Shown: positions 1 through 64,000 of the stretch, piece after piece
How the letters are laid out: the number at the start of each line of letters is the position of its first letter
Position numbering within the stretch: the first letter of the stretch is position 1
Assembly: GCA_050250935.1 (NCBI GenBank)
Contig: JBFWNS010000006.1
Coordinates: 92,789-156,788, forward strand
Direction of reading: 5' to 3'
Length of the DNA stretch: 64,000 bases
Source: Candidatus Margulisiibacteriota bacterium
GTDB lineage: Bacteria > Margulisbacteria > Marinamargulisbacteria > JBFWNS01
The notes under the pieces: model-generated
Database searches by the model: none
Told to the model about the DNA's origin: nothing
Seen by the model: the letters and a program-made list of their open reading frames with translations, nothing else
Made by a program: the position numbers and the translations under genes

Positions 1-654
1 TGCAATGGCTTTGGCCAACAGGGTTTTTCCGGTTCCAGGAGGGCCCATCAACAACACGCCTTTGGGAATTTTGGCGCCGATTTCCAAATATTTTTGGGGA
101 AGTTTGAGAAAGTCCACAATTTCGTTCACTTCCTGAACGGCTTCGTCGACCCCGGCTACATCTTTAAAGGTGATGGCTTGTTTGTCTTTTTTATCCCACA
201 TGGTGGCTTTGGATTTACCAAAAGACATGGCCTGGTTGTTGGCCCCTTGTGCTTGTCTGAAAATGAAGAACCAAAGCCCGCCAATAAAAATGAAAGGCAA
301 AAAGGTTTGAATAAAGACGCCCATCCAACCCGAATCGGTAGGGGCAACATTGATTTTGACGTTTTTGGCGCGGAGTTCTTTGACAAAGTCGGGGTAATCT
401 AAGAAAAACGTTTTGACGATTTTGCCGTCTTTGGTTTTTCCCGAAATCACTTTTTCACCAGAATTAACCGTAACTTCTTGAATTCGCCCTTCGCCCACTT
501 GTTTCATGAATTGGGTAAAATCGAGTTGGGACACGGCTTTGTTGCTGTTGAAATAGGTTGCCCCCAGCAGAATTACAATCGCGGCGATCAGAAAGTACCA
601 CACCAGGGATCCCCAGGGGTTTTTTACAGGACGTTGTTTTCGTTGTTTAGGCAT
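1..654 (-). CDS. ftsH: ATP-dependent zinc metalloprotease FtsH, N-terminal ~218 aa; rest of gene lies beyond the window start
   Basis: Reverse-strand translation gives [14 protein letters not shown]..., a transmembrane N-terminus and the AAA Walker A block [20 protein letters not shown] at the window edge. Start is 'cat' at 652-654. Confidence 0.85.
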
Positions 655-683
655 AAGGGTCCATTCTACTTAAAAGAAATTTT

Positions 684-1277
684 TTATAAAACCCCTTTTG
701 TGGAGGGGACATTTTTTTCGCGAGGGTTGTGGGATACGGCTTGGCGCAAAGTTCTGGCCAATCCCTTAAAACACCCTTCGATGATGTGGTGGGCATTTTC
801 GCCTTCAAGAACCGTCATGTGGAGGGTGATTTTGGCGTTGTTGACAAAGGCAATTAAGAATTCTTTGGCCAGCTCTGTTCCAAAATCCCCGAGCTGGGTA
901 TTCGGCAATTGGGGAGCCTTGAAGCTTAAATGAGGGCGATTGGAAATATCCACGGCCACTTGGCAGAGGGTTTCGTCCATGGGCAGCAAAATCGAGGCGT
1001 ATCGTTCGATGCCAACGCCAGTGCCCAAGGCTTCCTTAAAGGCTTGGCCCAAGCAAATGCCGGCATCTTCGACGGTGTGGTGGGCATCGACATGCAGGTC
1101 GCCTTGTACGGCTAAATTCAAATCAAACAACCCATGGCGGGCAAACAGGGTTAGCATGTGGTCAAAAAACCCGATGCCGGTGTTTACCGTGCTGTGGCCT
1201 TCCCCATCCAGATTTAAAGAAAGTTGGACTTGGGTTTCTGATGTTTTTCGTTCAATGCTGGCCTTACGTGGGTTCAT
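684..1277 (-). CDS. hisB: Imidazoleglycerol-phosphate dehydratase
   Basis: 197 aa with the IGPD hallmarks [30 protein letters not shown] and DxHH metal-binding motifs. Confidence 0.85.
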
Positions 1278-1298
1278 GGTGGGCTCCTTTTATTAAGT

Positions 1299-2333
1299 TT
1301 AAAACAAGGTAGGTTGGGCAGAGGTCGTGTCTTTGGGCAAGGCATAGCCCAAATGCTCGTAGGCAGCGGGTCTTGCCATCCGGCCGCGATTGGTTCTTTC
1401 GATGAACCCCAATTGTAGCAAATAAGGTTCGTAAACGTCTTCAATGGTATCGGATTCTTCGGCAATGCTGGCGGCGATGGTGTCCACGCCCACGGGGCCG
1501 CCGTTGTATTTGGTGATGATGGTGGACAGGTATTTTCTGTCGATTTCATCCAAACCAAAGTGGTCGATGCCCATGCCGGTTAGGGCGTCGTGGATCAAGC
1601 CAAAATGGATGGTGCCATTGGTTTTAATTTGGGCCCAGTCCCTAACCCGTTTGAGAAGCCGGTTGGCAATACGTGGGGTTCCCCTGGACCGTTTTGCAAT
1701 TTCGGCAGCGGCTTCATCATCCAAAGGACAATTTAAAATGTCGGCGGCTCGGGAAATAATCACTTTTAAATCTGAAATGTCATAAAATTCCAGACGCTCG
1801 ATAATGCCAAATCGGTCTCGCAAGGGGGCGCTTAAAAGCCCAGCTCGGGTGGTGGCGCCAATCAGGGTGAAGGGGGGCAGATCAATGCGAATGGACCTTG
1901 CAGAAGGGCCTTTGCCAATGACGATGTCCAATTCGTAGTCTTCCAAGGCAGGGTAAAGCACTTCCTCGACGGTTCGGTTTAACCGGTGAATCTCGTCAAT
2001 GAACAAAATATCGCCTTTTTCCAAATTGGTCAGAATGGCTGCAAGATCTCCGGGGCGTTCGATGGCGGGGCCGGAGGTGGTTTTGATGTTCACATTCATT
2101 TCGTGGGAAACAATGTTGGCCAAGGTGGTTTTACCCAAGCCCGGTGGGCCATAGAGCAAGACGTGTTCCAGACTTTCATCCCGCTGTTTGGCGGCATCGA
2201 TAAAAATGCTGAGGTTTTGCTTGATTTTGGGTTGACCGATGAACTGGTGAAGGCGTTGAGGACGCAAGGTGAGTTCTTTGGTATCGTCACTGGTTTTGTC
2301 TGGATCCACCAGACGTTCGTCGTCGAGGCTCAT
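1299..2333 (-). CDS. ruvB: Holliday junction branch-migration helicase RuvB
   Basis: 344 aa with [19 protein letters not shown], Walker [17 protein letters not shown], and a typical RuvB C-terminal winged helix. Confidence 0.9.
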
Positions 2334-2339
2334 GGTTAG

Positions 2340-2453
2340 AGTGTATAAGTGTTGGCAGAATTTGTCAGGGGGTGTACAATTGCGCTCCTCACCTGTAGAC
2401 CGTCGTCTTTGATGGCCGGTCTTACGACGGAATTAATCAAGGAGTTCTCTTTC
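2340..2453 (+). promoter_or_regulatory. rpsF 5' leader with a hairpin (CCGTCGT...ACGACGG) just upstream of the SD; candidate S6:S18 autoregulatory element
   Basis: An inverted repeat lies at ~2398-2437, immediately before the 'aaggag' SD and the ATG at 2454. It resembles structured rpsF leaders described in several phyla. Confidence 0.35.
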
Positions 2454-2810
2454 ATGAAAGAATACGAAATTCTCTTTATTGTTAAGCCTCATTTGGGCGA
2501 TGACCAATATCAAGATCTATCTGATAAATTTGTGTCTTGGGTTAAAGACAACGGTGGCGACATCATCTTTATCAAACCCATGGGGCTTCGCGAATTGGGG
2601 CCTACTTTTGGCCGTCATTTGCAAGGCTACTACATTCAAAGTCATTTCAAAGCTACGCCTAAAACCCTTACTGAAATCAAAAATCGTTTTGCGGTTACCG
2701 AAACCGTTATCCGACATTTGATTGTGACTTTGGATTCGATTCAATCCAGCAAACCCCGAGTTGAAAAACCCAAACGCGAAAAAGCAGAAGCCCAGCCTCA
2801 AGAGGCCTAG
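2454..2810 (+). CDS. rpsF: 30S ribosomal protein S6
   Basis: MKEYEILFIVKPHLGDDQYQ... is the canonical S6 N-terminus, with an acidic or Lys-rich C-terminal tail. It is the first gene of the rpsF-ssb-rpsR-rplI cluster. Confidence 0.9.
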   Translation: MKEYEILFIVKPHLGDDQYQDLSDKFVSWVKDNGGDIIFIKPMGLRELGPTFGRHLQGYYIQSHFKATPKTLTEIKNRFAVTETVIRHLIVTLDSIQSSKPRVEKPKREKAEAQPQEA

Positions 2811-2819
2811 TTTGATCGC

Positions 2820-3281
2820 ATGTCTAGCTTAAACCGCATCATCCTTATCGGCACTGTTTCTTCGGATCCCGATCCCCGTGCAACCGCGGGTGGGGATTCT
2901 TTTTTGCGGTTTAATTTGTCTGTGGATCGCCCCATGCGTGCCGATGGTTTGGCCGGGCAGCCAGACGACATGCCGGTTGTGGCTTGGCGGCAAACAGCCG
3001 ATCAGGCCAAAGGCATTCAAAAAGGCCAGTTGGTGTTGGTGGACGGTAAAATTATTACCCGAACCTTGGATGATGCCCAAGGCAAACGGAAATGGATTAC
3101 CGAAATCGAAGCCAAAGATATTCGGTCTTTTGCCGGTGGTGTGGTTGCTGATGCCCCCGCTTATGTGCCGGCTCAGCCCGAAGCGTTTTCTGCGCCTTTC
3201 CCAAGCGATTCTTTAGAGAAAAAACAAGTGAGCATGGTGGAAGAATCAGACTTTGATTTTGGAGAGGAAATTCCTTTTTAA
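2820..3281 (+). CDS. ssb: Single-stranded DNA-binding protein (full length, with acidic C-terminal tip DFDFGEEIPF)
   Basis: OB-fold N-terminus NRIILIGTVSSDPDPRAT, a Gly/Pro/Ala-rich linker, and the acidic C-terminal peptide ending in IPF. Confidence 0.9.
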   Translation: MSSLNRIILIGTVSSDPDPRATAGGDSFLRFNLSVDRPMRADGLAGQPDDMPVVAWRQTADQAKGIQKGQLVLVDGKIITRTLDDAQGKRKWITEIEAKDIRSFAGGVVADAPAYVPAQPEAFSAPFPSDSLEKKQVSMVEESDFDFGEEIPF

Positions 3282-3283
3282 CC

Positions 3284-3643
3284 ATGTACAATAAAGTTTT
3301 TTTGATTGGGCGTTTGGTCAGAGATCCCGAAGTAAGAACCACTGTTTCTGGTATTGCGGTTGCCCGTTTTACCATTGCTGTGGACAGGTCGAAGCGTCGG
3401 GATACCAACGAAAAAATAACCGATTTTTTACGGATTGTGACTTGGCGACGCCAAGCTGAAATTGCTGGCCAGTATCTTCGAAAAGGGAAACTGGTTGCCA
3501 TCGAAGGACGCTTGCAGCTAGAATCGTACGAAAAAGACGGGGAAAAACAAAGTATGGCCGAAATTGTGGCCGATACGTTTCAGATGTTAGACAGCAAAGC
3601 GAGCACCGAGGCGGATTCGTCCGTTTCGATGCCCGAATTTTAG
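3284..3643 (+). CDS. Second SSB-like OB-fold paralog (119 aa) lacking the canonical acidic tip; PriB-like position between ssb and rpsR
   Basis: MYNKVFLIGRLVRDPEVRTTVSGIAVARFTIAV... is an SSB OB fold. There is no Gly-rich linker or DDDIPF tail; it ends in ...SMPEF. Confidence 0.75.
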   Translation: MYNKVFLIGRLVRDPEVRTTVSGIAVARFTIAVDRSKRRDTNEKITDFLRIVTWRRQAEIAGQYLRKGKLVAIEGRLQLESYEKDGEKQSMAEIVADTFQMLDSKASTEADSSVSMPEF

Positions 3644-3673
3644 CCCTAGTTTAGAGAGAGAAGGAGAGTTATT

Positions 3674-3913
3674 GTGGAACAAAAATCACATTTAAAACGC
3701 CGCGTTAAACGCCGCAAGCCCTGTTTGTTTTGTGTGGATAAGGTGGATGTTGTGGATTACAAAGACACCCCACGGTATCGCCGGTTTGTTACCGATCGGG
3801 GCAAAATTTTTCCCCGTCGTAATTCTGGCATGTGTGCCAAGCATCAACGTGCTTTGGCCGAAGCCATCAAACGTGCACGCTACATTGGCTTGTTGCCATT
3901 TTGCATAGACTAA
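3674..3913 (+). CDS. rpsR: 30S ribosomal protein S18
   Basis: 79 aa with [63 protein letters not shown]. Start is GTG. Confidence 0.9.
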
Positions 3914-3928
3914 TTTAGAGGATAAACC

Positions 3929-4387
3929 ATGGGTGCAGAACTAGAAGTTATTTTTGTTAAAGATGTTAAAAACGTAGGGAAATTGGGTCAACGCCGCAAG
4001 GTTAGAATGGGATTTGCCAAAAATTTCTTGTTTCCAGAAGGCTTGGCGTTGTTGGTGAATAAGGCCAACCTTAGCTATTTCGAATCGATTCGCAAAAAAG
4101 AAGAAGCTCGCCGCGAACAATTGAAAGGTGAAGCTGAAACCCTTAAAACCCAATTGGAAGGCAAAGAAATTACCTTGTCTGCCACCACCCACGACGAAGG
4201 CAAATTGTATGGTTCCATTACCAAATCGGAAGTGGCCAAACAAATCGAAGCGGCCTTTTCGGTGTCTGTGGATAAAAATGACTTGGATATGGCTGAACAT
4301 ATCCGAGAAATTGGAACTTACACCGTTCGGTTGGTTCCCCATGCTGACGTGGTCATTTCTTTGACCCTTAACGTTAACGCTGCTTAA
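3929..4387 (+). CDS. rplI: 50S ribosomal protein L9
   Basis: MGAELEVIFVKDVKNVGKLGQRRKVRMGFAKNFLFPEGLA is the L9 N-domain signature. Confidence 0.9.
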   Translation: MGAELEVIFVKDVKNVGKLGQRRKVRMGFAKNFLFPEGLALLVNKANLSYFESIRKKEEARREQLKGEAETLKTQLEGKEITLSATTHDEGKLYGSITKSEVAKQIEAAFSVSVDKNDLDMAEHIREIGTYTVRLVPHADVVISLTLNVNAA

Positions 4388-4436
4388 GCATCAAGCCCTT
4401 TTAAAAACACTTCCAACAGACCCCGGCATTTACAAG

Positions 4437-6188
4437 ATGATTGATCTTGCCGGGGTCGTTTTGTATGTTGGCAAAGCCAAAAACCTAAAGCGCCGGGTTT
4501 CGAGCTATTTTAACCGGCATCACGATCATCCCAAGACAGCCGTTTTGGTTTCCAAGATCGAGCATATCGAGGTGATTGTGACCCGCACGGAGCACGATGC
4601 CTTGGTGCTGGAAAGTCAGTTGATTAAGGCCCTTCAGCCCCGATACAACATGGCGCTTAAAGACGACAAACATTATCCGTTTTTAAAGATTACCACCGAT
4701 CCTTTTCCCCGGGTGGTTATTGCCCGGTCGGTTGATAAAGACGGGGCCCAGTATTTTGGTCCTTACCCGTCCATTGGGTCTACGACGTTTTTGTTGCGGT
4801 TGTTGAACGATATTTTTCCGATTCGAGACTGTAAGCAGGCCATAGATTTGGTGGACCTTCAGCCCAAATGTATCAATTTGGATATTGGGCGCTGTTTGGG
4901 GCCTTGTGTGTTCAAACAGATTAAACCCGATTACGATGCCTTGATTCGCGATTTAACCCTGTTGCTTTCCGGCAAAAATGCCGATGTGATGCGCCGACTT
5001 GAAGCCGAAATGAAGCGACAAGCCGAAACCCTGCACTTCGAAGCAGCCGCCAAACTTCGGGATCGGTTGGCCAAACTAGAGCAACTATCGAGCCGGCAAA
5101 CAGTGTGCTTGAACACGGCAGATACGGTGCATGTGTGGGTGGTGGTGGAAAACGAAACCCAGTATTACCTGTTGGTTCAAACCTTGGTTGAGGGGCGCTT
5201 GTTGTATCAAAAAGGGGTTTATTTTGCCAAAGCCGATGGGGATATCGCTTTCTTTTTGGAGCAAGCCGTTTTGGGGTATTTGGAATTTTGCAAACCCGAG
5301 CATTATCCAGACGAGATTTGGTGTCAGTCGGTGTTTCTGGCGGATTTCGAAGCCATTGTGCCGGTGTTGGTTAAGCCCATTTTGGTGTTGGCTCCCCAGC
5401 GTGGCCTTAAAAAAACAGTGCTCGAAACCGCCGAGAAAAATGCCACCTTGTCCCTGCTTCGGCTTAAAAAATTGCCCACAACCAAACCCAAAAACGATGG
5501 GCAAGTTTTGGCTTTGGCCCAGGATATTTTGCGGCTTAAGGCCCTGCCAGAACGAATTATTGGGTTTGATATTTCTCATTTGCAGGGCACGGATATTGTG
5601 GCTTCTGCGGTACTCTTTAAAAACGGTCATCCCTATAAAACGGGGTATCGCCATTTTGCGATTAAGTCGGTTAGTGACCAGAGCAACGACCCCAAATCCA
5701 TGGCAGAAGTGGTGCATCGGCGGTTGTGGCAGTGTTTGCAAGACGAGGAGCCCTTGCCCCAGCTGTTGTTGATTGATGGCGGCAGAACCCAATTGAATGC
5801 CGCTTTAACCGTGATTCACGACCTGCGCCTGACTGGGGTGGTCGAGGCTGTTGCCTTGGCCAAACGTTGGGAAGAGATCTATTTACCCGGTCGGGATGTT
5901 CCGATAAGATTGGGGTTAAGCCACCCCGTGGTTCATCTGTTTCAACGTGTTCGGGATGAATCGCATCGGTTTGCTGGCCGCCTTCAGGGCAAAAAGCGAA
6001 CCCAGCGAACGTTTCGGTCTCGGTTTGATGGCATTCGGGGCCTTGGACCTCGAACCAAACAAAAATTGTTTGGTCTGTATCGAACTTTGGATCAGATGGC
6101 GCAGGTTACGGCCCAGTCTTTGGCTGATGATTTGGGGATTTCCTTGAAGATAGCCGAAGAAATTCAAAACCGATTGAAACAGAAGTGA
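4437..6188 (+). CDS. uvrC: Excinuclease ABC subunit C
   Basis: GIY-YIG motif at the N-terminus (GIYKMIDLAGVVLYVGKAKNLKRRV), a UvrBC-interaction region, an RNase H-like endonuclease domain, and a C-terminal (HhH)2. The true start may be a non-ATG codon slightly upstream (CTG at 4380). Confidence 0.85.
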   Translation: MIDLAGVVLYVGKAKNLKRRVSSYFNRHHDHPKTAVLVSKIEHIEVIVTRTEHDALVLESQLIKALQPRYNMALKDDKHYPFLKITTDPFPRVVIARSVDKDGAQYFGPYPSIGSTTFLLRLLNDIFPIRDCKQAIDLVDLQPKCINLDIGRCLGPCVFKQIKPDYDALIRDLTLLLSGKNADVMRRLEAEMKRQAETLHFEAAAKLRDRLAKLEQLSSRQTVCLNTADTVHVWVVVENETQYYLLVQTLVEGRLLYQKGVYFAKADGDIAFFLEQAVLGYLEFCKPEHYPDEIWCQSVFLADFEAIVPVLVKPILVLAPQRGLKKTVLETAEKNATLSLLRLKKLPTTKPKNDGQVLALAQDILRLKALPERIIGFDISHLQGTDIVASAVLFKNGHPYKTGYRHFAIKSVSDQSNDPKSMAEVVHRRLWQCLQDEEPLPQLLLIDGGRTQLNAALTVIHDLRLTGVVEAVALAKRWEEIYLPGRDVPIRLGLSHPVVHLFQRVRDESHRFAGRLQGKKRTQRTFRSRFDGIRGLGPRTKQKLFGLYRTLDQMAQVTAQSLADDLGISLKIAEEIQNRLKQK

Positions 6189-7324
6189 ACATGAGACGAG
6201 CCGTTTTTTGGGGTTTGATAGGCATGATGGTGATGAGCACGGGCTTGTTTGCTGCCGATGCTGCCAAAGAAAAGCTGGATCAAATCAATACCAAAATCGA
6301 GAAAAATCGCCAGAAAATTCAGCAAAAAGAACGCGAAAAGCGCCAGGCTGAAAGGGCCTTGGTTTCGGTTACCCGTGAATTGCGATATACCGAATTGCGT
6401 TTAAGTGTTGCGAAACGAAATCTTAGAGATTCCCAATACAAGGTGGCCGCTACCCGGTCTCAATTGGGGGATCTTCAAAAACAATATAACGATAAAAGTG
6501 GCCAATTTTCCCGCCGCTTGGTGGATATTTATAAAAATAGAAACTTGGGCTTTTTGGAATTTTTGTTTTCTCCTGAACGGTTCGTGTCGTTGGTGGATTC
6601 GTCGTATTATTTTGACCGTATAGTGCGCCAAGATACGGCCCTGATCCAAGACATGAAGGCCCGCTATAAAAACCTCGAAGTGGCCAAAACCCGCTACGAA
6701 GCCGAGACCCAACGCATTGAAGGGTTAAAGCAACAGATCTCTTCTGAAGAAAGCAATTTGTCGGCCCAGCGTCAAAAACACGCGGGATATGTGTCGGCCT
6801 TGGCTTCTGAGATCGAGGATATGGAGCGAAAAAATCGGGAGTTGGAGGCATCTTCAGAAGAAATCGCCCGATTGTTAAGGGGAACAACCGGCAAGCACGA
6901 GGTTTTGGGGACAGGGTCTTTTATTCGCCCCGCCTCTGGGTTTTTGTCGTCCCGATTTGGGGTTCGCAGGCATCCCATTTTTAAACGGTTGATCCGCCAC
7001 ATGGGTGTGGATTTTGCTTCGGGTACTGGGACTCCCATTTATGCAGCAGATTCTGGGGTTGTGGTGGTTGCAGGCGCAAAGCCTATTTATCATGGGTATG
7101 GGAACATTACGATTATTGATCATGGAAACCGGGGTGGAGATTCTCGCCGCTTTTCAACCATTTATGCCCATCAATCGCGGATTGTGGTGTCGGAAGGCCA
7201 ATCGGTTAAACAAGGGCAATTGATTGGCTATGTGGGGAGCACCGGCTATGCCACTGGCCCGCATTTGCATTTTGAAGTTCGTATTGACGGGGTTCCGGTG
7301 GATCCGTTGCGGTATTTGCAGTAG
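6185..7324 (+). CDS. Coiled-coil M23 family peptidoglycan endopeptidase (EnvC/NlpD-like with intact catalytic motifs)
   Basis: Signal peptide, a long Q/E/K/R-rich coiled coil, and a C-terminal M23 domain with HxxxD (HMGVDFAS) and HxH (HLHFEV). Start could be GTG 6185 or ATG 6191. Confidence 0.8.
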   Translation: MNMRRAVFWGLIGMMVMSTGLFAADAAKEKLDQINTKIEKNRQKIQQKEREKRQAERALVSVTRELRYTELRLSVAKRNLRDSQYKVAATRSQLGDLQKQYNDKSGQFSRRLVDIYKNRNLGFLEFLFSPERFVSLVDSSYYFDRIVRQDTALIQDMKARYKNLEVAKTRYEAETQRIEGLKQQISSEESNLSAQRQKHAGYVSALASEIEDMERKNRELEASSEEIARLLRGTTGKHEVLGTGSFIRPASGFLSSRFGVRRHPIFKRLIRHMGVDFASGTGTPIYAADSGVVVVAGAKPIYHGYGNITIIDHGNRGGDSRRFSTIYAHQSRIVVSEGQSVKQGQLIGYVGSTGYATGPHLHFEVRIDGVPVDPLRYLQ

Positions 7325-7327
7325 GGC

Positions 7328-8443
7328 TTAAAGCTCTGGCAACTTCACCCATTTGGGTGAGAATTTTGACCATTTCATGGAGACCACGCGGACAAATTTG
7401 GCGCCGTCTTCGTCTTTGAATTCCAAAATGCCGTCCATGAAGTATTTGACGTTGTTTAAGACAATGTCACTGACGGTGCCGTCTTCCATTAAAAACAAGG
7501 AGGTGACACCGCCATAGCTGGTCGAGGTTCTGGAAATTTGTCCCACAAAGCGTTGAACAGAAGGCAGGTCAAAATTGACCAATAGGCTGGAAATTGAGTC
7601 GATGACCCGTCGTCCCCCCAACTTGGTTTGAATCGACTGGCCCAGTTCGGCGCTGGCATCGGAAATGAGGCCAGACAGTTGTGTCAGTTCCAGCATGCCG
7701 GTCACAGCAAATTTTTCGTTTTCGGGTTGGATGAAGGTGGTCCAGGAATAGGCATCGACGAACCGAATCAGATCGTATTTTTCGAGTTCGGACACTGGCT
7801 TTGGCATGGCCGAGGTTAAGGCTCCACGGATTTGGTCGGGATTGTCATCTACAGCCACAAACAGGCATCGATCGGCATGTGTGAGGCCATCGACCAAAAA
7901 TTGCCTGCCAAACGTGGATTTTCCGCTGCCGAAAGCCCCAATCACCAACATATTCGAGCCCACTGGAAATCCGCCGGACAAGGCTTCGTCCAGCTCTGGA
8001 ATGCGTGTTGAAACGGTTTTGATGCTGCTGGTATCGAGGCTTTCTTTGGCCTGATTGCTTTTCTTTTGGTACTTGGTGTAGCGCAACAATAGGGCATTGA
8101 CCCGGGCTTTGAGTTCTTCGATTAAAAACGGTTTGGTGATGTAGTCGTCGGCCCCTTCTTCGAACCCGGTTAGTTTGTGAAAATCGTCGTTCATGGCCGA
8201 CAAAATAATGATGGGGGTATCGGCCAAATCGGGGTCTTGGCGGACGGCTTTGCACACATCAAACCCGGTTTTGAAGGGCATTTGGATATCGGTGATGATG
8301 AGATCGGGCCTGATTTCGAAGGCCAGGCGAATGGCTTCTTGGCCGTCGGCTGCGGTGGTAATGTCCATGGTGTCGCTTTTTAAGCTGGCTTCCAATAAAG
8401 CCAAAATGGGCCGTTCGTCGTCGGCAACCAAAATTTTAAACAT
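7328..8443 (-). CDS. Response-regulator receiver domain fused to a KaiC/RecA-like ATPase domain
   Basis: N-terminus MFKILVADDERPILALL...ITDIQMPFKTGFDV is a CheY-like REC. The C-terminal half has Walker A GAFGSGKSTFGRQF and a KaiC/RadA-like core. Confidence 0.75.
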   Translation of the reverse strand: MFKILVADDERPILALLEASLKSDTMDITTAADGQEAIRLAFEIRPDLIITDIQMPFKTGFDVCKAVRQDPDLADTPIIILSAMNDDFHKLTGFEEGADDYITKPFLIEELKARVNALLLRYTKYQKKSNQAKESLDTSSIKTVSTRIPELDEALSGGFPVGSNMLVIGAFGSGKSTFGRQFLVDGLTHADRCLFVAVDDNPDQIRGALTSAMPKPVSELEKYDLIRFVDAYSWTTFIQPENEKFAVTGMLELTQLSGLISDASAELGQSIQTKLGGRRVIDSISSLLVNFDLPSVQRFVGQISRTSTSYGGVTSLFLMEDGTVSDIVLNNVKYFMDGILEFKDEDGAKFVRVVSMKWSKFSPKWVKLPEL

Positions 8444-8444
8444 G

Positions 8445-9146
8445 CTAGATGGGCTGGCGGATCACGATGCCGCGGTTGGGAAGGATGTCGAAACTGTATT
8501 CGGTAAGGTCGATTTTGGTGGCCCGCATTTTTCGTAGCCGAATGGTGCGGATGAACTTGTTATTGAGTTTGGTAAGCTTTAATAAAATAATGCCCGAGGC
8601 TGCAAATTCTTCGATGCCGTGGTGGCTGACTTTGTCGGAACCCACGGGAATATAAGAGGTGAGCAAGGTGGTGCAATTGAGATCGTCTTCAATGGCAAAA
8701 ATAAGTTTGCGAATGTATTCGTTGGCTTCTGGCGAGGTCATGCTGGAAAACACCAATGGGGCAATCGGATCGATGGCCATGCGGCCGATGTTCTGGCTTC
8801 TGACCAAGTCGATAATAAAGCCAATCACGGAATCGGTGTTCACGGGTTGATCGGCTTTGGGCAGAAAATGCGTGGTAATGTCGACCAGCTGAATGTCTTT
8901 GTTTTCGAGGTGGGGCAGAATATTCCATCCCAACGAGGCTGCATCGGCAATGATGTGTTCGGGGCGCTCGTCGATACAAATATAAAGCCCTTTTTTGCCT
9001 TGGCGAACGCCTTCTAGCAAAAACTGGAGGCAAAAAATGGTTTTTCCGGTGCCGGGTTCTCCAGAAATCAGGTAAGAACGGCCTTCGGGGAACCCCCCGT
9101 CCAAAAGTTGGTCAAATGCTTCTATCCCACTTTTGAGCTTATTCAC
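8445..9146 (-). CDS. Single-domain KaiC-like (RecA-superfamily) ATPase
   Basis: GIEAFDQLLDGGFPEGRSYLISGEPGTGKTIFCLQFL is the KaiC/RAD55-type Walker A context. 233 aa, one domain. It ends 1 bp before the REC-KaiC gene, so the two are likely co-transcribed. Confidence 0.75.
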   Translation of the reverse strand: MNKLKSGIEAFDQLLDGGFPEGRSYLISGEPGTGKTIFCLQFLLEGVRQGKKGLYICIDERPEHIIADAASLGWNILPHLENKDIQLVDITTHFLPKADQPVNTDSVIGFIIDLVRSQNIGRMAIDPIAPLVFSSMTSPEANEYIRKLIFAIEDDLNCTTLLTSYIPVGSDKVSHHGIEEFAASGIILLKLTKLNNKFIRTIRLRKMRATKIDLTEYSFDILPNRGIVIRQPI

Positions 9147-9198
9147 AGTTAAGACTATATCCCTTGTTTTTTTGTGGGGTCAAGGTTATAAAAGAACC

Positions 9199-9552
9199 AT
9201 GTACGCGAAGCTCTTGGTCGTTATTTTTTTACGAACCTGTACCGATCTTTCTTTTAAGGCTGGCGTCAATCAACTTGATTTTGATTCTTTGGGTTCTTTT
9301 GGGCCCAATGTAAAGCGGATGTTGGTGAACCCCTTTGTGTGGAGCGGGTTGCTGTTTGGGCTGATGAACATGTTGTTCTGGGCTGTTAGTTTGTCCAGTT
9401 TCGACCTCAGTTATGCCTATCCCTTTTTGAGCATTGTGTATATTGTGATGATGATTGCGGGCAAGTTGCTGTTTGGCGAACACATCGACCGGTATAAGCT
9501 GATTGGCCTTCTCTTTATTGTGGCTGGGGCAGGGATGTTGTTTATCCGATGA
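9199..9552 (+). CDS. Small 4-TM DMT/EamA-like half-transporter (ArnE/ArnF- or SMR-like), subunit 1
   Basis: Hydrophobic ~117 aa with the EamA-like ...DLSYAYPFLSIVYIV...LIGLLFIVAGAGMLF motif. The ATG at 9199 is preferred over the ORF-track start at 9133, which overlaps the divergent KaiC gene. Confidence 0.55.
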   Translation: MYAKLLVVIFLRTCTDLSFKAGVNQLDFDSLGSFGPNVKRMLVNPFVWSGLLFGLMNMLFWAVSLSSFDLSYAYPFLSIVYIVMMIAGKLLFGEHIDRYKLIGLLFIVAGAGMLFIR

Positions 9553-10034
9553 AAAAAATTCTGATTTTTATTTTGCTCCCCATTTTTATGACCGTTTTGG
9601 GCGAGCTGATGTTGAAACATTCTTTGAACAAGATGGGGGTTGCGATTCCCGCTGAAACGGTAGCGGTGTGGGTGGATCGGGTGCATCCGATTGTGCCTCA
9701 AATTCCCATGGCGTGGATTTCGAAGGCGATCGAAGGTGGGCTTCATTTGGCCATTTTGGCATCGCATCTGCCCGTGGTTTTGTCGCTGTTGACCATCGTC
9801 GTGGGTGGGGTTTTGTGGTTGATTGCCATGTCGAAGTTTGAAATTTCGTTTTTGTATCCCTTTTTGAGTATTAATTATTTGGTGATTTTGGCCGGATCGG
9901 CTTTGTTTTTGGGAGAAAAAGTCAGTTTGTATCGCTGCATTTCGGCCACGCTGATTGTGATTGGATTGGTGATTATGTCCCGCAGTCCCAATCGCGAAAA
10001 ACCCCACGATAGTCCCGTACAAAAGGAGCCCTAG
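9549..10034 (+). CDS. Small 4-TM DMT/EamA-like half-transporter, subunit 2
   Basis: 161 aa and hydrophobic, with ISFLYPFLSINYLVILAGSALFLGEKVSL. Its start overlaps the previous gene by 4 bp (ATGA), so the two probably form a heterodimeric pair. Confidence 0.55.
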   Translation: MKKILIFILLPIFMTVLGELMLKHSLNKMGVAIPAETVAVWVDRVHPIVPQIPMAWISKAIEGGLHLAILASHLPVVLSLLTIVVGGVLWLIAMSKFEISFLYPFLSINYLVILAGSALFLGEKVSLYRCISATLIVIGLVIMSRSPNREKPHDSPVQKEP

Positions 10035-10036
10035 CT

Positions 10037-11230
10037 ATGATTTCTGCCATTGCCAGTCAACTCGAAGATAGCATTACCATCGCCGTGACCTCGCTTGCCA
10101 AAAAACTCAAAGCCGAGGGCAAAGATGTGGTGGGTTTTGGGGCCGGAGAGCCCGATTTCCATACCCCTAAAAATATTCAGACGGCAGGTATCGATGCCAT
10201 TCAGGCTGGCAAAACCTGTTATACCCCAGAAAGTGGGATTGTCGAGCTTAAAAATGCCATCTGCGACAAACTCAAACGGGATAATCAATTGGACTATACC
10301 CCTGACAACATTGTGGTGTCTTGCGGAGCCAAACATTCCATCATCAACACCTTGATGGCCTTAATCGATCCCGGCGACGAAATTGTGATTCCTGCGCCTT
10401 ATTGGGTCAGCTATGTGGATCAGGCCAAGTTGGTGTCTGGGGTTGCGGTGATTGTGAAAACTGATGAATCCACAGGCTTCAAAATCACAGCCGACATGCT
10501 GCAACGCCACCTGACCCCGAAGTCCAAACTGTTGATTTTAAACAGTCCCTCTAACCCTACTGGGATGGTCTACAGCAAGGCCGAACTTGAAGCCATTGCC
10601 AAGGTGGTAGAAGCCCATCCCCGACTCTTTGTGATTTCAGACGAAATCTATGAAAAACTCATTTACACCGAGCAACCCCATGTGAGCATTGCCCAGTTGG
10701 GGTCTGTGATTAAAGACCGCACCATTGTGATTAATGGGGTTTCAAAATCCTATGCCATGACCGGATGGCGCATCGGCTATTTGGCGGCTCCTGCCCCCAT
10801 TGCCAAGGCCATTGGTCGCATTCAGGGGCATACAACCTCCAACCCCACCACGCCCTCCCAATGGGCCAGTGTTGAGGCTTTGAATGGGTCTCAGGACGAC
10901 GTGGCGGTGATGAAGGCCGAATTCGACCGTCGCCGGCATTACATGGTGGCAACCTTGAATACCATTCCTGGGTTTTCCTGTTTGGAGCCAGAAGGGGCGT
11001 TTTATGCGTTTCCCAATATCTCGGCCCTGTATGGTAAACGTTGTGCCTCTGGAGTCATTGCCAACTCCGCTGATTTTTGTAATTTTTTGTTAAAAGAAGC
11101 CTTGGTGGCCTGTGTGCCTGGTTCTGGATTTGGGGCTGATGCCTACATTCGACTCTCGTATTCCACCTCGATGGCGGATATCGAAAAAGGTTTGGGCCGC
11201 ATTAAGGCCTGGGTTGAGGCGCTTCAGTAG
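10037..11230 (+). CDS. Class I pyridoxal-phosphate-dependent aminotransferase (aspartate aminotransferase-like)
   Basis: 397 aa with GEPDF...P, NPSNPTGMVY, the PLP-lysine context SKSYAMTGWRIGY, and an overall AspC/AAT fold pattern. Confidence 0.8.
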   Translation: MISAIASQLEDSITIAVTSLAKKLKAEGKDVVGFGAGEPDFHTPKNIQTAGIDAIQAGKTCYTPESGIVELKNAICDKLKRDNQLDYTPDNIVVSCGAKHSIINTLMALIDPGDEIVIPAPYWVSYVDQAKLVSGVAVIVKTDESTGFKITADMLQRHLTPKSKLLILNSPSNPTGMVYSKAELEAIAKVVEAHPRLFVISDEIYEKLIYTEQPHVSIAQLGSVIKDRTIVINGVSKSYAMTGWRIGYLAAPAPIAKAIGRIQGHTTSNPTTPSQWASVEALNGSQDDVAVMKAEFDRRRHYMVATLNTIPGFSCLEPEGAFYAFPNISALYGKRCASGVIANSADFCNFLLKEALVACVPGSGFGADAYIRLSYSTSMADIEKGLGRIKAWVEALQ

Positions 11231-11233
11231 CCG

Positions 11234-12187
11234 ATGCGCTCGGTTGTTCCCCCTTCTGTAGAACTGTTTTTATTGATTGGGCGATATGCTGAGGCCATCG
11301 AGCCTGTTTTTGATCCCAATCAAGATATTTTTAAGGTTTTAAAAGACAGTTTGCGCTATGAAACGGCGTTTAACAACGCGCCCTATGTGCAGAACAACCC
11401 CATGTTGATTATCTATTTGCAACTGCTTTTGTTGTTGGCGTTGACGATGTATGGTGGGGTGTTTGTCCCCGAATTAAAACGCCTGAATTTAGAGGATAAT
11501 GGGGTTACTTTACAATGGTCCAATGGGGTGCGGGATCGTTTTACCTTTGGACTTTTTGATGACACGTTTTGCAAGTTTTATCGGTCGGTTTATACCCGGT
11601 TGTTTGTTCGGCTCGAACAGCAGCGCTCGAAGGGCAAAACCGTGCCAACCACCCTGGTGTTTTGGGTGGCCCAGATTTTGAGGGATTATGCCCAGACCCT
11701 GGCCTTGGTCGAAAAACGGGTGGTGTCGATTTATGAGCAAGAAGAAAGCTTGGTTCGGGTGTTTCAAAACGAATTGCAGCCCGATCTGTTGTTTTTAATT
11801 ATTGCGGCGTTTCCTTCTGAACAAATCAATGCCATGTTGTTGTATATTCGCCAGTTCTTTCCCCAGGAATTGGTGGTTAAACTTAAAAGTGGGAACCGTG
11901 TGAACGTGAATGCCCTGTGGCAAACCCCCTCTCCAGACATTCGCTATTTGCTTGAGAAAGTGGATTTGTATTTCGACTTGTATTTTACCTCCGAGCAACC
12001 CATTATTCGACACATTACCCAACTGAAAACCCGGGATTACGTGACTTCGATGCTGGAAAACCCTGCAGTGTTGCAGGTGGTTTTGACGAATTTAAAAGAA
12101 TTACATGCCAATCAAATTCAGGTTCGACAGACGATGTATCAGTTTTTTTTAACCCATTTGGATCGGTTGATTGCCCATGCGCCCTAG
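11234..12187 (+). CDS. Hypothetical protein (317 aa), no recognisable domain
   Basis: Long ORF with coding-like composition between the aminotransferase and the cysteine desulfurase. Its 3' end overlaps the next gene by 17 nt. Confidence 0.45.
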   Translation: MRSVVPPSVELFLLIGRYAEAIEPVFDPNQDIFKVLKDSLRYETAFNNAPYVQNNPMLIIYLQLLLLLALTMYGGVFVPELKRLNLEDNGVTLQWSNGVRDRFTFGLFDDTFCKFYRSVYTRLFVRLEQQRSKGKTVPTTLVFWVAQILRDYAQTLALVEKRVVSIYEQEESLVRVFQNELQPDLLFLIIAAFPSEQINAMLLYIRQFFPQELVVKLKSGNRVNVNALWQTPSPDIRYLLEKVDLYFDLYFTSEQPIIRHITQLKTRDYVTSMLENPAVLQVVLTNLKELHANQIQVRQTMYQFFLTHLDRLIAHAP

Positions 12188-13313
12188 AATCGATTTGGAT
12201 GCCAATGCCACCACGCCAGTGTGCGAGGCTTCGGCAAAAGCCCTTCAAAAAGCGCTGAAGATTTCGGGCAATCCCTCGAGTTTGCACGGGTTGGGCCAAG
12301 TGGCCAAAGCCTGTTTGGAAGAGGCCCGGGATGCAGTTGCTGGATTCGTCGATGCCCCTGCCGAGGGTGTGTATTTTTGTGGATCGGGTTCCGAGGCCAA
12401 TAACTGGGTGCTCAAGTCGGTGTTGGATTTTCGGCGCCGGGGTGAATCGGCCCATGTGGTGATCTCGGCCATCGAGCATTCTTGTGTGATGGAAACTTGT
12501 CGCTATTTGGAAACTTGGGGGGTGGCGGTGACGGCGGTTCCCTGTTCCGAGTCCGGGGTGATGAATCCTGGGGATATTCAGGCTGCAATCCGTCCCGATA
12601 CCCGTCTCGTTTCTGTAATGCTGGCCAATAACGAAACCGGGGCCATTCAACCGATTGCCGAGATGGCGGCTATTGCTCAATCGGCTGGCATTCCTTTTCA
12701 CACCGATGCGGTTCAAGCAGCTGGCAAACTGCCGATTTCGTTTCGGGAGTTGGGGGTGGACTATCTGAGTTTATCCGGCCATAAAGTTTATGCCCCCAAA
12801 GGCATTGGGGTGTTGGTGGCCCGGGAATCGGCGTTGTTGGTTCCCCTGATTCATGGCGGTTCTCAAGAAAAAAAACAGCGTGGCGGCACAGAGCCTGTGG
12901 CTTTGGCGGCGGCTTTGGGAGCGGCGGTGACCTGGGTTCAATCTCAGCAAAAATTTCCCTTTGAGGCCCTTAAAAAACGGTTTGTGGCCGGTTTGGCCCA
13001 ACTGCCGGGCGTGGGGTTCAATGGGGATCTGGAATGCTGTTTGGACACCACGGTGAATGTCAGTTTTGATGGCATTCGCAGTGATGGCCTGATGATGGCT
13101 TTGGATATGGCTGGCATTGCGGTTTCGACCGGGGCAGCTTGTTCGACCGGCACCATCGAGCCTTCTCATGTGTTGTTGGCCATGGGGTTGTCCAAGGCCA
13201 GGTCTTCTTCGGCCATTCGCTTTAGTTTTGGGCTGTACACCACCGAAGCCGATATCGACCAGACCCTGTCCGTTCTGGGGACCTTGGTTCCCAAATTAAG
13301 GCAGTTGTCATGA
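12171..13313 (+). CDS. Cysteine desulfurase (NifS/IscS family, class V aminotransferase)
   Basis: LDANATTPV, NPSSLHGLG, SLSGHKVYAPKGIGVL (PLP Lys) and a conserved Cys-loop region (GAACSTGT). Confidence 0.8.
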   Translation: MPMRPRIDLDANATTPVCEASAKALQKALKISGNPSSLHGLGQVAKACLEEARDAVAGFVDAPAEGVYFCGSGSEANNWVLKSVLDFRRRGESAHVVISAIEHSCVMETCRYLETWGVAVTAVPCSESGVMNPGDIQAAIRPDTRLVSVMLANNETGAIQPIAEMAAIAQSAGIPFHTDAVQAAGKLPISFRELGVDYLSLSGHKVYAPKGIGVLVARESALLVPLIHGGSQEKKQRGGTEPVALAAALGAAVTWVQSQQKFPFEALKKRFVAGLAQLPGVGFNGDLECCLDTTVNVSFDGIRSDGLMMALDMAGIAVSTGAACSTGTIEPSHVLLAMGLSKARSSSAIRFSFGLYTTEADIDQTLSVLGTLVPKLRQLS

Positions 13314-14488
13314 AGATTGCGATTTTGGGAGACGGGGTTACTGCAACCGCTGTTCGAGACGCTTGTTTGCGTTTGGGATTGGAAGAAACCGATATCGACC
13401 GTGCCGACTATGGGGTGGCCAGTCCCGGCATTCCGCCCAAAGACTATCCCAAAACCCAAACCCCGATTATTGCGGAAATTGAATTGGCCTATTTGCTTTG
13501 GGAACAGTTTGGCAACACCCCGCGCCTGATTGGGGTGACGGGGACCAACGGTAAAACAACGGTCACAGCCCTAATTGCTCATCTGTTGCAAGTGCCGGCG
13601 GCTGGCAATATTGGCTTGCCTTTAATTTCGCTGGTGAATCCCAAGGAAGCCCCACCTGCTGTGGTGGTGGAATTGAGCAGTTATCAGTTGGAGCGGTGTT
13701 TTCGGTTTCGGCCCGCAGTGGCTGTGGTGCTGAATCTGACCCCCGATCATTTGGCTAGACATGGGACCTTGGAAGCTTATGGCGAGGCCAAGGCGAGGAT
13801 TTTTCAGGCCCAAACCCCAGATGATGTGTTGATTTATTACGATCAAGATCCCCGGGTGTCGGACTTGGTGCAATCGGCCCAATCTCGGTTGGTACCTTTT
13901 AACGAAACCCATCCCATTCAATCGTTAATCAGCTCGCCTGCCTTGATTGGGGTTCACAATCGTCTGAATGGCATAGCGGCCTGCTTGGCTGCGACAGAAT
14001 TGGGTTTGGATGCGACAACCCTTCGGGATCGTATGGTTGATTTTTCCCTGCCACCCCACCGTTTGGAATGGGTTTTAACCCACGAGGGCCGGGATTTTTA
14101 CGACGATTCCAAGGCCACCAATCCCGATTCCGTGGAAGTCGCTTTGGCGGCTTTTGATCGACCTGTACATTTGTTGCTTTGTGGGGACGACAAAGGCTTG
14201 GATTTGACCAACTTTGTCCGGCACGTCACACTGAACGCCGCATCGGTGGTGGTGTTTGGCGCCATTGCCGATCGGTTTGTGGGATTGTTCGAGGCTTTGG
14301 CCCCGACTTTTCCGGTTCAGCGCTGTTCCGTTATGCCCGAAGCCATTGCCAAGGCCTATGCGGTTTCCAAGCCTGGGGATGTTATTTTGTTGTCTCCGGC
14401 CTGTTCTAGTTTTGATCAATTCGACAATTTTAACCATCGGGGAGACGTGTTTAAAGCCCTGGTGAGGGAGACTTATGCCAGCGTCTGA
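13310..14488 (+). CDS. murD: UDP-N-acetylmuramoylalanine--D-glutamate ligase
   Basis: Mur ligase P-loop IGVTGTNGKTTVTALIAHLL. The conserved order murD-ftsW-murG supports the call. 392 aa is a little shorter than typical. Confidence 0.75.
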   Translation: MKIAILGDGVTATAVRDACLRLGLEETDIDRADYGVASPGIPPKDYPKTQTPIIAEIELAYLLWEQFGNTPRLIGVTGTNGKTTVTALIAHLLQVPAAGNIGLPLISLVNPKEAPPAVVVELSSYQLERCFRFRPAVAVVLNLTPDHLARHGTLEAYGEAKARIFQAQTPDDVLIYYDQDPRVSDLVQSAQSRLVPFNETHPIQSLISSPALIGVHNRLNGIAACLAATELGLDATTLRDRMVDFSLPPHRLEWVLTHEGRDFYDDSKATNPDSVEVALAAFDRPVHLLLCGDDKGLDLTNFVRHVTLNAASVVVFGAIADRFVGLFEALAPTFPVQRCSVMPEAIAKAYAVSKPGDVILLSPACSSFDQFDNFNHRGDVFKALVRETYASV

Positions 14489-15680
14489 ACAAGGTCTAGC
14501 GGCCTCTAAAATTGATTGGTTTTTTCTGTTGGCCATGGCTGCTTTGGTGCTGATTGGTGCCATTATGATGTTGTCTTCTAGTGCTGTGGTTGGCTTCACG
14601 AGCTTTAACGACAGCTACTATTATGTCAAAAAACATTTGTTGTATTTGGCCATGGGCAGTGTGGCGTTTTTGGTGGGCATTCGGGTTCACCACAGTTTGT
14701 ATAAAAAATGGGCCCTGCAGGGATTGGCCCTGGCCAGTTTCTTGATTTTGCTGACCATTATTCCTGGGATTGGGCAAAAAATGGGTGGGGCGAATCGGTG
14801 GTTGAATTTGGGTTTTTTTCAATTTCAACCTTCTGAATTGGCCAAGTTTTTTATTGTGGTGTTTTTGGCCGTTTCGTTGGAGCGCAAGCAGCGTTATTTA
14901 AAAAACTTTGCCAAGGGTGTTATGCCCATTTTGGCGGTGATAGCGGTTCCGGCCTTGATTTTGGCCTTGCAGCCCGATTTGGGGAACGTGATTTTGATTA
15001 TGGGTGTGACCCTGACCCTACTGCTCTTAAGCGAAACCAAGATGGGCCAATTTACCCTGTTGGGCGGGTTGGCAGGTTTGGTGGTGGTGGTGAATGTGTT
15101 GATTCATCCCTATCAGATGGATCGGGTGAAGTCTTTTATCGATCCGTGGCGGGATCCTGCCGGTAAAAACTACCACATCATCCAATCGTTTATTGCCATT
15201 GGGTCTGGGGGCTTTATGGGCCAAGGATTGGGGCAAAGCAAGTTAAAGTATTTTTATTTGCCCTTGCAATATTCCGATTTTATTTTCTCGATTATTTGCG
15301 AAGAAGGGGGCTTTGTATTGGGAGCCTTTGTGATTTTGTTGTTTGCGGTTCTGTTTCACCGTGGGTTTCATATTGCCAGACGGGCCAACAACCGGTTTTC
15401 GGCTTATTTGGCCATGGGGTTAACCTTACTGTTGGTGTATCAGGCCTATATTAATATTGCAGTGGTCATCGGGGTTTTTCCGGTTAAGGGGATTCCGTTG
15501 ACGTTTATTAGTTTTGGGGGAACTTCCTTAATTGTATCGATGTTTGCTTCGGGTGTGATTTTGAACATTTCTAAAAATCAAGGCGAATTACCAGCCCGAA
15601 CCCCAAGGTCAAAACCTGCAGCCGATGCGGAGCCCACGCCCTTTGTTCTGCGACGAGACTATGACAATCGCCCCACTTAA
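14475..15680 (+). CDS. ftsW: Peptidoglycan glycosyltransferase FtsW (SEDS family)
   Basis: 10-TM SEDS protein with IDWFFLLAMAALVLIGAIMMLSSS and the SDFIFSIICEEGGF motif. It sits between murD and murG. Confidence 0.85.
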   Translation: MPASEQGLAASKIDWFFLLAMAALVLIGAIMMLSSSAVVGFTSFNDSYYYVKKHLLYLAMGSVAFLVGIRVHHSLYKKWALQGLALASFLILLTIIPGIGQKMGGANRWLNLGFFQFQPSELAKFFIVVFLAVSLERKQRYLKNFAKGVMPILAVIAVPALILALQPDLGNVILIMGVTLTLLLLSETKMGQFTLLGGLAGLVVVVNVLIHPYQMDRVKSFIDPWRDPAGKNYHIIQSFIAIGSGGFMGQGLGQSKLKYFYLPLQYSDFIFSIICEEGGFVLGAFVILLFAVLFHRGFHIARRANNRFSAYLAMGLTLLLVYQAYINIAVVIGVFPVKGIPLTFISFGGTSLIVSMFASGVILNISKNQGELPARTPRSKPAADAEPTPFVLRRDYDNRPT

Positions 15681-16740
15681 AATCGCTTTTACCTGTGGGG
15701 GGACGGGCGGTCATGTGTACCCGGCCATTGCCTTGGCTCAAGAATGGGTGGCGATGGGGCATGAGGTGGTGTTTTTGACCTCGGACTCTCGCATTGATGC
15801 CGAAGGCGTGCGCCGCTATGGCTTTCCTTTGGAGACTGTTTCTGTAGACCGTAAAACCGGTTTTGGATTATTCAACTCTTTTTGGCAAGCTTATCGCTAT
15901 TTTAAGACCCACACCCTTTCGGCTGTGGTTGCCACTGGGGGCTATGCCACCTTGCCGGTGGGCTTGGCCGCTTGGATGGCGGGTATTCCGCTTTATGTTC
16001 AAGAACAAAACAGCGTTCCGGGCCGGGTGAATCGACTTTTGGCCAGGGTAGCTCGACGTGTTTTTTTGACCTTTCCAGAATCTGGCCGGTTTTTCCCAGC
16101 ATCCAAAATTCAAGTGGTGGGGAACCCCATTCGGCGAACCTTTTTAAAAGGCGAGGTCGAGGCTGTTTTTGAAGGCTTGGATCTGGCGCCTTGTCCCACG
16201 GTGTTGGTGTTTGGGGGCAGCCAAGGATCAGCCGCTTTGAATGCTGTGATGGCTGAGCAGTATGATGAATTTGTGGAAGCCCCTTATTGTTTGATTCATC
16301 TGACCGGTGGGGCCTTGCCAGACCCTCATCCCCGTTGGACGGTGGTGACGCCCCAGCTGGTGGCGGCTGCCGATGCCCAGGGTCGTATTAAAGTGGTGGT
16401 GATGTCCTATTTCGAGGCCATGGATTTGCTTTATGCCAAAGCCGATGTGGTGATGTCCAGAGCCGGGGCGACCACCTTGGCCGAGCTGTTGGCTTTTCAT
16501 CAAAAAGCCATTTTGGTGCCCTATCCCTATGCGATGGACGATCATCAACGCCACAATGCCGAGGCCTTTTGTTTGACGGGTAATGGCACAGTCTTGCCCG
16601 AACAAGACATGAATGAGGCTGTGGTTTGGGACTTGTTCCAGCGTTGGGCTTCTGCGCCGTATCGACCGGCGACCTTGCCTAATCAGGCCCGGGTTCAGAT
16701 TACCCAGCAGCTTTTAACCGATTTGGGAGGACTGTCATGA
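15661..16740 (+). CDS. murG: UDP-N-acetylglucosamine--N-acetylmuramyl-(pentapeptide) pyrophosphoryl-undecaprenol N-acetylglucosamine transferase
   Basis: IAFTCGGTGGHVYPAIALAQE is the G-loop of MurG. GT-B fold. Start is taken at ATG 15661 (MTIAPLK). Confidence 0.85.
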   Translation: MTIAPLKIAFTCGGTGGHVYPAIALAQEWVAMGHEVVFLTSDSRIDAEGVRRYGFPLETVSVDRKTGFGLFNSFWQAYRYFKTHTLSAVVATGGYATLPVGLAAWMAGIPLYVQEQNSVPGRVNRLLARVARRVFLTFPESGRFFPASKIQVVGNPIRRTFLKGEVEAVFEGLDLAPCPTVLVFGGSQGSAALNAVMAEQYDEFVEAPYCLIHLTGGALPDPHPRWTVVTPQLVAAADAQGRIKVVVMSYFEAMDLLYAKADVVMSRAGATTLAELLAFHQKAILVPYPYAMDDHQRHNAEAFCLTGNGTVLPEQDMNEAVVWDLFQRWASAPYRPATLPNQARVQITQQLLTDLGGLS

Positions 16741-17696
16741 ATCCTGCTTATGCTGCTGTGATGGATGCCAATGTGAACCGTGTGGCGGAAGGGTTGAGGG
16801 TTATTGAGGAATACACCCGGTTTATTGCCGGCAAAAAAACCCTGACCGACCGTTTGGCGGTTTTGCGAAAGCACCTGAATCAGGTGCCTTATCCTTGGGA
16901 ATCGTTGTTGGCCATCCGCGACACAGCCCAGGACATGAGGGCCAAAGAAATCCCCCAAACCCGGTCCGATTTGGTGGGTCTGCTTAAAGCCAATTTCAAA
17001 CGGGTGGAAGAGGGATTGCGGGTCTTGGAAGAATATTCGGGTAACCCGGTTTACAACCAAGCCCGATACGATGTCTATGACTTGGAAAAAGAGGTGCTGT
17101 TGGGATTGGTTCAGAAAAACATTCGCCCTGGTATCTATTTGATTTCCGATTCTGTGGATGTGCTTCAACAAGGGTTGGCCTGGGGCGTGTCTGTGATTCA
17201 ACTGCGGGACAAACACGCCAGTAAGGCCGAGATTTTGGAAAAAGCCAGAGCTGTAGCGGCCCTGGACCGTGGGGATATTCCCTTGATTATCAACGATTTT
17301 ATCGATATTGCGCTCTTGGTGAATGCCGATGGTGTGCACACCGGCCAAGACGATCTGGCCATTGGGTTTCAGCGGCAGTTGCTGGGCCCCCATCGCATCA
17401 TTGGGCGAACCACCCACAGTTTGGACCAAGGGCTTCAAGCTCAGGCCGAGGGGGCCGATTACATCAGTGTGGGGCCGATTTGGGAAACCCCTTCCAAACC
17501 CGGTCGAGCTGGGATTGGCTTCGACTATTTGGCTGATGCTTCGGCCCACTTAACCGTGCCTTATGTGGCCATCGGTGGGGTGAACCGTGGTAATATCGAG
17601 GCTGTGTTGGCCCATAATCCCCCCATGGTGGGATTGATTCGCGACTTTGAGGCTATTCCAGAGTTGCAAAGGAAGATGAATGCCCGATTTGCCTAA
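16737..17696 (+). CDS. thiE: Thiamine-phosphate synthase with an N-terminal extension (~130 aa) containing an internal duplication
   Basis: C-terminal 190 aa has the ThiE TIM-barrel motifs (IYLISD..., IQLRDK, GADYISVGPIWETPSK, VAIGGV). The N-terminus has two repeats, RVAEGLRVIEEY and RVEEGLRVLEEY. Confidence 0.8.
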   Translation: MNPAYAAVMDANVNRVAEGLRVIEEYTRFIAGKKTLTDRLAVLRKHLNQVPYPWESLLAIRDTAQDMRAKEIPQTRSDLVGLLKANFKRVEEGLRVLEEYSGNPVYNQARYDVYDLEKEVLLGLVQKNIRPGIYLISDSVDVLQQGLAWGVSVIQLRDKHASKAEILEKARAVAALDRGDIPLIINDFIDIALLVNADGVHTGQDDLAIGFQRQLLGPHRIIGRTTHSLDQGLQAQAEGADYISVGPIWETPSKPGRAGIGFDYLADASAHLTVPYVAIGGVNRGNIEAVLAHNPPMVGLIRDFEAIPELQRKMNARFA

Positions 17697-18075
17697 AATT
17701 CTCTTGTTGGAAGACGAGGCTCTGCAATTGAACCGCATGGTCTCGATTTTGTCCCCTTATGCCACCCTGTTTGCCAAAGAAACCCAGGCTGAAACCCTGG
17801 TTGTTTTGGCCGAAAACCCCGATATCGCCCTGATTATTACGGATTTTAAATTCCCCGACGGGGATGGCAATAGCCTGATCAAAGCCCTGGTTGCTCAGGG
17901 TCAGGTTCCGCCCATTATTTTGCAGTCTGCCCACATGGCCCCACTCGATATGGTTTTGCCCGAATACCGGTCCTATGTGGTTGCGGTTTTGGAAAAACCC
18001 TTTGGCCGTTCAGTTTTTCTAGATTTGGTGTTGGCGCAGATTCAAGGATCGCCTAAAATAGATCCAAAGCTTTAA
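17680..18075 (+). CDS. Stand-alone response-regulator receiver (CheY-like) protein
   Basis: 131 aa: ILLLEDEALQLNRM...IITDFKFPDGDG...K. A REC fold with no output domain. It overlaps the thiE 3' end by 17 nt. Confidence 0.6.
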   Translation: MPDLPKILLLEDEALQLNRMVSILSPYATLFAKETQAETLVVLAENPDIALIITDFKFPDGDGNSLIKALVAQGQVPPIILQSAHMAPLDMVLPEYRSYVVAVLEKPFGRSVFLDLVLAQIQGSPKIDPKL

Positions 18076-18091
18076 TTTTAAGGACGCCATC

Positions 18092-19282
18092 ATGCCAAAA
18101 TTTATCGTGTGCTTGGGCGACGGCATGGCCGATTTGCCCATCGATCGTTTTAATGGAAAAACCCCCCTTCAGTTTGCCAAAACCCCCAACATGGATTGGT
18201 TGGCGGCCAAGGGTCAGTCGGGATTGGTTCACACGGTTCCTGCCGGCTTGAACCCCGGATCCGATGTCGCCAATATGGGTATTTTGGGCTATGACCCTCG
18301 CTTGTATTATACCGGTCGTGGACCCATCGAAGCCGCCAGTATGGGGGTTCCGGTAGAGGACAATCAGGTTATTTTTCGCTGTAACCTGGTCACCCTTCAG
18401 GATGGGGTGATGGCCGATTTTACGGCTGGGCACATTACCACCGAAGAAGCCGATGCCATTTTGGTCAGTTTAAATGCCCATTTTGAGGGTCGGGGCTTAA
18501 CCTTTTTTACTGGTGTGAGCTACCGCCACATTTTGCGGATGGACCAACGCTTTTTAGACTTGAAAACCCATGCCCCCCACGATGTCACCGACAAAGCTGT
18601 GGCGCCGTATTGGCCGTCTGGCTCTACGGCTGCCGAGTTGATGGCCCTTGTGGATGAAGCTGCCGAATTGTTAAGAACCCATCCGGTTAATGTGGGACGA
18701 TTGTCCGAGGGCAAAAAACCCGTCACCCACATTTGGCCGTGGAGCCAAGGGCGGTATCCGAGCCTGCCTTCGTTCAAAGAAATCTGGGGCCTTACCGGTG
18801 GCATTGTTACCGCTGTGGATTTGCTGCGGGGCTTGGCCACTTTAACCGGTTTGGAATCGCCAGCGGTTAAGGGGGCGACCGGCTTTTTGGATACGAATTA
18901 CGAGGCCAAGGTTCAGGCTGGTTTGGAGATCTTAAAGAACAACGATTTTTTGTATTTACACGTCGAAGCCCCCGATGAATGTGGGCACATGGGGGATCCC
19001 GAGCTTAAAGTTCAGGCCATCGAAGATTTTGATCGCGAAATTGTGGGCCGGGTTCTGGACTATGTGGCCAAGCACGACGATGTACATGTGTTGGTATTGC
19101 CCGATCATCCCACCCCTTGTGCATTGAAAACCCATTCTCATGCCCCTGTTCCCTATGCCCTGTATTACAGTGGCATCGAGGCCGATGCGGTTCAAGCCTA
19201 CGACGAAACCAGTGCCACGGGTTCTGGCGTTGAATTTGATACCCCTTGGGATTTGATGCGCCACTTTTTGGTGGGGCTCTGA
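18092..19282 (+). CDS. apgM: Cofactor-independent phosphoglycerate mutase, archaeal-type (ApgM family)
   Basis: MPKFIVCLGDGMADLPI..., LHVEAPDECGHMGD, VLPDHPTP. These are ApgM / metalloenzyme-superfamily motifs. Confidence 0.75.
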   Translation: MPKFIVCLGDGMADLPIDRFNGKTPLQFAKTPNMDWLAAKGQSGLVHTVPAGLNPGSDVANMGILGYDPRLYYTGRGPIEAASMGVPVEDNQVIFRCNLVTLQDGVMADFTAGHITTEEADAILVSLNAHFEGRGLTFFTGVSYRHILRMDQRFLDLKTHAPHDVTDKAVAPYWPSGSTAAELMALVDEAAELLRTHPVNVGRLSEGKKPVTHIWPWSQGRYPSLPSFKEIWGLTGGIVTAVDLLRGLATLTGLESPAVKGATGFLDTNYEAKVQAGLEILKNNDFLYLHVEAPDECGHMGDPELKVQAIEDFDREIVGRVLDYVAKHDDVHVLVLPDHPTPCALKTHSHAPVPYALYYSGIEADAVQAYDETSATGSGVEFDTPWDLMRHFLVGL

Positions 19283-20559
19283 TGCCACTTCCGATTCTTT
19301 CTCCAACAGCTTCAGCCATCGCCCAACTGCACGCCTTTTCCGAAGGGGATACGGCGACGTTTCAGGCCACAGTGGAAACCATTCGCCAAGCGGTTTTGGA
19401 AAAAGGGGATGCTGCTTTGGTGGATTTTGCGGCTCAGTTCGATAAAATTGATCCCCAAACCTTTATCCTGACCGTTTCAAAAGCGGATATCCAAGCAGCT
19501 TACCAAGCGGTTTCACCGGATTTTTTAGCAGCGCTTCAACATGCCAAGACCAACATCGAAGCTTTTCATGTTAAACAACGTCCCCACTCTTTTTCCGAAA
19601 CCACTGGGGCGGGCATCACGTCTGGGCTTCGGTATTCGGCCTTGGATCGGGCGGGTTTGTATGTGCCAGGCGGACGGGCTTTGTATCCGTCCACGGTGCT
19701 GATGAACGCCATTCCAGCCACCGTGGCTGGGGTCCGAGATTTGGTAATGGTGACCCCTCCAAAACCCGATGGCAGTATTGACCCAACCTTATTGGTGGCC
19801 GCGGATTTATGTGGGGTGACCGAGATTTACAAAGTGGGCGGTGCCCAGGCTGTCTTTGCCTTGGCTTACGGAACCTCCGCCATCGCCAAAGTCGATAAAA
19901 TTGTGGGGCCTGGCAACACTTTTGTAACCTTGGCCAAACAGCGGGTCTATGGGGTGGTGGACATCGACAAACCCGCTGGTCCTTCCGAGGTGTTGGTCTA
20001 CGTGGACGATGTGGCCAATGCCAAGGTTGCTGCTGCCGAACTCTTGGCCCAATTGGAACACGACCCCCATGCCATTGCGGTGGGATTGTCGATTTCTCAA
20101 CCTGTATTGGAGGCAGTAAATGCCCATTTGGAGGCCCTGTGGCCCACCTATTTGCGCAAAGACATCATCGCCCAGTCCCTTAAAAACAGTGTTTTGTTTA
20201 AAGCGGACTCCGAAGCCCAGGCCCTCGAGGTTATCAATGCCGTTGCTTCTGAACACTTGGTTTTGTTGACCGAAAACGCCGAGGCCATGCTTCCCCACAT
20301 CCGCCATGCCGGTTCGATTTTTATGGGGCTGTATACCCCCGTTACACTGGGTGATTATTTTGCGGGTCCCAACCATGTTTTGCCAACTTCAGGCACGGCC
20401 CGATTCGCCTCGCCTTTGGGGGTGATGGACTTTATGAAGTTCTCGACCCATCTATGCTACCCCAAAGCGGCCCTTCAAGCAGCAGCGTCTAGCCTTAAAA
20501 CCCTGACCGATGCGGAAGGGTTTGAGGGGCATTATCGGGCGGTGGAGGAGCGGCTGTAG
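19282..20559 (+). CDS. hisD: Histidinol dehydrogenase
   Basis: VTPPKPDGSIDP, YKVGGAQAVFALAYGT, GPGNTFV and a His/Zn site region. Start ATG 19282 overlaps the apgM stop (ATGA). Confidence 0.85.
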   Translation: MPLPILSPTASAIAQLHAFSEGDTATFQATVETIRQAVLEKGDAALVDFAAQFDKIDPQTFILTVSKADIQAAYQAVSPDFLAALQHAKTNIEAFHVKQRPHSFSETTGAGITSGLRYSALDRAGLYVPGGRALYPSTVLMNAIPATVAGVRDLVMVTPPKPDGSIDPTLLVAADLCGVTEIYKVGGAQAVFALAYGTSAIAKVDKIVGPGNTFVTLAKQRVYGVVDIDKPAGPSEVLVYVDDVANAKVAAAELLAQLEHDPHAIAVGLSISQPVLEAVNAHLEALWPTYLRKDIIAQSLKNSVLFKADSEAQALEVINAVASEHLVLLTENAEAMLPHIRHAGSIFMGLYTPVTLGDYFAGPNHVLPTSGTARFASPLGVMDFMKFSTHLCYPKAALQAAASSLKTLTDAEGFEGHYRAVEERL

Positions 20560-20655
20560 GGGATAATTTCTTCAATTTGAATTGCTAATTTAAGAGCACC
20601 CGTATACACTTAAACGCTTTCAACTTTTAAATTTACCGAGTAGAGGATATGACCC

Positions 20656-21033
20656 GTGTTTAAAAAATTTAGCTCCGATAAATTCAGTGATCGAGGTCCC
20701 AAAAAACGAGGTTTTGAGGGCGGGGGGCGTTCGAATCTCTTCAAGGCTGTGTGCAGCGACTGTGGGTCGTCTTGCGAGGTGCCGTTTAAGCCCATGGGTG
20801 GTCGCCCGGTGTTGTGCGATGCTTGCTTTAAAAAAGACGGTCCTGCCTATCCCAAACCCGATCGTTATGACCGATCAGACCGAGGGGCAGAACGCGGTTT
20901 TGATCGGGGTTCAGAGCGTGGTTTTGACCGTGGACCTGCAGCTGGTGGCGATGTGTCGCGTCAGTTGTCGGCCATCAATGCCAAGCTAGACCGCATTTTG
21001 AGCATTCTGGACGAGATCGACGAAGACTATTAG
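20656..21033 (+). CDS. Small CxxC...CxxC zinc-ribbon protein with an Arg/Gly/Asp-rich repetitive tail
   Basis: CSDCGSSCEVPFKPMGGRPVLCDACF is a four-Cys ribbon. It is followed by the DRYDRSDRGAERGFDRGSERGFDRG repeats and an acidic C-terminal helix. Upstream is a low-GC, promoter-like 96-bp region. Confidence 0.6.
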   Translation: MFKKFSSDKFSDRGPKKRGFEGGGRSNLFKAVCSDCGSSCEVPFKPMGGRPVLCDACFKKDGPAYPKPDRYDRSDRGAERGFDRGSERGFDRGPAAGGDVSRQLSAINAKLDRILSILDEIDEDY

Positions 21034-22550
21034 CGTTTCAGCTGCCGTTTAAGTTCGTCGGGTGGGGCATGTAATAGCCCTTGTTTGAAAGCTTTTTCGG
21101 CTTTGTCTGGGGCCTTTTGTTGATGGTAAGCATCGGCTAGCACAAAGGCCGCGGTGTAAAAGGTTGGGCAGGTGTTCAGCACCTGCTCATAACAGGCAAT
21201 GGCGGCCGTTAAATCGCCTCTTTTTTCAAAAATCCAGCCTTCAACCAAGACGCCCCAAATGCCCAGGGTTCCAAATTCGGTTTTAAGGGTTTCAAGCAGG
21301 GGCAGGGTGGCTTCATAATCGCCGGCCATAAAATATTTCAAACTCAGGGCTGTTAAGAAGGTGTGGTTTTTTTGATCGGCTTCCGACAGGGTGGCGAGTA
21401 AGGCTTTAAAAATGGGGGCCGTTGCCTCGACTTTTAAAAGGGTGGGTAGGGCGGTTTGAAGGGCATCCAAACAAGGGTCGTCGCTGGGATGAAGGTGGGT
21501 TTCGATCAGGTTTTTGTGGGCGGGGTTTTTAAAAATCACCCAGTCTTGTGTTTTGCCAGAATCTCGCTCGGTAAGCCAGGTGGAAAAGCCCAGTTGCTGG
21601 GTCAGAAAATTCAACAACGGATAATTTAGGCCATAAAAAAGGGTAGTGCCAAAGGGGGTAAACAGTTGGGCCATGTCCAAATTGCCCAGCTCGGTGCGTC
21701 CAAAATCGGCCACACAATACAAGCCGTTGGGGTGTAGGGCGGCTTCGATGTGTTTAAAATGATCGGCCAGGGCTGGAATAAAATTAAAGCTGATGGGGCC
21801 TTTTAGCCCCGAGTTTTCCACAAATTGCCGAACCCAAATTTTGTCTTCTTCGGTCCAATACGGCAGATCGTCCATGGCCATTAATCCAAAGGTTTCGGAC
21901 AGGGCCGGTACCCATTGGGGGGCAAGGGCCCGAGCGCGAAAGTCGCTGGGGTTTTGTAAAAGGTCGTGAAGGGCTTGGGGGGACAAGGGTGTTGGGGGAT
22001 CTTGGGTGGTGTCCAAAACGGTTGCGCCCTCTTTAAGCTCGGTTTTGACCAAAATTTCGCAGATTTGGCCGATGTTAACCCCAATGTGTCGGGTGGGTAG
22101 GGCATCGAGCACATAGACGCTGTAACAAAACGCAATGGGATGGTCGGGAGAAAAGGTTAAAAAGTCGACATTTTCTAGCCGAATATGAGTGTCGTGGCGG
22201 GTTAATCGCTGGTCTTGAGCCCAATGTTGAAGGGTTTCGGCAGAGGATTCGGTTAGGTGCAGGCAAGTTTTGGCATAAAGATCGGGATAATCGCTTTCGA
22301 GGGTTTCTAAAAAATACCGGCCCAACAGGCCTAACCCAGCGCCCAATTCATAGACATGCAGGGTTTCGTCGGGAATGGTTTTGGCAACGTCGGCAAATAA
22401 GCCCACCAGTTGTTTGGCAAAAACGGGGCTGTTTCGGGACGAAAAGGGCACCTCTTGGGTAAAGAAGGTATCGATGCCAAACTGCCAACTGTTTCGGGAG
22501 GCTTGTTCGCGCAAGGAATGGGGTCTGCTGGCAAAGGGTTGAAGGATCAT
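21030..22550 (-). CDS. Class I SAM-dependent methyltransferase (MidA/DUF185-like) fused to C-terminal TPR repeats
   Basis: VYELGAGLGLLGRYFL is a SAM-binding G-x-G-x-G in a MidA-like context. The C-terminal ~130 aa are TPR-like (AIACYEQVLNTCPTFYTAAFVLADAYHQQ). Confidence 0.55.
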   Translation of the reverse strand: MILQPFASRPHSLREQASRNSWQFGIDTFFTQEVPFSSRNSPVFAKQLVGLFADVAKTIPDETLHVYELGAGLGLLGRYFLETLESDYPDLYAKTCLHLTESSAETLQHWAQDQRLTRHDTHIRLENVDFLTFSPDHPIAFCYSVYVLDALPTRHIGVNIGQICEILVKTELKEGATVLDTTQDPPTPLSPQALHDLLQNPSDFRARALAPQWVPALSETFGLMAMDDLPYWTEEDKIWVRQFVENSGLKGPISFNFIPALADHFKHIEAALHPNGLYCVADFGRTELGNLDMAQLFTPFGTTLFYGLNYPLLNFLTQQLGFSTWLTERDSGKTQDWVIFKNPAHKNLIETHLHPSDDPCLDALQTALPTLLKVEATAPIFKALLATLSEADQKNHTFLTALSLKYFMAGDYEATLPLLETLKTEFGTLGIWGVLVEGWIFEKRGDLTAAIACYEQVLNTCPTFYTAAFVLADAYHQQKAPDKAEKAFKQGLLHAPPDELKRQLKR

Positions 22551-22599
22551 GGGGGTATCCTAGCGGATTTTTGGGGTTGTCGTAAGGGGAGGCCTTTGG

Positions 22600-23382
22600 T
22601 TGAATAGAGAGTGTATGATGAAGCGATCGATTTGGATTTTGGTTTTGTTTTTGGGTTTTGGTTTTTATTCCAGTGTCCAGGCCCAGGTTTTTATTTTGGA
22701 TTTGCCAGGGTACCCCTTGAACCCAGGGTTTAACAATCAGCTGAACTTTAATCAAAATAGCCAAGGTGGTAATACGGTTCTGAACGACACCCAGTGGTCG
22801 TTTCGGACAGACTATGTCAGCACTGGCAACCGGGTGGTGGTGGCTTGGAATTCGGAATATGGGGTTCAAAGTGGGGCCGTTTATGCCAACAAAGGGACCT
22901 TCGGCATTCGCAATGTTGGCTCCATTTCGGGTCTTTTTGATCTGGAGCTGATGCTCTCCAATCAATACAATTATCCCCAACAAATCCAAAACCGGTTTAT
23001 GGCTGGGGGTGGGATTCGGATGATCCTTTTGGGCACCCAAGATCAAGCCGCTACGGTTAATTTGAGTTTGGGGCTGGGGGCTTTAAATGAAAACCAGACC
23101 TTTGTGGCGGGGGGTACGAAGCAAGAAACCCGTTTGGTGAATTATTTGGCGTGGCTGTGGAATATCAATAGCAACCTGACTTTTAATTCGTCCTTGCAAA
23201 CCTTGGTGAATGTGACGCAGTTTTCTGATTTCAGACAAAACGCTGTTTTGAAACTCACCTGTCAGTTAACCAGCAATTTGGCCTTGAATTCCCAATTCGA
23301 TTACCAATACAACAGCCAACCCCAATCGGGGGTTTTGCCAACGGATACCCATTTTAGCAATGGGGTTACCTGGACTTTTTAA
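22600..23382 (+). CDS. Outer-membrane beta-barrel protein (DUF481/YdiY-like), signal peptide
   Basis: N-terminal signal peptide KRSIWILVLFLGFGFYSSVQAQ. Alternating amphipathic strands rich in Asn/Gln/Tyr, and a C-terminal ...GVTWTF aromatic terminus. Confidence 0.55.
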   Translation: MNRECMMKRSIWILVLFLGFGFYSSVQAQVFILDLPGYPLNPGFNNQLNFNQNSQGGNTVLNDTQWSFRTDYVSTGNRVVVAWNSEYGVQSGAVYANKGTFGIRNVGSISGLFDLELMLSNQYNYPQQIQNRFMAGGGIRMILLGTQDQAATVNLSLGLGALNENQTFVAGGTKQETRLVNYLAWLWNINSNLTFNSSLQTLVNVTQFSDFRQNAVLKLTCQLTSNLALNSQFDYQYNSQPQSGVLPTDTHFSNGVTWTF

Positions 23383-23921
23383 GAGATGTTAAAGGCGAAA
23401 AAAGCCCCAGATGATGATCGTTGATCCCCAAAGGTTTGTTTGGCAGCCAGTCTGTCGACCTTAAGTTCGTCTAAAAACTGTTTATAGCTGGGTTCGGATT
23501 CTGGGATCATGGTTAACATAAAATAGAGTCTTTGGTTGCGGTCCCAAGTGGGTTTAGGTTCGGTTTTAAGCGTGGGATCTAGAAAGTTTTGTTTTAAGTA
23601 TTCAATAATGGCGTCTGGAGATTTCGGGACCAGATAGCCCAAGATATGAAAAAAATGCATGGTTGCGTCGCTTTTCCAGATTTCTGGGCGAACCAAAAAA
23701 GCAATCAATCGCTCGGCCAGGGTTTCGGCGTAGGTTTTGTCCATGCTGGTTAGAACCCCAAGGACATCGTAAAAAATGGATTGAGATTGTGCCCAAATTT
23801 GTTTTTTCGGGAATCTGTCAGCTTCTAGTGCGCTTAGCCTTTCATTAAGGTATTCGTATCGAAAATTGTGGTCTTTTTGAGAGGGGATTGTGGGGATGCA
23901 GGGCAAATATTTGTGTTGCAT
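23379..23921 (-). CDS. Hypothetical protein
   Basis: ORF with no recognised motif. The ORF-track start at 23993 would leave only 4 bp to the divergent DUF1993 gene, so the ATG at 23921 (MQHKYLP...) is preferred. Confidence 0.35.
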   Translation of the reverse strand: MQHKYLPCIPTIPSQKDHNFRYEYLNERLSALEADRFPKKQIWAQSQSIFYDVLGVLTSMDKTYAETLAERLIAFLVRPEIWKSDATMHFFHILGYLVPKSPDAIIEYLKQNFLDPTLKTEPKPTWDRNQRLYFMLTMIPESEPSYKQFLDELKVDRLAAKQTFGDQRSSSGAFFAFNIS

Positions 23922-23997
23922 GGATAGTTGTCGATTAGAGGCGGAAAAAATTTCAAAAAACTGATATGCTGGAACCCTTAGTTTTTTTACCAAGGAG

Positions 23998-24522
23998 ATG
24001 GTTATGTCGTTTTCTGTTTACGAGATCAGTGTTCCTGCCTTTTTGAGGGGGTTGGATGCGTTGTCTGGGTTGCTTGATAAGGTTAAAATCCACGCCGAAG
24101 CCAAAAAAATCGATCCCACCGTGTTGTTACAAACCCGATTGATTCCCGATCAATTTCCCTTGGCCAAGCAAATTCAAATTGCCACCGACACGGCCAAATT
24201 GTTTGTGCCGCGTTTAACCGGGGTTCAGGCGCCTGCGTTTCAGGACACCGAAACCACCCTCGACGAGTTCCAAGCCCGTATTCAAACCACGGTTGATTTT
24301 CTTAAAACCCTCAAGCCAGAGCAATTTGATGGCTGGGAAACCAAAACCGTTTCGTTTCCTTGGAAGCCGGGGCAATATATCGACGCTCCCGACTATGTGT
24401 TGCAATATGCCCTTCCCAATTTTTATTTCCACGTCACCACGGCCTATTCTATTTTGAGGGCTTCTGGTGTTGAAATTGGCAAAAGCGATTATTTGCGGGT
24501 GAATTGGAAAGCAGCATCATGA
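23998..24522 (+). CDS. DUF1993 family protein
   Basis: FSVYEISVPAFLRGLDALSGLLDKVKIHAEAKKIDPTVLLQTRLIPDQFPL matches the DUF1993 pattern. An SD 'aaggag' lies upstream. Confidence 0.6.
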   Translation: MVMSFSVYEISVPAFLRGLDALSGLLDKVKIHAEAKKIDPTVLLQTRLIPDQFPLAKQIQIATDTAKLFVPRLTGVQAPAFQDTETTLDEFQARIQTTVDFLKTLKPEQFDGWETKTVSFPWKPGQYIDAPDYVLQYALPNFYFHVTTAYSILRASGVEIGKSDYLRVNWKAAS

Positions 24523-25826
24523 GTTTGTTTTCAACCTATGGACTTTCTCCAGATTTGTTGGCGGCCATCGAGGCCAGTGGGTATGTCACCCCAACCCCCA
24601 TTCAAGAACAAGCTTTGCCTGTGGTTTTGGCTGGTCAAGATGTGATGGGCTTGGCCCAGACGGGTACGGGGAAAACCGCTGCTTTTGTGTTGCCCATGTT
24701 GCAGCGATTTTTGAAAGGCCCCAAAGGCAAGGTTCGGGGTCTCATTATTGCCCCCACCCGAGAATTGGCCGAGCAAATTCACGAAACCATCCGGGCTTTG
24801 GGCAAGCGGACCGGCATTCGAAGCGTTACGGTTTATGGGGGTGTGAACATCAACACCCAAATTCGCAACCTTCGACAAGGGGCCGATATCGTGGTGGCTT
24901 GTCCGGGTCGGTTGTTGGACCATTTGGGCCAAGGAACCTTGTCTTTGGATGGCATCGAGGTGCTGGTGTTGGACGAGGCCGACCACATGTTCGACATGGG
25001 GTTTTTACCGGATATCCGCCGGGTTCTTAAACAAGTTCCTGCGGTTCGCCAAACCCTGCTGTTTTCGGCCACCATGCCCGAAGATATTCGCCGGCTGGCC
25101 AACGCCATTTTGAAAAACCCGGTTATTCTGGAAGTCAGCAATACCCGCCCAGTAGATGCCATTACCCATGCGATTTTTCCGGTCAAAAGCCATTTGAAAA
25201 CCGATTTGTTGTTTGCCTTACTCAAACGTACCGATACAAAATCCATTTTGATTTTTACCAAAACCAAACACCGGGCCAAAAGCCTTGATTTAAAGCTTCA
25301 AAGTTTGGGCTATAAAAGCGCTTCTTTGCAAGGCAATTTGTCCCAAAACCGACGCCAAGAAGCTTTGAATGGATTTCGAACGGGTCAGTATCAAATTATG
25401 GTGGCCACCGACATCGCAGCCCGAGGCATCGACATTTCTTTGGTGTCTCATGTGATTAACTACGATGTTCCCGATACCCCAGAAGCCTATACCCACCGGA
25501 TTGGCCGAACGGGTCGTGCGTCGCGTACGGGCGATGCGTTTACGTTTGTAACCCCAGAAGATTCCGGGGCGTTGCGGGGCATTGAACGCCGGTTGGGTGC
25601 GCCGATTCCCAAACAGTTCATCGACGATTTTAACTATGATGCCTTGCCCGATAAAAAGCCCGAGTTTCCCCGTGCCCCAAGGCCGCCTAGAGGTCCTGGA
25701 AAAAGCCGCCGTCAGTCCTCTGGTTTTTCTGGAAAATCTGATAACCCGCGTTCATCCCATTCATCAAACGGGCCCCGAAAACCGGGTTCTTCGAACAAGC
25801 CGAAACCCAAACCCAGGTTCCGCTAG
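24519..25826 (+). CDS. DEAD-box ATP-dependent RNA helicase with a basic Pro/Ser/Arg-rich C-terminal tail
   Basis: Q-motif region, AQTGTGKTAAF (motif I), PTRELA, DEAD (VLDEAD), SAT, HRIGRTGR. The tail is PRAPRPPRGPGKSRRQSSG...KPKPKPRFR. Confidence 0.85.
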   Translation: MSLFSTYGLSPDLLAAIEASGYVTPTPIQEQALPVVLAGQDVMGLAQTGTGKTAAFVLPMLQRFLKGPKGKVRGLIIAPTRELAEQIHETIRALGKRTGIRSVTVYGGVNINTQIRNLRQGADIVVACPGRLLDHLGQGTLSLDGIEVLVLDEADHMFDMGFLPDIRRVLKQVPAVRQTLLFSATMPEDIRRLANAILKNPVILEVSNTRPVDAITHAIFPVKSHLKTDLLFALLKRTDTKSILIFTKTKHRAKSLDLKLQSLGYKSASLQGNLSQNRRQEALNGFRTGQYQIMVATDIAARGIDISLVSHVINYDVPDTPEAYTHRIGRTGRASRTGDAFTFVTPEDSGALRGIERRLGAPIPKQFIDDFNYDALPDKKPEFPRAPRPPRGPGKSRRQSSGFSGKSDNPRSSHSSNGPRKPGSSNKPKPKPRFR

Positions 25827-26341
25827 TGCCCCGCTTTGTTGCGTTTTTGCGGGGCATTAATGTGGGGGGGCATCATCAAATTCGAATGCCCGATTTAAAA
25901 GCCAGTTTTGAAGCCCTTGGGTTTGAGGACGTTAAAACCATTTTGCAAACCGGAAACGTTGTGTTTTCCACTGCCGAAACGGACAGTCTGAGCCTGAAAC
26001 CCACCCTCGAAGCGGGATTGTCCAGCCGATTTAATTACGATGCCAAGGTGATTGTTCGATCCTATGACGATGTGCGGGCAATAGCGCAAGCCATGCCCTT
26101 TCCACCTGCCGAAGACAAACACAATTATGTGGTTTTTTTGGATACGCCAGACTTGGCGGAAAGCCTGCTTCAAACCCCAATGGATGGGGATGTAGAAGCC
26201 CTGGCTTCTGGCGATGGCGTGGTGTACTGGCGTGTGGACCGTGGCATGACCCTTAAAAGTGCCGTCGCCAAACAACTGGCAAAATCGAGCTTTAAGGCGC
26301 ATAATACAGTACGAAATGTTAAGACTTTACTAAAATTGTAA
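25826..26341 (+). CDS. DUF1697 family protein
   Basis: MPRFVAFLRGINVGGHHQIRMPDLKASFEALGF matches the DUF1697 N-terminal signature. Start GTG overlaps the helicase stop. Confidence 0.6.
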   Translation: MPRFVAFLRGINVGGHHQIRMPDLKASFEALGFEDVKTILQTGNVVFSTAETDSLSLKPTLEAGLSSRFNYDAKVIVRSYDDVRAIAQAMPFPPAEDKHNYVVFLDTPDLAESLLQTPMDGDVEALASGDGVVYWRVDRGMTLKSAVAKQLAKSSFKAHNTVRNVKTLLKL

Positions 26342-26347
26342 TGGGAG

Positions 26348-26698
26348 ATGGGTGCTTTGCCTTACGATCCAGGATTGGCTGAACGACTAAAAGATTTGCT
26401 TGGCGGACGGCCAGATATGATGGAAAAAAAGATGTTTGGCGGTATTGGGTGGATGTTGGGCGGTAATATGTGTGTTGGCGTGTACAAAGAGTGGTTGATT
26501 GTTCGGGTGGGTGAAGGCTTGAAAGACTTGTTAAACAACCCTACTTTGAATGCCCATGCGAAAGCCATGGACATTACCGGAAAACCCATGAAAGGGTGGG
26601 GCATGGTTGCTCCCGAAGGGGTTGCCGAAGACGATCAACTGGCCGAATGGACCCAAAGGGCCATCGACTTTGTTCAAACCCTCCCTGTGAAAGCCTAG
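26348..26698 (+). CDS. TfoX N-terminal domain protein
   Basis: LAERLKDLLGG...MEKKMFGGIGWMLGGNMCVGVYKEWLIVRV resembles the TfoX/Sxy N-domain. Confidence 0.55.
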   Translation: MGALPYDPGLAERLKDLLGGRPDMMEKKMFGGIGWMLGGNMCVGVYKEWLIVRVGEGLKDLLNNPTLNAHAKAMDITGKPMKGWGMVAPEGVAEDDQLAEWTQRAIDFVQTLPVKA

Positions 26699-26701
26699 GG
26701 G

Positions 26702-27997
26702 ATGGGTAGGCTTAAAAAAAAATTATCGGTTCGTTCTAGGCAACTGGTTTATCACCTTTTTTATGGCATTGCGGCCGTGCTGACGGGGTTGGTTTCGGTT
26801 GGCTATGCCAAATCGTTTCATTATGCCGAACATGTGTTTTGGAAGCTTCAATCGGCTCACCCCCACATTGCCTTTGTCTTGACCCCCCTGTGTTTTGTGG
26901 TGGGGTGGTGGTTGGTTAAAACCTTTGCCCCCATGGCCGCTGGTAGTGGCTTGCCCCAGGTGGCCTATGCCGCCGAACTTCCCGAACCTGAAAAGGTTCC
27001 GATTGTGCATCAGATTTTTAGTTTTAAGGCCATGGTCATCAAAATTGTCAGTTCGATTTGCTGTGCATTTGGCGGTGGCGCTATGGGCCGAGAAGGGCCA
27101 ACAGCCCAACTGGCTGGTGGGATCTTTTTTCAGATGGGCCGATTGTTTAAACTCAAAATAGGAAAAACCAAAATAGACAATTGGGTGGTTGCAGGGGCTG
27201 CCTCTGGCATTGCGGCTGCCTTTAATACCCCTTTGGGCGGGATTGTGTTTGCCATTGAAGAATTGTCCAGGAATCACCTTAAACAATTTCGCTCGATTTT
27301 GATGATTTCTGTGATTTTGGGCGGTTTGACCAGCCAGGTGTTGTTGGGACCCTATTTGTTGTTGGGCTATCCGGTGGTTAACCCTGGGGGGTGGACGAAT
27401 GTCATTTGGGCGGTTGGTATTGGGGCCTTGTTGGGGGTTTTGGGGGCTGTCGTTACCCATGGTTTGTGGCTGGTTTTGGAACTTAAACGCAAAATAAAAT
27501 GGGGACGCTACGAAATTTTGGTGCCCCTATGCTGTGGGTTGGTGATTGCGGCTACGGCCTCTGTCTTGGGCAACGAAACCTTTGGCTCTGGATTTGAATT
27601 GCTTCGGCGGTTGCTGTTTGATGCCTCGTATACCGTGACTTGGCAAGACATCGTGGCTCGGGTCATTAGTCCGTTTGTGTCCTATTTATCGGGGGCTTCT
27701 GGGGGTGTTTTTGCCCCAATTTTGGCCATTGGCGGTACCATTGCCGGCTTGATTGGCCAATGGTTTAACCCCGAAAATGTGCATTTGATGGTGTTGATGG
27801 GTATGATTGGCACCCTAACCGGTTTGACCCGCGCCCCTTTGACCTCGTTTGTGTTGGTGTTTGAAATGACAGATCGACATACCTTGATTTTTCCGTTGTT
27901 GGTTGCGGCCATCTCGGCGACCTTGGTGACCCAATGGGTGATCAAAAAATCCTTCTATGATTTGATTAAAGAAGGCTTGGAAGAGCGATATACTTAG
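26702..27997 (+). CDS. ClC family voltage-gated chloride channel/transporter
   Basis: GSGLP (GSGIP-like), GREGP, GIVFAIEEL and a GxFxP-like segment. Multi-TM. Confidence 0.8.
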   Translation: MGRLKKKLSVRSRQLVYHLFYGIAAVLTGLVSVGYAKSFHYAEHVFWKLQSAHPHIAFVLTPLCFVVGWWLVKTFAPMAAGSGLPQVAYAAELPEPEKVPIVHQIFSFKAMVIKIVSSICCAFGGGAMGREGPTAQLAGGIFFQMGRLFKLKIGKTKIDNWVVAGAASGIAAAFNTPLGGIVFAIEELSRNHLKQFRSILMISVILGGLTSQVLLGPYLLLGYPVVNPGGWTNVIWAVGIGALLGVLGAVVTHGLWLVLELKRKIKWGRYEILVPLCCGLVIAATASVLGNETFGSGFELLRRLLFDASYTVTWQDIVARVISPFVSYLSGASGGVFAPILAIGGTIAGLIGQWFNPENVHLMVLMGMIGTLTGLTRAPLTSFVLVFEMTDRHTLIFPLLVAAISATLVTQWVIKKSFYDLIKEGLEERYT

Positions 27998-28016
27998 ACT
28001 TTAAGGGAGAGAATAC

Positions 28017-28739
28017 ATGAAACTTTGGCTAATGATGGTTGCAGTACTGGCGATGTTGGGTGGGACGGTGGTTGCCGCGCCTTCTCCTGTGGCCCCTGTG
28101 TCGGTGGTGAAGGGCATTGATATTTCCAAGTTTCAGGGCGATTTGATCGGACATTTGGGCGATCGTCCCGACATTCGGTTTATTCTTTGTAAAGCAACCG
28201 AGGGCTTGGACTATGTTGACCCTGACTTCCGAAAAAACTGGCGGGCCATCGAAAGCCAAGGCAAGGTTCGTGGGGCCTATCATTTTTTTCATGTTCAAGA
28301 CGACCCCATTTTGCAGGCCGATGCCTATATTAAGGCCCTTAATTCTTGGTGGTTGTTGTGGCATCGGGGACTTAAATCCAAGGATTTGCCCCCGGTTGTG
28401 GATATCGAGCGTGCCAGCTTAAAAGGACCCGTGGATATTGCCGAATTGCACAAGCGCTTGTTGGCTTTTTTGAATCGAATCGAGGCTAAAACGGGGCGTC
28501 GGCCTATTTTGTACACCAATGGTTATTTTGCGGACATCTATTTGGTGAACCCGGCTTTTGCCAAATATCCGCTTTGGTTGGCAGACTATACCAATCAAGA
28601 TCAGCCCACGGTTCCCAAGACCTGGCAAACGGTTGGGTATCGGTTGTGGCAAAAAAGCGAGTCGTACACCCTGGATTCTCAAGCTGTCGATTTTGATGTG
28701 TTTAATGGCACCGAAGCCGAGTTCAAAAAGGGCTTTTAG
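28017..28739 (+). CDS. Secreted glycoside hydrolase family 25 (lysozyme/muramidase)
   Basis: Signal peptide, then GIDISKFQGDL..., FILCKATEGLDYVDPDF, RGAYHFF. These are GH25 motifs. Confidence 0.7.
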   Translation: MKLWLMMVAVLAMLGGTVVAAPSPVAPVSVVKGIDISKFQGDLIGHLGDRPDIRFILCKATEGLDYVDPDFRKNWRAIESQGKVRGAYHFFHVQDDPILQADAYIKALNSWWLLWHRGLKSKDLPPVVDIERASLKGPVDIAELHKRLLAFLNRIEAKTGRRPILYTNGYFADIYLVNPAFAKYPLWLADYTNQDQPTVPKTWQTVGYRLWQKSESYTLDSQAVDFDVFNGTEAEFKKGF

Positions 28740-29512
28740 TGGCTCAACACCCCCTTCTTGCGCCCATTAAAACGGCCCTTGTTCCCCTTCAAGACAAGCT
28801 TCGTAACCATCCCGTTTATGCGGCTTTAAACACCCCAGCCGAGTTGATGGTGTTTATGAACCACCATGTTTATTCGGTGTGGGATTTTATGAATTTGCTG
28901 AAGACCCTTCAGGCTGCCTTAACCTGTGTGTCTGTTCCCTGGCGTCCAGTGCTTCATCCTGACAATGCCCGCTTGATCAACGAAATTGTCCTTGAAGAAG
29001 AAAGTGATCACATTAACGGGGCCACCACCAGCCATTTTGCTTTTTATGTGTCGGCGTTGCAGGCTTTGGACACCGGCAGTGGGATTGGGACTTTTGTGGG
29101 GCATCTGCAAGCAGGGTTGCCCTATACATCTTTAATCGAATTACCTGAAGTTCCCACAGGGGCTAAACCGTTTTTGAGGACAACCTTCGATTTGATTCAA
29201 GGTCCCTTGGTGGGCGTGGCCTCGGCCTTTACCTTTGGTCGAGAATCCCTGATTCCCACCCTGTTTTCCCAGCTGGTTAGCCAAGCGGCTGTGGCCGAAG
29301 ATCCGGCATTATCGACCTTTATGGACTACATTCACCGACATATCGAGCTGGATGGGGATGTACATTCCCACCTGGCCGAAACCATGACAGCCAACCTGAT
29401 TCAAACCCCAGCCGATGTCGAGGTCGCCATTGCAGCGGCCACCCAAGCTTTGGCCGCCAGACTGGGACTTTGGGATGCCATTTATGCAGCTTTAAAGGAG
29501 CAAAAACCATGA
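28739..29512 (+). CDS. DUF3050 family protein (heme-oxygenase-like fold)
   Basis: LRNHPVYAALNTPAELMVFMNHHVYSVWDFMNLLKTLQ matches DUF3050. Confidence 0.55.
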   Translation: MAQHPLLAPIKTALVPLQDKLRNHPVYAALNTPAELMVFMNHHVYSVWDFMNLLKTLQAALTCVSVPWRPVLHPDNARLINEIVLEEESDHINGATTSHFAFYVSALQALDTGSGIGTFVGHLQAGLPYTSLIELPEVPTGAKPFLRTTFDLIQGPLVGVASAFTFGRESLIPTLFSQLVSQAAVAEDPALSTFMDYIHRHIELDGDVHSHLAETMTANLIQTPADVEVAIAAATQALAARLGLWDAIYAALKEQKP

Positions 29513-29874
29513 AACTTTGGATTCGAATCGCGGGCGTTTTGGGGTTTTTGGGGGTGGCTTTGGGGGCGTTTGGGGCCCATGCTTTGAAAGCCACGTTTTC
29601 TGGGGACCAAACGCAGGTGTATCAAACGGCGGTACACTATCAGCTTGTCCATTGTTTGGCCTTGTTGGCCTATGGGGTTTGGGCAGAAAATAAGTCGGTT
29701 TCGGCTTGGCCAGCCTGGTGTTTTGCTGGGGGAATTGTGGTTTTTTCGGGGAGTTTGTATCTGTTGGCTTTAACCCAAATCAAGTGGTTGGGTGCCATCA
29801 CCCCGATGGGCGGGGTGATGTTCCTTTTGGGGTGGATAGGCCTTTTTGTGCAGGCTGGCTCTGCAAAAACCTAG
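29509..29874 (+). CDS. DUF423 (YgdD-like) small membrane protein
   Basis: MKLWIRIAGVLGFLGVALGAFGAHALK...AVHYQLVHCLALLA is the DUF423 signature. Start overlaps the upstream stop (ATGA). Confidence 0.65.
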   Translation: MKLWIRIAGVLGFLGVALGAFGAHALKATFSGDQTQVYQTAVHYQLVHCLALLAYGVWAENKSVSAWPAWCFAGGIVVFSGSLYLLALTQIKWLGAITPMGGVMFLLGWIGLFVQAGSAKT

Positions 29875-30431
29875 TCGCGGTCTTCGTCGGTTTGTTCGAG
29901 CTGGGTTTTGAGGTTGTTCAGGCTGTTGTCAAACTGGGTAATCATTTCCTTTTCTTGGCCGCAGCACAGGCTCATTACAAAATGAACCGCGTTAAGGGGG
30001 AAGGGCATTTTGCAGTCGATACCCATGACGACTTTGGTGTGTGTTTCGCCGATGGGTGTGGTTGTCATAAATGAATCGAATTGTGTTTTAAACGGTTTTG
30101 TAAACCGAATCTCGGTGTCCAAGCGTTCGTTAAGGGTGATGGCTTTGATTTCTTGTTCGCCAGTGCCAACATTTTTGTTGGTGCTTTCCCAAGAGGTCAC
30201 ATAACCAACCGTTCCATCGGTGCCCTTGGCATCGGTTTTCATGGTGGGGTCCATCAGCATCCAGGCATTCCAGGTGTTGCTGTTTTGAAGCAAGGTAATA
30301 TAAGAAAACACATCGGCAACAGGTCGATCGATGACAATTTCTCGCTCCAAGTGATAGTTTCTTGGGGCTAAAAGTCCAAGGCCAGCAACCAGAACGATCA
30401 ACACCAACACAATACGCAGTGCAATTTTCAT
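29871..30431 (-). CDS. SRPBCC (START/Bet v1-like, polyketide-cyclase-like) protein with an N-terminal TM/signal anchor
   Basis: MKIALRIVLVLIVLVAGLGLLAPRNYHLEREIVIDRPVADVFSYI has the SRPBCC layout. Start is taken at ATG 30431 rather than the longer ORF. Confidence 0.5.
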   Translation of the reverse strand: MKIALRIVLVLIVLVAGLGLLAPRNYHLEREIVIDRPVADVFSYITLLQNSNTWNAWMLMDPTMKTDAKGTDGTVGYVTSWESTNKNVGTGEQEIKAITLNERLDTEIRFTKPFKTQFDSFMTTTPIGETHTKVVMGIDCKMPFPLNAVHFVMSLCCGQEKEMITQFDNSLNNLKTQLEQTDEDRD

Positions 30432-30522
30432 GGGGAAAATCCTTTCCAAATCTGGGGATGGCCTATGGTGTTCTTTTTTTGAGAATTTGTCTAGTTTTTT
30501 TGTCTGAATCGGGTTTGTGGGG

Positions 30523-31914
30523 TTATCGAATTCGGAACGCAGCCACCGAGGCCATCGCTGCAAAGACAGCGCCCACCACAAAGGCCCAATGATAGCCACT
30601 GGTTAGGGCCGATAAAACGGGGGTACCAAGGCTTAAGACCGCTTCATATCGCGCAGCGGAGATACTGGCTAGGATGGCCAACCCCAAAGCGCCCCCCATC
30701 ATAAAGGCTGTGTTGACCACGCCGGAAGCCAGCCCTGATTCGTGTTCGGGCACCCCGTTCATGGCGGCCAATAAGAGCGGGTTCAAGGCGGTTCCACCTC
30801 CCAGTCCCAAACACATCATGGCAGGGAAAATATGAAGCCAAAACTGACCTTTTACGGGGGCAAAGGCAAAGAGTCCCAATCCGATGGCCACGAAAGCCAT
30901 CCCCACAATAATAGGCTTTTTAAGGCCAAACTTTCCAACCAATTTGGCCGAAATGCCCAAGGAAAACAGGGCCATGGTGATGTTGGCAGGCAAAAAAGCG
31001 AGCCCCACTTTTAGGGGCGAATACCCCAACACCATTTGCATGTAGAGGGCCGATAGAAAAAACCAGGCAAACATGCCAGCCGACCACAACACCCCAATGA
31101 TATTCGCGGTTCGCAAATTTCCGAATTTAAACAAATGCAGGGGCATTAAAGGGGCTTTAACTTTGGCTTCGATGGCTAAAAACAAGGCAAACAGTCCCGC
31201 AGCCACCCCAATGAATCCCAGGGTATGGGCCGATAGCCAGCCCATTTCGTTGCCCTTGATAATGCCATAGACCGCCAACATTAACGACGAGGTGATGGTG
31301 ATGGCCCCACCCCAATCCAAGCGGTGGGGGTCGATGGCTTTGTTCCCGGCGGGAAGAAGCATCCGCACCAATAGCATCACCAAAATCCCGATGGGGACAT
31401 TCACCAGAAACACCCAGTGCCAGTTCAAGGTATTGGTTAACAACCCACCCAAAAACACCCCCACACTACCGCCACCCGCCATGACAAACCCGAAAACCCC
31501 CATGGCTTTGGCCCGTTCGGCTTCGTCGGTAAACAGATTCATAATCAAAGACAAAGCAACCGCCGAAACCACAGCCCCGCCAATGCCTTGTAAAGCTCGG
31601 GTGGCCACCAGCATTTCTTCGCTGACGGACACCCCGCAACCCAAAGAGGCCAGGGTAAAGAGGGCTAATCCTGCAATAAACAAGCGCCGGTATCCAAACA
31701 AATCCCCCAAACGCCCACCCAATAATAAAAACCCGCCAAAGGTTAACATGTAGGCATTAATCACCCATACCAATCCGGTTTGAGAAAACCCCAAACTGGC
31801 TTGAATCGAGGGTAAGGCCACATTGACGATGGTGGTGTCGAGTACGATCATAAAATCGCCCAGGCATAGCACGAATAAAGCCAGCCAGCGGTTGGTGGGT
31901 TTGGACATAGGCAC
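30523..31914 (-). CDS. MFS transporter, DHA2 (14-TMS EmrB/QacA-like) drug:H+ antiporter family
   Basis: 463 aa with 14 predicted TMs, LALFVLCLGDFMIVLDTTIVNVALPSI, and GxLxDxxGxRR motif A (GGRLGDLFGYRR). Confidence 0.75.
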   Translation of the reverse strand: MPMSKPTNRWLALFVLCLGDFMIVLDTTIVNVALPSIQASLGFSQTGLVWVINAYMLTFGGFLLLGGRLGDLFGYRRLFIAGLALFTLASLGCGVSVSEEMLVATRALQGIGGAVVSAVALSLIMNLFTDEAERAKAMGVFGFVMAGGGSVGVFLGGLLTNTLNWHWVFLVNVPIGILVMLLVRMLLPAGNKAIDPHRLDWGGAITITSSLMLAVYGIIKGNEMGWLSAHTLGFIGVAAGLFALFLAIEAKVKAPLMPLHLFKFGNLRTANIIGVLWSAGMFAWFFLSALYMQMVLGYSPLKVGLAFLPANITMALFSLGISAKLVGKFGLKKPIIVGMAFVAIGLGLFAFAPVKGQFWLHIFPAMMCLGLGGGTALNPLLLAAMNGVPEHESGLASGVVNTAFMMGGALGLAILASISAARYEAVLSLGTPVLSALTSGYHWAFVVGAVFAAMASVAAFRIR

Positions 31915-32092
31915 TCCTTTTGAAGCAGGAAAAATCGAAAAAAGGGTGTCAGTATAGCCTTAAAGGGGGTGTTGTGCCAATTGTGAGCCTTTGGTTTTTT
32001 GGCAGAATTTCACTGTGTTAAAGAAATTTCTGGGATTAAAGCCTATTGTTTGGTAGTTTTGGTGAAGTTTTTGTCAAAAAAGGAAGTCTTAA

Positions 32093-33190
32093 ATGATGCA
32101 CAAATTGATTAGTCTTGCTTTCTCTTCTGATGTTGCAGAACCCCTGTCTTTAGCCGCGCTTTCCCAATTGGTGTTGGCCCAACAAAATCGGTTAGCGGTT
32201 TTGGAGCAGCAGCTTGTTCAAGAAGCCACCCATGACAATGTGATTTCGGCCGCAAAAATTCTCATGAGAACCTGTGTTCAGACGCAGTTTCAACCCCAGT
32301 TTGCGTTAACCGAAGGCAGTGGGGTGGATGTTTCGAGCTTGGGCCAGGAAGTATTTAGGTTGGATTTGGATGAGTTGGGGTATCCGCGTTCCGAAGTGTC
32401 AGGGCATGAAAAACGGTTTGTAAGGGGGTTGATGATTGAAGGGAAGCATGTGTTGGTATTACCTCGGTTTCACCCTTATGAAAAGAAAGAAAATCAGGCC
32501 TATGCAGTTGACAATGCCCTTCGCAAAAATACATTTGGCGCTAGATTGGCCAGTTTGGTGGGGGTGGAAACCATGGTGTTTACAACAGCCTGTGGTGTGA
32601 TTTATTCCCGAGAACAAGATGGACAATCCGATTTGCCAGTTCAGTTGGGCAACGTGTTTTCGATTGACCAGTTTGTTACGGTGGGGCAGACCTTTGGGGT
32701 GTTGGACCCTTCCGAGGTTTTAAAAGGGTTTTATGCAAAAGGCGTTGCTGCAAGTTCAGAATGGGGTAGTCAGTTAAAAGCCCCTCGTTCGGATCGAAAT
32801 TATTTTGATTCTTTTCCCCAACCCGATAAAGATTTGTCAGCACAAGCACGGCAGGCACCGACTTTGGATGCCAAAGTGGCCATTCGTCATATTCAAACCC
32901 CTGGCCCAAATTATGAAGAGCGTGGGGTTAAGCAGGCCTTAATGGTTTATGCCCGTCCCGGTCAGCCTGTTGCGGTGTCGATGAGCACCCAATCCGAAGC
33001 CATTGCGGCTGGGTTCTTGGGGATCAAAACAGTTGCCTTTGGTATTGCCACCAACATCGAATACGGCGATGCCGAACATAAGGCCCCCAACCATGCCGAA
33101 GTCAAAGAACAAGTCGGGCATGCAAGTTCTCGGTTAAATATCATTCTGGCAGAATTCTTTAAGGGTGCTGCTGGGCCGGTTAAGACTTAA
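32093..33190 (+). CDS. Purine nucleoside phosphorylase/MTA phosphorylase family (PNP family 2) homolog with ~100-aa N-terminal extension
   Basis: PRFHPYEK (cf. GRFHMYEG), [17 protein letters not shown] (cf. LGVDTLVVTNAAGGLN), and [33 protein letters not shown]...HAEVKEQ (cf. DAVGMSTVPEVIVARH...ITNKV...HEEVL). Confidence 0.7.
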
Positions 33191-33941
33191 TCCGATACCC
33201 CGTTTTAAAGATCACGGCGATGGTGGCCAGGCAGGTGAGCATAAACAGGCTCATCATGCCCAGGCTTAGGCCGAGGTTAACATCGGCCAGATTGTAAAAA
33301 CTCCAGCGAAAGGCGCTGATTAAGTACACAATCGGGTTTAAAAGCGATAGTTTTTGAAACAAGGGGGGCAACATAGAAATCGAATAAAAACTGCCGCCCA
33401 AAAAGGTCAGGGGGGTAATGACCATCATGGGCACAATTTGAAGTTTTTCAAACCCGTCGGCCCAAATGCCTAAGATAAATCCAAACAAACAAAAGGTGAT
33501 GGAGGTTAGGGTTAAAATCAGGATCATCCAAAACGGATGGGCAATCGAAAACGGGACAAACAGGCGGGCTGTTCCCAAAATCACCAACCCTAAAATCATG
33601 GATTTTGTTGCGGCCGCACCCACATAGCCGGCCACAATTTCAAGCGGTGATAAAGGGGCGGATAAGACTTCGTAAATGGTGCCTGTAAATCGGGGCAAAT
33701 AGATGCCAAACGAGGCGTTGGACAAACTTTCTGTCAGCACCGATAACAGCAACAATCCGGGCACGATGAAGGCTGCAAAAGACACCCCGTTCATGTCGCT
33801 CATTCTGGATCCGATGGCGGAGCCGAACACAATAAAATACAGCGACGTTGAAATCACCGGTGTGGCCAAACTGCCCAAAATGGTTCTTAAAAACCGAGAC
33901 AACTCAAAATGATACAGCGCTTTTATCCCATAAAAATTCAT
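33180..33941 (-). CDS. ABC-2 type transporter permease
   Basis: 253 aa with 6 TMs and an ABC-2 family layout. Translationally coupled to the upstream ATPase. Confidence 0.7.
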
Positions 33942-34864
33942 GATTTTGCTCCCACCAGATTCACAAAAATATCTTCCAAAGAGCTTTGTTCGGTTTCCAA
34001 ATCCCGATAGGCAATGCCCAGTTCACCCAAGGTTTGTAAGAAGGTCGAAATGCCCGTATCGTCGCTTTTGCTTTCAAAGCTGTAGGCCAGGTGAAGGCCA
34101 TCTTCGGAAAGGCTGATGTTATCGGCAACCAAGGCTGGCGGCAGACTTGTTAAAGGGGTCATTAAGGCAGCGGTGATCTTTTTTTGACCCAGGCGTTTGA
34201 TCAGGGTGGTTTTGTCTTCGACCAACATCAAATTCCCTTTGTTAATCACGCCAATGCGGTCGGCCATTTCTTCGGCTTCTTCAATATAATGGGTGGTTAA
34301 AATGATAGTGACACCAGTTTCGCGCAACTGCCGAACCAAATTCCACATGTCCCGGCGCAATTCCACATCGACGCCTGCGGTGGGTTCGTCCAAAAACAAC
34401 ACCTTGGGTTCGTGGGACAAGGCTTTGGCAATCATGACCCGGCGTTTCATGCCGCCAGATAGTTCTCGGATTTTGTTGTTGCGTTTTTCCCACAACGACA
34501 GATCTTTAAGGATTTTTTCGATATACGCTGGATTGGGGGCTTTGCCAAAGAGGCCTCGGCTTAAACTGACGGTATCCCACACCTTTTCGAACATGTCGGT
34601 GGAGAGTTCTTGGGGAACCAAGCCAATATGGGTTCGGGTTTGGCGATAGTCGCGTAAGATGTCGAATCCATCCACCGTTACGCTGCCACTGGTGGGGTTT
34701 ACAATGCCGCAAACGATGCTGATCAGGGTGGTTTTGCCCGCACCGTTGGGGCCTAATAAGGCAAAAATTTCGCCGCGGTTAATGGCTAGGCTTACCGTTT
34801 GCAAGGCTTTAAACCCAGCCGCATAGGTTTTGTTTAGATTGGTGATTGAAATAATGGGAGTCAT
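33938..34864 (-). CDS. ABC transporter ATP-binding protein
   Basis: Walker [10 protein letters not shown], signature LSGGMKRR, Walker [12 protein letters not shown]. Confidence 0.85.
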
Positions 34865-34875
34865 GGGACGACATC

Positions 34876-35658
34876 ATGCCATGGGCAAGTTGCCTGTGCA
34901 ATGGTATTTTCAGCAGCATGCGCCGGCAACTTTCTGTGCGATTTTTATCGGATGGCAGCGTGATTCAGCACCTGGGGGCTTTGGAAAATCCCAAGTTGGT
35001 GGTGATCTTGGGCCGGGAAGATGTCGAGCGAGACAATGGGGTTTTTGGGTTGTTGTATCAGCCCCTTTTAGACGAGGGCTATACCCTGATTTGGTATGAA
35101 TTTTACAGCCGGTATTTGGCGGCCAGGCTTGCGGACCCTTTTGGAGACCTTTCCCCAAAACCGGCTTGGATTCGGCGGGTTTTGGGGGGCGTTCGTTTGC
35201 TAGCGTATCGATCGTTTTGGGGTAAATTGTGGAAAAGTAGGTCCGTCCCTTGGCCATCTTTTGAAGACCGGTATGACAGTGTTCGGCAGTTTTTTGCAAC
35301 ATTTCCAGGTGGACAATCGAGCTTGGTGGTTTTGTCTCGGTCTAGCGGTGGCGTGGTTGCTTCCACTTTGGCCGAATCGGTTGGCATTCACCGCATCGTT
35401 TGTGCGGGATATCCTTTTAAACATCCCCAAAAGCCTGAAGAAGTCTATCGGACCCAACATTTGGAAACCCTCAAAACCCCTTTTTTGATTTTTCAGGGAC
35501 GGTCAGATGCGTATGGTGGCGAGGCCGCGGTAGACAGATATGCGTTGTCTGACAACATTCAAGTGCAGTGGGTGGAATCGGATCATGATTTTGGATTGAA
35601 GGCCGAGGATCAAGCACAATTTATTGCACAATCTTTGCGGTTTCTGGGGTTCGGATAA
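34876..35658 (+). CDS. Alpha/beta-hydrolase fold protein (dienelactone-hydrolase-like)
   Basis: Nucleophile elbow context ...LSRSSGGVVAS..., C-terminal ...FLIFQGRSDAYGG...DHDF with a catalytic His context. The start is uncertain; 34918 is possible. Confidence 0.5.
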   Translation: MPWASCLCNGIFSSMRRQLSVRFLSDGSVIQHLGALENPKLVVILGREDVERDNGVFGLLYQPLLDEGYTLIWYEFYSRYLAARLADPFGDLSPKPAWIRRVLGGVRLLAYRSFWGKLWKSRSVPWPSFEDRYDSVRQFFATFPGGQSSLVVLSRSSGGVVASTLAESVGIHRIVCAGYPFKHPQKPEEVYRTQHLETLKTPFLIFQGRSDAYGGEAAVDRYALSDNIQVQWVESDHDFGLKAEDQAQFIAQSLRFLGFG

Positions 35659-35720
35659 TCGGGTATACTTTCCCAATCCAGAATATATGTTTTCCATCAC
35701 AGATGGAGTAGGAGTTTCCC

Positions 35721-36773
35721 ATGTACAAATACATAGCTTGTTCGGTATCGGTTGATGTTTATCCTTTTGATGGCGGGCAGCACCGGGTTGGCACACGGGA
35801 TGGTTGGGAAAAATTGGATTTAGGGCCAGGGACCACTATTTATCACGAGGTGGATCATGGTAGTGGGTATGACGGGTATGGGCTTGATGACACTCACTAT
35901 CCCCAAAGACCTCCGGTTTTAAGCGCTTGGGAGCCTTATATGTGGAATCCGCAAAGCCTTATGGACAATACCCGGCGTTTGTTTGATATTGCCTCCCAGA
36001 CGCCACTTAATCCACACCATCGCCGGGTAACCATTTTGGGCGATCATTCAATGGCGGCTGCAACCACGTTGGCCAGCTTACATCGTTTTTCAGGTGACCC
36101 TGTTTATGTGGTGATGGTGGATGCCCACGGGGATGTCAATTCGCCTGAAATTTCTCCGTCTGGAAATTGTCATGGCATGTGGTTGGGCGCGATGACGATG
36201 GGCACGGAATTGTTGTATGCCTCGCATCCGGCGTATGCCAATGGTATGAAGATAATTGATTTGGAGGAACTAAGGCCCCTCATCAATTTTGGTGAAAAGC
36301 CTTTTGCTTATCGTGGTAAAACGTGGCTTCCTCAAGTGGCGCCTTTACATCCCAGAAATTTAACTATGTTTGGCACCACCAGTTTGGACTCTTTGGAAGC
36401 TGTCACCTTACACGCTTATAAACTAGCGGGTGCACGGGTATACACACCCGAAGACATTGAGCATTTGGGGGTAGAACGTGTGTTGTCGGAGCTTCAATCT
36501 CAATTAGGTGGGCAACTGACCCACTTGAGTTTGGATGTGGATGTGACCTCCAATGTTCCTTGCGAGGGCCAAGAAACGGGCATGCAATGCACGGGAACCC
36601 CTGAAGGGAAGGTGCCATTCCCTGTGGTAAAACGCTTTTTAGAAGGTGTTCGTGATATGAGTGATTTGGTTGGGGCTGATATGTCCGAAATGAATCCCAG
36701 ACTTCGGCCAGAACATTTAGAAGGCAACCGCGAGATGTGGCAAGCGTATTTCGATGCCTTGACCAGAATTTAG
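35721..36773 (+). CDS. Arginase/agmatinase/formiminoglutamase (ureohydrolase) family protein, divergent
   Basis: GDHSMAAA (GGDHS-like), VDAHGD (DAHxD), SLDVDV (SxDxD). There is a ~60-aa N-terminal extension, and the third motif is followed by an unusual Cys-containing insert. Confidence 0.6.
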   Translation: MYKYIACSVSVDVYPFDGGQHRVGTRDGWEKLDLGPGTTIYHEVDHGSGYDGYGLDDTHYPQRPPVLSAWEPYMWNPQSLMDNTRRLFDIASQTPLNPHHRRVTILGDHSMAAATTLASLHRFSGDPVYVVMVDAHGDVNSPEISPSGNCHGMWLGAMTMGTELLYASHPAYANGMKIIDLEELRPLINFGEKPFAYRGKTWLPQVAPLHPRNLTMFGTTSLDSLEAVTLHAYKLAGARVYTPEDIEHLGVERVLSELQSQLGGQLTHLSLDVDVTSNVPCEGQETGMQCTGTPEGKVPFPVVKRFLEGVRDMSDLVGADMSEMNPRLRPEHLEGNREMWQAYFDALTRI

Positions 36774-36837
36774 TTGGGGGTTACTCCACGGGTTTTGGTC
36801 TATAATCATTCAAATCTAAGCTGAAAGGATAACCAAA

Positions 36838-37674
36838 ATGATGATGGTTTTAGTTTTGATAGTTATTGCTTTTGTATTAAGTGGACTTCGTATTGTTCGG
36901 CCTACACACAGGGGTTTGATTGAACGTTTGGGGAAATATAATCGGTTTGCTATGCCCGGCTTAAATTTAACCATTCCCATCATTGAAAGCATGTATAAAG
37001 TGAATGTGACCGAGCAAATGGTGGATGCTGAACCCCAAGAGATTATTACCTTTGATAATTTGAATGCTGTGGTGGATGCCCAAGTGTATTTTAAAATCAG
37101 GGTTGATGAAGAACATGTTAAAAATTCTCAATATAATGTCAGCAACGTCAACAGCCAGATTGTAAGTTTGGCCAGAACCACGTTGCGCAATATCATTGGG
37201 ACGTTGACTTTAAAATCGGCAAACAATGAACGGGGACGCATCAACACCGAGTTGCTGCAGGTGTTAACCCAAGAAACCCAAAGCTGGGGCATTGAAATGG
37301 TTCGTGCAGAACTTAAGCAAATTGATCCCCCCAAAGATGTTCAAGAGACCATGAATAAAATTGTTAAAGCCGAAAATGAAAAATTGGCTGCTGTGGATTA
37401 TGCAACAGCCCAAGAAACCAAGGCCGATGGTCAGAAACGGGCGGCCATTAAAGTGGCAGAAGGCGAAGCAGAGGCCATTCGGTTGGTTAATGAAGCCGCT
37501 AATCGGTATTTTGTAGGCAATGCTCAGGTATTGAAGCGATTGGAAACGGTTGAAAAAGCATTGGGTAACAATGCCAAAATTATTGTTCCCTCGGGTTCTG
37601 GGCTTACCAATGTGATTGGCGATTTGGCGGGACTTGCCCGGCCGACAGAACCTGACCCGGTTGAGTTTGGTTAG
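36838..37674 (+). CDS. SPFH/band-7 (stomatin/HflC-like) membrane protein
   Basis: N-terminal TM, then RIVRPTHRGLIERLGKYNRFAMPGLNLTIPIIE and a coiled-coil region. Confidence 0.8.
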   Translation: MMMVLVLIVIAFVLSGLRIVRPTHRGLIERLGKYNRFAMPGLNLTIPIIESMYKVNVTEQMVDAEPQEIITFDNLNAVVDAQVYFKIRVDEEHVKNSQYNVSNVNSQIVSLARTTLRNIIGTLTLKSANNERGRINTELLQVLTQETQSWGIEMVRAELKQIDPPKDVQETMNKIVKAENEKLAAVDYATAQETKADGQKRAAIKVAEGEAEAIRLVNEAANRYFVGNAQVLKRLETVEKALGNNAKIIVPSGSGLTNVIGDLAGLARPTEPDPVEFG

Positions 37675-37834
37675 TCGCTGAGAATCACCGCATCCAACTT
37701 ATCCAACCGCCCAATCCAACCGCCCGTCATACTGATGCACCGGTTGCATACCGCCATGACCGAAACCCTGACGTTAGAACAGTTGATGATGGTGGGACAT
37801 CATGTGGCCCTGTTTGTGTACCAGTTGGAGGCGC

Positions 37835-38809
37835 CTAACTTGGGCTCGGTGCTGTTGGTGTGTGTGCAGCAGCTTGTTCAGTATTTGGCGGAGCAGGGGC
37901 TGTTAAAGCCGATGGTTCCCCGGGCGATGTTGTAGTTCTGGCGCAGTCCAAAAACCCTTGAATGTAAGGGGTTAACAGCGCTTGATGGCGAATGCCGACA
38001 TGAATGTGTTTGTGAATGCCTTGTTTACCCAACGGAAGGCCCACAATTGCAAACTGCTTTTGGTAATGCTCGATTAACCAATGGGGAAGGGCCGAAACGC
38101 CCCGTCCTGCGGCCACCAACTGCACCATTAAATCGGTGGACTCCATGGCCTTGTGTCGCTTTGGAAAGCACTGGGCCGGACTAAAAAATTGGGTAAATAT
38201 ATCCAGCCGTTCGATGGGTACTGGATAGGTAAAAATAGTTTCTTCCACCAAATCCTGAGGGGTTAAAAAGGGGGTGCCGGCTAAGCGGTGATGGGCGGCC
38301 ACCACGCCGTCAAACCGATACGCAAAAACCGGCTCAAACCGCAGTCCCGGATGCGGTATCGGGTCGGGGGTAATCAGGACATCGATGTCGTTGTTTAGCA
38401 GGGCGGCTTGCCCGTTAAATTGGAATTGCTCGGTAATGTCGAGTTCGATATCTGCAAACCGGTGCATGTAGGTTTTAAGAATTCCTGTGAGCCATTGCCG
38501 ACACGGGTGACATTCCATGCCCATGCGCAGGCGGCCCCGTTTGCCGTGGGGGTACAAGGCCAACTGGCTTTGAAGGTGCTCAAACTGGGGTAAGAGTCGA
38601 TTGGCGGCTTCCAGCACATCTAAACCGGCCGGTGTGAGTATGAGGCTACGACCTTGTTTGGTCCATAACGGCGTTTTGAGCTGGGTTTCCAGCTTTTTGA
38701 TGGTATGACTCAGGGCGGATTGGGTCAGGTTTAACAGCTTGGCCGCTGCCGTCACGGTGCCGGTGTCTTGTACAGCTTTAACAATTTCAAGATGATGTTT
38801 TTCGATCAT
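37835..38809 (-). CDS. metR: LysR-family transcriptional regulator, MetR-like (divergent from metE)
   Basis: HTH LEIVKAVQDTGTVTAAAKLLNLTQSALSHTIKKLE, a LysR substrate-binding domain, and the divergent arrangement with metE that is typical for MetR. Confidence 0.75.
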   Translation of the reverse strand: MIEKHHLEIVKAVQDTGTVTAAAKLLNLTQSALSHTIKKLETQLKTPLWTKQGRSLILTPAGLDVLEAANRLLPQFEHLQSQLALYPHGKRGRLRMGMECHPCRQWLTGILKTYMHRFADIELDITEQFQFNGQAALLNNDIDVLITPDPIPHPGLRFEPVFAYRFDGVVAAHHRLAGTPFLTPQDLVEETIFTYPVPIERLDIFTQFFSPAQCFPKRHKAMESTDLMVQLVAAGRGVSALPHWLIEHYQKQFAIVGLPLGKQGIHKHIHVGIRHQALLTPYIQGFLDCARTTTSPGEPSALTAPAPPNTEQAAAHTPTAPSPS

Positions 38810-38824
38810 TAATGGTTAGTATAA

Positions 38825-38837
38825 TGAATTTTATTCA
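38825..38837. promoter_or_regulatory. Candidate MetR box TGAA-N5-TTCA in the metR-metE divergent intergenic region
   Basis: tgaattttattca at 38825-38837 matches the MetR consensus TGAANNNNNTTCA. It sits in the 94-bp divergent promoter region. Confidence 0.45.
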
Positions 38838-38903
38838 TGAATTAAAGCCAAAGGATCATTGTTCTAAACCCCCAGTTTGTTTGTATTTTAAGGCCATACT
38901 TGA

Positions 38904-41201
38904 GTGAAGGAGCACCATCAAATGGCCAAAGTACACAACCTGGGGTTTCCCCGCATCGGACAAAACCGCGAATTAAAAACGGCCCTTGAGGCTTATTGGT
39001 CCGGCAAATCGGATCGAGACAGCGTATTGCAAACCGCCGCCAGCCTTCGGGCTGACGCCCTGACCCGCCAACAGGGGTTGGACTGGATTCCCGTGGGCGA
39101 TTTTGCTTTGTATGACCACGTTTTAAACACCAGCGTTTTACTGGGCAATTTACCCAAACGGGCGTTGGAAAATGCCGATCATCCGCTAGACCAGTATTTC
39201 CGGGCTGCCCGTGGCCGTTCGGCAACCGACACCGAGGCTACCTCGGTACGTGCCAGTGAAATGACCAAGTGGTTTGACAGTAACTACCACTACCTGGTTC
39301 CCGAATTTGATGCCGCTACCCGTTTCAAAGCCAGCCCGGATTGGTTGCTCACCCACCTTAAACAGGCCAAAGCCCCTAATCTGAAACCGGTTTTGGTGGG
39401 GCCTTTAACCTATTTGTGGATCGGCAAAAGCAGTGATGGGACTTCCAAGCTCAGTTTGCTGAATCAGTTGGTGGCTGAATATGCAGTTGTATTAACCGAA
39501 TTGGCTCAGCACGGCATCACCTGGGTGCAGATCGATGAACCTATTTTGTGCTTGGAATTGCCCAAAGATTGGCAAGACGCCTTCAAAACCGCCTATACCA
39601 CCCTAAACAAAGCCTTGGCCCAAACCGCCATTCAGCTTTTGATGGCCACCTATTTCGGTCGCTTGGCCGAAAATTTGGACCTGGCTTTGTCATTGCCCGT
39701 TGCCGGGTTGCATGTGGATGCCATTAACGCCAAAGCCGATGTGTTACGGGCTGCTGAGTTGTTGGGGCCGGAACAGGTGTTGTCGGTGGGGGTGGTGAAT
39801 GGGCGTAATATTTGGAAAACGGATTTAACCACAGCGTTGGCGTGGTTGGAGCCGCTTCATGCCTGGTTGGGGGATCGGTTGTGGATTGCGCCGTCGTCGT
39901 CGCTGTTGCATGTGCCACTTTCGTTGGCGGCCGAAGCCCGGTTGGATGACGAGATAAAGTCTTGGCTGGCCTTTGCCGTAGAAAAGTTGGACGAAGTTCG
40001 GGTGTTGGGTAAAGCGTTAAATGACGGTCGGCTTGCTGTGGCCGATGCGTTGACAGCCAATGCCGCCGCCATAGCCGCCCGGCGAAACTCAGCACGCATT
40101 CACCAGCCCACAGTTCAGGCGCGTGTCGCTGCAGTATCTGTGGATGCTGGCAACCGCACCTCGGCCTATGCCCGCCGCCAAGCTTTACAACAACAGCTGT
40201 TGAACTTGCCTTTGTATCCCACCACCACCATCGGCTCTTTTCCCCAAACCGCCGATATTCGCAAAACCCGCCAACAGTTCAAACAAGGCCTGATCGATGC
40301 AGCCACCTACACAAACCGCATGCATCAAGAAATTGAAGCCTGTGTTCGCGAGCAAGAGGCCTTGGGGTTGGATGTTTTGGTCCACGGCGAAGCCGAGCGT
40401 AACGATATGGTGGAGTATTTTGGTGAGCAGCTCAGTGGGTTTGCCTTTACCCAAGCGGGGTGGGTACAGTCTTACGGTTCTCGCTGTGTTAAACCCCCGA
40501 TTTTGTTTGGCGATTGTTCCCGCCCCACGCCCATGACCGTTGCTTGGATTACCCATGCCCAATCTCTGACCGATAAACCCATGAAAGGCATGCTCACCGG
40601 TCCGGTCACCATCTTAAATTGGTCCTTTGTGCGGGACGATCAACCCCGCCGTGACACCTGCTTGCAACTGGCCGTGGCCCTGCGTGACGAAGTTTTGGAC
40701 TTGGAAAAAGCTGGTATTCGCATCATTCAAATCGATGAAGCCGCCCTGCGCGAAGGTCTTCCCCTGCGCCAAAGCGATTGGCAAACGTATCTGGATTGGT
40801 CGGTTTTGGCTTTTCGCATCACCGCCAACGGTGTGGCTGATGATACCCAAATCCACACCCACATGTGCTATTCCGAATTTAACGATATTTTGCCCGACAT
40901 TGCCGCCATGGATGCCGATGTCATCACCATCGAAACCTCTCGGTCCAATATGGAACTATTGGATGCCTTTGAAGCGTTTCGCTATCCCAACGGCATCGGG
41001 CCTGGTGTCTATGACATCCATTCCCCTAATGTGCCCACCACCCACAGCATCCAAGCCCTCATCCAAAAAGCCGAGCAACGCATTCCTGCCGAACAGCTTT
41101 GGGTGAATCCCGATTGTGGTCTCAAAACACGGGGCTGGCCCGAGGTGAGGCAGGCGTTGACCCACATGGTTGAAGCGGCTCAGGCGTTGCGCAGTAGATA
41201 G
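38904..41201 (+). CDS. metE: 5-methyltetrahydropteroyltriglutamate--homocysteine methyltransferase (cobalamin-independent methionine synthase)
   Basis: 765 aa: [19 protein letters not shown]..., two (beta/alpha)8 barrels, and C-terminal zinc ligands (H...C...E...C) in ...[10 protein letters not shown]... / ...DCGLKTR... Confidence 0.9.
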
Positions 41202-41214
41202 GTGAATGGCAGCA

Positions 41215-41275
41215 AGGCTCCTTTACAGTAGTTTCCTAGGAAACTATAATCTCTTTAGAAAACCCAAAGGAGCCT
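41215..41275 (+). promoter_or_regulatory. Inverted repeat AGGCTCCTTT/AAAGGAGCCT enclosing a perfect 18-bp palindrome TAGTTTCCTAGGAAACTA; the 3' arm contains the SD of the downstream gene
   Basis: Read directly: 41215-41224 pairs with 41266-41275, and the palindrome is at 41229-41246. The ATG of the next gene is at 41280. Confidence 0.5.
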
Positions 41276-41279
41276 GCCC

Positions 41280-41702
41280 ATGACCCCCATCGATCAGTTG
41301 AACACCGCTCTCGCTTTTGCCATGAAACACCGTCCCAAAGTCGGTGGCTTTCCGGTATTGGCTGAGGTGTTACGCCAAGCTGGGGTCACCCGTAATATGT
41401 GGGAGCTGCCGTCTTGTCAGTCCCTGTATGTGATGGCAAGTGGAACGGTGGTCAATCAGGGCGTCCCGTTAATTTCCGGCATGGCCGAGGTGCCGTCTTT
41501 TGATGAAGCAGCCTTAATTCACGCCCTTCGCCAAGACCAAGCCGGATACACCACGTTTCCTAAGTTTTTAATGAGTGCCTGGAAGGCTGGTGTGGTGCAT
41601 TATGAGGTAGATTTTGCGGCTAGAACCGTTGCGTATTATGGGCGTTTGGGCGAGGTGTATCTTGAAGCGTATCCTGCGGTAGAGGGCGTGACCTTTGCCT
41701 AG
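41280..41702 (+). CDS. DUF1398-like small protein
   Basis: ...GVVHYEVDFAARTVAYYG... resembles the DUF1398 (YbcV-like) C-terminal pattern. 140 aa. Confidence 0.4.
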   Translation: MTPIDQLNTALAFAMKHRPKVGGFPVLAEVLRQAGVTRNMWELPSCQSLYVMASGTVVNQGVPLISGMAEVPSFDEAALIHALRQDQAGYTTFPKFLMSAWKAGVVHYEVDFAARTVAYYGRLGEVYLEAYPAVEGVTFA

Positions 41703-42144
41703 CGATTTGACTCATCACCTTGGCTATTGGCTGCGGGTGGTCTCCAACCAAGTGTCCCATGCCTTTGCCAAAAAATTGGAAGCCAGCGGTGTGACTGTAG
41801 CCGAGTGGGTGGTCTTGCGCAACATGTATGGTGGTGATCAAACCACCTCGCCCAGTGTGGTAGCCGACTATACAGGATTATCCCGTGGGGCGATTTCCAA
41901 GCTTATCTCACGCCTTTTGAAAAAAGACCTGGTAACCCGTACCGAAGCGGCAGGAGACCGGCGCTATCAAGACATTCAACTGACCGCCGCTGCTCTGAAA
42001 CTGGTGCCCAAACTGGCCCAGTTGGCCGATGCCAACGACGACGCGTTTTTTGCTGTTTTAAATCCGGGTGAGCGTCGTACACTCAAGGAACTATTGCAAA
42101 GGATAGCGGATGACCATGCCTTTAAAACGGTTCCGATTGATTAA
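41695..42144 (+). CDS. MarR family transcriptional regulator
   Basis: Winged HTH: VTVAEWVVLRNMYGG...YTGLSRGAISKLISRLLKKDLVTRTEAAGDRR. Confidence 0.75.
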   Translation: MPSDLTHHLGYWLRVVSNQVSHAFAKKLEASGVTVAEWVVLRNMYGGDQTTSPSVVADYTGLSRGAISKLISRLLKKDLVTRTEAAGDRRYQDIQLTAAALKLVPKLAQLADANDDAFFAVLNPGERRTLKELLQRIADDHAFKTVPID

Positions 42145-42147
42145 CTG

Positions 42148-44721
42148 TTATGCCGACCCAACCACGCTATCCACCCAGTTTTCAACATGCTCAATCTTGA
42201 GCCCGTTGTCTAAATACCCTTGTTTGGCTTTGGCTAGCAGGGTAAAAAAATGATGCGCTTCGGGTTGTAGGGTGCTTAACTCGGTGATTAAGTCTTGGTC
42301 TGTGACGGGGAACCGGCCTGTGATTTCATAAATCGCCCGTTGTCCCACAGCCAGCCCATAGCTGATCCAATTGTCCAGGCTGGGGCAGGTGGTTAAGGTT
42401 TCCCAGGTGGCATCTTCGTGTTGGTCGATGAGGGCGGGGATGTTGTTTTCCAGGCGGTGGTGAAGGTCGGCTTGGCAAGCCTCGCCCCAAATGACCTGCA
42501 GGGGTTGGCTGTGCAACAGTTTGGCGTTGCAGGCCGTGTCCTCGAGGGTGGCCATACTTGCAATCCCAACGTCATGCCCATCCGGCAGCGTAGGACCGGC
42601 GATGAGGGTGAGAACCCAGTGGGTTTGGGCGTTATCGTCCAAGGGGGATCGGGTCACGATGACCAGGGGCAGGGGTTCTTTTTTGAATTGAGGATGGGGG
42701 CCTTCGCCTCGTCCATAGCCGCCTGCCAAAAGGACGGTTTGAATGGGTGCTCTTAGTGCTTCCGGGGTATTTTGTAGGATGCAATGCAGGGTGGCCAGTT
42801 GCCAGCGAATCAGCCGCTCTCCGTTGTCGCAGGCCATGGCGAAATGGGCAGCGTCAAACTGCGTTGTACTTTGAAGTAGGGCGCTGACTTGAAGGGGCAT
42901 GGCCAATGCGGTTGCCAGCGCTGCATGGTGGGGTTGGCCAAGATCTAGAACCTGGTGAAGTGCTGTTAAAAATCGGTGGAGTAGCATGGGTTCAAGTTGA
43001 AGAATCAGTAGCTGTAATTGGCGGTTGAACTGGGGTTCTGAAAAGGTATTTGTTTGAGGGTCAATGCAGGTATTTTGAGCCAAAAAGAGTCGCAGAACTT
43101 GGTCCATGATGATGGGTGCCGCCTGTAAATAGTCGGCCTGGACAAACAACCCGACACAGTCATCAGCACAGAGCCGTCTTGGGGTGCTTGGCCATTGGCT
43201 GGCCAGTTCCAGTAGGTGTTGGACTCGGTTTCCTTGGGGTAAACAAAGGTCCACGGTGGATTGCCCGGTTTTAATCCATTGGGCTGCCGATTCAATATAG
43301 CCAAACAACGGGCTAACCGTTGGAACATGCAGGGGAATTTGACAGGAGGGATGAAGCGCATCCTGTAAGGTGACGACCACCGTATCTGTTTCAGCTTGAA
43401 GTCGGTTCACAATGGCTGCGTGCAGACCTGGGTCCAAGCGGTGTGTTCGAATCAGCTGATACAACGCATCCAATCGAAGGGCTGGGTCCAGGCCTGGAAT
43501 CTCCAGGGTTTCACAGCAGGTGCTTAACCAAAAAATGGCTTTGGGGTTGTCTTGAAACACCTGAAAAAGCCTTGCCATAAGCGCGGGGTGGGGCGCTACA
43601 GTGGTTTGGATAAACGGCTTGAAATCCCGATGAAAATCTTGATGCTCAATCAAATCTGCGACTACCACGATGGCGGCTCTTTCATAAAAATCTGGGGTGG
43701 TTGTGGTGATGGTGCGAAGTGCTACGGCGCAAAAAGTGACGTTCAGCGTGGGTACATCCTGCTGCCGCTCGCACAACAGACTCACGGTTTGGGTATAATT
43801 TGGGTCCTGCGGATCCAACTGGTCAAATTTGGCCATGGTGGCGATAGCCCAGTTTTTGGCTTCTGTTTGGAGGTGTTGTTGAATCGCTTTGCAATAGGGT
43901 AAAGAGGGCCGTAGCGATTCGGTGACCCGTTCTAAGATCGTAGGGAATAAGAGGTTTAAAATGCAGATCTGTGATCTAGCCTGGTGTGGATCGGTAGTTG
44001 AAGGGGGGGTGTTTAGAATCGATTTGCACCGTTCATGGTTTTCGGGGGAACTTAGGTCGTGGGGTTGAAAGCCTTGTTTAAAAATAATGCTCAAGGCTTG
44101 TTGTTGAACGTGGCGTGGGCCTTCTGCCAGGTCTCTGAAAAGGCGTTGGATATAGTGCTGGGTCAGTTTTGCTGAGGGGTTTTTGTGTAGCATGATCGAC
44201 CTCACTTTTTCTGCATCGGTCAGGGGGATGGTGTCCCAGGCGCGTTGTAAGACCGCTTCAGGTTCACTACAGTTGAGTAGAACCATCGATAAGGCATGAG
44301 GTGTACCCAACAGTATATAAGCATCGCGGATTCGGGGTGACATCTTTATGTAATAGAGCCCTCGCTCACTAAAATGGTATGCATATTCCTGGTAGGGGAG
44401 GGCAGGAATGTTGGTGCGCTCCCACCCGTTTTCAAACCTAAAGAAATTGAGGGCCAAAATGAGTTGCAATTGGGTTTCGCGATCATCAGCCAGGTGTTCG
44501 ACATGCTCGATCAGATAGTTCGTATAGTGTTTACACGCAGGTATTCTCGGGAGGTGTTTAAGCCATTGGGCTGGTCCGGCCATCTTTAAGGTTGCTAAAA
44601 AGGTGTCCCGTGTTTCTGACGTAGACCTGGTATCACTGGCCCTGATCTCGAGGAAGCCCCAGTGATACTTCCAGTCTTTTTCAGGAATAAGGTGTTGGAC
44701 GGCAATGTATTTATGGTTCAT
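42148..44721 (-). CDS. Large orphan protein (857 aa) with a C-terminal degenerate GlnD/GlnE-like 'GGYGRGE' nucleotidyltransferase-like motif
   Basis: No signal peptide or TM seen. Mostly alpha-helical, Leu/Gln-rich composition. LLAGGYGRGEG lies at ~aa 663-673 (nt ~42697-42730), but the expected SDIDL is replaced by an insert and LPLVI. An AT-rich promoter is upstream. Confidence 0.5.
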   Translation of the reverse strand: MNHKYIAVQHLIPEKDWKYHWGFLEIRASDTRSTSETRDTFLATLKMAGPAQWLKHLPRIPACKHYTNYLIEHVEHLADDRETQLQLILALNFFRFENGWERTNIPALPYQEYAYHFSERGLYYIKMSPRIRDAYILLGTPHALSMVLLNCSEPEAVLQRAWDTIPLTDAEKVRSIMLHKNPSAKLTQHYIQRLFRDLAEGPRHVQQQALSIIFKQGFQPHDLSSPENHERCKSILNTPPSTTDPHQARSQICILNLLFPTILERVTESLRPSLPYCKAIQQHLQTEAKNWAIATMAKFDQLDPQDPNYTQTVSLLCERQQDVPTLNVTFCAVALRTITTTTPDFYERAAIVVVADLIEHQDFHRDFKPFIQTTVAPHPALMARLFQVFQDNPKAIFWLSTCCETLEIPGLDPALRLDALYQLIRTHRLDPGLHAAIVNRLQAETDTVVVTLQDALHPSCQIPLHVPTVSPLFGYIESAAQWIKTGQSTVDLCLPQGNRVQHLLELASQWPSTPRRLCADDCVGLFVQADYLQAAPIIMDQVLRLFLAQNTCIDPQTNTFSEPQFNRQLQLLILQLEPMLLHRFLTALHQVLDLGQPHHAALATALAMPLQVSALLQSTTQFDAAHFAMACDNGERLIRWQLATLHCILQNTPEALRAPIQTVLLAGGYGRGEGPHPQFKKEPLPLVIVTRSPLDDNAQTHWVLTLIAGPTLPDGHDVGIASMATLEDTACNAKLLHSQPLQVIWGEACQADLHHRLENNIPALIDQHEDATWETLTTCPSLDNWISYGLAVGQRAIYEITGRFPVTDQDLITELSTLQPEAHHFFTLLAKAKQGYLDNGLKIEHVENWVDSVVGSA

Positions 44722-44808
44722 CGAAGGCCCCCATTTTTTAATTTATTGAAAAAATAATTTACATCCTACTATAAATTTTCGATGAAAATGTTCATAAATT
44801 TCAATAAA

Positions 44809-45753
44809 TTAAAGGGTTGTGAGTGCCTCCTCCAACCGATCCAAGGTCCCGGTCCAACCCCCTGTCATGCTGTCGTGGCCGTTGTTAAAGCACTCAATTT
44901 CAGCTGGGGTTGCGTTAATGGGAACCCATTCGATGGTAAGGTTGGTTTTGCCGTTCTCGGATTCAAAGTGAATGGTGCTGAGCAGTTCTTTGGGCCATCC
45001 TGGGTTCATGGGGTGTTGGGCAATGCCACCGTGTTCGTCCGAAAAGCCGTTAATAAACATCAAGCGCTTGTGAAGCACAATGTCTTTAAACCACATTTTC
45101 CCCCAAATCGTGCTGCCATCGGGGTTTGTCATGCCGTAGTGGTAAGACCCACCGCGTCTAAAGTCCATCTTGGAATAGGCCACCCCAAAGTCTTGGGCGC
45201 CCCACCACCGACGCATGTGTTCGGGCTTTGTCCACATGTCCCACAAAATTTCCGGTGAGGCGTTGAAGGTACGAGACAGCACAAACGGCTTGGCCAGCAC
45301 CGTGCCAGTTTTTTCGGCCAAGGCTGCTTCCAGGCGTTCTAAATTTTGTTCGTTGCCCAAAATCGCATAGTCTTTAATGGCTTCGGCAACCTCGGGGTTT
45401 TCGAAGGTCATGTCGAATTGAATCCAGGTCCGATTGGGATCGTCTTTGGCGGGCTCAAAGCCAATGGTCACCTGAAACTTGGGGTGAGAGCGGTGGTCCA
45501 TGACCAAACGGGTTTTGGGGGTAATGTCTTTATAAATCCAGAGGTTGGGATAATCCGTGCCGTCAGGACCGTGCATGATAAATTCCCATTCCCCGCCAGG
45601 CTTGAATTCATGCCGAGAAATGGTGTTGCGAAACCCACGGGGTCCCCACCACTGGGCCAAATGGGTTGGGTCGGACCACAGTTCCCACACCACATCCAAA
45701 GGGGCATTTAAAAGGCGGCTGTTGCTGATATCTGGCATTAAAACAGGGGTCAT
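44809..45753 (-). CDS. Tandem SRPBCC/AHSA1 (activator of Hsp90 ATPase homolog-like) domain protein
   Basis: Two repeats carrying the ...W.W....H...WWGP.GF... pattern (DVVWELWSDPTHLAQWWGPRGF and EILWDMWTKPEHMRRWWGAQDF). Start at ATG 45753 with an 'aaggag' SD. Downstream of arsR. Confidence 0.65.
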   Translation of the reverse strand: MTPVLMPDISNSRLLNAPLDVVWELWSDPTHLAQWWGPRGFRNTISRHEFKPGGEWEFIMHGPDGTDYPNLWIYKDITPKTRLVMDHRSHPKFQVTIGFEPAKDDPNRTWIQFDMTFENPEVAEAIKDYAILGNEQNLERLEAALAEKTGTVLAKPFVLSRTFNASPEILWDMWTKPEHMRRWWGAQDFGVAYSKMDFRRGGSYHYGMTNPDGSTIWGKMWFKDIVLHKRLMFINGFSDEHGGIAQHPMNPGWPKELLSTIHFESENGKTNLTIEWVPINATPAEIECFNNGHDSMTGGWTGTLDRLEEALTTL

Positions 45754-45763
45754 GGGGGTCTCC

Positions 45764-46114
45764 TTAGTTGTTTTTTTCGGTTTGGTTGGTTGGTAGGGTT
45801 TCGAGATAGGCTTCGAGCCGATCAAATCGGTCGTCCCATAGTTTTTTGTGCTCCAAAATCCAATCGGTTGCTTTTTGAAACCCTTGGGGGTGAATTTTGC
45901 AGGGTCGTTGTTGGGCTTGTCGTTGTCGGGTAATCAGGCCTGCGTTTTCCAATACTTTAAGGTGTTTGGTAATGGCTGGCATGCTCATGTTAAAGGGTTC
46001 CGAAAGTTCGGTTACCGTGGCTTCTTTTTGAGACAGGCGATGCAAAATCTGAAGCCGGGTGGGGTCCGACAAAGCCTGAAACGTTGCACTGAGTTGATCG
46101 TAAGCCAGGGCCAT
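45764..46114 (-). CDS. ArsR/SmtB family transcriptional regulator
   Basis: FQALSDPTRLQILHRLSQKEATVTELSEPFNMSMPAITKHLKVLENAGLI is the ArsR HTH. Confidence 0.8.
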   Translation of the reverse strand: MALAYDQLSATFQALSDPTRLQILHRLSQKEATVTELSEPFNMSMPAITKHLKVLENAGLITRQRQAQQRPCKIHPQGFQKATDWILEHKKLWDDRFDRLEAYLETLPTNQTEKNN

Positions 46115-46208
46115 CGCAAACCTCCTTATTTAACTTTTTGTTAATATAACCAAATGGTTAAATAAAGGTCAAGGGGGGACTTTCTTGGTAGCGCTACAGA
46201 GATTCTGC

Positions 46209-46607
46209 TTAAGACAAAAAAGATTTAACCACCGAGCCTGGGATATTGGGGTTTTCGGGGTTAATCATAACGGCTTGTTTGGCGGGGCTTAGGATTAAAT
46301 CCATGTCTTCCATGGGAACGGCACCCAACAATACTTCATCCCCCAAGACGAGGGCACCCGTAAAACAAGATCTATTTTGAAAGGTAATTTGAATCGGACC
46401 CACATAGGGAACCACATGTTTTTTGCTGTCTGCGGTTGTGACTTCTCGGACCATCGAGGTGTTAAGGTCATACCCCAACTGAAGGGCCACGTGTTCTGGA
46501 ATGCACAAATGGAGGGCGCCGGTGTCGACCAAAGCGGTTGCTTCTAGACTGTTTAAGGCCTCGATTTTAGGATTTTTTAAAGCAATTTTGGTGTGAATTA
46601 AACCCAT
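46209..46607 (-). CDS. Retropepsin-like (clan AA) aspartic protease
   Basis: EATALVDTGALHLCIP has the D-T-G active-site motif in the usual context. 132 aa, single domain. Confidence 0.55.
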   Translation of the reverse strand: MGLIHTKIALKNPKIEALNSLEATALVDTGALHLCIPEHVALQLGYDLNTSMVREVTTADSKKHVVPYVGPIQITFQNRSCFTGALVLGDEVLLGAVPMEDMDLILSPAKQAVMINPENPNIPGSVVKSFLS

Positions 46608-46669
46608 GTTTTTTACTATAGCATGTTTCCAAATTTGCGTGTTGGATCAAAAATCGGTAATGTTTTTGC

Positions 46670-47251
46670 ATGACCCACCCCCAAGTCGATGACTTCCTGG
46701 CCAAAGCCAAAACCTGGGCCAAAGAATTTAAAGCCCTGCGCCATCTTGTTTTAGATAGCGAACTGACTGAAACCCTTAAGTGGGGGCAGCCCTGTTATAC
46801 CCTTGGAGACAAAAACATCGTTCTGATCCACGGGTTTAAAGACTATTGCGCTCTGTTGTTTTTTAAAGGGGCTTTGCTTGATGACCCCCACGGCCTGCTG
46901 GTTCAACAAACCGAAAATGTGCAAGCGGCCCGCCAAATTCGCTTTACAACTTTAGAACAAATCAATGCTCAAGCACCTTTACTCAAAACGTATCTTCAAA
47001 ACGCCATTGCCATTGAAAAAGCCGGCCTTAAAGTGGCCTTTAAAGCGAGTACCAATTTTGCGGCTCCTGAAGAATTTCAGGTGTATTTGGACGAAGATGC
47101 CGATTTAAAAACCGCCTTTGAAGCCCTGACACCAGGCCGACAACGGGCGTATTTGTTGTATTTTGGCGGCGCTAAACAAGCTAAGACGCGGGAAGACCGA
47201 GTCAAAAAACACTTGGGACGTATTTTAGAGAGAAAAGGATTGGATGATTAA
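46670..47251 (+). CDS. YdeI/OmpD-associated family protein (DUF1801 + YdeI)
   Basis: N-terminal VDDFLAKAKTWAKEFKALRHLVL, and a C-terminal ...GRQRAYLLYFGGAKQAKTREDRVKKHLGRIL pattern typical of YdeI. Confidence 0.5.
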   Translation: MTHPQVDDFLAKAKTWAKEFKALRHLVLDSELTETLKWGQPCYTLGDKNIVLIHGFKDYCALLFFKGALLDDPHGLLVQQTENVQAARQIRFTTLEQINAQAPLLKTYLQNAIAIEKAGLKVAFKASTNFAAPEEFQVYLDEDADLKTAFEALTPGRQRAYLLYFGGAKQAKTREDRVKKHLGRILERKGLDD

Positions 47252-47258
47252 CCCCCCA

Positions 47259-47696
47259 TTAAACGATTTCCCAGGGCTCGACGTCGCCGGGGATCAGGTT
47301 AAATAGCGGGTGAGGGGTTGGGTTTTTGAGGGTTTTGAGTTGTTCAAACCGAGCTGGGTCTCGGGTTTCGATTTTCTTTAAAAAATGCTGCCATTCATAG
47401 GCCAATTGACCTTGTGTGACGGTTAATGGGTGTAGGGCAGATGGGTGTAGATAGTCTGTAATTTTACTGCGGTCGAAATTGTAGTTTCGGGCTTTGGCTT
47501 CGGTGGTAATGCCATCCAGAAACGTTGCCACATAAGCCACGGGGTTTTGGCTGGCTTTAAACCGATTCAGTTGGGGATGGTTCACATAGCCCTTGGTTTT
47601 GCCAAGCACCACGTGCAGGGCCAACAGCCCTTCCCGCCAGCTGGCGACCAGGCCTTTGGTATCTAGATAGGTGGGGTGAAGGCTCCAGAGTCTCAT
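47259..47696 (-). CDS. Pyrimidine dimer DNA glycosylase (T4 endonuclease V-like) family protein
   Basis: MRLWSLHPTYLDTKGLVASWREGLLALHVVLGKTKGYVNHPQLNRF matches the pdg-family N-terminus. Start overlaps the upstream gene stop (ATGA). Confidence 0.6.
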   Translation of the reverse strand: MRLWSLHPTYLDTKGLVASWREGLLALHVVLGKTKGYVNHPQLNRFKASQNPVAYVATFLDGITTEAKARNYNFDRSKITDYLHPSALHPLTVTQGQLAYEWQHFLKKIETRDPARFEQLKTLKNPTPHPLFNLIPGDVEPWEIV

Positions 47697-48499
47697 GATA
47701 GGCAGTCCTTTAATGCCCCCAATAGCGTGGGGTGGTTGAATTGAAATGTGGGGTCCAAAACAGGATCTGGGCTTACCCGAATACTGTCCAATAATAATGA
47801 AGCACTTTCGCCCAGGGCAAGGCTTAGGGCCCATTCTGGAACCTTTAATAAAACAGGTCGATCCAGTGCTTGGCCCAGGGTTTTGGCAAACTCCCTGGCT
47901 TGAACCGGGTTGGGAGAACAGGCATTGAGGGGGCCGGCAAGCGTGTTGTCTTCCACGGCTTTGCAATAGAGGGCAACCAAATCGTCCAAATGAATCCAGC
48001 TGACCCATTGGGCGCCACTTCCCATCACCGCGCCCAATCCCCAGTTAAAGGGGGGAATCAGTTGCGCCAAAACACCGCCGTTTTTGCCCAAAACCAAACC
48101 GGTTCGCACACAAACAGAGCGAATACCCAACCCCCGAAACTGGGTGGCCGATGCTTCCCATGCTTGGCATACTTCGGCCAAAAACCCAGTGCCATAAACG
48201 CCGATGGCCGAGGCGGAGACCCAAGTTTTAACGCGGCCAGGGTTGTGTTGGAGGGCTTTAAACAGGGTGTTGGCCGTTTCAATGCGGCTGGATAGAATTT
48301 CTTTTTTGTAAGTTTTTGTCCACCGCTTGGCAATGGTAGCGCCAGCCAAATGAACCACGGCATCACAATCCTGAAGCCAGCTTGGGGGATGGGCAAGATC
48401 GTTTCGGGTGAGGGGTAAAACGGTGTGTCCACGCTGGGTTAGGGCCTGGGTTAAAGCTTGGCCAACAAAGCCGCTGGCACCGGTTATGGCGATTTGCAT
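47693..48499 (-). CDS. TIGR01777/YfcH family epimerase-like NAD(P)-binding protein
   Basis: MQIAITGASGFVGQALTQAL has a Rossmann GxxGxxG. The C-terminal DUF1731-like region is present. Confidence 0.7.
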   Translation of the reverse strand: MQIAITGASGFVGQALTQALTQRGHTVLPLTRNDLAHPPSWLQDCDAVVHLAGATIAKRWTKTYKKEILSSRIETANTLFKALQHNPGRVKTWVSASAIGVYGTGFLAEVCQAWEASATQFRGLGIRSVCVRTGLVLGKNGGVLAQLIPPFNWGLGAVMGSGAQWVSWIHLDDLVALYCKAVEDNTLAGPLNACSPNPVQAREFAKTLGQALDRPVLLKVPEWALSLALGESASLLLDSIRVSPDPVLDPTFQFNHPTLLGALKDCLS

Positions 48500-48594
48500 G
48501 GGGGTAGTGTATCACGTGTTTGCTTGAGACTAGACTAAGATCTAATAATTTAGTAAATTACTAAATAACTAAATTAAACCAAAGGTGACTTGCC

Positions 48595-49077
48595 ATGAAA
48601 ATTCCAACCCAACTCAAACACAAACCCGTGATTGTTTCTGAAGACTACAACTTAATCGACGGTCGAACCGCCCCCGATTCTGAAGCCCAGGGCCTGTCTT
48701 TGGGGCTTGCCCAGTGGAATGACCGTGGTGGTGTGGATATTTCCGCTAAAATCTGGCGCTATACCGGCGAAAAATGGTCCCGCCAATCCGAAGAAATGCC
48801 CCTGCACCGCGTCCTGGATCTAGCCATTCTCATTTGCCAAACCAAACTTTTTTTCAAAGAGCGCTACCACAAAAACGAAAAAGACTACAAAACTTATCCT
48901 GTCCTCAACCGCGTTGGGCTTCAGGGCGGTGCCTTAAACGTGGCCATTTGCGAAGACAACGACCTCATCCAAAAAGATATCGATTTGTTTGAAGCATGCC
49001 TCAACAAAGACGATGAGTTTTTAGGCGAGCGTTTGGCGGTGTTGCATCGGGTGTTGGGGGAGTTGAGGGAGGGGTAA
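48595..49077 (+). CDS. Hypothetical protein (160 aa)
   Basis: ORF preceded by an AT-rich region with repeated taaat(t)actaa motifs. No recognised domain. Confidence 0.35.
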   Translation: MKIPTQLKHKPVIVSEDYNLIDGRTAPDSEAQGLSLGLAQWNDRGGVDISAKIWRYTGEKWSRQSEEMPLHRVLDLAILICQTKLFFKERYHKNEKDYKTYPVLNRVGLQGGALNVAICEDNDLIQKDIDLFEACLNKDDEFLGERLAVLHRVLGELREG

Positions 49078-49106
49078 AGCTGGTTTTGCCAAGCCAAGCT
49101 TGGGGT

Positions 49107-49530
49107 TCAAGTGGTGTGCGACTTCAATAGTTGTTGAACATGCATGGAAAAGCGGGTATTAAACGGTTCATGATTAAACGCGCCATCCAACAGTGCATAG
49201 GAGGGTTCGTCTCGATGGGGAGTCGGATTAAGGGTGTGCCAAAGCGCCGATTCATCGCTGAACTTTGCAATCGCTTCTTTGAGTCGCTGAACAAAAAATA
49301 ACCTTAGGGATTCATCTGCTTCGGTTTCTAAAATGGTGTCATTTAAATCGTTGAATAAGTCGAGTAGTGCTAGAGAAAATGGATTTTTTTCTCTTAAATA
49401 CCGTTCCTTTGAGAGATTGAAGCAGTGGTCTACCAGGTAGGTTTTACAGTCTTTTAGGCCTTGAAAAAGCCCTGTTGGGTTATCCCAAGTGATTCTGTAG
49501 CATTTGTTTTGATGCGGTGTTAAAAGATAG
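49107..49530 (-). pseudogene. Truncated ORF abutting the IS boundary; possibly the C-terminal remnant of the interrupted hipA/hipT-like kinase gene
   Basis: The frame is open right up to, and 4 codons into, the IS3 element end (TTG inside the IS is the only possible start). ...YRITWDNPTG... may correspond to the HipA ...SPAYDLNPT... segment after the catalytic loop. No kinase core is present. Confidence 0.3.
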
Positions 49531-49570
49531 TGTAAAGAGCCCAATCTATGTACCAGTTAAAAATGGAGAG

Positions 49571-50362
49571 CTAAAAAGTGTTTAACAAAGCCCTTGGGGG
49601 GATCCACCCAAGGGCTTTGTGAGGTCGAAAGTGGTTGTAGTCATACATCCATTCGGAGGTTATGTCTCGGACATCGTCTAAGGTTCGAAAGATATACAGG
49701 TCTAAAATGTCCTCACGGTAAGTTTTGTTGAAGCGTTCAATAAAGGCGTTTTGTGTGGGTTTGCCTGGCTTAATGTGTTCCAGTTTGACGCTGTTGGATT
49801 CAGCCCAAGATTCCAACTTAACCGACATAAACTCACGTCCGTTGTCTACTCGAATTTCATCAGGTATACCCCGTTCTTCGGCAATTTGGTTTAAGACCCG
49901 AACCACCCGTTCTGCCGGAATCGAATAGTCAATTTCAATCGCCAACACTTCTCGGTTGTGGTTATCAATGACATTAAGCGTTCTAAACTTTCGGCCCATC
50001 TCCAAACTGTCCGACATAAAATCCATGGACCAGGTCCCATTCGCTTTTTGAGGGACTTCCAACCGTTTTGGCGTTCTATTGGGAAGGCGTTTTTTTGGCT
50101 TAATCCGGTGTTTTAATTTCAGCTCTCGGTAAATCCGTCGAACCCGCTTGTGGTTCCAATGGTGCCCTTGCAATTTCAGCCAATCATAGATCTTGCCAAA
50201 GCCCCATCGTAACTTGCTCTCGGCTAGCCGACTCACCACTTCGATGACTTCCCTGTCGCCTTCTCGAATCGATTTATACCCAAATGTCCCTCGGTTCACC
50301 CATACCAATTCACACACTCGCCGTATTGAATACCCTTGCGTTTTGAGAATATGGTGTACCAA
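49571..50362 (-). CDS. IS3-family transposase OrfB (DDE integrase domain)
   Basis: ...NVIDNHNREVLAIEID... and RVDNGREFMS are rve-domain motifs. Confidence 0.85.
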   Translation of the reverse strand: MVHHILKTQGYSIRRVCELVWVNRGTFGYKSIREGDREVIEVVSRLAESKLRWGFGKIYDWLKLQGHHWNHKRVRRIYRELKLKHRIKPKKRLPNRTPKRLEVPQKANGTWSMDFMSDSLEMGRKFRTLNVIDNHNREVLAIEIDYSIPAERVVRVLNQIAEERGIPDEIRVDNGREFMSVKLESWAESNSVKLEHIKPGKPTQNAFIERFNKTYREDILDLYIFRTLDDVRDITSEWMYDYNHFRPHKALGWIPPRALLNTF

Positions 50363-50382
50363 CTCCCGTTTCGCTTCGGGCT

Positions 50383-50670
50383 TTAGAGCTTTTTTTCGAT
50401 CAGCTGCTGCAACACTTCTTTATCCATACAGACTTCGGCATACATCTTTTTAAGTCGTCGGTTTTCTTCTTCCAAACCCTTTAGCTTTTTCATCATCGGC
50501 AGGTCCATCCCGCCATATTTTGACCGCCAGCTGTAGTAGGTCGGCTGGCTGACTTTGTACTCCCGACACAACTCTGCTACTGGCATCCCGCTTTCTCCAA
50601 GTTTTAATATCTTGAAGATCTCACCTTCGCTGAATTTGCTCCGCTTCATTCGCCACTCCTTTTTAAACAT
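50383..50670 (-). CDS. IS3-family transposase OrfA (HTH)
   Basis: MKRSKFSEGEIFKILKLGESGMPVAELCREYKVSQPTYYSWRSKYGG, then a leucine zipper. It ends at the slippery GAAAAAAAG (50391-50399 on the minus strand) used for -1 frameshifting into orfB. Confidence 0.85.
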   Translation of the reverse strand: MFKKEWRMKRSKFSEGEIFKILKLGESGMPVAELCREYKVSQPTYYSWRSKYGGMDLPMMKKLKGLEEENRRLKKMYAEVCMDKEVLQQLIEKKL

Positions 50671-50724
50671 AGGCTTTCGCCTATCTTATTTTATATTTTT
50701 CTGTGGCTCAATTTTAGGGGATGC

Positions 50725-50988
50725 TTACACAAAATCATTTTGTTCAGAAAGGCCGAGCTTTTTTGTGATGGCGGTTCGTATGGCACCTTCCGGTAAAAGA
50801 TTGGCGAAGAAAAATCTGACCGAATCACCTTGATGTGGTGCTTGTTGTAATGGCAAAGATACTGAAATGGGCTGTTTTTCCTGGTTTAGCCAGGATGGGT
50901 CATACTGTAAAAACCACTGTGCCCCTTCCTTCCCCAGGTGGGCGACCAATTTTTCTTCCCAAAAAACATACAGTAGCTGTTTAGACAC
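50725..50988 (-). pseudogene. HipA N-terminal subdomain (HipS-like) fragment, truncated exactly at the IS3 right end
   Basis: ...PISVSLPLQQAPHQGDSVRFFFANLLPEGAIRTAITKKLGLSEQNDF matches the HipA_N conserved core (SLPL...FF.NLLPEG..R......s..NDF/FDLL). The stop codon is contributed by the IS terminal TTACA. Confidence 0.6.
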
Positions 50989-51238
50989 GGGTTGACTTGG
51001 ATTGAATCACAATAAACAACCCCAATCCTTTTAAAATGCTAATCACTTTAGAGAGCGAAACCGTAGGCTTTCCGTTTTCCAACTCAGACAAAAAGCGAAC
51101 CCCCACATTACATAAAGCGGCGGTTTCGGCTTGTCTTAGCCCCATTCGTTTTCTGGTCGCTCGGATGATGAGGCCGAGTTCTTTGGGGGTGTCTATAATA
51201 GTCCCGTTCGGGAAAATAGTGGTGCTTTTGGTGTTCAT
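50981..51238 (-). CDS. hipB: XRE-family HTH protein (HipB-like antitoxin)
   Basis: LGLIIRATRKRMGLRQAETAALCNVGVRFLSELENGKPTVSL is a Cro/C1-type HTH. It overlaps the downstream HipA_N fragment by 8 nt. Confidence 0.65.
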   Translation of the reverse strand: MNTKSTTIFPNGTIIDTPKELGLIIRATRKRMGLRQAETAALCNVGVRFLSELENGKPTVSLSKVISILKGLGLFIVIQSKSTRV

Positions 51239-51347
51239 GTGGTTAATTTGTTCCCGATCGGGAATAATATAGCAGACTTAATTCAAAAAGGCTACTATTA
51301 TCCCGATCGGGAATATAAAAGTCCCTTAAAAAGCCCTTAGTCAGAGA

Positions 51348-52322
51348 CTAAACCTGATCACAAAGCACAGTCAGTAGTTGGGTCGCCTTTCCGTGCCGGG
51401 CCCATCCGTACATATCCTCTCGATTGCGAGGGGGTTGGCTTAAAATAGAGAGGAGCAATTGCCCATCGTGGCCAATGCAGAATGGGGCTTTGTATTCGCC
51501 GTGTGCGCCATTGAAGGTCACGATATAAACGGCTTTAATGTCGCTGAATTTTAGGTCTATTTGGTCTGGGTCTTGAGTCAGCAAAAGCCCGTTTGGTGAA
51601 ATCTCGGCTTCTTCAAGCGAGCTGTTGCGTTGAAAGATGACCGAGGGTGTTCCCATGCTGAGGAGAAGGTCGGTTTTGGTTTTCTGGAGTTCAGTTAACA
51701 TGTGGACCAGGGGTTCTGAAACGCTGGTTAATGGGCGTACTGAGTCAGTGGCTTTACTGAGCAAGGTTAGGACGTCTTCCATGGTTTTGCCGGTGGTTAG
51801 GCGGACAATATCGGGGGCATGAGGGTGGCCTAAAACCCAAGCGCTTACGCAACCATACTCTAAGGGAACGGGTGGGGTGGTGCTGGGGCTGGTGCTTTGC
51901 AAGAGTGGGGGTGTCTCAATGGGGTCGGCAGGGGTAAGGGTTGCCACGATGGTGCCGTTCGGATTACACAGGTAAATGGTTTGGGGTGTGGTTGACGAGA
52001 CATGGGCTGTGGCACCGGGATACGACCGCAGCAAAATACCCTCAAGCCAAAATTGACCTGTTACGTCAGAAATACCTGCTTTTACGTCGGCAGGAATACT
52101 ACGCATAAATGCTTTAAGCGGTGCTTCGCTTCCCCCAATAACCGTTCCCGATGTGCGGTATGACCCACTTCCTACCTGAACTTCGCCACTAACCATGGTT
52201 CCCTCTAAGGCCTTTAAAACACCCAAAAGAGAGGTCGGTGTAGCCGAAGCATCCAAGGTTGTAAGGGATTGTCCTAATGGGGAAACAGTGAGGGGTTGGG
52301 GCGTGGCAAGGACTTTGAACAT
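51348..52322 (-). CDS. Hypothetical Ser/Thr/Pro-rich protein (324 aa), first gene of the hipB-containing transcription unit
   Basis: No recognisable motif. Low-complexity STP-rich stretches (TTPQTIY..., QSTSPSTTPPVP). Confidence 0.4.
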   Translation of the reverse strand: MFKVLATPQPLTVSPLGQSLTTLDASATPTSLLGVLKALEGTMVSGEVQVGSGSYRTSGTVIGGSEAPLKAFMRSIPADVKAGISDVTGQFWLEGILLRSYPGATAHVSSTTPQTIYLCNPNGTIVATLTPADPIETPPLLQSTSPSTTPPVPLEYGCVSAWVLGHPHAPDIVRLTTGKTMEDVLTLLSKATDSVRPLTSVSEPLVHMLTELQKTKTDLLLSMGTPSVIFQRNSSLEEAEISPNGLLLTQDPDQIDLKFSDIKAVYIVTFNGAHGEYKAPFCIGHDGQLLLSILSQPPRNREDMYGWARHGKATQLLTVLCDQV

Positions 52323-52367
52323 GTGGGTATCCTTTAATGGTTGGGGATGTAAAAATTTTGTCTAGTT

Positions 52368-52423
52368 TATCATGTTGATACTATACAAGTCATTTCTCGG
52401 GTCATTTCCCGTGTCATTCGCCC
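52368..52423. promoter_or_regulatory. Palindrome TATCATGTTGATA plus three tandem imperfect 12-bp repeats (GTCATTTCTCGG/GTCATTTCCCGT/GTCATTCGCCC) upstream of the 324-aa/hipB operon
   Basis: Read directly at 52368-52380 and 52389-52423. The repeats lie between the pirin stop and the start of the 324-aa gene (52322, minus strand). Confidence 0.4.
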
Positions 52424-53337
52424 GGCAACGGAATAAACTCCCCCAAATCTGTTGGAATCTTGGGGAATTGTTGGGCTTTCCATCGTTTTTTGGCGTCTTC
52501 AATGCGGTCTTTGTCGCTGGCGACCAGGTTCCACCAAATGTGCCGAGGCCCGTCCATGGCAGCGCCGCCCAGCAGCATAAACCGAACGTGGGTATGGGCT
52601 GTGACATCCACCGATTTTTGGGGTTTTAGGACGATCATTTTGGGTTGGTCGGGGGCGGTGGGGCGATAACCGGCCACATCCAGATCGCCGGACAAAATAT
52701 ACAAGGCCCGTTCTTCAACCTCGGCAGGAATGCAGAGTTTTGAGCCGGGTTCTAGGGTAATGTCGGCATAAAGGGTTTCGTGGGGGAAGGGGGTGGGGGC
52801 TTTTTCGCCCAGCAACTGGCCGGTAATCAGGGTAATGCGGGTGCCGGTGTCTTGTAACTGGGGTAGCGTGGCGGTGTGGGTGAAGGTGGGCGTGCAGTCT
52901 TCCAAATGTTTGGGCAGGGCTAGCCAAGATTGAATGCCAAACAGGGCGCTGTCGTGTTGGCGCAGGGGTTGGGGTGTACGTTCGGAATGGACAATGCCGT
53001 TGCCTGCCGTCATCAGGTTCATTTCACCGGGTTTAATCACCATGTTGGTGCCCAGCGAATCCTGATGCTGAACCTCGCCCTTAAACAAATAGGTCAGGGT
53101 CGATAAGCCAATGTGTGGGTGAGGCCGAACGTCCAGCCCACTGCCCGTAATAAACTCCCCAGGCCCCATTTGATCCCAAAAAATAAAGGGACCCACCATT
53201 TGCCGATCTTTGGCCGGTAAGGCACGGTGAACCTGAAAATTCCCAATATCGCCCAGGCGCGGCAAAATGACCGTTTCGACATGCTCAAATGCGGCGCTGG
53301 CTTGATCGTCGGGGGTGGGGCAGTTGAAGTAGCTCAT
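52414..53337 (-). CDS. Pirin family (bicupin) protein
   Basis: ...DVRPHPHIGLSTLTYLFKGEVQHQDSLG... is the pirin N-terminal cupin with metal ligands. 307 aa. Confidence 0.8.
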   Translation of the reverse strand: MSYFNCPTPDDQASAAFEHVETVILPRLGDIGNFQVHRALPAKDRQMVGPFIFWDQMGPGEFITGSGLDVRPHPHIGLSTLTYLFKGEVQHQDSLGTNMVIKPGEMNLMTAGNGIVHSERTPQPLRQHDSALFGIQSWLALPKHLEDCTPTFTHTATLPQLQDTGTRITLITGQLLGEKAPTPFPHETLYADITLEPGSKLCIPAEVEERALYILSGDLDVAGYRPTAPDQPKMIVLKPQKSVDVTAHTHVRFMLLGGAAMDGPRHIWWNLVASDKDRIEDAKKRWKAQQFPKIPTDLGEFIPLPGE

Positions 53338-53838
53338 GGGGTTTTTGGGGCGAGTTCTGCCAATAAACTTTCAATATTCAACGCTTTGGTGAACATGTCT
53401 AGGCTGCCGTCGGCGCGGCTGGGCCATTGGTCTTTAGGGCGGTCCCAGTAGAGTTCGACGCCGTTTTGGTCTGGGTCGTTGAGGTATAAGGCTTCGGAGA
53501 CGCCATGGTTGCTGGCACCGGTCAGCGGATAGTTTTCGGCCATGAGTCGGGCCAGTACCGTGGCCAAGTCTTTGCGGGTGGGGTACAAAATGGCGGTGTG
53601 AAACAGGCCGGGGCTGGTGACGGGGGCAGGGTTCTGGCCTTGGCTGTACCAGGTATTTAACCCGATATGGTGGGTGGTAGCCGCCAGCCGACAAAAAAGC
53701 GGCCTGAGCCCCTATTTTTAGGGTGACTTCAAAGCCCAATAAATCCCGATAAAACCCCAACGCTCGGTCCAAATCAGCTACTTTCAAATGCACATGGCCA
53801 ATACGGGTTTGGGTGGGTAGGGTGTAGGGAGTGTTCAT
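53334..53838 (-). pseudogene. VOC/glyoxalase-family (CatE-like) gene disrupted by a +1 frameshift (extra C in a CACCACCC tract)
   Basis: The N-terminal part MNTPYTLPTQTRIGHVHLKVADLDRALGFYRDLLGFEV...AGGYH runs into the wrong frame. Frame +1 continues HHIGLNTWQSQGQNPAPVTSPGLFHTAILYPTRKDLATV... to the stop at 53334. The junction is at ~53667-53682. Confidence 0.6.
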
Positions 53839-55040
53839 GAGTGTCCTCCTAATGATTTTGGATTTTTCTCCACCAAACTCCACACCCCCAATACCCCCAA
53901 CAGCGGAAGTGGCAATAAGACCAGGGTTTTCCAGCCCACGGCAAACAGTAACCATCCTGCCCCTAGGCTGGCGATGGCTTGGGTGCCGAAGACCAGCAGG
54001 TCGTTCAGACCTTGGGCTTTAAACCGTTCCGGACCGGTGAAGTCTACTGAAATTCGGGTGGAGCCGGCTAGGTATAAAAAATTCCAACCAATGCCCAATA
54101 GGACCAGGGCTATCCAATAGCTGGGCAGTTGGCGGCTTAAAAATGCGCAAAGGATGCTGGCGAAAAAAATAAAAATGCCTGCCAGTGTGAGCTTTTTGAG
54201 CCCGATTTTAGCAAGCAGGAGGCCACTGAATAGGGAGGGTAAAAACATGGCGATGATGTGGCTTTGAATAATGAAGGTGGTGTTCGGCTTCGAAAAATGA
54301 CAGAGGGTGTGCATTTGAAGTGGGGTTGCCGACATGAGCAAGGTCATGGTGGCAAAGGCGGTGATCCCGCTTAGTGCAGCCAGTAAAAACTGGGGCTGGG
54401 TTGTGATAGGTGAGGCCACTGCCAAGGGGGTTTCTCCACCGCGGCTTTGTCTTGGGGGTGGTGTGGGGGTGATGCCTAGTAAAAGCCCGCCACTGACGAT
54501 GAGCCCTAGGCCCAACAGCAGCAAGGAGCCCAGGTAATCGGTTGTGAATAAAGTCTGTCCATACAGGGTCATACCAGGACCAATGATGGCGGAAAAGAGA
54601 CTGAACATTAAAACCCAAGAGTGAACCAGGGCTTTTTCGGTGTTGGTTTGCTCGGCGGCGGTAAATCGAATCTGATTGGTAAATGCAATGCCGCCTCCCG
54701 ACACCAAATTCCCCAAACAAAACACGCTAAACTGGGTCTTGATTAACCCCACGCCCAAAAGACCAATTCCCAATAGGCTGAGCAGTAGGCCTGCCAAATG
54801 CCCTTTTTTGCGACCGATTTTGGAAAAAATCCAGGTTGAAACCGGACTGCAGGCGGCTACCCCAACAATCATGGCGGCCATGGGCAGGGTGGACAGTACC
54901 AAGGTTGGTGCCAACTCGACGCCCTTAAGCCCGCTGATTAAAAACAAAACCGGACCGGTAGAGCCTGCCAATGCTTGAACCAGGAGCAAGCATAAAAGGT
55001 TTCGGTTAAACGTTGGCAGCCAGTGCATCCTTAGAACCAA
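53835..55040 (-). CDS. MFS transporter (12 TMS)
   Basis: 401 aa and hydrophobic, with MFS motif-A-like GxxxxKIGRKKG. Its stop overlaps the VOC start (4 bp). Confidence 0.7.
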   Translation of the reverse strand: MVLRMHWLPTFNRNLLCLLLVQALAGSTGPVLFLISGLKGVELAPTLVLSTLPMAAMIVGVAACSPVSTWIFSKIGRKKGHLAGLLLSLLGIGLLGVGLIKTQFSVFCLGNLVSGGGIAFTNQIRFTAAEQTNTEKALVHSWVLMFSLFSAIIGPGMTLYGQTLFTTDYLGSLLLLGLGLIVSGGLLLGITPTPPPRQSRGGETPLAVASPITTQPQFLLAALSGITAFATMTLLMSATPLQMHTLCHFSKPNTTFIIQSHIIAMFLPSLFSGLLLAKIGLKKLTLAGIFIFFASILCAFLSRQLPSYWIALVLLGIGWNFLYLAGSTRISVDFTGPERFKAQGLNDLLVFGTQAIASLGAGWLLFAVGWKTLVLLPLPLLGVLGVWSLVEKNPKSLGGHS

Positions 55041-55669
55041 TAATCCGGGTAATGCCGGTTTTTGACAGTGTTGTTGGTGAGGTAGGCAATGGCAACCATG
55101 ATCACCGCTCCCAATAAGACCGGCGATAAAATATAGCGAAAGCCCAGCGAATAAATCCGCTCACCGCCAATAATGGCAATGAGTGCGGTTGCTCCACCGG
55201 GCGGGTGCAGGGTTTTGGTCAGGTGCATGCCTGCAATCGCACACGAAACCGCCAAAGCCGATCCCAACCAAATGGGCTGGGGCAGCGCCAAATGAATACA
55301 GACCCCACAAAGGGCCGAAATTACATGCCCACCAATGATATTTCGAGGCTGGGCCAACGGGCTTCGCGGTGCCCCATAAGCCAAAACTGCAGAGGCTCCG
55401 AATGACCCGATCATGATTAATAAAGAGGGTTCAAACAGGTGTAACAGTCCCAAAGCCGCAATCCCAATAAACGAAAACACCCAAGAAAACAAAATCTCAT
55501 GCCAGTTGGCAAAGGGAATGAGGGGCCAGTTGTGTTTCTTTTTGCGGTCCTGCCGGTTTTTTTCCAAGAGTGTTACAAGTTCAGCAACGTCATCCACCGT
55601 GATATCCACAAACCCATCCATTTTGCTGATGGCGGTTTCAATTTCTGTTTTGGTGTAAGGGGTTGGCAT
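55031..55669 (-). CDS. HPP family membrane protein
   Basis: ...MHLTKTLHPPGGATALIAIIGG... is the diagnostic HPPGGAT motif. It has a soluble N-terminal extension. Confidence 0.7.
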   Translation of the reverse strand: MPTPYTKTEIETAISKMDGFVDITVDDVAELVTLLEKNRQDRKKKHNWPLIPFANWHEILFSWVFSFIGIAALGLLHLFEPSLLIMIGSFGASAVLAYGAPRSPLAQPRNIIGGHVISALCGVCIHLALPQPIWLGSALAVSCAIAGMHLTKTLHPPGGATALIAIIGGERIYSLGFRYILSPVLLGAVIMVAIAYLTNNTVKNRHYPDYWF

Positions 55670-55779
55670 GGGGTTTAAAGTTTAATACTGGGGTTCTGGA
55701 TAGGTCAAAGGTTGGAAAGTAAGGTATTCTTTCAGTTTTCTTTCGGTGGTGGTTCTGGATAGTGATCCATGGTGTTTCA

Positions 55780-55986
55780 CTAGTGGTCATAATTTATAAG
55801 GGGGTTTTGGTCGCGGTGTGTTGGGTTAAATCGATGGTAATATTTTTTGGGTTGGGCTAGGGCATAGGTTGTGGGCTCGCTTGGGGATGTGGCGGCTGTG
55901 CACCCCATGAGGGGTGTCAGGAAAAGACCTATCAAAAAAAAGAGCAGGGTTCTGTTGAGAGGGTTGATTTTCATGGGTTTTAACAA
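55780..55986 (-). CDS. Small putative lipoprotein (lipobox L-M-G-C)
   Basis: LLFFLIGLFLTPLMGCTAATSP is a signal peptide with a lipobox. Confidence 0.35.
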   Translation of the reverse strand: MLKPMKINPLNRTLLFFLIGLFLTPLMGCTAATSPSEPTTYALAQPKKYYHRFNPTHRDQNPLINYDH

Positions 55987-55998
55987 TTAAATTGTGCT

Positions 55999-56397
55999 TT
56001 ATTTTAGAGAATGTAGACCGAACATATTGCCTTCGGAATCAAAAACAATCGAGATAAACCCATATTGGCCAATCGAAAATTTGGTTTTTTCGACTTTTCC
56101 GCCGTTGGCTTGGATTCGAGATTCTTCCACCACACAATCGTCGCAAGAAAAATAAACCAGAACGCTGTTTTTTCCTGCAGACATGCCAGGCATTTTAACC
56201 AGGGCACCACCGGCGCCGTACAGGTTCATGTCGGCTGGGAAGGACCACATTTCGAAGCCAGGAATACCGGCATCGGATTCTCCGATTCGGTCGAAGGACA
56301 CTTTGAAGACCCCTTCGTAGAAGCGTTTGGCTCTGGCCATATCCTCTACATAAATTTCGAACCAACCCACTGGATTTTTCGCAACTGTATTTGACAT
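55999..56397 (-). CDS. VOC family protein (glyoxalase/bleomycin-resistance fold)
   Basis: 132 aa: ...GWFEIYVEDMARAKRFYEGVF... with paired beta-alpha-beta-beta-beta modules. Confidence 0.65.
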   Translation of the reverse strand: MSNTVAKNPVGWFEIYVEDMARAKRFYEGVFKVSFDRIGESDAGIPGFEMWSFPADMNLYGAGGALVKMPGMSAGKNSVLVYFSCDDCVVEESRIQANGGKVEKTKFSIGQYGFISIVFDSEGNMFGLHSLK

Positions 56398-56459
56398 ATC
56401 AAACTCCTTTCAAATTTTTCATCAGTTTATCGGTTTGTTGTGACAACCGTGTGTCATAG

Positions 56460-57392
56460 TTAAACATAGTTTTTTGCAAGATCTATGGCGGTTTTTTGGA
56501 GTTGTTTGGCCAATCGAAGTGGGGATTCGACCACCACGTTGCTGCCAAAGCCCAGCAAGATCGACAAAATCCAGTCGCCGTCCGGAACGGTGGTTTGGAT
56601 GCGGCCAACCTCGCCGTCCCAGGTAATTTGCTCGAAACCCAACCAATCCCCAATGTTTACCCAAATGGCCTTGGTAAACCGCAGCCGAAGTGTGATTTGT
56701 TTTTCGGGAAAAAGACAGTTGGGCTTATAGGTTTCGTAGGTTTGGTTTTTTCGCGTAAACGGTTCTGGTGTTTGGCCGGTGTCGAACATGCGGGAGAGTC
56801 GAAACAAGCGATAGTCTTTTTTGGCGGTGCAAAAGGCAAACAAATACCAACTGTTGCCCTTTAATACCAAGGTCATGGGTTCCACAGTTCTGGCCGATTT
56901 TTCGTTTTTAAGATTCAGATAGTCGAAGCGAATGCGATAGCCGTCCTCGATGGCTTGGGCAACCACTTTGAGGGTGTCTTGGCCTTTTTTTCGGGCCAGC
57001 CATTCTTGGGGATCAATCACAATGTGTTGAAGCTTGGTTTGAATTTGGGACTGTTTGTCGGGGGTGATCAAGCTTTTGATTTTATCCAGGGTTTTCTGGA
57101 GTTTTTCAGACTCGTTTTTTTGTAGCAGGGCATCCAAGCCCGAGATTAAATGGGCAATGTCGTCGGCGGTTAAAAGCCGGCGGTCCAGCACATAGTCCGG
57201 ATCCAGTTCCCATCCCCCGTTTTGGCCTTGAAACGAGATCACGGGCATACCCGAAACAGACAGGGTTTGTATGTCCCGGTAAATGGTGCGGGACGACACC
57301 CCAAATTCTGTGGCCAACGCCTGGGTTGTCCATCGGCGTCGGGACAGCAGCTTAATGGCTATCGCCAAAAGACGGTCTAATCGAATTCCCAT
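56460..57392 (-). CDS. WYL-domain transcriptional regulator (HTH-WYL-WCX, YafY-like)
   Basis: N-terminal HTH MGIRLDRLLAIAIKLLSRRRWTTQALATEFGVSSRTIYRDIQTL, a central WYL region (...KGNSWYLFAFC...DYRLFRLSRM), and a C-terminal WCX. Confidence 0.75.
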   Translation of the reverse strand: MGIRLDRLLAIAIKLLSRRRWTTQALATEFGVSSRTIYRDIQTLSVSGMPVISFQGQNGGWELDPDYVLDRRLLTADDIAHLISGLDALLQKNESEKLQKTLDKIKSLITPDKQSQIQTKLQHIVIDPQEWLARKKGQDTLKVVAQAIEDGYRIRFDYLNLKNEKSARTVEPMTLVLKGNSWYLFAFCTAKKDYRLFRLSRMFDTGQTPEPFTRKNQTYETYKPNCLFPEKQITLRLRFTKAIWVNIGDWLGFEQITWDGEVGRIQTTVPDGDWILSILLGFGSNVVVESPLRLAKQLQKTAIDLAKNYV

Positions 57393-57494
57393 GGGGGTAT
57401 GGTAGCAAATAAAATAAAATCGGGGATCTAAAGCGAGCCTTGCCATGGATTTTGCAACCAGAACCAACCGGATTGTTCAAGAACCCACCATCGG

Positions 57495-57914
57495 GTGTAT
57501 TCTTGGGCCATGTCTTGCTACTGTGGTCATCCCGACCCCTATTTAGAGTGTTGCGGCCAATATGTGGTGTTTGGCCAAAAACCAGAAACGGCCGAAAAAC
57601 TCATGCGGTCTCGGTATTCGGCTTATGCCACCGGGGCGGTTCCCTATTTGATTCAAACCACCCACCCTGACTTTCGAAATTCCACTTTAGGGGTTTCGAT
57701 TTCCACATGGATAGCCCAAGTGAGTGCTTGGCGGGGACTAACCATTGTGTCGGTCCAAAAAGGCGGGCCAAAAGACGAGATCGGATGGGTGAACTTCCAA
57801 GCCACCTTTGTCCAAGATGGGCAAGAACAGCGTTTGCAAGAGCGGTCTCGGTTTAGCCGGTTTTTGGGGGAATGGGTTTATGAGGATCGGGAGGAGAAGT
57901 GGGCAAGTTCTTAA
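57495..57914 (+). CDS. YchJ family (UPF0225) protein with a SEC-C-like metal-binding motif
   Basis: CYCGHPDPYLECCGQY; an internal YSAYATGAVPYLIQTTHP motif; a second ...WVYEDREE region. Confidence 0.6.
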   Translation: MYSWAMSCYCGHPDPYLECCGQYVVFGQKPETAEKLMRSRYSAYATGAVPYLIQTTHPDFRNSTLGVSISTWIAQVSAWRGLTIVSVQKGGPKDEIGWVNFQATFVQDGQEQRLQERSRFSRFLGEWVYEDREEKWASS

Positions 57915-57949
57915 CGCTTGGATCGTTTTAACAACACTAAGGAGTTCAA

Positions 57950-58441
57950 ATGCAAAAAATCGTCACGTTTTTATGGTTTAACCATCAGGCCAAAGAGGCT
58001 GTGGAGTTGTATGTATCCCTGTTTGAAAATGCCAAAATAACCAACACCTCTTATTTTACAGACTCGGTAGCCAAAATGGCTGGAAAGAAGCCAGGCGAGC
58101 TTTCTACCATCGATTTTGAACTGAATGGCCAGGCGTTTACTGCCTTGAATGGTGGTCCCATGTTTCGCTTTAACGAGGCCATCTCTATCCAAGTCCACTG
58201 CAAAACCCAAGCCGAGATCGACCGGCTGTGGGAGGCCCTGTCCAAAGGCGGCGAAATCAGTGCTTGCGGCTGGCTGAAGGATGCCTATGGTCTCTCCTGG
58301 CAGATAGTTCCCGAAAGCCTAGACCCCATGCTCCGAGACCCCGACCCTGCCAAAGCAGACCGGGTGAGCGCTGCCATGTTGGGGATGGCGGGCAAATTGG
58401 ATTTGGGGGTGTTGGAGAGGGCTTATTGGGGGGAAGCCTAG
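57950..58441 (+). CDS. PhnB-like VOC-superfamily protein (3-demethylubiquinone-9 3-methyltransferase domain)
   Basis: MQKIVTFLWFNHQAKEAVELYVSLFENAKI...IDFELNGQAFTALNGGP...CGWLKDAYGLSWQIVP. Confidence 0.65.
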   Translation: MQKIVTFLWFNHQAKEAVELYVSLFENAKITNTSYFTDSVAKMAGKKPGELSTIDFELNGQAFTALNGGPMFRFNEAISIQVHCKTQAEIDRLWEALSKGGEISACGWLKDAYGLSWQIVPESLDPMLRDPDPAKADRVSAAMLGMAGKLDLGVLERAYWGEA

Positions 58442-59217
58442 TCCGCAGGTTTTTCTGCTTGAATCCGAAGGCGTTTATAATCGGCGTACCAGGCCCCATT
58501 TTGGTACAATGCTGGTCGGGTTTTGGTCTCAATAAAGCGGATCATTTCATTCCGAATGTTGGCTGGAATGCCTTCAAAAAAGGGTGATGCAAACATATTC
58601 AGCCAATGTCGAAGCCCCAAATCGCCGTCATCTAATACGGTTGGGCGATCAAAATAGGCAACCTTTCTGACCGTAAAGTGAGCTTGTTCCAGCAGGCTGG
58701 TGTAGTCTGCAACGGTTGGGAAATACCAGGGATTTTTTTCTTGATTCTCTTTATAGCCAAACTGTTCCAAAGCCTGATTGATTCCATTTACAATTTGTCC
58801 AATATTACGATGTCCTCCAAACTCTATAACCAACCGTCCACCGGGTTTTAATGCTCGAAACATGGAATCGGCTGCTGCCCGGGCCTCTTTGACCCAATGC
58901 AAAGCAGCATTCGAGAAAATGGCATCAAATTCATCTTGATAACCCAGTTCCCGTACGTCTCTGATTTGAAAGTTGAGCTCTGGAAATTTTTGTTGTGCTG
59001 CAGCAATCATGAAATCGGACTGATCAATTCCCAGAACCCGAGCGCCTAGGTCTGCTATTTCTTTGGTCAAATCCCCAGTCCCGCATCCGACATCACAAAT
59101 CTTTTCATTTTTGACAGGGTTCAATTCCTGTACCAACGATTTGCCATAGGCGGTATTAAAGCCGTGATGTTGGTCATAAAGCTGGGCATCCCAGTGGTTT
59201 GTTGGGTGGGTGGTCAT
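58438..59217 (-). CDS. Class I SAM-dependent methyltransferase, trans-aconitate 2-methyltransferase (Tam)-like
   Basis: WDAQLYDQHHGF, motif I VCDVGCGTGDLT, ...IFSNAALHWV. Confidence 0.7.
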   Translation of the reverse strand: MTTHPTNHWDAQLYDQHHGFNTAYGKSLVQELNPVKNEKICDVGCGTGDLTKEIADLGARVLGIDQSDFMIAAAQQKFPELNFQIRDVRELGYQDEFDAIFSNAALHWVKEARAAADSMFRALKPGGRLVIEFGGHRNIGQIVNGINQALEQFGYKENQEKNPWYFPTVADYTSLLEQAHFTVRKVAYFDRPTVLDDGDLGLRHWLNMFASPFFEGIPANIRNEMIRFIETKTRPALYQNGAWYADYKRLRIQAEKPAD

Positions 59218-59260
59218 GGTTTTTAATCCTCAACGAGATAGTCTCTATTGCAGACAGATT

Positions 59261-59539
59261 TTAAGCAGCTTTTGCAATTTCCAATGCTTCGTACTCTGGA
59301 AATACAATAATAGCCGGATGAACATTAAAGGCTTTTGCCAAAAGCTCGGCTCTTTTTTTACCAATATCCACTTTATTGTGCTCTAAAAGACTAATATTGC
59401 TAGAACTAATACCACATCGCAAGGCCAACTCTTCTTGCGTCCATCCCATCAATTCCCTCAACATACGAATAACTTCTCCTGTCGTAAGCGTCGCGTGCGA
59501 TTGTGCATTCATAAATTCGTTTTCTTTTAAGTATTTCAT
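59261..59539 (-). CDS. XRE-family HTH antitoxin (HigA-like)
   Basis: GEVIRMLRELMGWTQEELALRCGISSSNISLLEHNK is a Cro/C1 HTH. It lies immediately downstream of a RelE/ParE-family toxin gene. Low GC. Confidence 0.6.
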   Translation of the reverse strand: MKYLKENEFMNAQSHATLTTGEVIRMLRELMGWTQEELALRCGISSSNISLLEHNKVDIGKKRAELLAKAFNVHPAIIVFPEYEALEIAKAA

Positions 59540-59557
59540 TAGCGACTCCTTCTCTTT

Positions 59558-59830
59558 TTAATAGTTATGGGGTGTAATTTCCAAAACATAAATTGTAATG
59601 ATGTCTTGATTGATTGAATAAATCACTCGATATTGAAGATTAAGTCGAGATGATCTTTGTCCTCTTCTATCCCCAACGAGCTTTTCATCATGAAATCCAG
59701 GAAATTGTTTTAATTTTTCAGGGCCGTGCCTAAATACAATGTCTTTCCAAAGCTCATATTTTTTCAATACAGCAATTGGGATTTTTTTACAAATCTTCTC
59801 GAGGTTCCTATGTTCTTTGATATGCCACAT
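59558..59830 (-). CDS. RelE/ParE-superfamily toxin (HigB-like; toxin-first gene order)
   Basis: ...GDRRGQRSSRLNLQYRVIYSINQDIITIYVLEITPHNY has the RelE/ParE C-terminal pattern. 90 aa. Preceded by an operator-like IR. Confidence 0.55.
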   Translation of the reverse strand: MWHIKEHRNLEKICKKIPIAVLKKYELWKDIVFRHGPEKLKQFPGFHDEKLVGDRRGQRSSRLNLQYRVIYSINQDIITIYVLEITPHNY

Positions 59831-59835
59831 ATATT

Positions 59836-59855
59836 AAAAATAATAACTTATTAAA
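59836..59855. promoter_or_regulatory. Inverted repeat ACTTATT-N6-AATAAGT upstream of the toxin gene (candidate operator)
   Basis: Read directly. Located 6-25 bp upstream of the higB-like start in an AT-rich region. Confidence 0.35.
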
Positions 59856-59963
59856 TATAATAAGTACACAAGAGAAACCCAGGAAGATATTCTAGGAATG
59901 TTGAGCAGTATGGCTTCCTAGTTTAAGAGGCTATAGAACAGGCATTATTCTTTCGCTATTCTT

Positions 59964-60608
59964 TCAATTTTCTTTCATCTTTTTTGACCAGCAAAAGGAT
60001 ATACTGCCCCCAATTAATGCCCACATCATATCCTTTTGGGTATCCCATACATCTCCTTGAGCTCCCAAAAAATCGTCAGCTTTAGTACCGGTCCATAGTG
60101 CAACTTGCCATTCAAAAAGCTCATAAGCTGCACTCAAGGCGAGTGCCATACATAGGGATAAAAAAATCACCCATGTTCTTTGTTTAACGCCTACTTTACG
60201 GACCAAGATATCTTGAGCCAATAAGGCCGGAACAAAACCTTGAAAAAAATGTCCAACCTTGTCGTAATTATTGCGGGTCCATCCCATTATCGGCTTTAAT
60301 TGATCAAACAAGGGAACGCGAGCGTAGGTATAATGTCCGCCAATCATAAGAACGCAAGCATGTATTAGCAGTACCCAATACAAATAGCGAGGCAGAGGAT
60401 AAGATTTGTATGTCCAAAATAAAAGAGGTAATCCGATAAAGGTAGGCAGGACTTCCAAAAACCATGTGAAGTGATCGTAAGCACCTATGTAAGACCAGAT
60501 TAGTGTGAAGACATATCCCAATAGTAATAACGTGGCTTCTCGTTTTGACATAGCAGGAGTATAGCTCAGCTTAACACTCATGTCTTTGACCCTAGTTAAC
60601 GACTCCAC
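59964..60608 (-). CDS. YjdF-family (DUF2238) inner-membrane protein
   Basis: Multi-TM with the ...GGHYTYARVPLFD...NYDKVGHFFQGFVPA... pattern of the YjdF family. The start is uncertain (several in-frame Met). Confidence 0.5.
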   Translation of the reverse strand: MESLTRVKDMSVKLSYTPAMSKREATLLLLGYVFTLIWSYIGAYDHFTWFLEVLPTFIGLPLLFWTYKSYPLPRYLYWVLLIHACVLMIGGHYTYARVPLFDQLKPIMGWTRNNYDKVGHFFQGFVPALLAQDILVRKVGVKQRTWVIFLSLCMALALSAAYELFEWQVALWTGTKADDFLGAQGDVWDTQKDMMWALIGGSISFCWSKKMKEN

Positions 60609-60616
60609 CCCATTAA

Positions 60617-60650
60617 CCCCCTCACCACAACGCAGTGAGGGGATTTTTTG
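60617..60650 (+). terminator. Rho-independent terminator-like hairpin (CCCCTCAC-N10-GTGAGGGG + ATTTTTTG), plus-strand oriented, between two minus-strand genes
   Basis: An 8-bp GC-rich stem followed by a T6 run on the plus strand. A second small hairpin GGGCTTCGGAGCCC lies at 60654-60667. Confidence 0.4.
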
Positions 60651-60666
60651 CTCGGGCTTCGGAGCC

Positions 60667-63600
60667 CTATAGTTTCCAATCGATCGTCAAGCGGATGGGG
60701 ACGTTTTTCAGATCGGGGGTGCCTAGGGAATAGGCTTCGAGTCGGGCACTGAGATTTTGGGAAATGGCATAGATGGTACCTACCCGTAGCAGTAGGGTGC
60801 TGTCTGAAGTGGACGAATCTGAAAATGTCTGTGCTGTGTTCGCAAGTTTATAGGAAGCGGATTGTCCAGAGAGTAGCGAATGTCCACTGACGCCGACTTC
60901 AGCAAAGGTACGGAGGTTGTCCGTATCAAAAACAAGGCCAGCACTGGTGTTCCAGATTCCAGAAACCATCGTGCGGGAATCCCAACGGAACTGGTCGCCT
61001 TCGGAATAAGCGTCTTGGTATTCGTAAACGGTGGAGACGTCGCCTGCAAGGCGTAAACTCAACCCATTTCCAAGCGCGATGGGACGTTTCAAAGATACGC
61101 CCAGCAAGGCTTCCGAGCTTTGGGTGTTCCCATGAATGGTTTGGCTTCCTGATTCTGAACCAAAATTGGTCAAAATGGTTCTAGAGGTATCCAGCCATCT
61201 TTTTCCAACGCCAATGCGCCATGACATATCGAGATCCCATAGTTTGGCAGGCCTTGATTGATAGCCAAGACGTAGACCCTTATCGGTTATCTTTTGAGCG
61301 TCATCGTTTTCAATGGCGAGTTGTGATTGCTGAACATCCAGCCAGAAAGAACCGGAAGGATCTAGTGTGAAGCCGGTGTTGATCCCTTGCGCTGCGAGGC
61401 TATATCTCGCAGTTGATTGTGCATTACGGATGCTGTTTTCTAGATAGGGGCTTACCCAAAAAGAAGTGGGGTTTTCAGGTAAGACACGCAGCAGGCTGTT
61501 GGTCCGCGCTGCGATCCAATCGTTGGCGATATCCAGTGCATCTGCGTTGGCCGCGAGTATCAGATTATTGTTTTGAGCAAACGCGCGGGTAGGGCTAGCG
61601 TTGTCGGTTACCGTCCATGTTCCTTGGGTTGCGAAGATATAAGAGCGTTTGCCAAGGTCAATCGTGAGGTCTGCGGTGTCATGGGTAAACAGGGTTCCGG
61701 TAATCAAGGTCCCACTTTTTAAGGCCAGTTTATTGGTAGAGCCCGATGCAAAATAGACCGCGTAGGCTTGGGATGCATCAGAAGCTTTGGCAGAAACGCG
61801 ACCGTTAATCGTTACAGAATTGGTTTCTCCAGAAACATAAAGGGCTGTTGCGGTACCGTTAGTAGCCGTAGCCCGTACATCCCCATTCACGTCGATGGTG
61901 ATCTGATTCTGGTCACCACTTTGATGGATCGCAAAGGCATTGCCATTGCTGGAATCGGTATAGACTTTACCAGAGACAGAGACGAGGTTATCCTGCCCCC
62001 CTTCTTGCTTGATGCCATAGCCAAGGGTTGTGCTGCCAGATGCGGAAACCATCATCTGACCGGTAACCGTGACGGTATTGCTTCCCCCACTGCCACTGGT
62101 TCCGCTAGAACCTGCTACGCCATCGGCACCCGCCACACCCGCAGAGCCGGTCAAACCACTGGCACCATCCACACCGGCCGCGCCATTAGCGCCAGCAACA
62201 CCATTGTCGCCAGCACCTGAATTGTCAGACAAACCGTCTGTACCCGAGAATCCATTCGTGCCGGAGGTGCCATTTTCAGTGTCTCCGATACCGCCAACTC
62301 CACCCATACCTTCGCTCCCACCCGTTCCGCCAGTGCTGCCAATACCGCCAGCACCGCCATTCCCGCCGTCACCGCCATTGCCGCCAAAATCGCCATCGCC
62401 GCCAGCGCCTCCAAAACCACCATTACCGCCAGCGCCTCCAAAACCACCACTACCGCCAGCACCAGCAGCGCCACCTGTTCCGCCAACGCCGCCAGATCCG
62501 CCAAGGCCGCCAATACCGCCAGCGCCGCTAACACCGCCAGAACCAGCTGCGCCGCCAACACCGGCCGCACCGCCCGTGACAACTTGTTTTATTCCATAGG
62601 CTGTTGCTTCCCCGGAAGTCGAGGTTGCTGAAGCAGAGATATGCCCAGAAAGCGTGACAACGTTGTTTCCACTGCCCCCTGTGCCACCATTACCGCCCAC
62701 ACCGCCAGTGCCGCCAATCCCTCCAGTACCACCAACCCCGCCTGCGCCGCCAGCACCGCCATCGCCGCCAGCACCACCGGCACCGCCAGCGCCACCAACA
62801 CCAGCAGCACCGCCAGCACCGCCATTGCCACCATCACCACCATTGCCGCCATTGGTGCCTGCAAATCCAGCGCCGCCAGCGCCGCCAGAACCGCCAGCGC
62901 CGCCGTTCCCGCCATTGCCGCCGTCGCCGCCAGCACCCCCCGTACTGCCAGCGCCACCATCGCCGCCAACGCCGCCGGCACCGCCAGCACCACCGGCGCC
63001 GCCAGCACCACCAGCACCGCCCGAGCCGCCAGCACCGCCGGTAGCCGATTGTTGTATCCCATAAGCAATAGCCGTATTGGCGCTGGTAGCCGTGGCTGTC
63101 ACCGTGTGAGAGAGGGTAAGGATGTTACTCCCCGTGCCGCCGCTGGCACCGTTTGTCCCATTTTGGCCATTGGCCCCAGTACCGCCAGTACCGCCACTGG
63201 CCCCGCTTCCGCCAAAAGCCCCACTTTCGCCACTATCCCCAGTTCCTCCAACGCCGCCATTGGTTCCGTCTCCTCCCGCTGTGCCATCACCTCCATCATT
63301 GCCATCGGGTGACACACCGGTTCCGTCTTGCCCAGGCATGCCTGCAGCGCCAGCAGTGCCATGGTCCCCAGCGACGCCACTAGACCCATTGGCCCCAGCC
63401 GTAGTCGCATCTGCCCCAGCGACGCCACTGGTTCCATTGGCCCCAGCCGTTCCCGTAGCTCCAGTTGTTCCAGTAGCCCCAGCTGTTCCGCTTTCACCAA
63501 CAGCAGTTTGTCCTATTCCGATGGCCGTTTCAGCGGTGCTGGACTGGTCTTCAGTGGAAATATACGTGTTGGATGTTGGGGTATCCGTTCCATAGATTGT

Positions 63601-63735
63601 AACCGGTGTTAATAACAAGAGGATCAAACACAGTTTGATATAAACAAATTTATCAAAATAGTTAATCGAGACAGTGGCTTCTGTACCCTTTGGTTGGGCA
63701 CTAGCCATCCTAGATTTGGTTGATTTTGTAGACAT
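60667..63735 (-). CDS. Giant (1022 aa) glycine-rich autotransporter-like surface protein: signal peptide, three Gly-Gly-X repeat modules, C-terminal beta-barrel
   Basis: N-terminus has a TM/signal (FVYIKLCLILLLLTPVTIYG). Residues ~60-520 are (GGX)n tracts such as GGAGGSGGAGGAGG..., each followed by a conserved ~25-aa segment (..TLSGHISASATSTSGEATAYGIKQ / ..LSHTVTATATSANTAIAYGIQQ / ..VTGQMMVSASGSTTLGYGIKQ). The C-terminal ~280 aa have alternating aromatic beta-strands ending ...RLTIDWKL. Confidence 0.65.
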   Translation of the reverse strand: MSTKSTKSRMASAQPKGTEATVSINYFDKFVYIKLCLILLLLTPVTIYGTDTPTSNTYISTEDQSSTAETAIGIGQTAVGESGTAGATGTTGATGTAGANGTSGVAGADATTAGANGSSGVAGDHGTAGAAGMPGQDGTGVSPDGNDGGDGTAGGDGTNGGVGGTGDSGESGAFGGSGASGGTGGTGANGQNGTNGASGGTGSNILTLSHTVTATATSANTAIAYGIQQSATGGAGGSGGAGGAGGAGGAGGAGGVGGDGGAGSTGGAGGDGGNGGNGGAGGSGGAGGAGFAGTNGGNGGDGGNGGAGGAAGVGGAGGAGGAGGDGGAGGAGGVGGTGGIGGTGGVGGNGGTGGSGNNVVTLSGHISASATSTSGEATAYGIKQVVTGGAAGVGGAAGSGGVSGAGGIGGLGGSGGVGGTGGAAGAGGSGGFGGAGGNGGFGGAGGDGDFGGNGGDGGNGGAGGIGSTGGTGGSEGMGGVGGIGDTENGTSGTNGFSGTDGLSDNSGAGDNGVAGANGAAGVDGASGLTGSAGVAGADGVAGSSGTSGSGGSNTVTVTGQMMVSASGSTTLGYGIKQEGGQDNLVSVSGKVYTDSSNGNAFAIHQSGDQNQITIDVNGDVRATATNGTATALYVSGETNSVTINGRVSAKASDASQAYAVYFASGSTNKLALKSGTLITGTLFTHDTADLTIDLGKRSYIFATQGTWTVTDNASPTRAFAQNNNLILAANADALDIANDWIAARTNSLLRVLPENPTSFWVSPYLENSIRNAQSTARYSLAAQGINTGFTLDPSGSFWLDVQQSQLAIENDDAQKITDKGLRLGYQSRPAKLWDLDMSWRIGVGKRWLDTSRTILTNFGSESGSQTIHGNTQSSEALLGVSLKRPIALGNGLSLRLAGDVSTVYEYQDAYSEGDQFRWDSRTMVSGIWNTSAGLVFDTDNLRTFAEVGVSGHSLLSGQSASYKLANTAQTFSDSSTSDSTLLLRVGTIYAISQNLSARLEAYSLGTPDLKNVPIRLTIDWKL

Positions 63736-63873
63736 AAGTCTCCCCCGTTTTTATAAATTTGGTTATATTTTCTTGAATGAAAAGCTCAGCGAGTTAATGC
63801 CCTATAAAAAAATTTGTTAAACGTATTTTTCAGGGATTCTAATTTAACGATTCTAGAGCCCTAAGAATGCTTT

Positions 63874-64000
63874 TGTAAAGAGCCCAATCTATGTACCAGT
63901 TAAAAATAGAGAACTAAAAAGTGTTTAACAAAGCCCTTGGGGGGATCCCCCCAAGGGCTTTGTGCGGTCGAAAATGGTTGTAGTCATACATCCATTCGGA
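63874..64000 (-). mobile_element. Second, diverged copy of the same IS3-family element (left end plus 3' end of orfB), continuing beyond the window
   Basis: 63874-64000 aligns to 49531-49657 with ~5 mismatches in 127 bp. Same orientation as copy 1. The orfB C-terminus would end at ~63914. Confidence 0.8.

What the first reader, a model, noticed from the sequence alone, without database searches (positions are those of the whole stretch)
2820..3643. Tandem ssb paralogs inside the rpsF-rpsR ribosomal operon: a PriB-like intermediate?
The operon reads rpsF-ssb-ssb2-rpsR-rplI. The first copy is a canonical SSB with a Gly/Pro-rich linker and acidic tip (DFDFGEEIPF). The second (119 aa) retains the OB fold (VFLIGRLVRDPEVRTTVSGIAVARFTIAV) but has no linker or acidic tip; it ends ...SMPEF. 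In E. coli the equivalent slot between rpsF and rpsR is occupied by priB, which evolved from a duplicated ssb. Many other bacteria have a single ssb there. This locus therefore looks like the duplication state from which PriB-type proteins are thought to have arisen, or a specialised second SSB such as a competence-type SsbB.
Basis: partly seen in the sequence, partly recalled or inferred. Interest (0 to 1): 0.55.

Follow-up and report, generated by a model that had tools for sequence, protein, structure and literature searches.

The report
Ancient two-gene SSB pair in Margulisbacteria
Two adjacent genes for single-stranded-DNA-binding protein sit inside a ribosomal-protein operon of a Margulisbacteria genome; they are an old, phylum-wide pair rather than a fresh duplication, and one gene has kept the DNA-binding core while the other has kept the tail that recruits partner proteins.

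Summary
The window encodes rpsF, a 153-aa ssb, a 119-aa ssb, rpsR, rplI and uvrC on one strand, and the two ssb genes are 2 nt apart.

The genome is a Candidatus Margulisiibacteriota MAG. The same tandem occurs in all 21 Margulis/Saganbacteria/WOR-1 loci examined. About 145 loci from other phyla have one ssb. So the pair is ancient and stable, not transitional.

- **Copy 2 (tail-less)** has the canonical, slowly evolving OB fold, with all three core stacking aromatics in 135/135 family members.
- **Copy 1 (tailed)** is the fast-evolving one. In this window it has D and L at two stacking positions.

In the basal state both copies end in PF. In the Marinamargulisbacteria-type clade, which includes this window, copy 2 has lost the tip. 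There copy 1 has a longer tail with an extra internal DFDF motif.

Neither copy matches PriB or competence-type SsbB models, and neither looks phage- or plasmid-derived.

My best reading is inferred, not shown: a two-subunit SSB, probably mixed tetramers with two tails per four OB folds.

The parts
2352..2380 (+). Promoter-like site (TTGGCA-17-TACAAT) about 75 nt upstream of rpsF. Possible operon promoter.
   Evidence: This is a consensus match only: 6 sites were found in the region against 4.6 expected from shuffles, so the evidence is weak.
2454..2810 (+). rpsF (ribosomal protein S6), the first gene of the operon.
   Evidence: Pfam Ribosomal_S6 at 75.7 bits and TIGR00166 at 58 bits.
2820..3281 (+). 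ssbA (copy 1, 153 aa). It has a divergent OB fold (aa 1-~107) and a disordered tail (aa ~108-153) ending in the acidic tip EEIPF. It is the partner-recruiting subunit.
   Evidence: Scores and identity:
- Pfam SSB 67 bits; TIGR00621 53.8 bits against a 53.95 cut-off.
- 100% identical to MGE4170480.1, Candidatus Margulisiibacteriota.

Structure:
- The AF2 model has pLDDT above 90 over most of aa 11-100 (10-residue block means 83-97).
- The tail has pLDDT around 50.

Key residues:
- D50 and L84 sit at the W54 and W88 equivalents.
- R6/D75 keep the dimer-dimer salt-bridge pair.
3210..3224 (+). SLEKK motif in the ssbA tail (aa 131-135). It is a variant of the 'SLEEK' motif seen in some long ssbA tails.
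   Evidence: LE[EKQD]K occurs in 11/63 long ssbA tails against 2/149 short ones. This is a weak motif.
3249..3260 (+). Internal acidic-aromatic motif DFDF (aa 144-147, context ESDFDFGEE) in the ssbA tail, just upstream of the tip.
   Evidence: An aromatic-x-aromatic motif (typically [DE]xDFDF[GSN][DE]) is present in 51/63 ssbA proteins of 150 aa or more, against 1/149 of the shorter ones.
3264..3278 (+). ssbA C-terminal tip EEIPF, the SSB-Ct type docking peptide.
   Evidence: The tip is read directly from the sequence. ssbA-family proteins end in PF in 63/63 long and 144/149 short members.
3284..3643 (+). ssbB (copy 2, 119 aa). It has a canonical, slowly evolving OB fold (aa 1-~103) and a 16-aa remnant tail ending SMPEF, with no D-x-PF tip. 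It is the conserved ssDNA-binding subunit. It starts 2 nt after the ssbA stop codon.
   Evidence: Scores:
- Pfam SSB 115 bits; TIGR00621 123 bits.
- 560 homologues at E <= 0.001 among 568 word-sharing candidates.

Key residues:
- F48, W54 and Y81 sit at the W54, F60 and W88 equivalents, which are aromatic in 135/135 family members.
- K4/E74 keep the salt-bridge pair.

Structure:
- AF2 mean pLDDT is 84.7.
- Foldseek top hits are Firmicute SsbA/SsbB.
3674..3913 (+). rpsR (ribosomal protein S18). It uses a GTG start preceded by AAGGAG.
   Evidence: Pfam Ribosomal_S18 at 84 bits and TIGR00165 at 91 bits.
3929..4387 (+). rplI (ribosomal protein L9), the last ribosomal gene of the unit.
   Evidence: Pfam L9_N and L9_C; TIGR00158 at 115 bits. 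One search finds no terminator-like site on the + strand between 2454 and 4338.
4437..6188 (+). uvrC, a syntenic neighbour downstream of rplI in the Margulis/Sagan loci that extend far enough to show it.
   Evidence: phmmer and Pfam labels in related loci.

Best explanation
**Shown.** This is an ancient, vertically inherited pair of SSB paralogues, which I call ssbA and ssbB. They lie together inside the rpsF-rpsR-rplI operon, 2 nt apart, with no terminator-like site between them. The same tandem is found in all 21 Margulisiibacteriota/Saganbacteria/WOR-1 loci examined.

The two genes have evolved asymmetrically. ssbB keeps a canonical OB core. In the Marinamargulisbacteria-type clade, which includes this window, it has lost the C-terminal PF tip. 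ssbA always keeps the tip, but its OB fold evolves much faster. In the same clade its disordered tail is longer and has gained an internal DFDF motif.

**Inferred.** The two proteins work as one SSB system. SsbB supplies high-affinity ssDNA wrapping. SsbA supplies the tails that dock replication, repair and recombination partners.

The mechanism I consider most likely is co-assembly into mixed (A2B2-type) tetramers with two tails per four OB folds. That would be a split-gene equivalent of the Deinococcus-Thermus two-OB SSB and of the engineered E. coli linked-dimer SSBs.

**Confidence.** About 0.9 that this is an ancient, sub-functionalised pair. About 0.4 that they form mixed tetramers. The confidence score given for this explanation (0.45) refers to the whole statement, including the inferred co-assembly.
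For: **Conservation and age**
- The tandem rpsF-ssbA-ssbB-rpsR-rplI(-uvrC) is present in 21/21 loci of the phylum.
- About 145 loci from Bacillota, Armatimonadota and other phyla have a single ssb.
- The ssbA and ssbB trees both separate Saganbacteria/WOR-1 from the Margulis clade.

**Coupling**
- The ssbA-ssbB gap is -1 to 21 nt in all 21 loci, and 2 nt here.
- No + strand terminator-like site lies between rpsF and the last ~50 nt of rplI.

**Asymmetry**
- OB identity is higher for B than for A in 190/190 genome pairs (0.63 against 0.42).
- In B the W54, F60 and W88 equivalents are aromatic in 135/135 sequences.
- In A the W54 equivalent is aromatic in only 101/149 short and 32/63 long sequences. 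The window's ssbA has D50 and L84.
- ssbA ends in PF in 207/212 sequences. ssbB ends in PF in 35, xF in 23 and neither in 77 of 135.

**Co-variation of traits**
- ssbA is 153-196 aa in the 11 loci where ssbB lacks the tip. It is 129-142 aa in the 9 tipped loci with a complete ssbA.
- The DFDF motif occurs in 51/63 long ssbA and 1/149 short ssbA.
- All 7 tip-less ssbB proteins looked up had an upstream SSB gene of 132-196 aa. The six with DNA all end in PF.

**Compatibility with mixed tetramers**
- Both families keep the K8/E81-type dimer-dimer salt-bridge residues (interface from PMC8509808 Table 2).
- Both OB folds are confidently predicted.

**Precedent**
[quoted passage not shown] That construct carries one C-terminal tail per pair of OB folds and was used earlier to ask how many tails SSB needs (PMC4872115).
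- Cyanobacteria, in the same NCBI clade, have a tail-less canonical-OB SSB plus a divergent-OB tailed SSB. Each alone was seen only as monomer or dimer by gel filtration (PMC3976300).
Against:
- B. subtilis SsbA and SsbB each form homotetramers (PMC3384303), and Streptomyces SsbB crystallised as a four-subunit assembly with A/B and C/D pairs (PMC3616714). No characterised bacterial SSB paralogues are reported as mixed tetramers.
- In roughly half of the phylum both copies have full tips and full aromatic sets, so each could be a self-sufficient SSB.
- The link between tip loss and tail lengthening may reflect one or a few evolutionary events in a single clade. The 21 loci are therefore not independent data points.
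- Adjacency is partly explained by the duplication simply having happened in place inside a conserved operon.
- Deep nodes of the OB tree are poorly supported: A monophyly 0.39, A+B monophyly 0.03. The origin of ssbA, whether by in-phylum duplication or by acquisition, is not settled.
Confidence: 0.45

Rival explanations
1. The two proteins form two independent homotetrameric SSBs with separate jobs. SsbA4 is the replisome and repair hub. SsbB4 is a bulk ssDNA-coating or protecting protein. They possibly co-assemble side by side on the same ssDNA, as B. subtilis SsbA and SsbB do.
For: - B. subtilis SsbA and SsbB each form homotetramers. Co-assembled SsbA.ssDNA.SsbB complexes work better than either protein alone (PMC3384303).
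- Streptomyces SsbA and SsbB have distinct functions (PMC3616714).
- In 10 of 21 loci both copies carry PF tips, and most copies have full aromatic sets.
- A and B differ systematically at the Y97-equivalent position: W/Y in 208/212 A sequences against aromatic in 21/135 B sequences.
Against: - In this window SsbA has lost two of three core stacking aromatics while holding the only tips. SsbB binds DNA but cannot dock partners. Two separate tetramers would therefore split DNA binding from recruitment.
- The gene gap is only -1 to 21 nt in every locus, and I found no promoter-like site immediately upstream of ssbB. The only extra + strand promoter-like match lies inside ssbB, upstream of rpsR.
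Confidence: 0.35
2. One reading: copy 2 is a PriB-like replication-restart adaptor in the making, or a competence-type SsbB, caught at the duplication stage.
For: - It occupies the same slot as priB in E. coli (rpsF-priB-rpsR-rplI; PMC8509808).
- It is small (119 aa) and tail-less.
- PriB is thought to derive from an in-operon ssb duplicate (Ponomarev 2003, cited in PMC8509808).
Against: - TIGR04418 PriB_gamma scores 16.4 bits against a cut-off of 72.
- No PriB chain appears among the 34 PDB sequence hits or the top 50 Foldseek hits.
- Copy 2 keeps the K/E dimer-dimer pair that PriB has replaced with R/R (PMC8509808).
- It is the slowest-evolving SSB in these genomes, whereas PriB diverged rapidly.
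- Its orthologues in half the phylum still carry a PF tip.
- SsbB equivalog models are not met: NF005242 scores 82 against 189, and NF005579 scores 99 against 169.
- The tandem is ancient, not transitional.
Confidence: 0.07
3. One copy is a decaying or recently acquired (phage or plasmid) duplicate with no role of its own.
For: ssbA scores just under the TIGR00621 cut-off. A single-sequence word-indexed search found only 5 relatives.
Against: - A profile search finds a large ssbA family: more than 200 distinct sequences here and 496 representatives at E <= 1e-30.
- That family has invariant G11, W56, G69, G76, G88, E95 and PF.
- The OB fold is confidently predicted.
- Position in the operon is conserved in 21/21 loci.
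- The best phage or plasmid match to ssbB is 51% identical, no better than chromosomal Firmicute SSBs. Operon orthologues reach 58-73%.
Confidence: 0.03

Closest known systems
Cyanobacterial SSB set: Alr0088-type truncated SSB plus All4779 (Anabaena PCC 7120; PMC3976300)
   Same: - One partner is a tail-less OB-only protein of about 119 aa whose OB is closer to canonical SSBs.
- The other partner has a divergent OB (originally annotated as hypothetical), a Pro-rich spacer and an acidic tip.
- The pair is found across the phylum.
- Cyanobacteria and Margulisiibacteriota are placed in one clade by NCBI taxonomy.
   Different: - The paper describes alr0088 and all4779 as separate loci and does not place them in an rpsF operon.
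- Orthology of the two pairs was not testable here, because no cyanobacterial sequences could be fetched.
- ssbB scores only 77 bits against a cut-off of 161 on NF005674 (PRK07459), a 121-position short-SSB equivalog model. I recall this model as cyanobacterial, but I did not check that.
Deinococcus-Thermus homodimeric SSB (two OB folds and one tail per chain) and the E. coli linked-dimer SSB constructs (PMC1761420, PMC4872115)
   Same: - Four OB folds with only two tails per functional unit.
- The two OB folds are non-equivalent.
- The engineered E. coli versions remain viable with only two DNA-binding-competent OB folds.
   Different: - Here the two OB folds are separate genes, and the tailed one comes first.
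- There is no specific sequence relationship. Thermus tops the PDB list only because its two domains add up. Per domain it scores 27-59 bits, against 60-95 bits for B. subtilis SsbA.
- Tree support for a link is 0.05 or less.
- Co-assembly is inferred here, not shown.
Firmicute SsbA/SsbB (B. subtilis, S. aureus, S. pneumoniae) and actinobacterial SsbA/SsbB
   Same: - Paralogous SSBs, one of which may lack the acidic tail.
- Division of labour between the two, with co-assembly on ssDNA reported (PMC3384303).
- They are the closest solved structures for both copies.
   Different: - In B. subtilis and Streptomyces the second ssb lies outside the rpsF operon. Streptomyces ssbB is monocistronic (PMC3616714), and B. 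subtilis and S. pneumoniae ssbB are competence-induced (PMC3128108).
- In actinobacteria the paralogue outside the operon is the faster-evolving one (PMC3616714).
- Here both genes are in the operon, and the tail-less copy is the slow-evolving one.
PriB of beta- and gamma-proteobacteria
   Same: - It occupies the same genomic slot (rpsF-x-rpsR-rplI).
- It has an OB fold derived from an ssb duplicate.
- It has no tail.
   Different: - PriB is a dimer with a diverged sequence and a different ssDNA-binding mode, and ssb itself sits elsewhere in the genome.
- ssbB here is a canonical SSB core with the tetramer interface residues intact, and it sits next to a second ssb.

Membership tests
Bacterial SSB (Pfam PF00436 / TIGR00621) | OB-fold domain matching the SSB profile above the curated cut-off | tested here: met
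   - Pfam cut-off is 26 bits. Copy 1 scores 67 and copy 2 scores 115.
- TIGR00621 cut-off is 53.95 bits. Copy 2 scores 123. Copy 1 scores 53.8, marginally below.
- AF2 models and Foldseek place both copies with solved SSBs, with TM to target 0.87-0.91 for the best matches.
Bacterial SSB (Pfam PF00436 / TIGR00621) | Base-stacking aromatics at the E. coli W54, F60 and W88 equivalents | tested here: met
   - Copy 2 meets this: F48, W54 and Y81. The family is aromatic at all three positions in 135/135 sequences.
- Copy 1 meets it only at the F60 equivalent (W56). It has D50 and L84 at the other two.
Bacterial SSB (Pfam PF00436 / TIGR00621) | Disordered linker plus acidic C-terminal tip ending in PF | tested here: met
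   - Copy 1 meets this...ESDFDFGEEIPF, with tail pLDDT around 50.
- Copy 2 does not. It ends SMPEF with no linker. Its orthologues end in PF in 35 of 135 sequences.
Bacterial SSB (Pfam PF00436 / TIGR00621) | Homotetramer (dimer-dimer interface) | not testable with these tools
   Only a proxy was available. The K8/E81-type salt-bridge residues are kept in both copies: R6/D75 in copy 1 and K4/E74 in copy 2. Oligomeric state needs experiment or multimer modelling.
PriB (TIGR04418 PriB_gamma) | Match to the PriB profile above cut-off | tested here: not met
   Copy 2 scores 16.4 bits and copy 1 scores 17.2 bits, against a cut-off of 72. No PriB chain appears in the PDB sequence searches or in the Foldseek top 50.
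PriB (TIGR04418 PriB_gamma) | Dimer, with the SSB dimer-dimer salt bridge replaced (R4/R75 in K. pneumoniae PriB) | tested here: not met
   Copy 2 has K4/E74. Its family has K/R in 132/135 and E/D in 133/135 sequences (PMC8509808 Table 2).
PriB (TIGR04418 PriB_gamma) | Sole OB gene between rpsF and rpsR, with ssb elsewhere and with PriA and DnaT partners | tested here: inconclusive
   The slot is shared with a second ssb, so it is not the sole OB gene. No priA or dnaT lies in the 64-kb window. The rest of the genome could not be searched.
Competence-type SsbB (NF005242 B. subtilis type / NF005579 streptococcal type) | Equivalog score above cut-off | tested here: not met
   Copy 2 scores 82 against 189 on NF005242, and 99 against 169 on NF005579.
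Competence-type SsbB (NF005242 B. subtilis type / NF005579 streptococcal type) | Separate, competence-regulated locus | tested here: not met
   Copy 2 lies 2 nt downstream of ssbA inside the ribosomal operon, in all 21 loci.
Deinococcus-Thermus two-OB SSB | Two OB folds in one polypeptide with a single C-terminal tail | tested here: not met
   Here there are two separate ORFs in different frames, separated by a stop codon plus 2 nt. There is no specific phylogenetic affinity: bootstrap support is 0.05 or less.
Cyanobacterial short SSB (NF005674 PRK07459) | Equivalog score above cut-off | tested here: not met
   Copy 2 scores 76.9 bits against a cut-off of 161. Orthology of ssbA with All4779 was not tested, because no cyanobacterial sequence was available. 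That this model is cyanobacterial is from my memory, not from a tool result.

The most novel reading that the evidence does not exclude
Margulisbacteria, and possibly their cyanobacterial relatives with the Alr0088/All4779 pair, use a naturally heteromeric SSB. It would be an A2B2 tetramer encoded by two closely spaced genes. One subunit specialises in wrapping ssDNA. The other specialises in carrying partner-docking tails, which bear two acidic-aromatic motifs (DFDF and the PF tip). On this reading the tandem in the rpsF operon would be the ancestral form of the dispersed cyanobacterial pair.
Probability: 0.3. Interest if true: 0.7.

Novelty: new variant of a known kind. Interest (0 to 1): 0.5.

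Why it matters
SSB is the hub of bacterial genome maintenance. How many tails and how many active OB folds a tetramer needs has so far been studied only with engineered E. coli proteins.

A whole phylum that keeps two co-located ssb genes would be a natural experiment on that question. In these genomes the tail is retained on one gene and the stacking residues are fully retained only on the other.

The pair also has three other uses:
- It offers a concrete candidate for a natural heteromeric bacterial SSB.
- It gives a possible evolutionary context for the puzzling truncated and 'hypothetical' SSBs of cyanobacteria.
- It shows that an in-operon ssb duplicate, the layout invoked for the origin of PriB, can be stable over deep time without becoming PriB.

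In practice, current annotation names both genes simply 'single-stranded DNA-binding protein' and hides this distinction.

Tried and rejected
**Homology with the Thermus/Deinococcus two-OB SSB.** Thermus SSB tops both PDB searches, but only because its two domains are summed. Per-domain scores are lower than to B. subtilis SsbA. NJ bootstrap support for ssbB+Thermus-N or ssbA+Thermus-C is 0.05 or less. Rejected.

**Natural A-B gene fusions as 'Rosetta stone' evidence.** 47 of the top 150 representative hits are two-OB proteins. The 28 whose sequences I read look like independent fusions from other lineages, for example a proteobacterial type ending DDFDDDIPF. I saw no ssbA-ssbB fusion among them, but I did not score their domains against the two profiles.

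**Horizontal origin from phage or plasmid.** The best matches are 51% identical. Rejected.

**Orthology with cyanobacterial All4779/Alr0088.** This could not be tested.

**Metagenome scan with the ssbA alignment.** It failed for lack of a conserved 7-10-column stretch. The ssbB alignment was used instead.

**Deep phylogeny.** With 105 columns and NJ only (no ML software on the machine), the tree does not resolve whether ssbA arose by duplication inside the phylum.

**Rfam.** Nothing was found in the window.

**priA or dnaT in the window.** None was found. This is not informative about the rest of the genome.
Full report
**1. The observation**

On the + strand the window encodes these genes:
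- rpsF (2454-2810)
- an SSB of 153 aa (2820-3281)
- an SSB of 119 aa (3284-3643)
- rpsR (3674-3913)
- rplI (3929-4387)
- uvrC (4437-6188)

ruvB is divergent upstream. The two ssb ORFs are in different frames, separated by TAA plus 2 nt. Both match Pfam SSB, and they are 36% identical over the first 75 residues (E = 3e-16).

Copy 1 ends ...ESDFDFGEEIPF. Copy 2 ends ...SSVSMPEF and has no linker. No + strand terminator-like site lies between rpsF and the last ~50 nt of rplI. One promoter-like site lies about 75 nt upstream of rpsF (consensus matches only).

The proteins are 100% identical to MGE4170480.1 and MGE4170481.1 from a Candidatus Margulisiibacteriota MAG. NCBI places this phylum in the Cyanobacteriota/Melainabacteria group.

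**2. Which copy is 'canonical'**

The scores say the opposite for the OB fold.

| Measure | Copy 1 | Copy 2 |
|---|---|---|
| Pfam SSB (bits) | 67 | 115 |
| TIGR00621 (bits; cut-off 53.95) | 53.8 | 123 |
| Relatives in single-sequence word-indexed search | 5 | 560 |

Scores are, and relative counts. Copy 2's closest relatives are nearly all short proteins of 111-137 aa.

Aligned to E. coli and B. subtilis SSB, copy 2 has F48, W54 and Y81 at the W54, F60 and W88 equivalents. Copy 1 has D50, W56 and L84, so it keeps only one of the three.

Both OB folds are confidently predicted and both tails are disordered. The closest solved structures for both are Firmicute SsbA/SsbB.

**3. Distribution**

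Contexts came from three sources:
- look-ups of homologues
- a scan of one genome per species
- a metagenome scan

Together they gave 21 loci with the arrangement rpsF-ssbA-ssbB-rpsR-rplI, followed by uvrC wherever the contig extends that far. Their record names are Margulisiibacteriota, Marinamargulisbacteria, Saganbacteria, WOR-1, UBP8 or 'bacterium'. I use ssbA for the first-position gene and ssbB for the second. About 145 loci from other phyla in the same scans have a single ssb.

A profile of eight ssbA proteins retrieved a large family of 128-170 aa, almost all ending D[LIV]PF. An exhaustive profile search found 496 representatives at E <= 1e-30, a count that also includes fused two-OB proteins.

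In an NJ tree of the OB core:
- ssbB forms one short-branched clade (bootstrap 0.59).
- ssbA forms long-branched groups.
- Both gene trees separate the Saganbacteria/WOR-1 loci from the Margulis loci.

The duplication is therefore older than the radiation of the phylum. It is not a recent or transitional state. Deep nodes are unresolved (A+B monophyly 0.03), so the ultimate origin of ssbA stays open.

**4. Asymmetric evolution and two states**

Across the 20 loci with both genes complete, OB identity is higher for ssbB than for ssbA in 190/190 genome pairs (means 0.63 and 0.42). The intergenic gap is -1 to 21 nt in all 21 loci.

ssbA ends in PF in every one of the 21 loci. ssbB comes in two states.

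| State | Loci | ssbB C-terminus | ssbA length |
|---|---|---|---|
| Both tipped | 10 (Saganbacteria/WOR-1, plus L011 and L092) | PF | 129-142 aa (9 complete ssbA) |
| ssbB tip-less | 11 (this window and Marinamargulisbacteria-type loci) | xF or neither | 153-196 aa |

Over the wider protein sets:
- ssbB ends in PF in 35, xF in 23 and neither in 77 of 135 distinct sequences.
- ssbA ends in PF in 207/212.
- Long ssbA tails carry an internal acidic-aromatic motif, typically [DE]xDFDF[GSN][DE]. It occurs in 51/63 long ssbA against 1/149 short ssbA.

In the window the motif is ESDFDFGEE, directly before the tip (nt 3249-3260).

Stacking aromatics are invariant in ssbB (135/135 at all three positions). 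They are relaxed at the W54 equivalent in ssbA: aromatic in 101/149 short and 32/63 long sequences.

Both families keep the residues equivalent to the K8-E81 dimer-dimer salt bridge of enterobacterial SSB (interface from PMC8509808).

**5. Mechanism**

*Shown.* Two intact, conserved SSB genes lie 2 nt apart in one operon, with no terminator-like site between them. Their degeneration is complementary. The tip is lost only from B, and DNA-contact aromatics are relaxed only in A.

*Inferred.* They act as one system. In this window SsbA holds the only docking tips but has a weakened ssDNA surface. SsbB has the full ssDNA surface but no tip. From established knowledge of E. coli SSB, the protein must both coat ssDNA and bring partners to it through the tip. 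The simplest way to meet both needs is co-assembly in one tetramer with two tails per four OB folds.

Three precedents make this plausible:
- That stoichiometry is the natural design of Deinococcus-Thermus SSB.
- E. coli tolerates linked-dimer SSB with only two DNA-binding-competent OB folds (PMC4872115).
- In cyanobacteria an analogous pair exists: tail-less Alr0088 with the more canonical OB, and tailed All4779 with a divergent OB. Each protein alone was seen only as monomer or dimer by gel filtration. All4779 gave a probable tetramer on cross-linking in the presence of ssDNA (PMC3976300).

I put about 0.4 on mixed tetramers. I put about 0.35 on two homotetramers that share the work on the same ssDNA, as shown for B. 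subtilis SsbA and SsbB (PMC3384303).

The extra DFDF motif may be a second docking site that compensates for the lost SsbB tips. This is speculation.

**6.

*PriB-like.* The slot is the same as priB in E. coli, and the layout is the one proposed for PriB's origin (Ponomarev 2003, cited in PMC8509808). Against this:
- ssbB scores 16 bits against the PriB model (cut-off 72).
- No PriB chain appears in the sequence or fold searches.
- ssbB keeps the tetramer salt bridge.
- ssbB is the slowest-evolving SSB in these genomes.
- ssbB still has a tip in half the phylum.

*Competence SsbB.* The equivalog models are not met, and the gene sits inside a ribosomal operon.

*Phage or plasmid origin.* The best matches are 51% identical, below the operon orthologues at 58-73%.

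*Decaying duplicate.* This is contradicted by the conservation of both genes.

**7. Comparison and novelty**

SSB paralogy and tail-less SSBs are well known in Firmicutes, Actinobacteria and Cyanobacteria. What differs here:
- The in-operon tandem is conserved across a phylum.
- The polarity is reversed, with the tail on the fast-evolving copy.
- Tip loss, tail lengthening and the DFDF motif change together.

Full-text searches found no paper describing this. I class it as a new variant of a known kind, of moderate interest.

**Caveats**
- The trait correlation may rest on few independent events.
- The trees are NJ on 105 columns.
- Oligomeric state and expression are untested.
- Orthology with the cyanobacterial pair could not be examined.

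Noticed in passing
window 42148-44721 (-) and 60667-63735 (-): Two large ORFs of 857 aa and 1022 aa have no Pfam family at E <= 1e-5.
   Followed up: no
proteins P0245-P0390, not in the window: 47 of the 150 best representatives for the ssbA profile are 220-321 aa proteins with two SSB OB folds. Most of the 28 I read end in a single C-terminal tip. They look like several unrelated lineages, including a proteobacterial-looking one ending DDFDDDIPF. Fused two-OB SSBs therefore seem far more widespread than the Deinococcus-Thermus group. Their taxonomy was not determined.
   Followed up: partly
window 3249-3260; long ssbA proteins such as P0276, P0279, P0316, L174 2462-2998: The long ssbA tails carry a conserved internal [DE]xDFDF[GSN][DE] motif. 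Many also carry an extended tip of the form PP[SGD]F[GDE]xE[IV]EE[ED][IV]PF. These may be additional docking motifs.
   Followed up: partly
P0033 and P0406 (homologues of window 3284-3643): ssbB-type proteins are labelled 'Thermoproteota archaeon' and 'Candidatus Woesearchaeota archaeon' in NCBI. These are probably mis-binned Margulisbacteria contigs in archaeal MAGs.
   Followed up: no
window 1299-2333 (-), 4437-6188 (+), 6131-7321 (+); L171-L176: Some synteny around the operon is conserved. uvrC and then an M23 peptidase lie downstream in L171, L172, L173, L175 and L176 and at the P0070 place. In L174 the gene after uvrC has no Pfam hit. ruvB is divergent upstream in L173, L174 and at the P0070 place.
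   Followed up: partly
window 3495-3524 (+): A promoter-like site (TTGCCA-18-TAGAAT, 10 of 12 matches) lies inside ssbB, about 150 nt upstream of rpsR. It could be an internal promoter for rpsR-rplI, but the number of such sites is no higher than in shuffled sequence.
   Followed up: no
window 38904-41201 (+): A cobalamin-independent methionine synthase (metE) is encoded here, with both Meth_synt domains at very high scores. It is unrelated to the finding.
   Followed up: no

What the first reader, a model, noticed from the sequence alone, without database searches (positions are those of the whole stretch)
49107..51238. IS3 element inserted into a hipBA/hipBST-like toxin-antitoxin locus, with apparent loss of the kinase core
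On the minus strand, the order is an XRE HTH (HipB-like), then an 87-aa ORF. The 87-aa ORF matches the conserved HipA N-terminal subdomain / HipS core (SLPL...FFANLLPEG...NDF). Its stop codon is supplied by the terminal TTACA of the IS3 element, so the gene is cut exactly at the IS right end. On the other side of the IS, an ORF is open right up to the IS boundary; its only start is a TTG inside the IS. Its first residues (...YRITWDNPTG...) loosely resemble the HipA segment after the DxHxKN catalytic loop. Neither fragment contains a P-loop or a DxHxKN motif, so roughly 200 aa of kinase core appear deleted. This is a TA toxin inactivated by IS insertion plus deletion. Alternatively, the N-fragment is an intact HipS of a tripartite system whose HipT was destroyed.
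Basis: partly seen in the sequence, partly recalled or inferred. Interest (0 to 1): 0.6.

Follow-up and report, generated by a model that had tools for sequence, protein, structure and literature searches.

The report
IS-truncated hipA toxin gene remnant
A hipBA toxin-antitoxin operon has lost its whole kinase toxin domain at the edge of an IS3-family insertion sequence, and the open reading frame on the other side of the element is an unrelated orphan gene fragment, so this is ordinary mobile-element decay of a toxin gene.

Summary
The observed layout is real. On the minus strand a HipB-like HTH gene (51238..50981) overlaps an 87-codon ORF. [quoted passage not shown] It is cut after ...SEQNDF by a 1199-bp IS3-family element (49531-50729), which supplies its last codon and its stop. 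The ORF on the far side of the IS (49529..49107) shows no HipA similarity. It has no hit in Pfam, NCBIfam, PADLOC or PHROGs, and a full HMMER scan of 1.84 billion proteins found only itself plus one spurious repeat protein. Equivalent 115-aa tails of the two closest real HipAs score E ~1e-7 against PF07804. The two flanks are out of phase, there is no target-site duplication, and no kinase remnant exists anywhere in the 64 kb. About 330 aa of HipA are therefore missing, not about 200. The HipS reading also fails: the domain is incomplete, and every relative checked is a fused hipA or a decayed one, none a hipBST. Most likely an IS-associated deletion fused a hipA stub to an unrelated truncated gene. 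A mis-join at the IS repeat in this metagenome-assembled genome cannot be excluded. Interest is low.

The parts
50981..51238 (-). hipB-like HTH antitoxin/repressor gene (85 aa), apparently intact
   Evidence: It matches HTH_3 at 5.7e-9 and TIGR03070 couple_hipB at 66 bits (cut-off 71.65). It is 46% identical to the HipB of locus L002 (tblastn 2.9e-15).
51202..51312 (.). three copies of the palindrome TCCCGATCGGGA (51202-51213 with one mismatch, 51252-51263, 51301-51312) at and upstream of the hipB start; candidate HipB operators (inferred)
   Evidence: One search found 4 matches in the window at up to 1 mismatch, against 0.11 expected by chance. Three of them cluster here, 49-50 bp apart.
50730..50988 (-). 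hipA stub: native codons 1-86 plus 1 nt, encoding most of HipA N-subdomain-1. The annotated 87-aa ORF runs on to 50725 using an IS-borne TG and TAA.
   Evidence: It matches PF13657 at 4e-19 (model 1-82/99) and TIGR03071 at 3e-19. The best solved structure is E. coli HipA residues 21-79 at 1e-5. It is 45-46% identical to the N-termini of the HipAs in L001 and L002.
49531..50729 (-). IS3-family insertion sequence, 1199 bp, with TG...CA ends and imperfect terminal inverted repeats. It carries orfA (50670..50383), orfB (50362..49571) and an A6G -1 frameshift site (50395-50389).
   Evidence: Domain and family hits are (NF033516 2.7e-61). One search gives the predicted 366-aa fusion. fix the boundary from the second copy. 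One search shows about 51% identity to IS3 / ISEcl10-family transposases on plasmids. One search aligns the inverted repeats.
49107..49530 (-). N-terminally truncated orphan ORF (140 codons outside the IS), not HipA-related. NCBI annotates it as a 145-aa hypothetical protein using a TTG inside the IS.
   Evidence: Searches found only itself in 5.8 billion and 1.84 billion proteins. Searches gave no family hit. One search found no BLASTP similarity to the L002 HipA. One search gave a codon score that is the best of its six frames but at the 2.7th percentile of host genes. One search found no start codon in the flank until codon 119.
63874..64000 (-). second copy of the same IS (orfB-side end only), running off the window; same orientation as the first
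   Evidence: It is 96% identical over 127 nt, and similarity begins exactly at TGTAAAG.

Best explanation
This is a decayed bipartite hipBA toxin-antitoxin operon. The hipB repressor/antitoxin gene and the first 86 codons of hipA survive. Everything downstream of codon 86 is gone: the end of N-subdomain-1, the P-loop, the catalytic DxHxKN loop, the Mg-binding motif and the C-terminal helices, about 330 aa in all. An IS3-family element sits in its place.

The sequence on the other side of the IS is the 3' part of a different gene with no known relatives, and that gene has lost its own 5' end. The junctions therefore do not come from one simple insertion.

The most likely history (inferred) has two steps. 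An IS copy inserted into hipA. Then recombination with a second, directly oriented copy inserted in the orphan gene, or an IS-adjacent deletion, removed the DNA in between. The result is a kinase-dead locus that can still express HipB and a truncated HipA stub that probably does not fold.
For: Shown by tool results:

- The hipA stub is a Couple_hipA domain cut at model position 82 of 99, and its stop codon lies in the IS.
- The closest relatives are a hipB (73 aa) plus hipA (416 aa) pair in L002 and a hipB plus hipA pair in L001. In both, HipA continues past ...NDF/NVH with xLLxELGGDCAGA.
- The IS boundaries are defined by the second copy.
- The flanks GATAG|IS|CAAAA share no 3-5 bp duplication. 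They leave 1+1 nt, so the two ORFs are out of phase. Precise excision would give ...NDFAIF*.
- The flank ORF has no family hit, while control tails of the L002 and L001 HipAs score 1.6e-7 and 4.4e-7 on PF07804.
- BLASTP against the L002 HipA is negative.
- HMMER over 1.84 billion proteins finds no HipA.
- tblastn of both HipAs against the 64-kb window finds only 50973..50728.
- Five short N-domain-only relatives examined in context are all frameshifted, stopped or truncated hipA genes. Decay of this clade's toxin gene is therefore recurrent.
Against: - No complete second IS copy was available, so this element's usual target-site duplication length is not established.
- The deleted DNA and an intact allele were not found. 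The IS end is absent from the GTDB representative genomes, and no relatives of the stub appear in JGI metagenome contigs.
- The source is a metagenome-assembled genome, so the join across a repeated IS could be an assembly artefact rather than a real deletion.
- The orphan ORF's weak codon-usage score leaves some doubt that it is a real gene remnant.
Confidence: 0.8

Rival explanations
1. Both IS flanks are pieces of one hipA gene: the IS inserted and about 200 aa of kinase core were deleted, so the 140-aa ORF is the HipA C-terminal tail.
For: Both ORFs are on the same strand and abut the IS. The length after the 'WDN' motif (about 125 aa) is roughly that of a HipA tail. A loose 'YRxT..D' resemblance was recalled from E. 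coli HipA, which is memory and not a test.
Against: There is no PF07804 or NCBIfam hit at E<=10, while tails of the same length from the two nearest HipAs score about 1e-7. BLASTP against the L002 HipA finds nothing. A full HMMER scan of 1.84 billion proteins returns no HipA. The conserved LAPFYD...LAMKIGxENRPxWIMxRHWERMA block of the relatives is absent. The two ORFs are out of phase.
Confidence: 0.04
2. The 87-aa ORF is an intact HipS antitoxin of a tripartite hipBST system whose hipT kinase gene was destroyed by the IS.
For: HipS proteins are about 100 aa and homologous to HipA N-subdomain-1, and the gene order hipB-hipS matches (PMC6581861, PMC8262856). HipS structures are hit weakly, at 1e-2 to 1.4e-4.
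Against: The domain model is covered only to position 82 of 99. The last residue and the stop codon are IS sequence. E. coli HipA scores better than HipS. The closest relatives are fused HipAs. The short relatives are hipA pseudogenes, not hipS-hipT pairs. No HipT-like sequence occurs in the window.
Confidence: 0.03
3. In the real genome the IS is a simple insertion into hipA. The contig is chimeric because the assembler joined the left flank of one IS copy to the right flank of another, so the 'deletion' is an assembly artefact.
For: The source is a metagenome-assembled genome. The IS is present at least twice in this 64 kb. A missing target-site duplication with unrelated truncated genes on both flanks is exactly what such a mis-join would produce.
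Against: The two visible copies differ at 5 of 127 positions, so they are distinguishable to an assembler. The contig is long (156,788 bp) and runs through both copies. Real IS-IS recombination gives the same picture. Under this rival hipA is still interrupted and inactive.
Confidence: 0.12
4. The ancestral gene was a two-domain protein with a HipS-like N-domain fused to a novel non-kinase C-terminal domain (the orphan 140 aa). The IS, plus a small deletion, split it.
For: HipS-like domains fused to other domains exist, for example HipN, which is HipS-like plus HIRAN (PMC8262856). The two ORFs are co-oriented and adjacent to the IS.
Against: No protein in 1.84 billion shares the C-terminal part, so no such architecture is documented. 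The frames do not match, and at least 40-50 nt of the N-domain are missing. The nearest N-domain relatives are all kinase fusions.
Confidence: 0.02

Closest known systems
Bipartite hipBA type II toxin-antitoxin modules (E. coli K-12 HipBA; the 'couple_hipB/couple_hipA' Y4mF-type pairs of TIGR03070/TIGR03071)
   Same: A short HTH antitoxin gene overlaps the start of a gene that opens with the Couple_hipA N-subdomain. The conserved SLSLPL and FFxNLLPE motifs are present. Palindromic candidate operators lie upstream.
   Different: The toxin is reduced to 86 native residues and has no kinase domain at all. The locus cannot act as a toxin-antitoxin pair.
Tripartite hipBST (E. coli O127 HipB 107 aa / HipS 103 aa / HipT 335 aa; PMC6581861, PMC10627512)
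   Same: The order is an HTH gene followed by a small ORF homologous to HipA N-subdomain-1.
   Different: The small ORF is an IS-truncated stub, not a complete HipS. There is no HipT gene. The nearest relatives are fused HipAs.
IS3-family insertion sequences (nearest in the plasmid collection: ISEcl10-family / IS3-family transposases, ~51% identity)
   Same: It has two ORFs with an A AAA AAG -1 frameshift, HTH_Tnp_1 plus rve DDE domains, 5'-TG...CA-3' ends, a length of about 1.2 kb, and more than one copy in the genome.
   Different: This copy has no flanking direct repeat. The element's end sequence (a 26-nt exact match) was not found in the 185,579 GTDB representative genomes.
Decayed hipA genes in relatives found here (L003/L004/L008, L005, L006/L007, L009)
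   Same: hipB is retained while hipA is inactivated by truncation, frameshift or stop. In L003, L004 and L008 the break lies about 9 nt from the same position and is followed by a mobile-element-type gene (RRXRR + HNH, 449 aa).
   Different: The mobile elements and lesions differ. Here the element is an IS3-family IS and the far flank is an orphan ORF.

Membership tests
HipBA (bipartite HipA kinase toxin + HipB antitoxin) | HTH (XRE-type) HipB gene immediately upstream of, or overlapping, the toxin gene | tested here: met
   The HTH gene is 51238..50981 and overlaps the next ORF by 8 nt. It matches HTH_3 at 5.7e-9 and couple_hipB at 66 bits, below the 71.65 cut-off.
HipBA (bipartite HipA kinase toxin + HipB antitoxin) | HipA N-subdomain-1 (Couple_hipA, PF13657) | tested here: met
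   The match is E 4e-19 but covers only model positions 1-82 of 99, so the domain is truncated.
HipBA (bipartite HipA kinase toxin + HipB antitoxin) | HipA_C kinase core (PF07804) with Gly-rich loop, DxHxKN catalytic loop and Mg-binding YD motif | tested here: not met
   No PF07804 hit occurs in either flank. tblastn of the two closest HipAs finds no kinase segment in the 64-kb window. The locus is a remnant, not a functional member.
HipBST (tripartite) | Complete stand-alone HipS of about 100 aa with its own stop codon | tested here: not met
   The ORF ends in IS sequence and the domain is cut at position 82 of 99.
HipBST (tripartite) | HipT kinase gene (~335 aa, lacking N-subdomain-1) directly downstream of hipS | tested here: not met
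   The downstream positions hold an IS and an ORF with no kinase similarity.
IS3 family insertion sequence | orfA (HTH) and orfB (DDE/rve) joined by a -1 programmed frameshift | tested here: met
   orfA matches HTH_Tnp_1 at 1.3e-17 and orfB matches rve and rve_3, with NF033516 at 2.7e-61. An A AAA AAG site at 50395-50389 gives a continuous 366-aa fusion. Frameshifting itself is inferred.
IS3 family insertion sequence | Terminal inverted repeats ending 5'-TG...CA-3' | tested here: met
   The ends are TGTAAAGAGCCC... and ...GGGGATGCTTACA. The repeats are imperfect, with TGTAA identical at both ends and roughly half of the next positions matching.
IS3 family insertion sequence | Short (3-5 bp) target-site duplication flanking the element | tested here: not met
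   The flanks are GATAG and CAAAA. This is read as a sign of a secondary rearrangement, not as evidence against IS3 membership.

The most novel reading that the evidence does not exclude
The retained hipB plus 86-residue HipA N-stub is not junk. On this reading it is a selected 'anti-addiction' or regulatory remnant: HipB, perhaps with the HipS-like stub, neutralises or represses related Hip kinases encoded elsewhere in the genome. The recurrence of breaks within about 10 nt of the same hipA position in unrelated lineages (this window; L003/L004/L008) would then reflect a preferred way of converting hipBA into a kinase-less module. Separately, the orphan 140-aa ORF could be expressed from the IS-borne TTG as a new chimeric protein.
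Probability: 0.05. Interest if true: 0.4.

Novelty: new member of a known kind. Interest (0 to 1): 0.12.

Why it matters
It matters little beyond annotation. The locus should be labelled a hipA pseudogene with an orphan hipB, not a functional toxin-antitoxin system or a HipS. The 145-aa 'hypothetical protein' should be labelled a 5'-truncated orphan gene whose annotated start lies inside an IS. It is one more example of toxin genes of TA modules being lost while the antitoxin or regulator persists, here in a little-sampled phylum (the NCBI record names a Candidatus Margulisiibacteriota MAG). It also documents an active, multi-copy IS3-family element in that genome.

Tried and rejected
- Word-index protein searches with each fragment alone returned only the fragment itself.
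- AlphaFold2 on the 140-aa fragment without an alignment gave pLDDT 44. This is unusable, so no fold search was run.
- The PDB sequence search of the 140-aa fragment gave only weak, inconsistent hits (GH105 at 0.011, GGDEF at 0.2-0.7). I rejected these as chance, because neither family appeared in the Pfam scan.
- The single HMMER hit, P0003 (E 1.8e-4), is an 11-fold HNH_repeat protein that matches a short acidic/Leu stretch. I rejected it as a repeat artefact.
- I tried to fetch the rest of the contig and the other IS copies by exact-protein look-up, using two starts of the 1022-aa ORF, orfA, P0001 and the OrfAB fusion.
- An exact 26-nt IS-end scan of GTDB representative genomes gave 0 hits.
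- A metagenome-contig scan with the hipA stub gave no confirmed relative.
- A megablast of the locus against plasmids gave no match.
- The promoter/terminator scan of 48900-51450 gave nothing above shuffles.
- The profile search with the N-domain alignment listed only proteins of 188 aa or less. It could therefore not be used as an unbiased HipA-versus-HipS length census. I checked five of its hits in genomic context instead.

Full report
**What is in the sequence**

On the minus strand of 49107-51238 the ORF list and the raw sequence show the following genes in order.

- An 85-aa gene at 51238..50981.
- An 87-aa ORF at 50988..50725, overlapping the first by 8 nt.
- A 95-aa ORF at 50670..50383.
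- A 263-aa ORF at 50362..49571.
- A 145-aa ORF at 49544..49107.

A DUF6530 gene (48595..49077, +) converges on the last ORF. Pfam and NCBIfam identify them as follows.

- The first gene is an XRE-type HTH. It matches HTH_3 at 5.7e-9. Its best NCBIfam is TIGR03070 'couple_hipB' at 66 bits, just under the 71.65 cut-off.
- The second is a HipA N-terminal domain (PF13657 4e-19, TIGR03071 3e-19).
- The third and fourth are the orfA and orfB of an IS3-family transposase (HTH_Tnp_1; rve and rve_3; NF033516 2.7e-61).
- The 145-aa ORF matches nothing.

**IS boundaries and junctions**

A second copy of the element begins at 63874 and runs off the window. It is 96% identical over 127 nt. In the alignment, similarity starts exactly at T49531 of TGTAAAGAGCCC. 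The other end is ...GGGGATGCTTACA, ending at 50729. This gives a 1199-bp element with TG...CA termini and imperfect inverted repeats. An A AAA AAG slippery site at 50395-50389 joins orfA and orfB into a 366-aa product. That product is about 51% identical to IS3 / ISEcl10-family transposases on plasmids.

At the orfA-side junction the minus strand reads ...AAT GAT TTT G|TG TAA. The HipA-like ORF therefore has 86 native codons plus one nucleotide, and its last codon and stop are IS-borne.

At the other junction the flank reads |C TAT CTT TTA ACA... The flank ORF is open right up to the IS. Its TTG start (49544) lies inside the IS, and there is no ATG/GTG/TTG in the flank until codon 119.

The flanks (GATAG / CAAAA) share no 3-5 bp direct repeat. 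They leave 1+1 nucleotides, so the two ORFs are out of phase. Precise excision would give ...NDFAIF-stop. A single clean insertion is therefore excluded.

**Is the far-side ORF a HipA tail?**

No, for these reasons.

- It has no hit in Pfam, NCBIfam, PADLOC or PHROGs, even at E<=1-10.
- The PDB sequence search gives only weak, mutually inconsistent hits.
- The word-index search finds only the identical NCBI protein, a 'hypothetical protein' of a Candidatus Margulisiibacteriota MAG on a 156,788-bp contig.
- The exhaustive HMMER scan of 1.84 billion representatives finds only itself plus a repeat protein that I regard as spurious.

As a positive control I took the 115 residues that follow the catalytic loop in the two closest real HipAs. 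These tails score 1.6e-7 and 4.4e-7 against PF07804 (profile positions 143-210). The window fragment scores nothing at E<=10 in the same call.

BLASTP against the nearest HipA gives only 5-10-residue noise. The block LAPFYD...LAMKIGxENRPxWIMxRHWERMA that is conserved in the relatives has no counterpart in the fragment. tblastn of both HipAs against the whole window matches only 50973..50728, so no kinase remnant exists anywhere in the 64 kb.

The fragment is probably a real but foreign gene remnant. It is 140 codons open, and its codon score is the best of its six frames. That score is only at the 2.7th percentile of host genes, similar to the IS orfA, and the fragment sits in a lower-GC stretch at roughly 49.0-51.4 kb.

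**HipA or HipS?**

The genome scan found two relatives at 45-46% identity.

- L002 carries hipB (73 aa) followed by a full 416-aa HipA with Couple_hipA plus HipA_C.
- L001 carries hipB followed by a 300-aa HipA that has an internal deletion.

In both, the sequence continues after ...NDF/NVH with xLLxELGGDCAGA, the end of the N-subdomain. The window ORF lacks this segment.

Solved structures point the same way. E. coli HipA scores 1e-5, against 1e-2 to 1e-4 for HipS-type chains.

A profile search with the N-domain alignment listed only proteins of 188 aa or less, so it could not serve as a census. I therefore examined five of these short 'HipA N-terminal domain' proteins in their genomic context.

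- L005 is a frameshifted hipA.
- L006 and L007 are truncated and frameshifted.
- L009 is co-linear with HipA residues 3-377 in a single HSP, although it is called as two genes.
- L003, L004 and L008 are cut after ...NDFML and followed by a 449-aa RRXRR+HNH gene, with no kinase part.

None of them is a hipS-hipT pair. HipS is a complete protein of about 100 aa followed by a HipT of about 335 aa (PMC6581861, PMC8262856). Neither feature is present here.

**Best explanation**

This is a bipartite hipBA operon whose toxin gene has been reduced to an 86-codon stub at the end of an IS3-family element. The other IS flank is an unrelated, 5'-truncated orphan gene.

Three things point to a rearrangement beyond the original insertion: the missing target-site duplication, the phase mismatch and the unrelated flanks. 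The rearrangement was either recombination between two directly oriented IS copies (at least two exist) or an IS-adjacent deletion. These mechanistic steps are inferred. What is shown is the anatomy and the absence of any HipA kinase sequence.

Because the source is a MAG, a mis-join at the IS repeat could mimic the deletion. I give this about 0.12. Even then hipA would still be interrupted. hipB looks intact and is preceded by three TCCCGATCGGGA palindromes. These are plausible operators, so HipB probably persists as an orphan autoregulator.

**Novelty and verdict**

IS-mediated inactivation of TA toxins and orphan antitoxins is commonplace. The IS and the hipBA remnant are new sequences, with no close relative in the collections searched, but they are not a new kind of thing. 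Interest is 0.12. Its interpretation is partly supported: the hipA truncation by the IS and the accompanying loss of sequence hold, while the identification of the downstream ORF as a HipA tail and the HipS alternative do not.

Noticed in passing
window 51202-51213, 51252-51263, 51301-51312: There are three copies of the 12-nt palindrome TCCCGATCGGGA, one with a single mismatch, spaced 49-50 bp apart at and upstream of the hipB start. The window holds 4 matches against 0.11 expected by chance. They are candidate HipB operator sites.
   Followed up: partly
L003 3001-4867; L004 3001-3832; L008 323-2193: In JGI metagenome relatives (about 45% identical N-domain) hipA is cut after ...SEKNDFML. That is about 9 nt from the position cut in the window, and a 449-aa RRXRR+HNH protein gene follows. 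No HipA kinase part follows it. This may be an independent mobile-element-associated break at nearly the same site, or it may be coincidence.
   Followed up: partly
L001 4001-4903: The Desulfobacterales HipA is only 300 aa. The N-subdomain is joined to the C-terminal half of HipA_C (profile 92-208). About 116 residues, including the P-loop region, are missing relative to the 416-aa L002 HipA.
   Followed up: no
window 63874-64000 and 60667-63735: A second copy of the IS sits about 140 bp upstream of a 1022-aa minus-strand ORF. The N-terminal half of that ORF is an extremely Gly-rich array with 9-nt periodicity (51 overlapping repeat registers). The IS copy runs off the window, so its other flank could not be read.
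   Followed up: no
window ~49000-51400: The hipB, hipA stub, IS and orphan ORF lie in a stretch of 41-46% GC. The flanking housekeeping-like genes are at 49-57% GC, which suggests a small acquired islet.
   Followed up: no
window 51348-52322 (-): A 324-aa ORF immediately upstream of hipB has no hit in Pfam, PADLOC or PHROGs.
   Followed up: partly
window 49544-49531: NCBI annotation (P0001, locus tag AB7F28_07420) starts the 145-aa 'hypothetical protein' at a TTG inside the IS. Its first 5 codons are IS sequence, so the annotated protein is chimeric.
   Followed up: yes
(method): The profile search with the 86-108-aa N-domain alignment listed only proteins of 188 aa or less, although full-length HipAs with the same domain exist (L002). 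The candidate set appears to be length-limited, so the lengths of its hits cannot be read as the family's architecture.
   Followed up: partly

What the first reader, a model, noticed from the sequence alone, without database searches (positions are those of the whole stretch)
49531..64000. Two diverged direct copies of one IS3-family element bracket a ~13 kb accessory segment
Nucleotides 49531-49657 (IS left end plus orfB 3' end) recur at 63874-64000 in the same orientation with ~96% identity (5 mismatches in 127 bp). The intervening segment (50730-63873) is gene-dense with accessory functions. It holds hipB and hipA remnants, a pirin, a frameshifted VOC gene, MFS and HPP membrane proteins, a lipoprotein, a second VOC, a WYL regulator, YchJ, PhnB-like and Tam methyltransferase genes, a low-GC HigBA-like pair, YjdF, and the giant Gly-rich autotransporter. 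The arrangement resembles a composite-transposon-like islet, or an IS-mediated rearrangement hotspot. The sequence divergence between copies suggests the insertions are not recent.
Basis: seen in the sequence. Interest (0 to 1): 0.55.

Follow-up and report, generated by a model that had tools for sequence, protein, structure and literature searches.

The report
Ordinary IS3 element; second copy is contig-end stub
This is an ordinary jumping-gene (IS3-family insertion sequence) present in at least two slightly different versions in an uncultured Margulisiibacteriota genome; the "second copy" in the window is just the 127-base overlap where the assembled contig stops, and nothing shows the 13 kb between the copies moves as a unit.

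Summary
The repeat is real. Positions 49531-49657 recur at 63874-64000 in direct orientation with 5 mismatches in 127 nt, starting exactly at the element's terminal TGTAAAG.

Copy 1 (49531-50729, 1,199 bp, minus strand) is a complete IS3-family element: orfA, an A AAA AAG slippery site, orfB with DD(35)E, and imperfect TG..CA inverted repeats. It has no target-site duplication. It cuts hipA after about 86 codons, and an orphan ORF lies on its other side.

The source is an NCBI Margulisiibacteriota MAG. Every window protein checked maps to a 156,788-bp contig. The only transposase matching the stub's C-terminus (P0121, 359 aa, 96% identical to copy 1's) maps to a different, 127,568-bp contig.

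The window therefore most likely ends at a contig end, and 127 nt is a typical k=127 assembler overlap. A full second variant exists, but its link to the stub, and its right flank, rest on the assembly.

The 13.1-kb segment has host-like composition (GC 0.500 versus 0.497), apart from a 2.2-kb block at 41% GC. Its proteins are seen nowhere else.

Two independent IS insertions, with a later rearrangement or assembly join at copy 1, fit best. A composite transposon is unproven. Interest is low.

The parts
49531..50729 (-). IS3-family insertion sequence, copy 1, complete (1,199 bp)
   Evidence: Pfam finds HTH_Tnp_1, HTH_21, rve and rve_3. NCBIfam IS3 family scores 268.5 bits against a cut-off of 160. 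Both termini align base-for-base with the termini of a 70%-identical relative, L083. The NCBI protein is P0001 = MGE4170533.
50695..50729 (.). Terminal inverted repeat next to orfA (left IR in transposase orientation), ending ..CTTACA on the + strand
   Evidence: Local alignment of the two ends gives TGTAA..CCC..AA..TG..CCA..AAAAAT, about 35 nt and imperfect.
49531..49565 (.). Terminal inverted repeat next to the orfB 3' end, starting TGTAAAGAG on the + strand
   Evidence: The Logan contig L082 stops 30 nt (k-1) inside it, at 49560.
50383..50649 (-). orfA (88 aa from MKRSK; the mechanical ORF starts at 50670)
   Evidence: HTH_Tnp_1 at E 1.3e-17. P0001 begins MKRSKFSEGE.
50389..50395 (-). A AAA AAG -1 slippery heptamer at the orfA/orfB overlap
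   Evidence: Read directly from the sequence. The NCBI product P0001 is the 359-aa frameshift fusion ..LIGKKALKPEAK...
49571..50362 (-). orfB (DDE integrase-like catalytic domain)
   Evidence: rve and rve_3. The motifs WSMDFMSD, VDNG and, after 35 residues, IERFN give DD(35)E. All three are conserved in P0121.
49585..49620 (.). 36-nt palindrome inside the last 13 codons of orfB (repeated at 63928-63963)
   Evidence: inverted repeat I1. The RNA folds at -28.3 and -34.0 kcal/mol, z -4.6 and -5.2. Relative L083 keeps it through 3 compensatory pair changes.
50730..50988 (-). hipA 5' fragment (about 86 codons), cut by the IS end; its stop codon TAA (50725-50727) lies inside the IS
   Evidence: Pfam Couple_hipA matches positions 1-82 of 99 only, with no HipA_C. 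NCBI names it a HipA N-terminal domain-containing protein, MGE4170534.
50981..51238 (-). hipB-like HTH antitoxin, intact
   Evidence: HTH_3; MGE4170535.
49107..49530 (-). Orphan ORF abutting the other IS end (AB7F28_07420); its annotated TTG start at 49544 is inside the IS
   Evidence: No Pfam hit. The only match among 5.8 billion proteins is itself. It is not the missing part of hipA.
50730..63873 (.). 13,144-bp segment between the two IS left-end-oriented copies
   Evidence: Gene content. GC is 0.500 against 0.497 for 1-49530. Tetranucleotide and codon-usage measures are mostly within the host range. The Logan contig L001 is 100% identical over 50701-62781.
58438..60608 (.). Low-GC sub-block (Tam methyltransferase, HTH antitoxin plus weak HigB-like ORF, DUF2238)
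   Evidence: GC 0.407. GC3 is 0.40-0.43 against a host mean of 0.541, sd 0.050.
63874..64000 (-). 127-nt stub of the second IS variant (terminal IR plus the last 28 codons and stop of orfB), cut by the window end and probably by the contig end
   Evidence: Its translation ..HKALGGIPPRALLNTF equals the C-terminus of P0121 = MGE4170549, which is recorded on a different, 127,568-bp contig.

Best explanation
An ordinary and apparently still functional IS3-family insertion sequence is present in at least two variants, about 4% diverged, in one Margulisiibacteriota MAG. It is 1,199 bp long, has TG..CA ends and an orfA/orfB -1 frameshift, and belongs to a clade that makes 4-bp target duplications.

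Shown:
- Copy 1 is complete and sits against a hipA gene truncated at about codon 86.
- It has an unrelated orphan ORF on its other side and no 4-bp duplication.
- 14.3 kb further on, 138 bp upstream of the Gly-rich protein gene, the left end of a second variant begins in the same orientation.
- A full-length intact transposase with exactly that variant's C-terminus exists in the same assembly, but on another contig.

Inferred:
- The window ends where the 156,788-bp contig ends. The 127 nt is the k=127 overlap that a de Bruijn assembler leaves when a contig runs into a repeat vertex.
- The two copies are independent insertions of two variants into native chromosomal DNA by the family's copy-out-paste-in route.
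- Copy 1's missing duplication and the missing hipA 3' part come from a later IS-mediated event, such as a deletion by recombination with another copy, or from the assembler joining the flanks of different copies.

As direct repeats, the two copies could delete or excise the 13.1-kb segment by homologous recombination. Nothing indicates that the block has transposed as a composite element.
For: Repeat and boundaries.

IS3 anatomy:
- The frameshift-fused 359-aa products and the conserved DD(35)E come.
- Both termini are confirmed by alignment to relative L083.

TSD length in the clade:
- 6 of 45 related elements with TGTA..TACA ends have identical 4-nt flanks, against 0.18 expected by chance.
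- L083 is flanked by GCC(G).
- Copy 1's flanks are ATAG and CAAA.

hipA truncation: only Couple_hipA positions 1-82 of 99 are present.

Contig end:
- P0121 is recorded on a 127,568-bp contig.
- P0001 and 16 other window proteins, MGE4170531 to 546, are recorded on a 156,788-bp contig.
- The stub is exactly 127 nt and starts at the first IS base.

Independent k=31 Logan contigs from SRR27751816 stop 30 nt into the left end and 29 nt into the right end of copy 1. This implies at least two left ends and at least two right ends in the sample.

The shared base C at 50730 fits a 4-bp duplication CTTT for copy 2 (flank 63870-63873). It does not fit the ATAG expected at that end if the composite had inserted as a unit. 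This is a weak, one-base inference.

Host-like composition of the segment.

The 14 segment proteins that could be found in the protein collection are singletons at 90% identity, seen only in this MAG or sample.
Against: - No DNA beyond 64000 could be obtained. Copy 2's interior, right end and right flank were never seen, and its duplication is untested.
- One accession (MGE4170548) between the Gly-rich protein (presumed 547) and P0121 (549) is unaccounted for. P0121's element may therefore not sit at the very start of the next contig and could be a third locus.
- That the contig ends at 64000 is inferred from contig-length records and the k-mer coincidence, not read from the record.
- A k=127 contig should stop at the first all-IS 127-mer only if that 127-mer has another context. 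Copy 1 differs from it at 5 positions, so that context is unidentified.
- Segment genes have slightly higher codon-usage distances than the host mean (0.42-0.69 versus 0.435, sd 0.086). The 58.4-60.6 kb block is clearly lower in GC. Part of the segment may therefore be acquired DNA.
Confidence: 0.65

Rival explanations
1. The block is a composite transposon or translocatable unit. Two copies of the IS captured the 13.1-kb segment elsewhere, with the hipA truncation made at the original site. The whole IS-segment-IS unit then transposed into the orphan gene at 49530.
For: - The copies are direct and belong to one IS. Both variants have intact transposases with intact catalytic residues.
- Copy 1's inner end truncates hipA, while its outer side is an unrelated ORF whose start is missing. 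This is what a unit insertion predicts.
- The cargo is accessory in type: toxin-antitoxin pairs, VOC proteins, a transporter and a regulator.
Against: - The outer duplication cannot be tested.
- The Logan contig end implies that another right-end context starts with C. That matches copy 2's own flank CTTT, not ATAG (one base only).
- The copies are 4% diverged.
- Segment composition equals the host's.
- No second occurrence of any segment protein at 90% identity or more is on record.
- 39 of 45 related elements in metagenome contigs also lack a TSD, so a missing TSD is not diagnostic.
Confidence: 0.1
2. The arrangement is partly an assembly artefact. The flanks joined across copy 1, or the assumed continuation of the stub into P0121's element, belong to different IS loci. 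There may be a third copy, strain heterogeneity, or a shared stretch of at least 127 nt in the orfA region.
For: - The contig stops exactly one k-mer (127 nt) into the second variant.
- P0121 is on another contig, and one accession is unaccounted for.
- The independent k=31 assembly breaks at both ends of copy 1 and so does not confirm the join across it.
- P0001 and P0121 are identical over their first 81 residues, so a shared nucleotide stretch longer than k is possible there.
- Copy 1 has no TSD, and most metagenome-assembled relatives also lack one.
Against: - In the only region where both variants can be compared, they differ about every 25 nt, so no 127-mer is shared and an assembler can thread each copy.
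- Only two transposases of this IS exist in the 90% cluster.
- Both left ends with their distinct flanks are present in one contig.
Confidence: 0.2
3. The second copy next to the Gly-rich protein gene is only a solo terminal fragment, a remnant of 127 nt or more, and not a full element.
For: Only 127 nt are visible. The contig break leaves the continuation open.
Against: - The stub is intact from the first IS base through the stop codon and the last 28 codons. Two of its three coding differences from copy 1 are synonymous.
- A full-length protein with the identical C-terminus exists in the assembly.
- At least two right ends exist in the sample.
Confidence: 0.05

Closest known systems
IS3 family insertion sequences (paradigms IS911, IS2, IS3, IS150, IS407)
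   Same: - The length is about 1.2 kb, with terminal inverted repeats beginning TG and ending CA.
- orfA (HTH) and orfB (rve, DD(35)E) lie in frames 0 and -1, with an A AAA AAG slippery site.
- The fused OrfAB transposase is 359 aa.
- The clade makes a 4-bp target duplication. From my own knowledge of ISfinder, a 4-bp duplication with a length of about 1.2 kb is typical of the IS407 group. This was not tested against reference IS407 sequences.
   Different: - The element has no close named relative. The best named hit in plasmids is ISEcl10-like at 51% aa identity.
- The best hits anywhere are 75% and 70% in JGI metagenomes.
- The host is a Margulisiibacteriota MAG.
- It carries a strong 16-bp-stem hairpin embedded in the last codons of orfB.
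Composite transposons with direct IS copies (e.g. Tn9 with IS1) and IS26-type translocatable units
   Same: Two same-orientation copies of one IS lie on either side of a block of accessory-type genes.
   Different: - No outer target duplication has been shown, and there is no second location.
- The copies are 4% diverged, and the cargo has host-like composition.
- Only one end of the second copy was seen.
- IS3-family elements move through a circular copy of a single IS, so composite movement needs the two outer ends to be paired. That has not been demonstrated here.
Contig-end repeat overlaps in de Bruijn-graph assemblies (SPAdes or MEGAHIT at k=127)
   Same: - The contig ends exactly k nucleotides into a repeated element.
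- The k=31 Logan contigs of the same sample end k-1 nt into the same element.
   Different: The assembler and its k value for this MAG are not known to me. The other context of the 127-mer was not found.

Membership tests
IS3 family | Transposase with an rve-type DDE domain that passes a curated IS3 model | tested here: met
   NF033516 scores 268.5 bits (P0001) and 270.8 bits (P0121) against a cut-off of 160. Pfam finds rve, rve_3 and HTH_21. DD(35)E was read from the sequence.
IS3 family | Two overlapping ORFs (orfA in frame 0, orfB in frame -1) with an A6G-type slippery site producing OrfAB | tested here: met
   orfA is 50383-50670, orfB is 49571-50362, and A AAA AAG is at 50389-50395. NCBI annotates the fused 359-aa product. 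Frameshifting itself was not measured.
IS3 family | Imperfect terminal inverted repeats ending 5'-TG..CA-3', with a length of 1.2-1.55 kb | tested here: met
   The ends are TGTAAAGAG.. and ..GCTTACA, and the element is 1,199 bp. The termini are conserved in L083 and in 45 relatives.
IS3 family | Short (3-5 bp) target-site duplication | tested here: inconclusive
   Copy 1's flanks are ATAG and CAAA, so it has none. Copy 2's right flank is not available. Relatives show 4-bp duplications in 6 of 45 cases, against 0.18 expected by chance.
Composite transposon | Two complete IS copies bracketing the cargo | tested here: inconclusive
   Copy 1 is complete. Only 127 nt of copy 2 are in the window. 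The full variant (P0121) is recorded on another contig.
Composite transposon | One target duplication flanking the whole unit, at the outer ends | not testable with these tools
   The sequence right of copy 2 is unavailable. The exact-protein look-ups returned no contig. The metagenome scan's best match was 70%.
Composite transposon | The same unit seen at another site or in another genome | tested here: not met
   The 14 segment proteins found in the collection are singleton clusters, present only in this MAG or sample. The contexts of the closest DUF6530 homologue share no synteny.
Genomic islet of foreign origin | Composition distinct from the flanking chromosome | tested here: not met
   GC is 0.500 against 0.497. 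Tetranucleotide distance for 50-58 kb is within the range of the rest of the window. Only 58438-60608 (GC 0.407) and the Gly-repeat region deviate.

The most novel reading that the evidence does not exclude
The two variants and the 13.1-kb block could form a working composite transposon, or an excisable translocatable unit, in Margulisiibacteriota. The conserved 16-bp hairpin built into the last 13 codons of orfB could be a functional regulatory or terminator element of this IS3 subclade. It is maintained by compensatory changes that alter the protein sequence.
Probability: 0.1. Interest if true: 0.3.

Novelty: new member of a known kind. Interest (0 to 1): 0.1.

Why it matters
It matters little biologically. 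This is an unnamed IS3-family element in a poorly sampled phylum, with the usual consequences: a disrupted hipA toxin gene, and direct repeats that could delete 13 kb.

The practical lesson is methodological. A repeat that stops exactly at the window end and is exactly 127 nt long is the signature of an assembler's contig-end overlap. "Composite transposon" readings from MAG contigs should not be trusted without long-read or read-pair support. In this clade, 39 of 45 metagenome-assembled relatives also lack a target duplication.

Tried and rejected
1. Extending past 64000.
- Exact-protein look-ups for the Gly-rich protein, both orfA versions, P0001 and P0121 returned no contig.
- The Tam and DUF6530 look-ups returned only Logan contigs that break at the IS.
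- The metagenome-contig scan with P0121 found nothing closer than 70%.

2. Testing whether the ORF left of copy 1 is the rest of hipA or a truncated known gene. It has no Pfam hit and no homologue anywhere. It was rejected as hipA, and its truncation remains unproven.

3. Synteny with relatives.
- All window proteins looked up are singletons at 90% identity.
- DUF6530 homologues (78% or less) lie in unrelated neighbourhoods.
- P0003's contig has no DNA held.

4. Foreign composition of the whole segment was rejected.

5. Rfam families in the IS, such as frameshift elements. Only sub-threshold look-alikes of a terminator stem were found. The simple terminator scan does not call the palindrome, because no T-run follows it directly.

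6. A paper search for the SRA run, to learn the assembler and its k value, gave 0 hits.

7. Accession bookkeeping to prove P0121 is the next gene after the Gly-rich protein. It left one accession (548) unexplained.
Full report
**Observation.** The repeat is exactly as described. Positions 49531-49657 and 63874-64000 are direct copies with 5 mismatches in 127 nt (family D3, 96.06%, E 4e-55). The mismatches are at repeat positions 35, 40, 76, 92 and 101. The sequences just upstream of the two copies are unrelated, and homology starts at TGTAAAGAG. The repeat ends only because the window ends. No other piece of the element is present in the window.

**Anatomy of copy 1.** The element spans 49531-50729 (1,199 bp), with its genes on the minus strand.
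- orfA (50383-50670, or 50649 from MKRSK) carries HTH_Tnp_1. orfB (49571-50362) carries HTH_21, rve and rve_3.
- The two ORFs overlap at an A AAA AAG heptamer at 50389-50395.
- NCBI annotates the -1 frameshift fusion as a 359-aa IS3 family transposase (P0001 = MGE4170533). It scores 268.5 bits on NCBIfam NF033516, cut-off 160.
- The catalytic residues D (WSMDFMSD), D (VDNG) and E (IERFN, 35 residues later) are present in both variants.
- The ends are imperfect inverted repeats of about 35 nt, beginning TGTAA and ending TTACA.
- Both termini align to the last base with those of the nearest DNA relative I could fetch, L083 (JGI, 70% aa identity).

**Target duplications.** Among 45 related metagenomic elements with TGTA..TACA ends and both flanks available, 6 have identical 4-nt flanks, against 0.18 expected by chance. 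L083 is flanked by GCC(G). This clade therefore makes 4-bp duplications. Copy 1 has ATAG on one side and CAAA on the other, so it has none. The same survey is a calibration: 39 of 45 assembled relatives also lack a duplication. Absence in a metagenome-assembled contig may mean rearrangement, or an assembly join between the flanks of different copies.

**Flanks of copy 1.** On the right, a hipBA operon reads towards the IS. hipB (50981-51238) is intact. hipA stops after about 86 codons, and its stop codon lies inside the IS end. Only positions 1-82 of the 99-position Couple_hipA domain are present, with no HipA_C. On the left, the 140 codons abutting the IS (49107-49530) have no Pfam hit and no homologue among 5.8 billion proteins other than the ORF's own NCBI record, AB7F28_07420. 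That record's annotated TTG start lies inside the IS. The rest of hipA is therefore not across the IS.

**Where the window comes from, and what the second copy is.** The 17 window proteins that could be looked up by exact sequence carry accessions MGE4170531 to 546, in window order. All are recorded on one 156,788-bp contig of a Candidatus Margulisiibacteriota MAG.
- The 90%-identity cluster of the transposase has exactly two members. The second, P0121 = MGE4170549, is also 359 aa and 96% identical (344/359) to P0001.
- P0121's C-terminus...HKALGGIPPRALLNTF, equals the translation of 63917-64000. Copy 1 encodes GWI at that point.
- P0121 is recorded on a 127,568-bp contig, not the 156,788-bp one.

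The stub is exactly 127 nt and begins at the first base of the IS. Together with the contig record, this makes it very likely (my estimate is about 85-90%) that the window ends at the contig end. The 127 nt would then be the overlap a k=127 de Bruijn assembler leaves at a repeat vertex.

An independent k=31 assembly of the same sample behaves the same way. Logan contig L082 equals window 38595-49560 and stops 30 nt into the left end. L001 equals 62781-50701 and stops 29 nt into the right end. The sample therefore holds at least two left ends and at least two right ends of this IS.

L001 stops one base earlier than expected. This means another right-end context also starts with C. That agrees with a 4-bp duplication CTTT for copy 2 (its left flank is 63870-63873). 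It disagrees with the ATAG expected if the whole unit had inserted at 49530. This is a one-base inference with a 1-in-4 chance of coincidence, and it assumes only two copies.

**Open points.** DUF2238 is accession 546, so the Gly-rich protein should be 547. One accession, 548, then precedes P0121. It may be a short partial transposase at the contig end or the first gene of the next contig. In the latter case P0121's element could be a third locus. Also, a k=127 contig should stop at the first all-IS 127-mer only if that 127-mer has a second context. Copy 1 differs from it at five positions, so that context is unidentified. It could be a third copy, strain heterogeneity, or an IS circle junction. 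No tool gave DNA beyond 64000.

**The 13.1-kb segment.** Gene content is largely as listed. The Gly-rich 1022-aa protein, however, has no Pfam autotransporter domain. The HigB-like ORF is a weak match and is not annotated as a protein by NCBI.
- GC is 0.500 against 0.497 for the rest of the window.
- Tetranucleotide distance for 50-58 kb lies within the range seen elsewhere.
- Codon-usage distances are 0.42-0.69, against 0.435 (sd 0.086) outside.
- Only the 58438-60608 block (GC 0.407, GC3 0.40-0.43) and the Gly-repeat region stand out.
- All segment proteins that were found are singletons at 90% identity, seen only in this MAG or sample.
- The nearest DUF6530 homologues lie in unrelated neighbourhoods, so a synteny test against relatives is not possible with current data.

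**Interpretation.** The simplest reading is two independent insertions of two variants of an active IS3-family element into native DNA. One is in hipA, and the other is 138 bp upstream of the Gly-rich protein gene. A later IS-mediated event at copy 1, such as recombination with another copy deleting the hipA 3' part, or an assembler join, would account for the missing duplication.

Both transposases are intact. In the 84 comparable coding bases there are two synonymous changes and one non-synonymous change. This fits divergence as functional elements rather than decay in place.

A composite transposon remains possible at about 10%, but it has no positive evidence. A substantial share of the uncertainty, about 20%, is that part of the arrangement is an assembly artefact.

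**Comparison with known elements.** The element passes every testable defining feature of the IS3 family. Its 4-bp duplications and 1.2-kb size resemble the IS407 group, a comparison from my own knowledge of ISfinder that was not tested against references. The closest named relative found is ISEcl10-like at 51% aa identity, and the closest of any kind is 75%. It is a new member of a known kind. Interest is low.

Noticed in passing
window 49585-49620 and 63928-63963; L083 about 1110-1150: A 36-nt palindrome (16-bp stem) lies inside the last 13 codons of orfB. Its RNA fold is -28 to -34 kcal/mol, z -4.6 to -5.2. The 70%-identical relative L083 keeps the stem at the same codons through 3 compensatory base-pair changes plus a palindromic loop change (GATC to TATA), even though these alter amino acids (KA..A to SS..E). 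More distant relatives have shorter stems there, or a different hairpin (TGGAAAACTC..GAGTTTCC) after the stop. Possible roles are a transposase-mRNA terminator or stabiliser, or a DNA-level signal. There was no Rfam family, and the simple terminator scan did not call it.
   Followed up: partly
window 60667-63735 (-): The 'giant Gly-rich autotransporter' has no Pfam autotransporter beta-domain. The whole protein gives only a weak Collagen hit (E 0.007), and the C-terminal 344 aa give nothing at E up to 5. It contains long 9-nt-period GGx repeats, and the k=31 assembly breaks inside them.
   Followed up: partly
window 48595-49077 (+): The DUF6530 protein (160 aa) is 70-78% identical to well over 100 proteins from many phyla (Elusimicrobia, Spirochaetia, Marinimicrobia, Krumholzibacteria, Ignavibacteria, Desulfobacterales). 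There are 6,306 hits at E<=1e-10. This is unusually strong conservation for a small protein of unknown function. In the nearest homologue it sits beside a ParE/RHH pair.
   Followed up: partly
window 59558-59830 (-) and 58438-60608: The HigB-like ORF upstream of the HTH antitoxin is not annotated as a protein in the NCBI record (accessions 545 and 546 are consecutive around it) or in Logan. It matches HigB-like_toxin only at E 0.011. It lies in a 2.2-kb block of 40.7% GC, the only clearly atypical non-repetitive part of the segment.
   Followed up: partly
window 53334-53955 (-): The VOC/glyoxalase gene is split by a frameshift. The independent Logan assembly of the same sample is 100% identical across it. 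The frameshift is therefore not an error peculiar to the MAG assembly, although both assemblies presumably come from the same reads.
   Followed up: partly
window 49531-49544 / NCBI AB7F28_07420: The NCBI-annotated start codon (TTG at 49544) of the orphan 145-aa hypothetical protein lies inside the IS terminal repeat. The annotated protein is an IS-flank fusion, and the native gene, if real, has lost its 5' end.
   Followed up: yes
NCBI accessions MGE4170547-549 (beyond window 63735): One protein accession (548) between the presumed Gly-rich protein record and P0121 could not be accounted for by any ORF in 63736-64000. It bears on whether P0121's element is the continuation of the stub or a third locus.
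   Followed up: partly
L083-L162 (metagenome relatives): Only 6 of 45 related IS3-type elements in metagenome contigs keep a 4-bp target duplication. Most assembled copies have mismatched flanks. This may mean frequent chimeric joins across multi-copy IS elements in short-read assemblies, or frequent IS-mediated rearrangement.
   Followed up: partly
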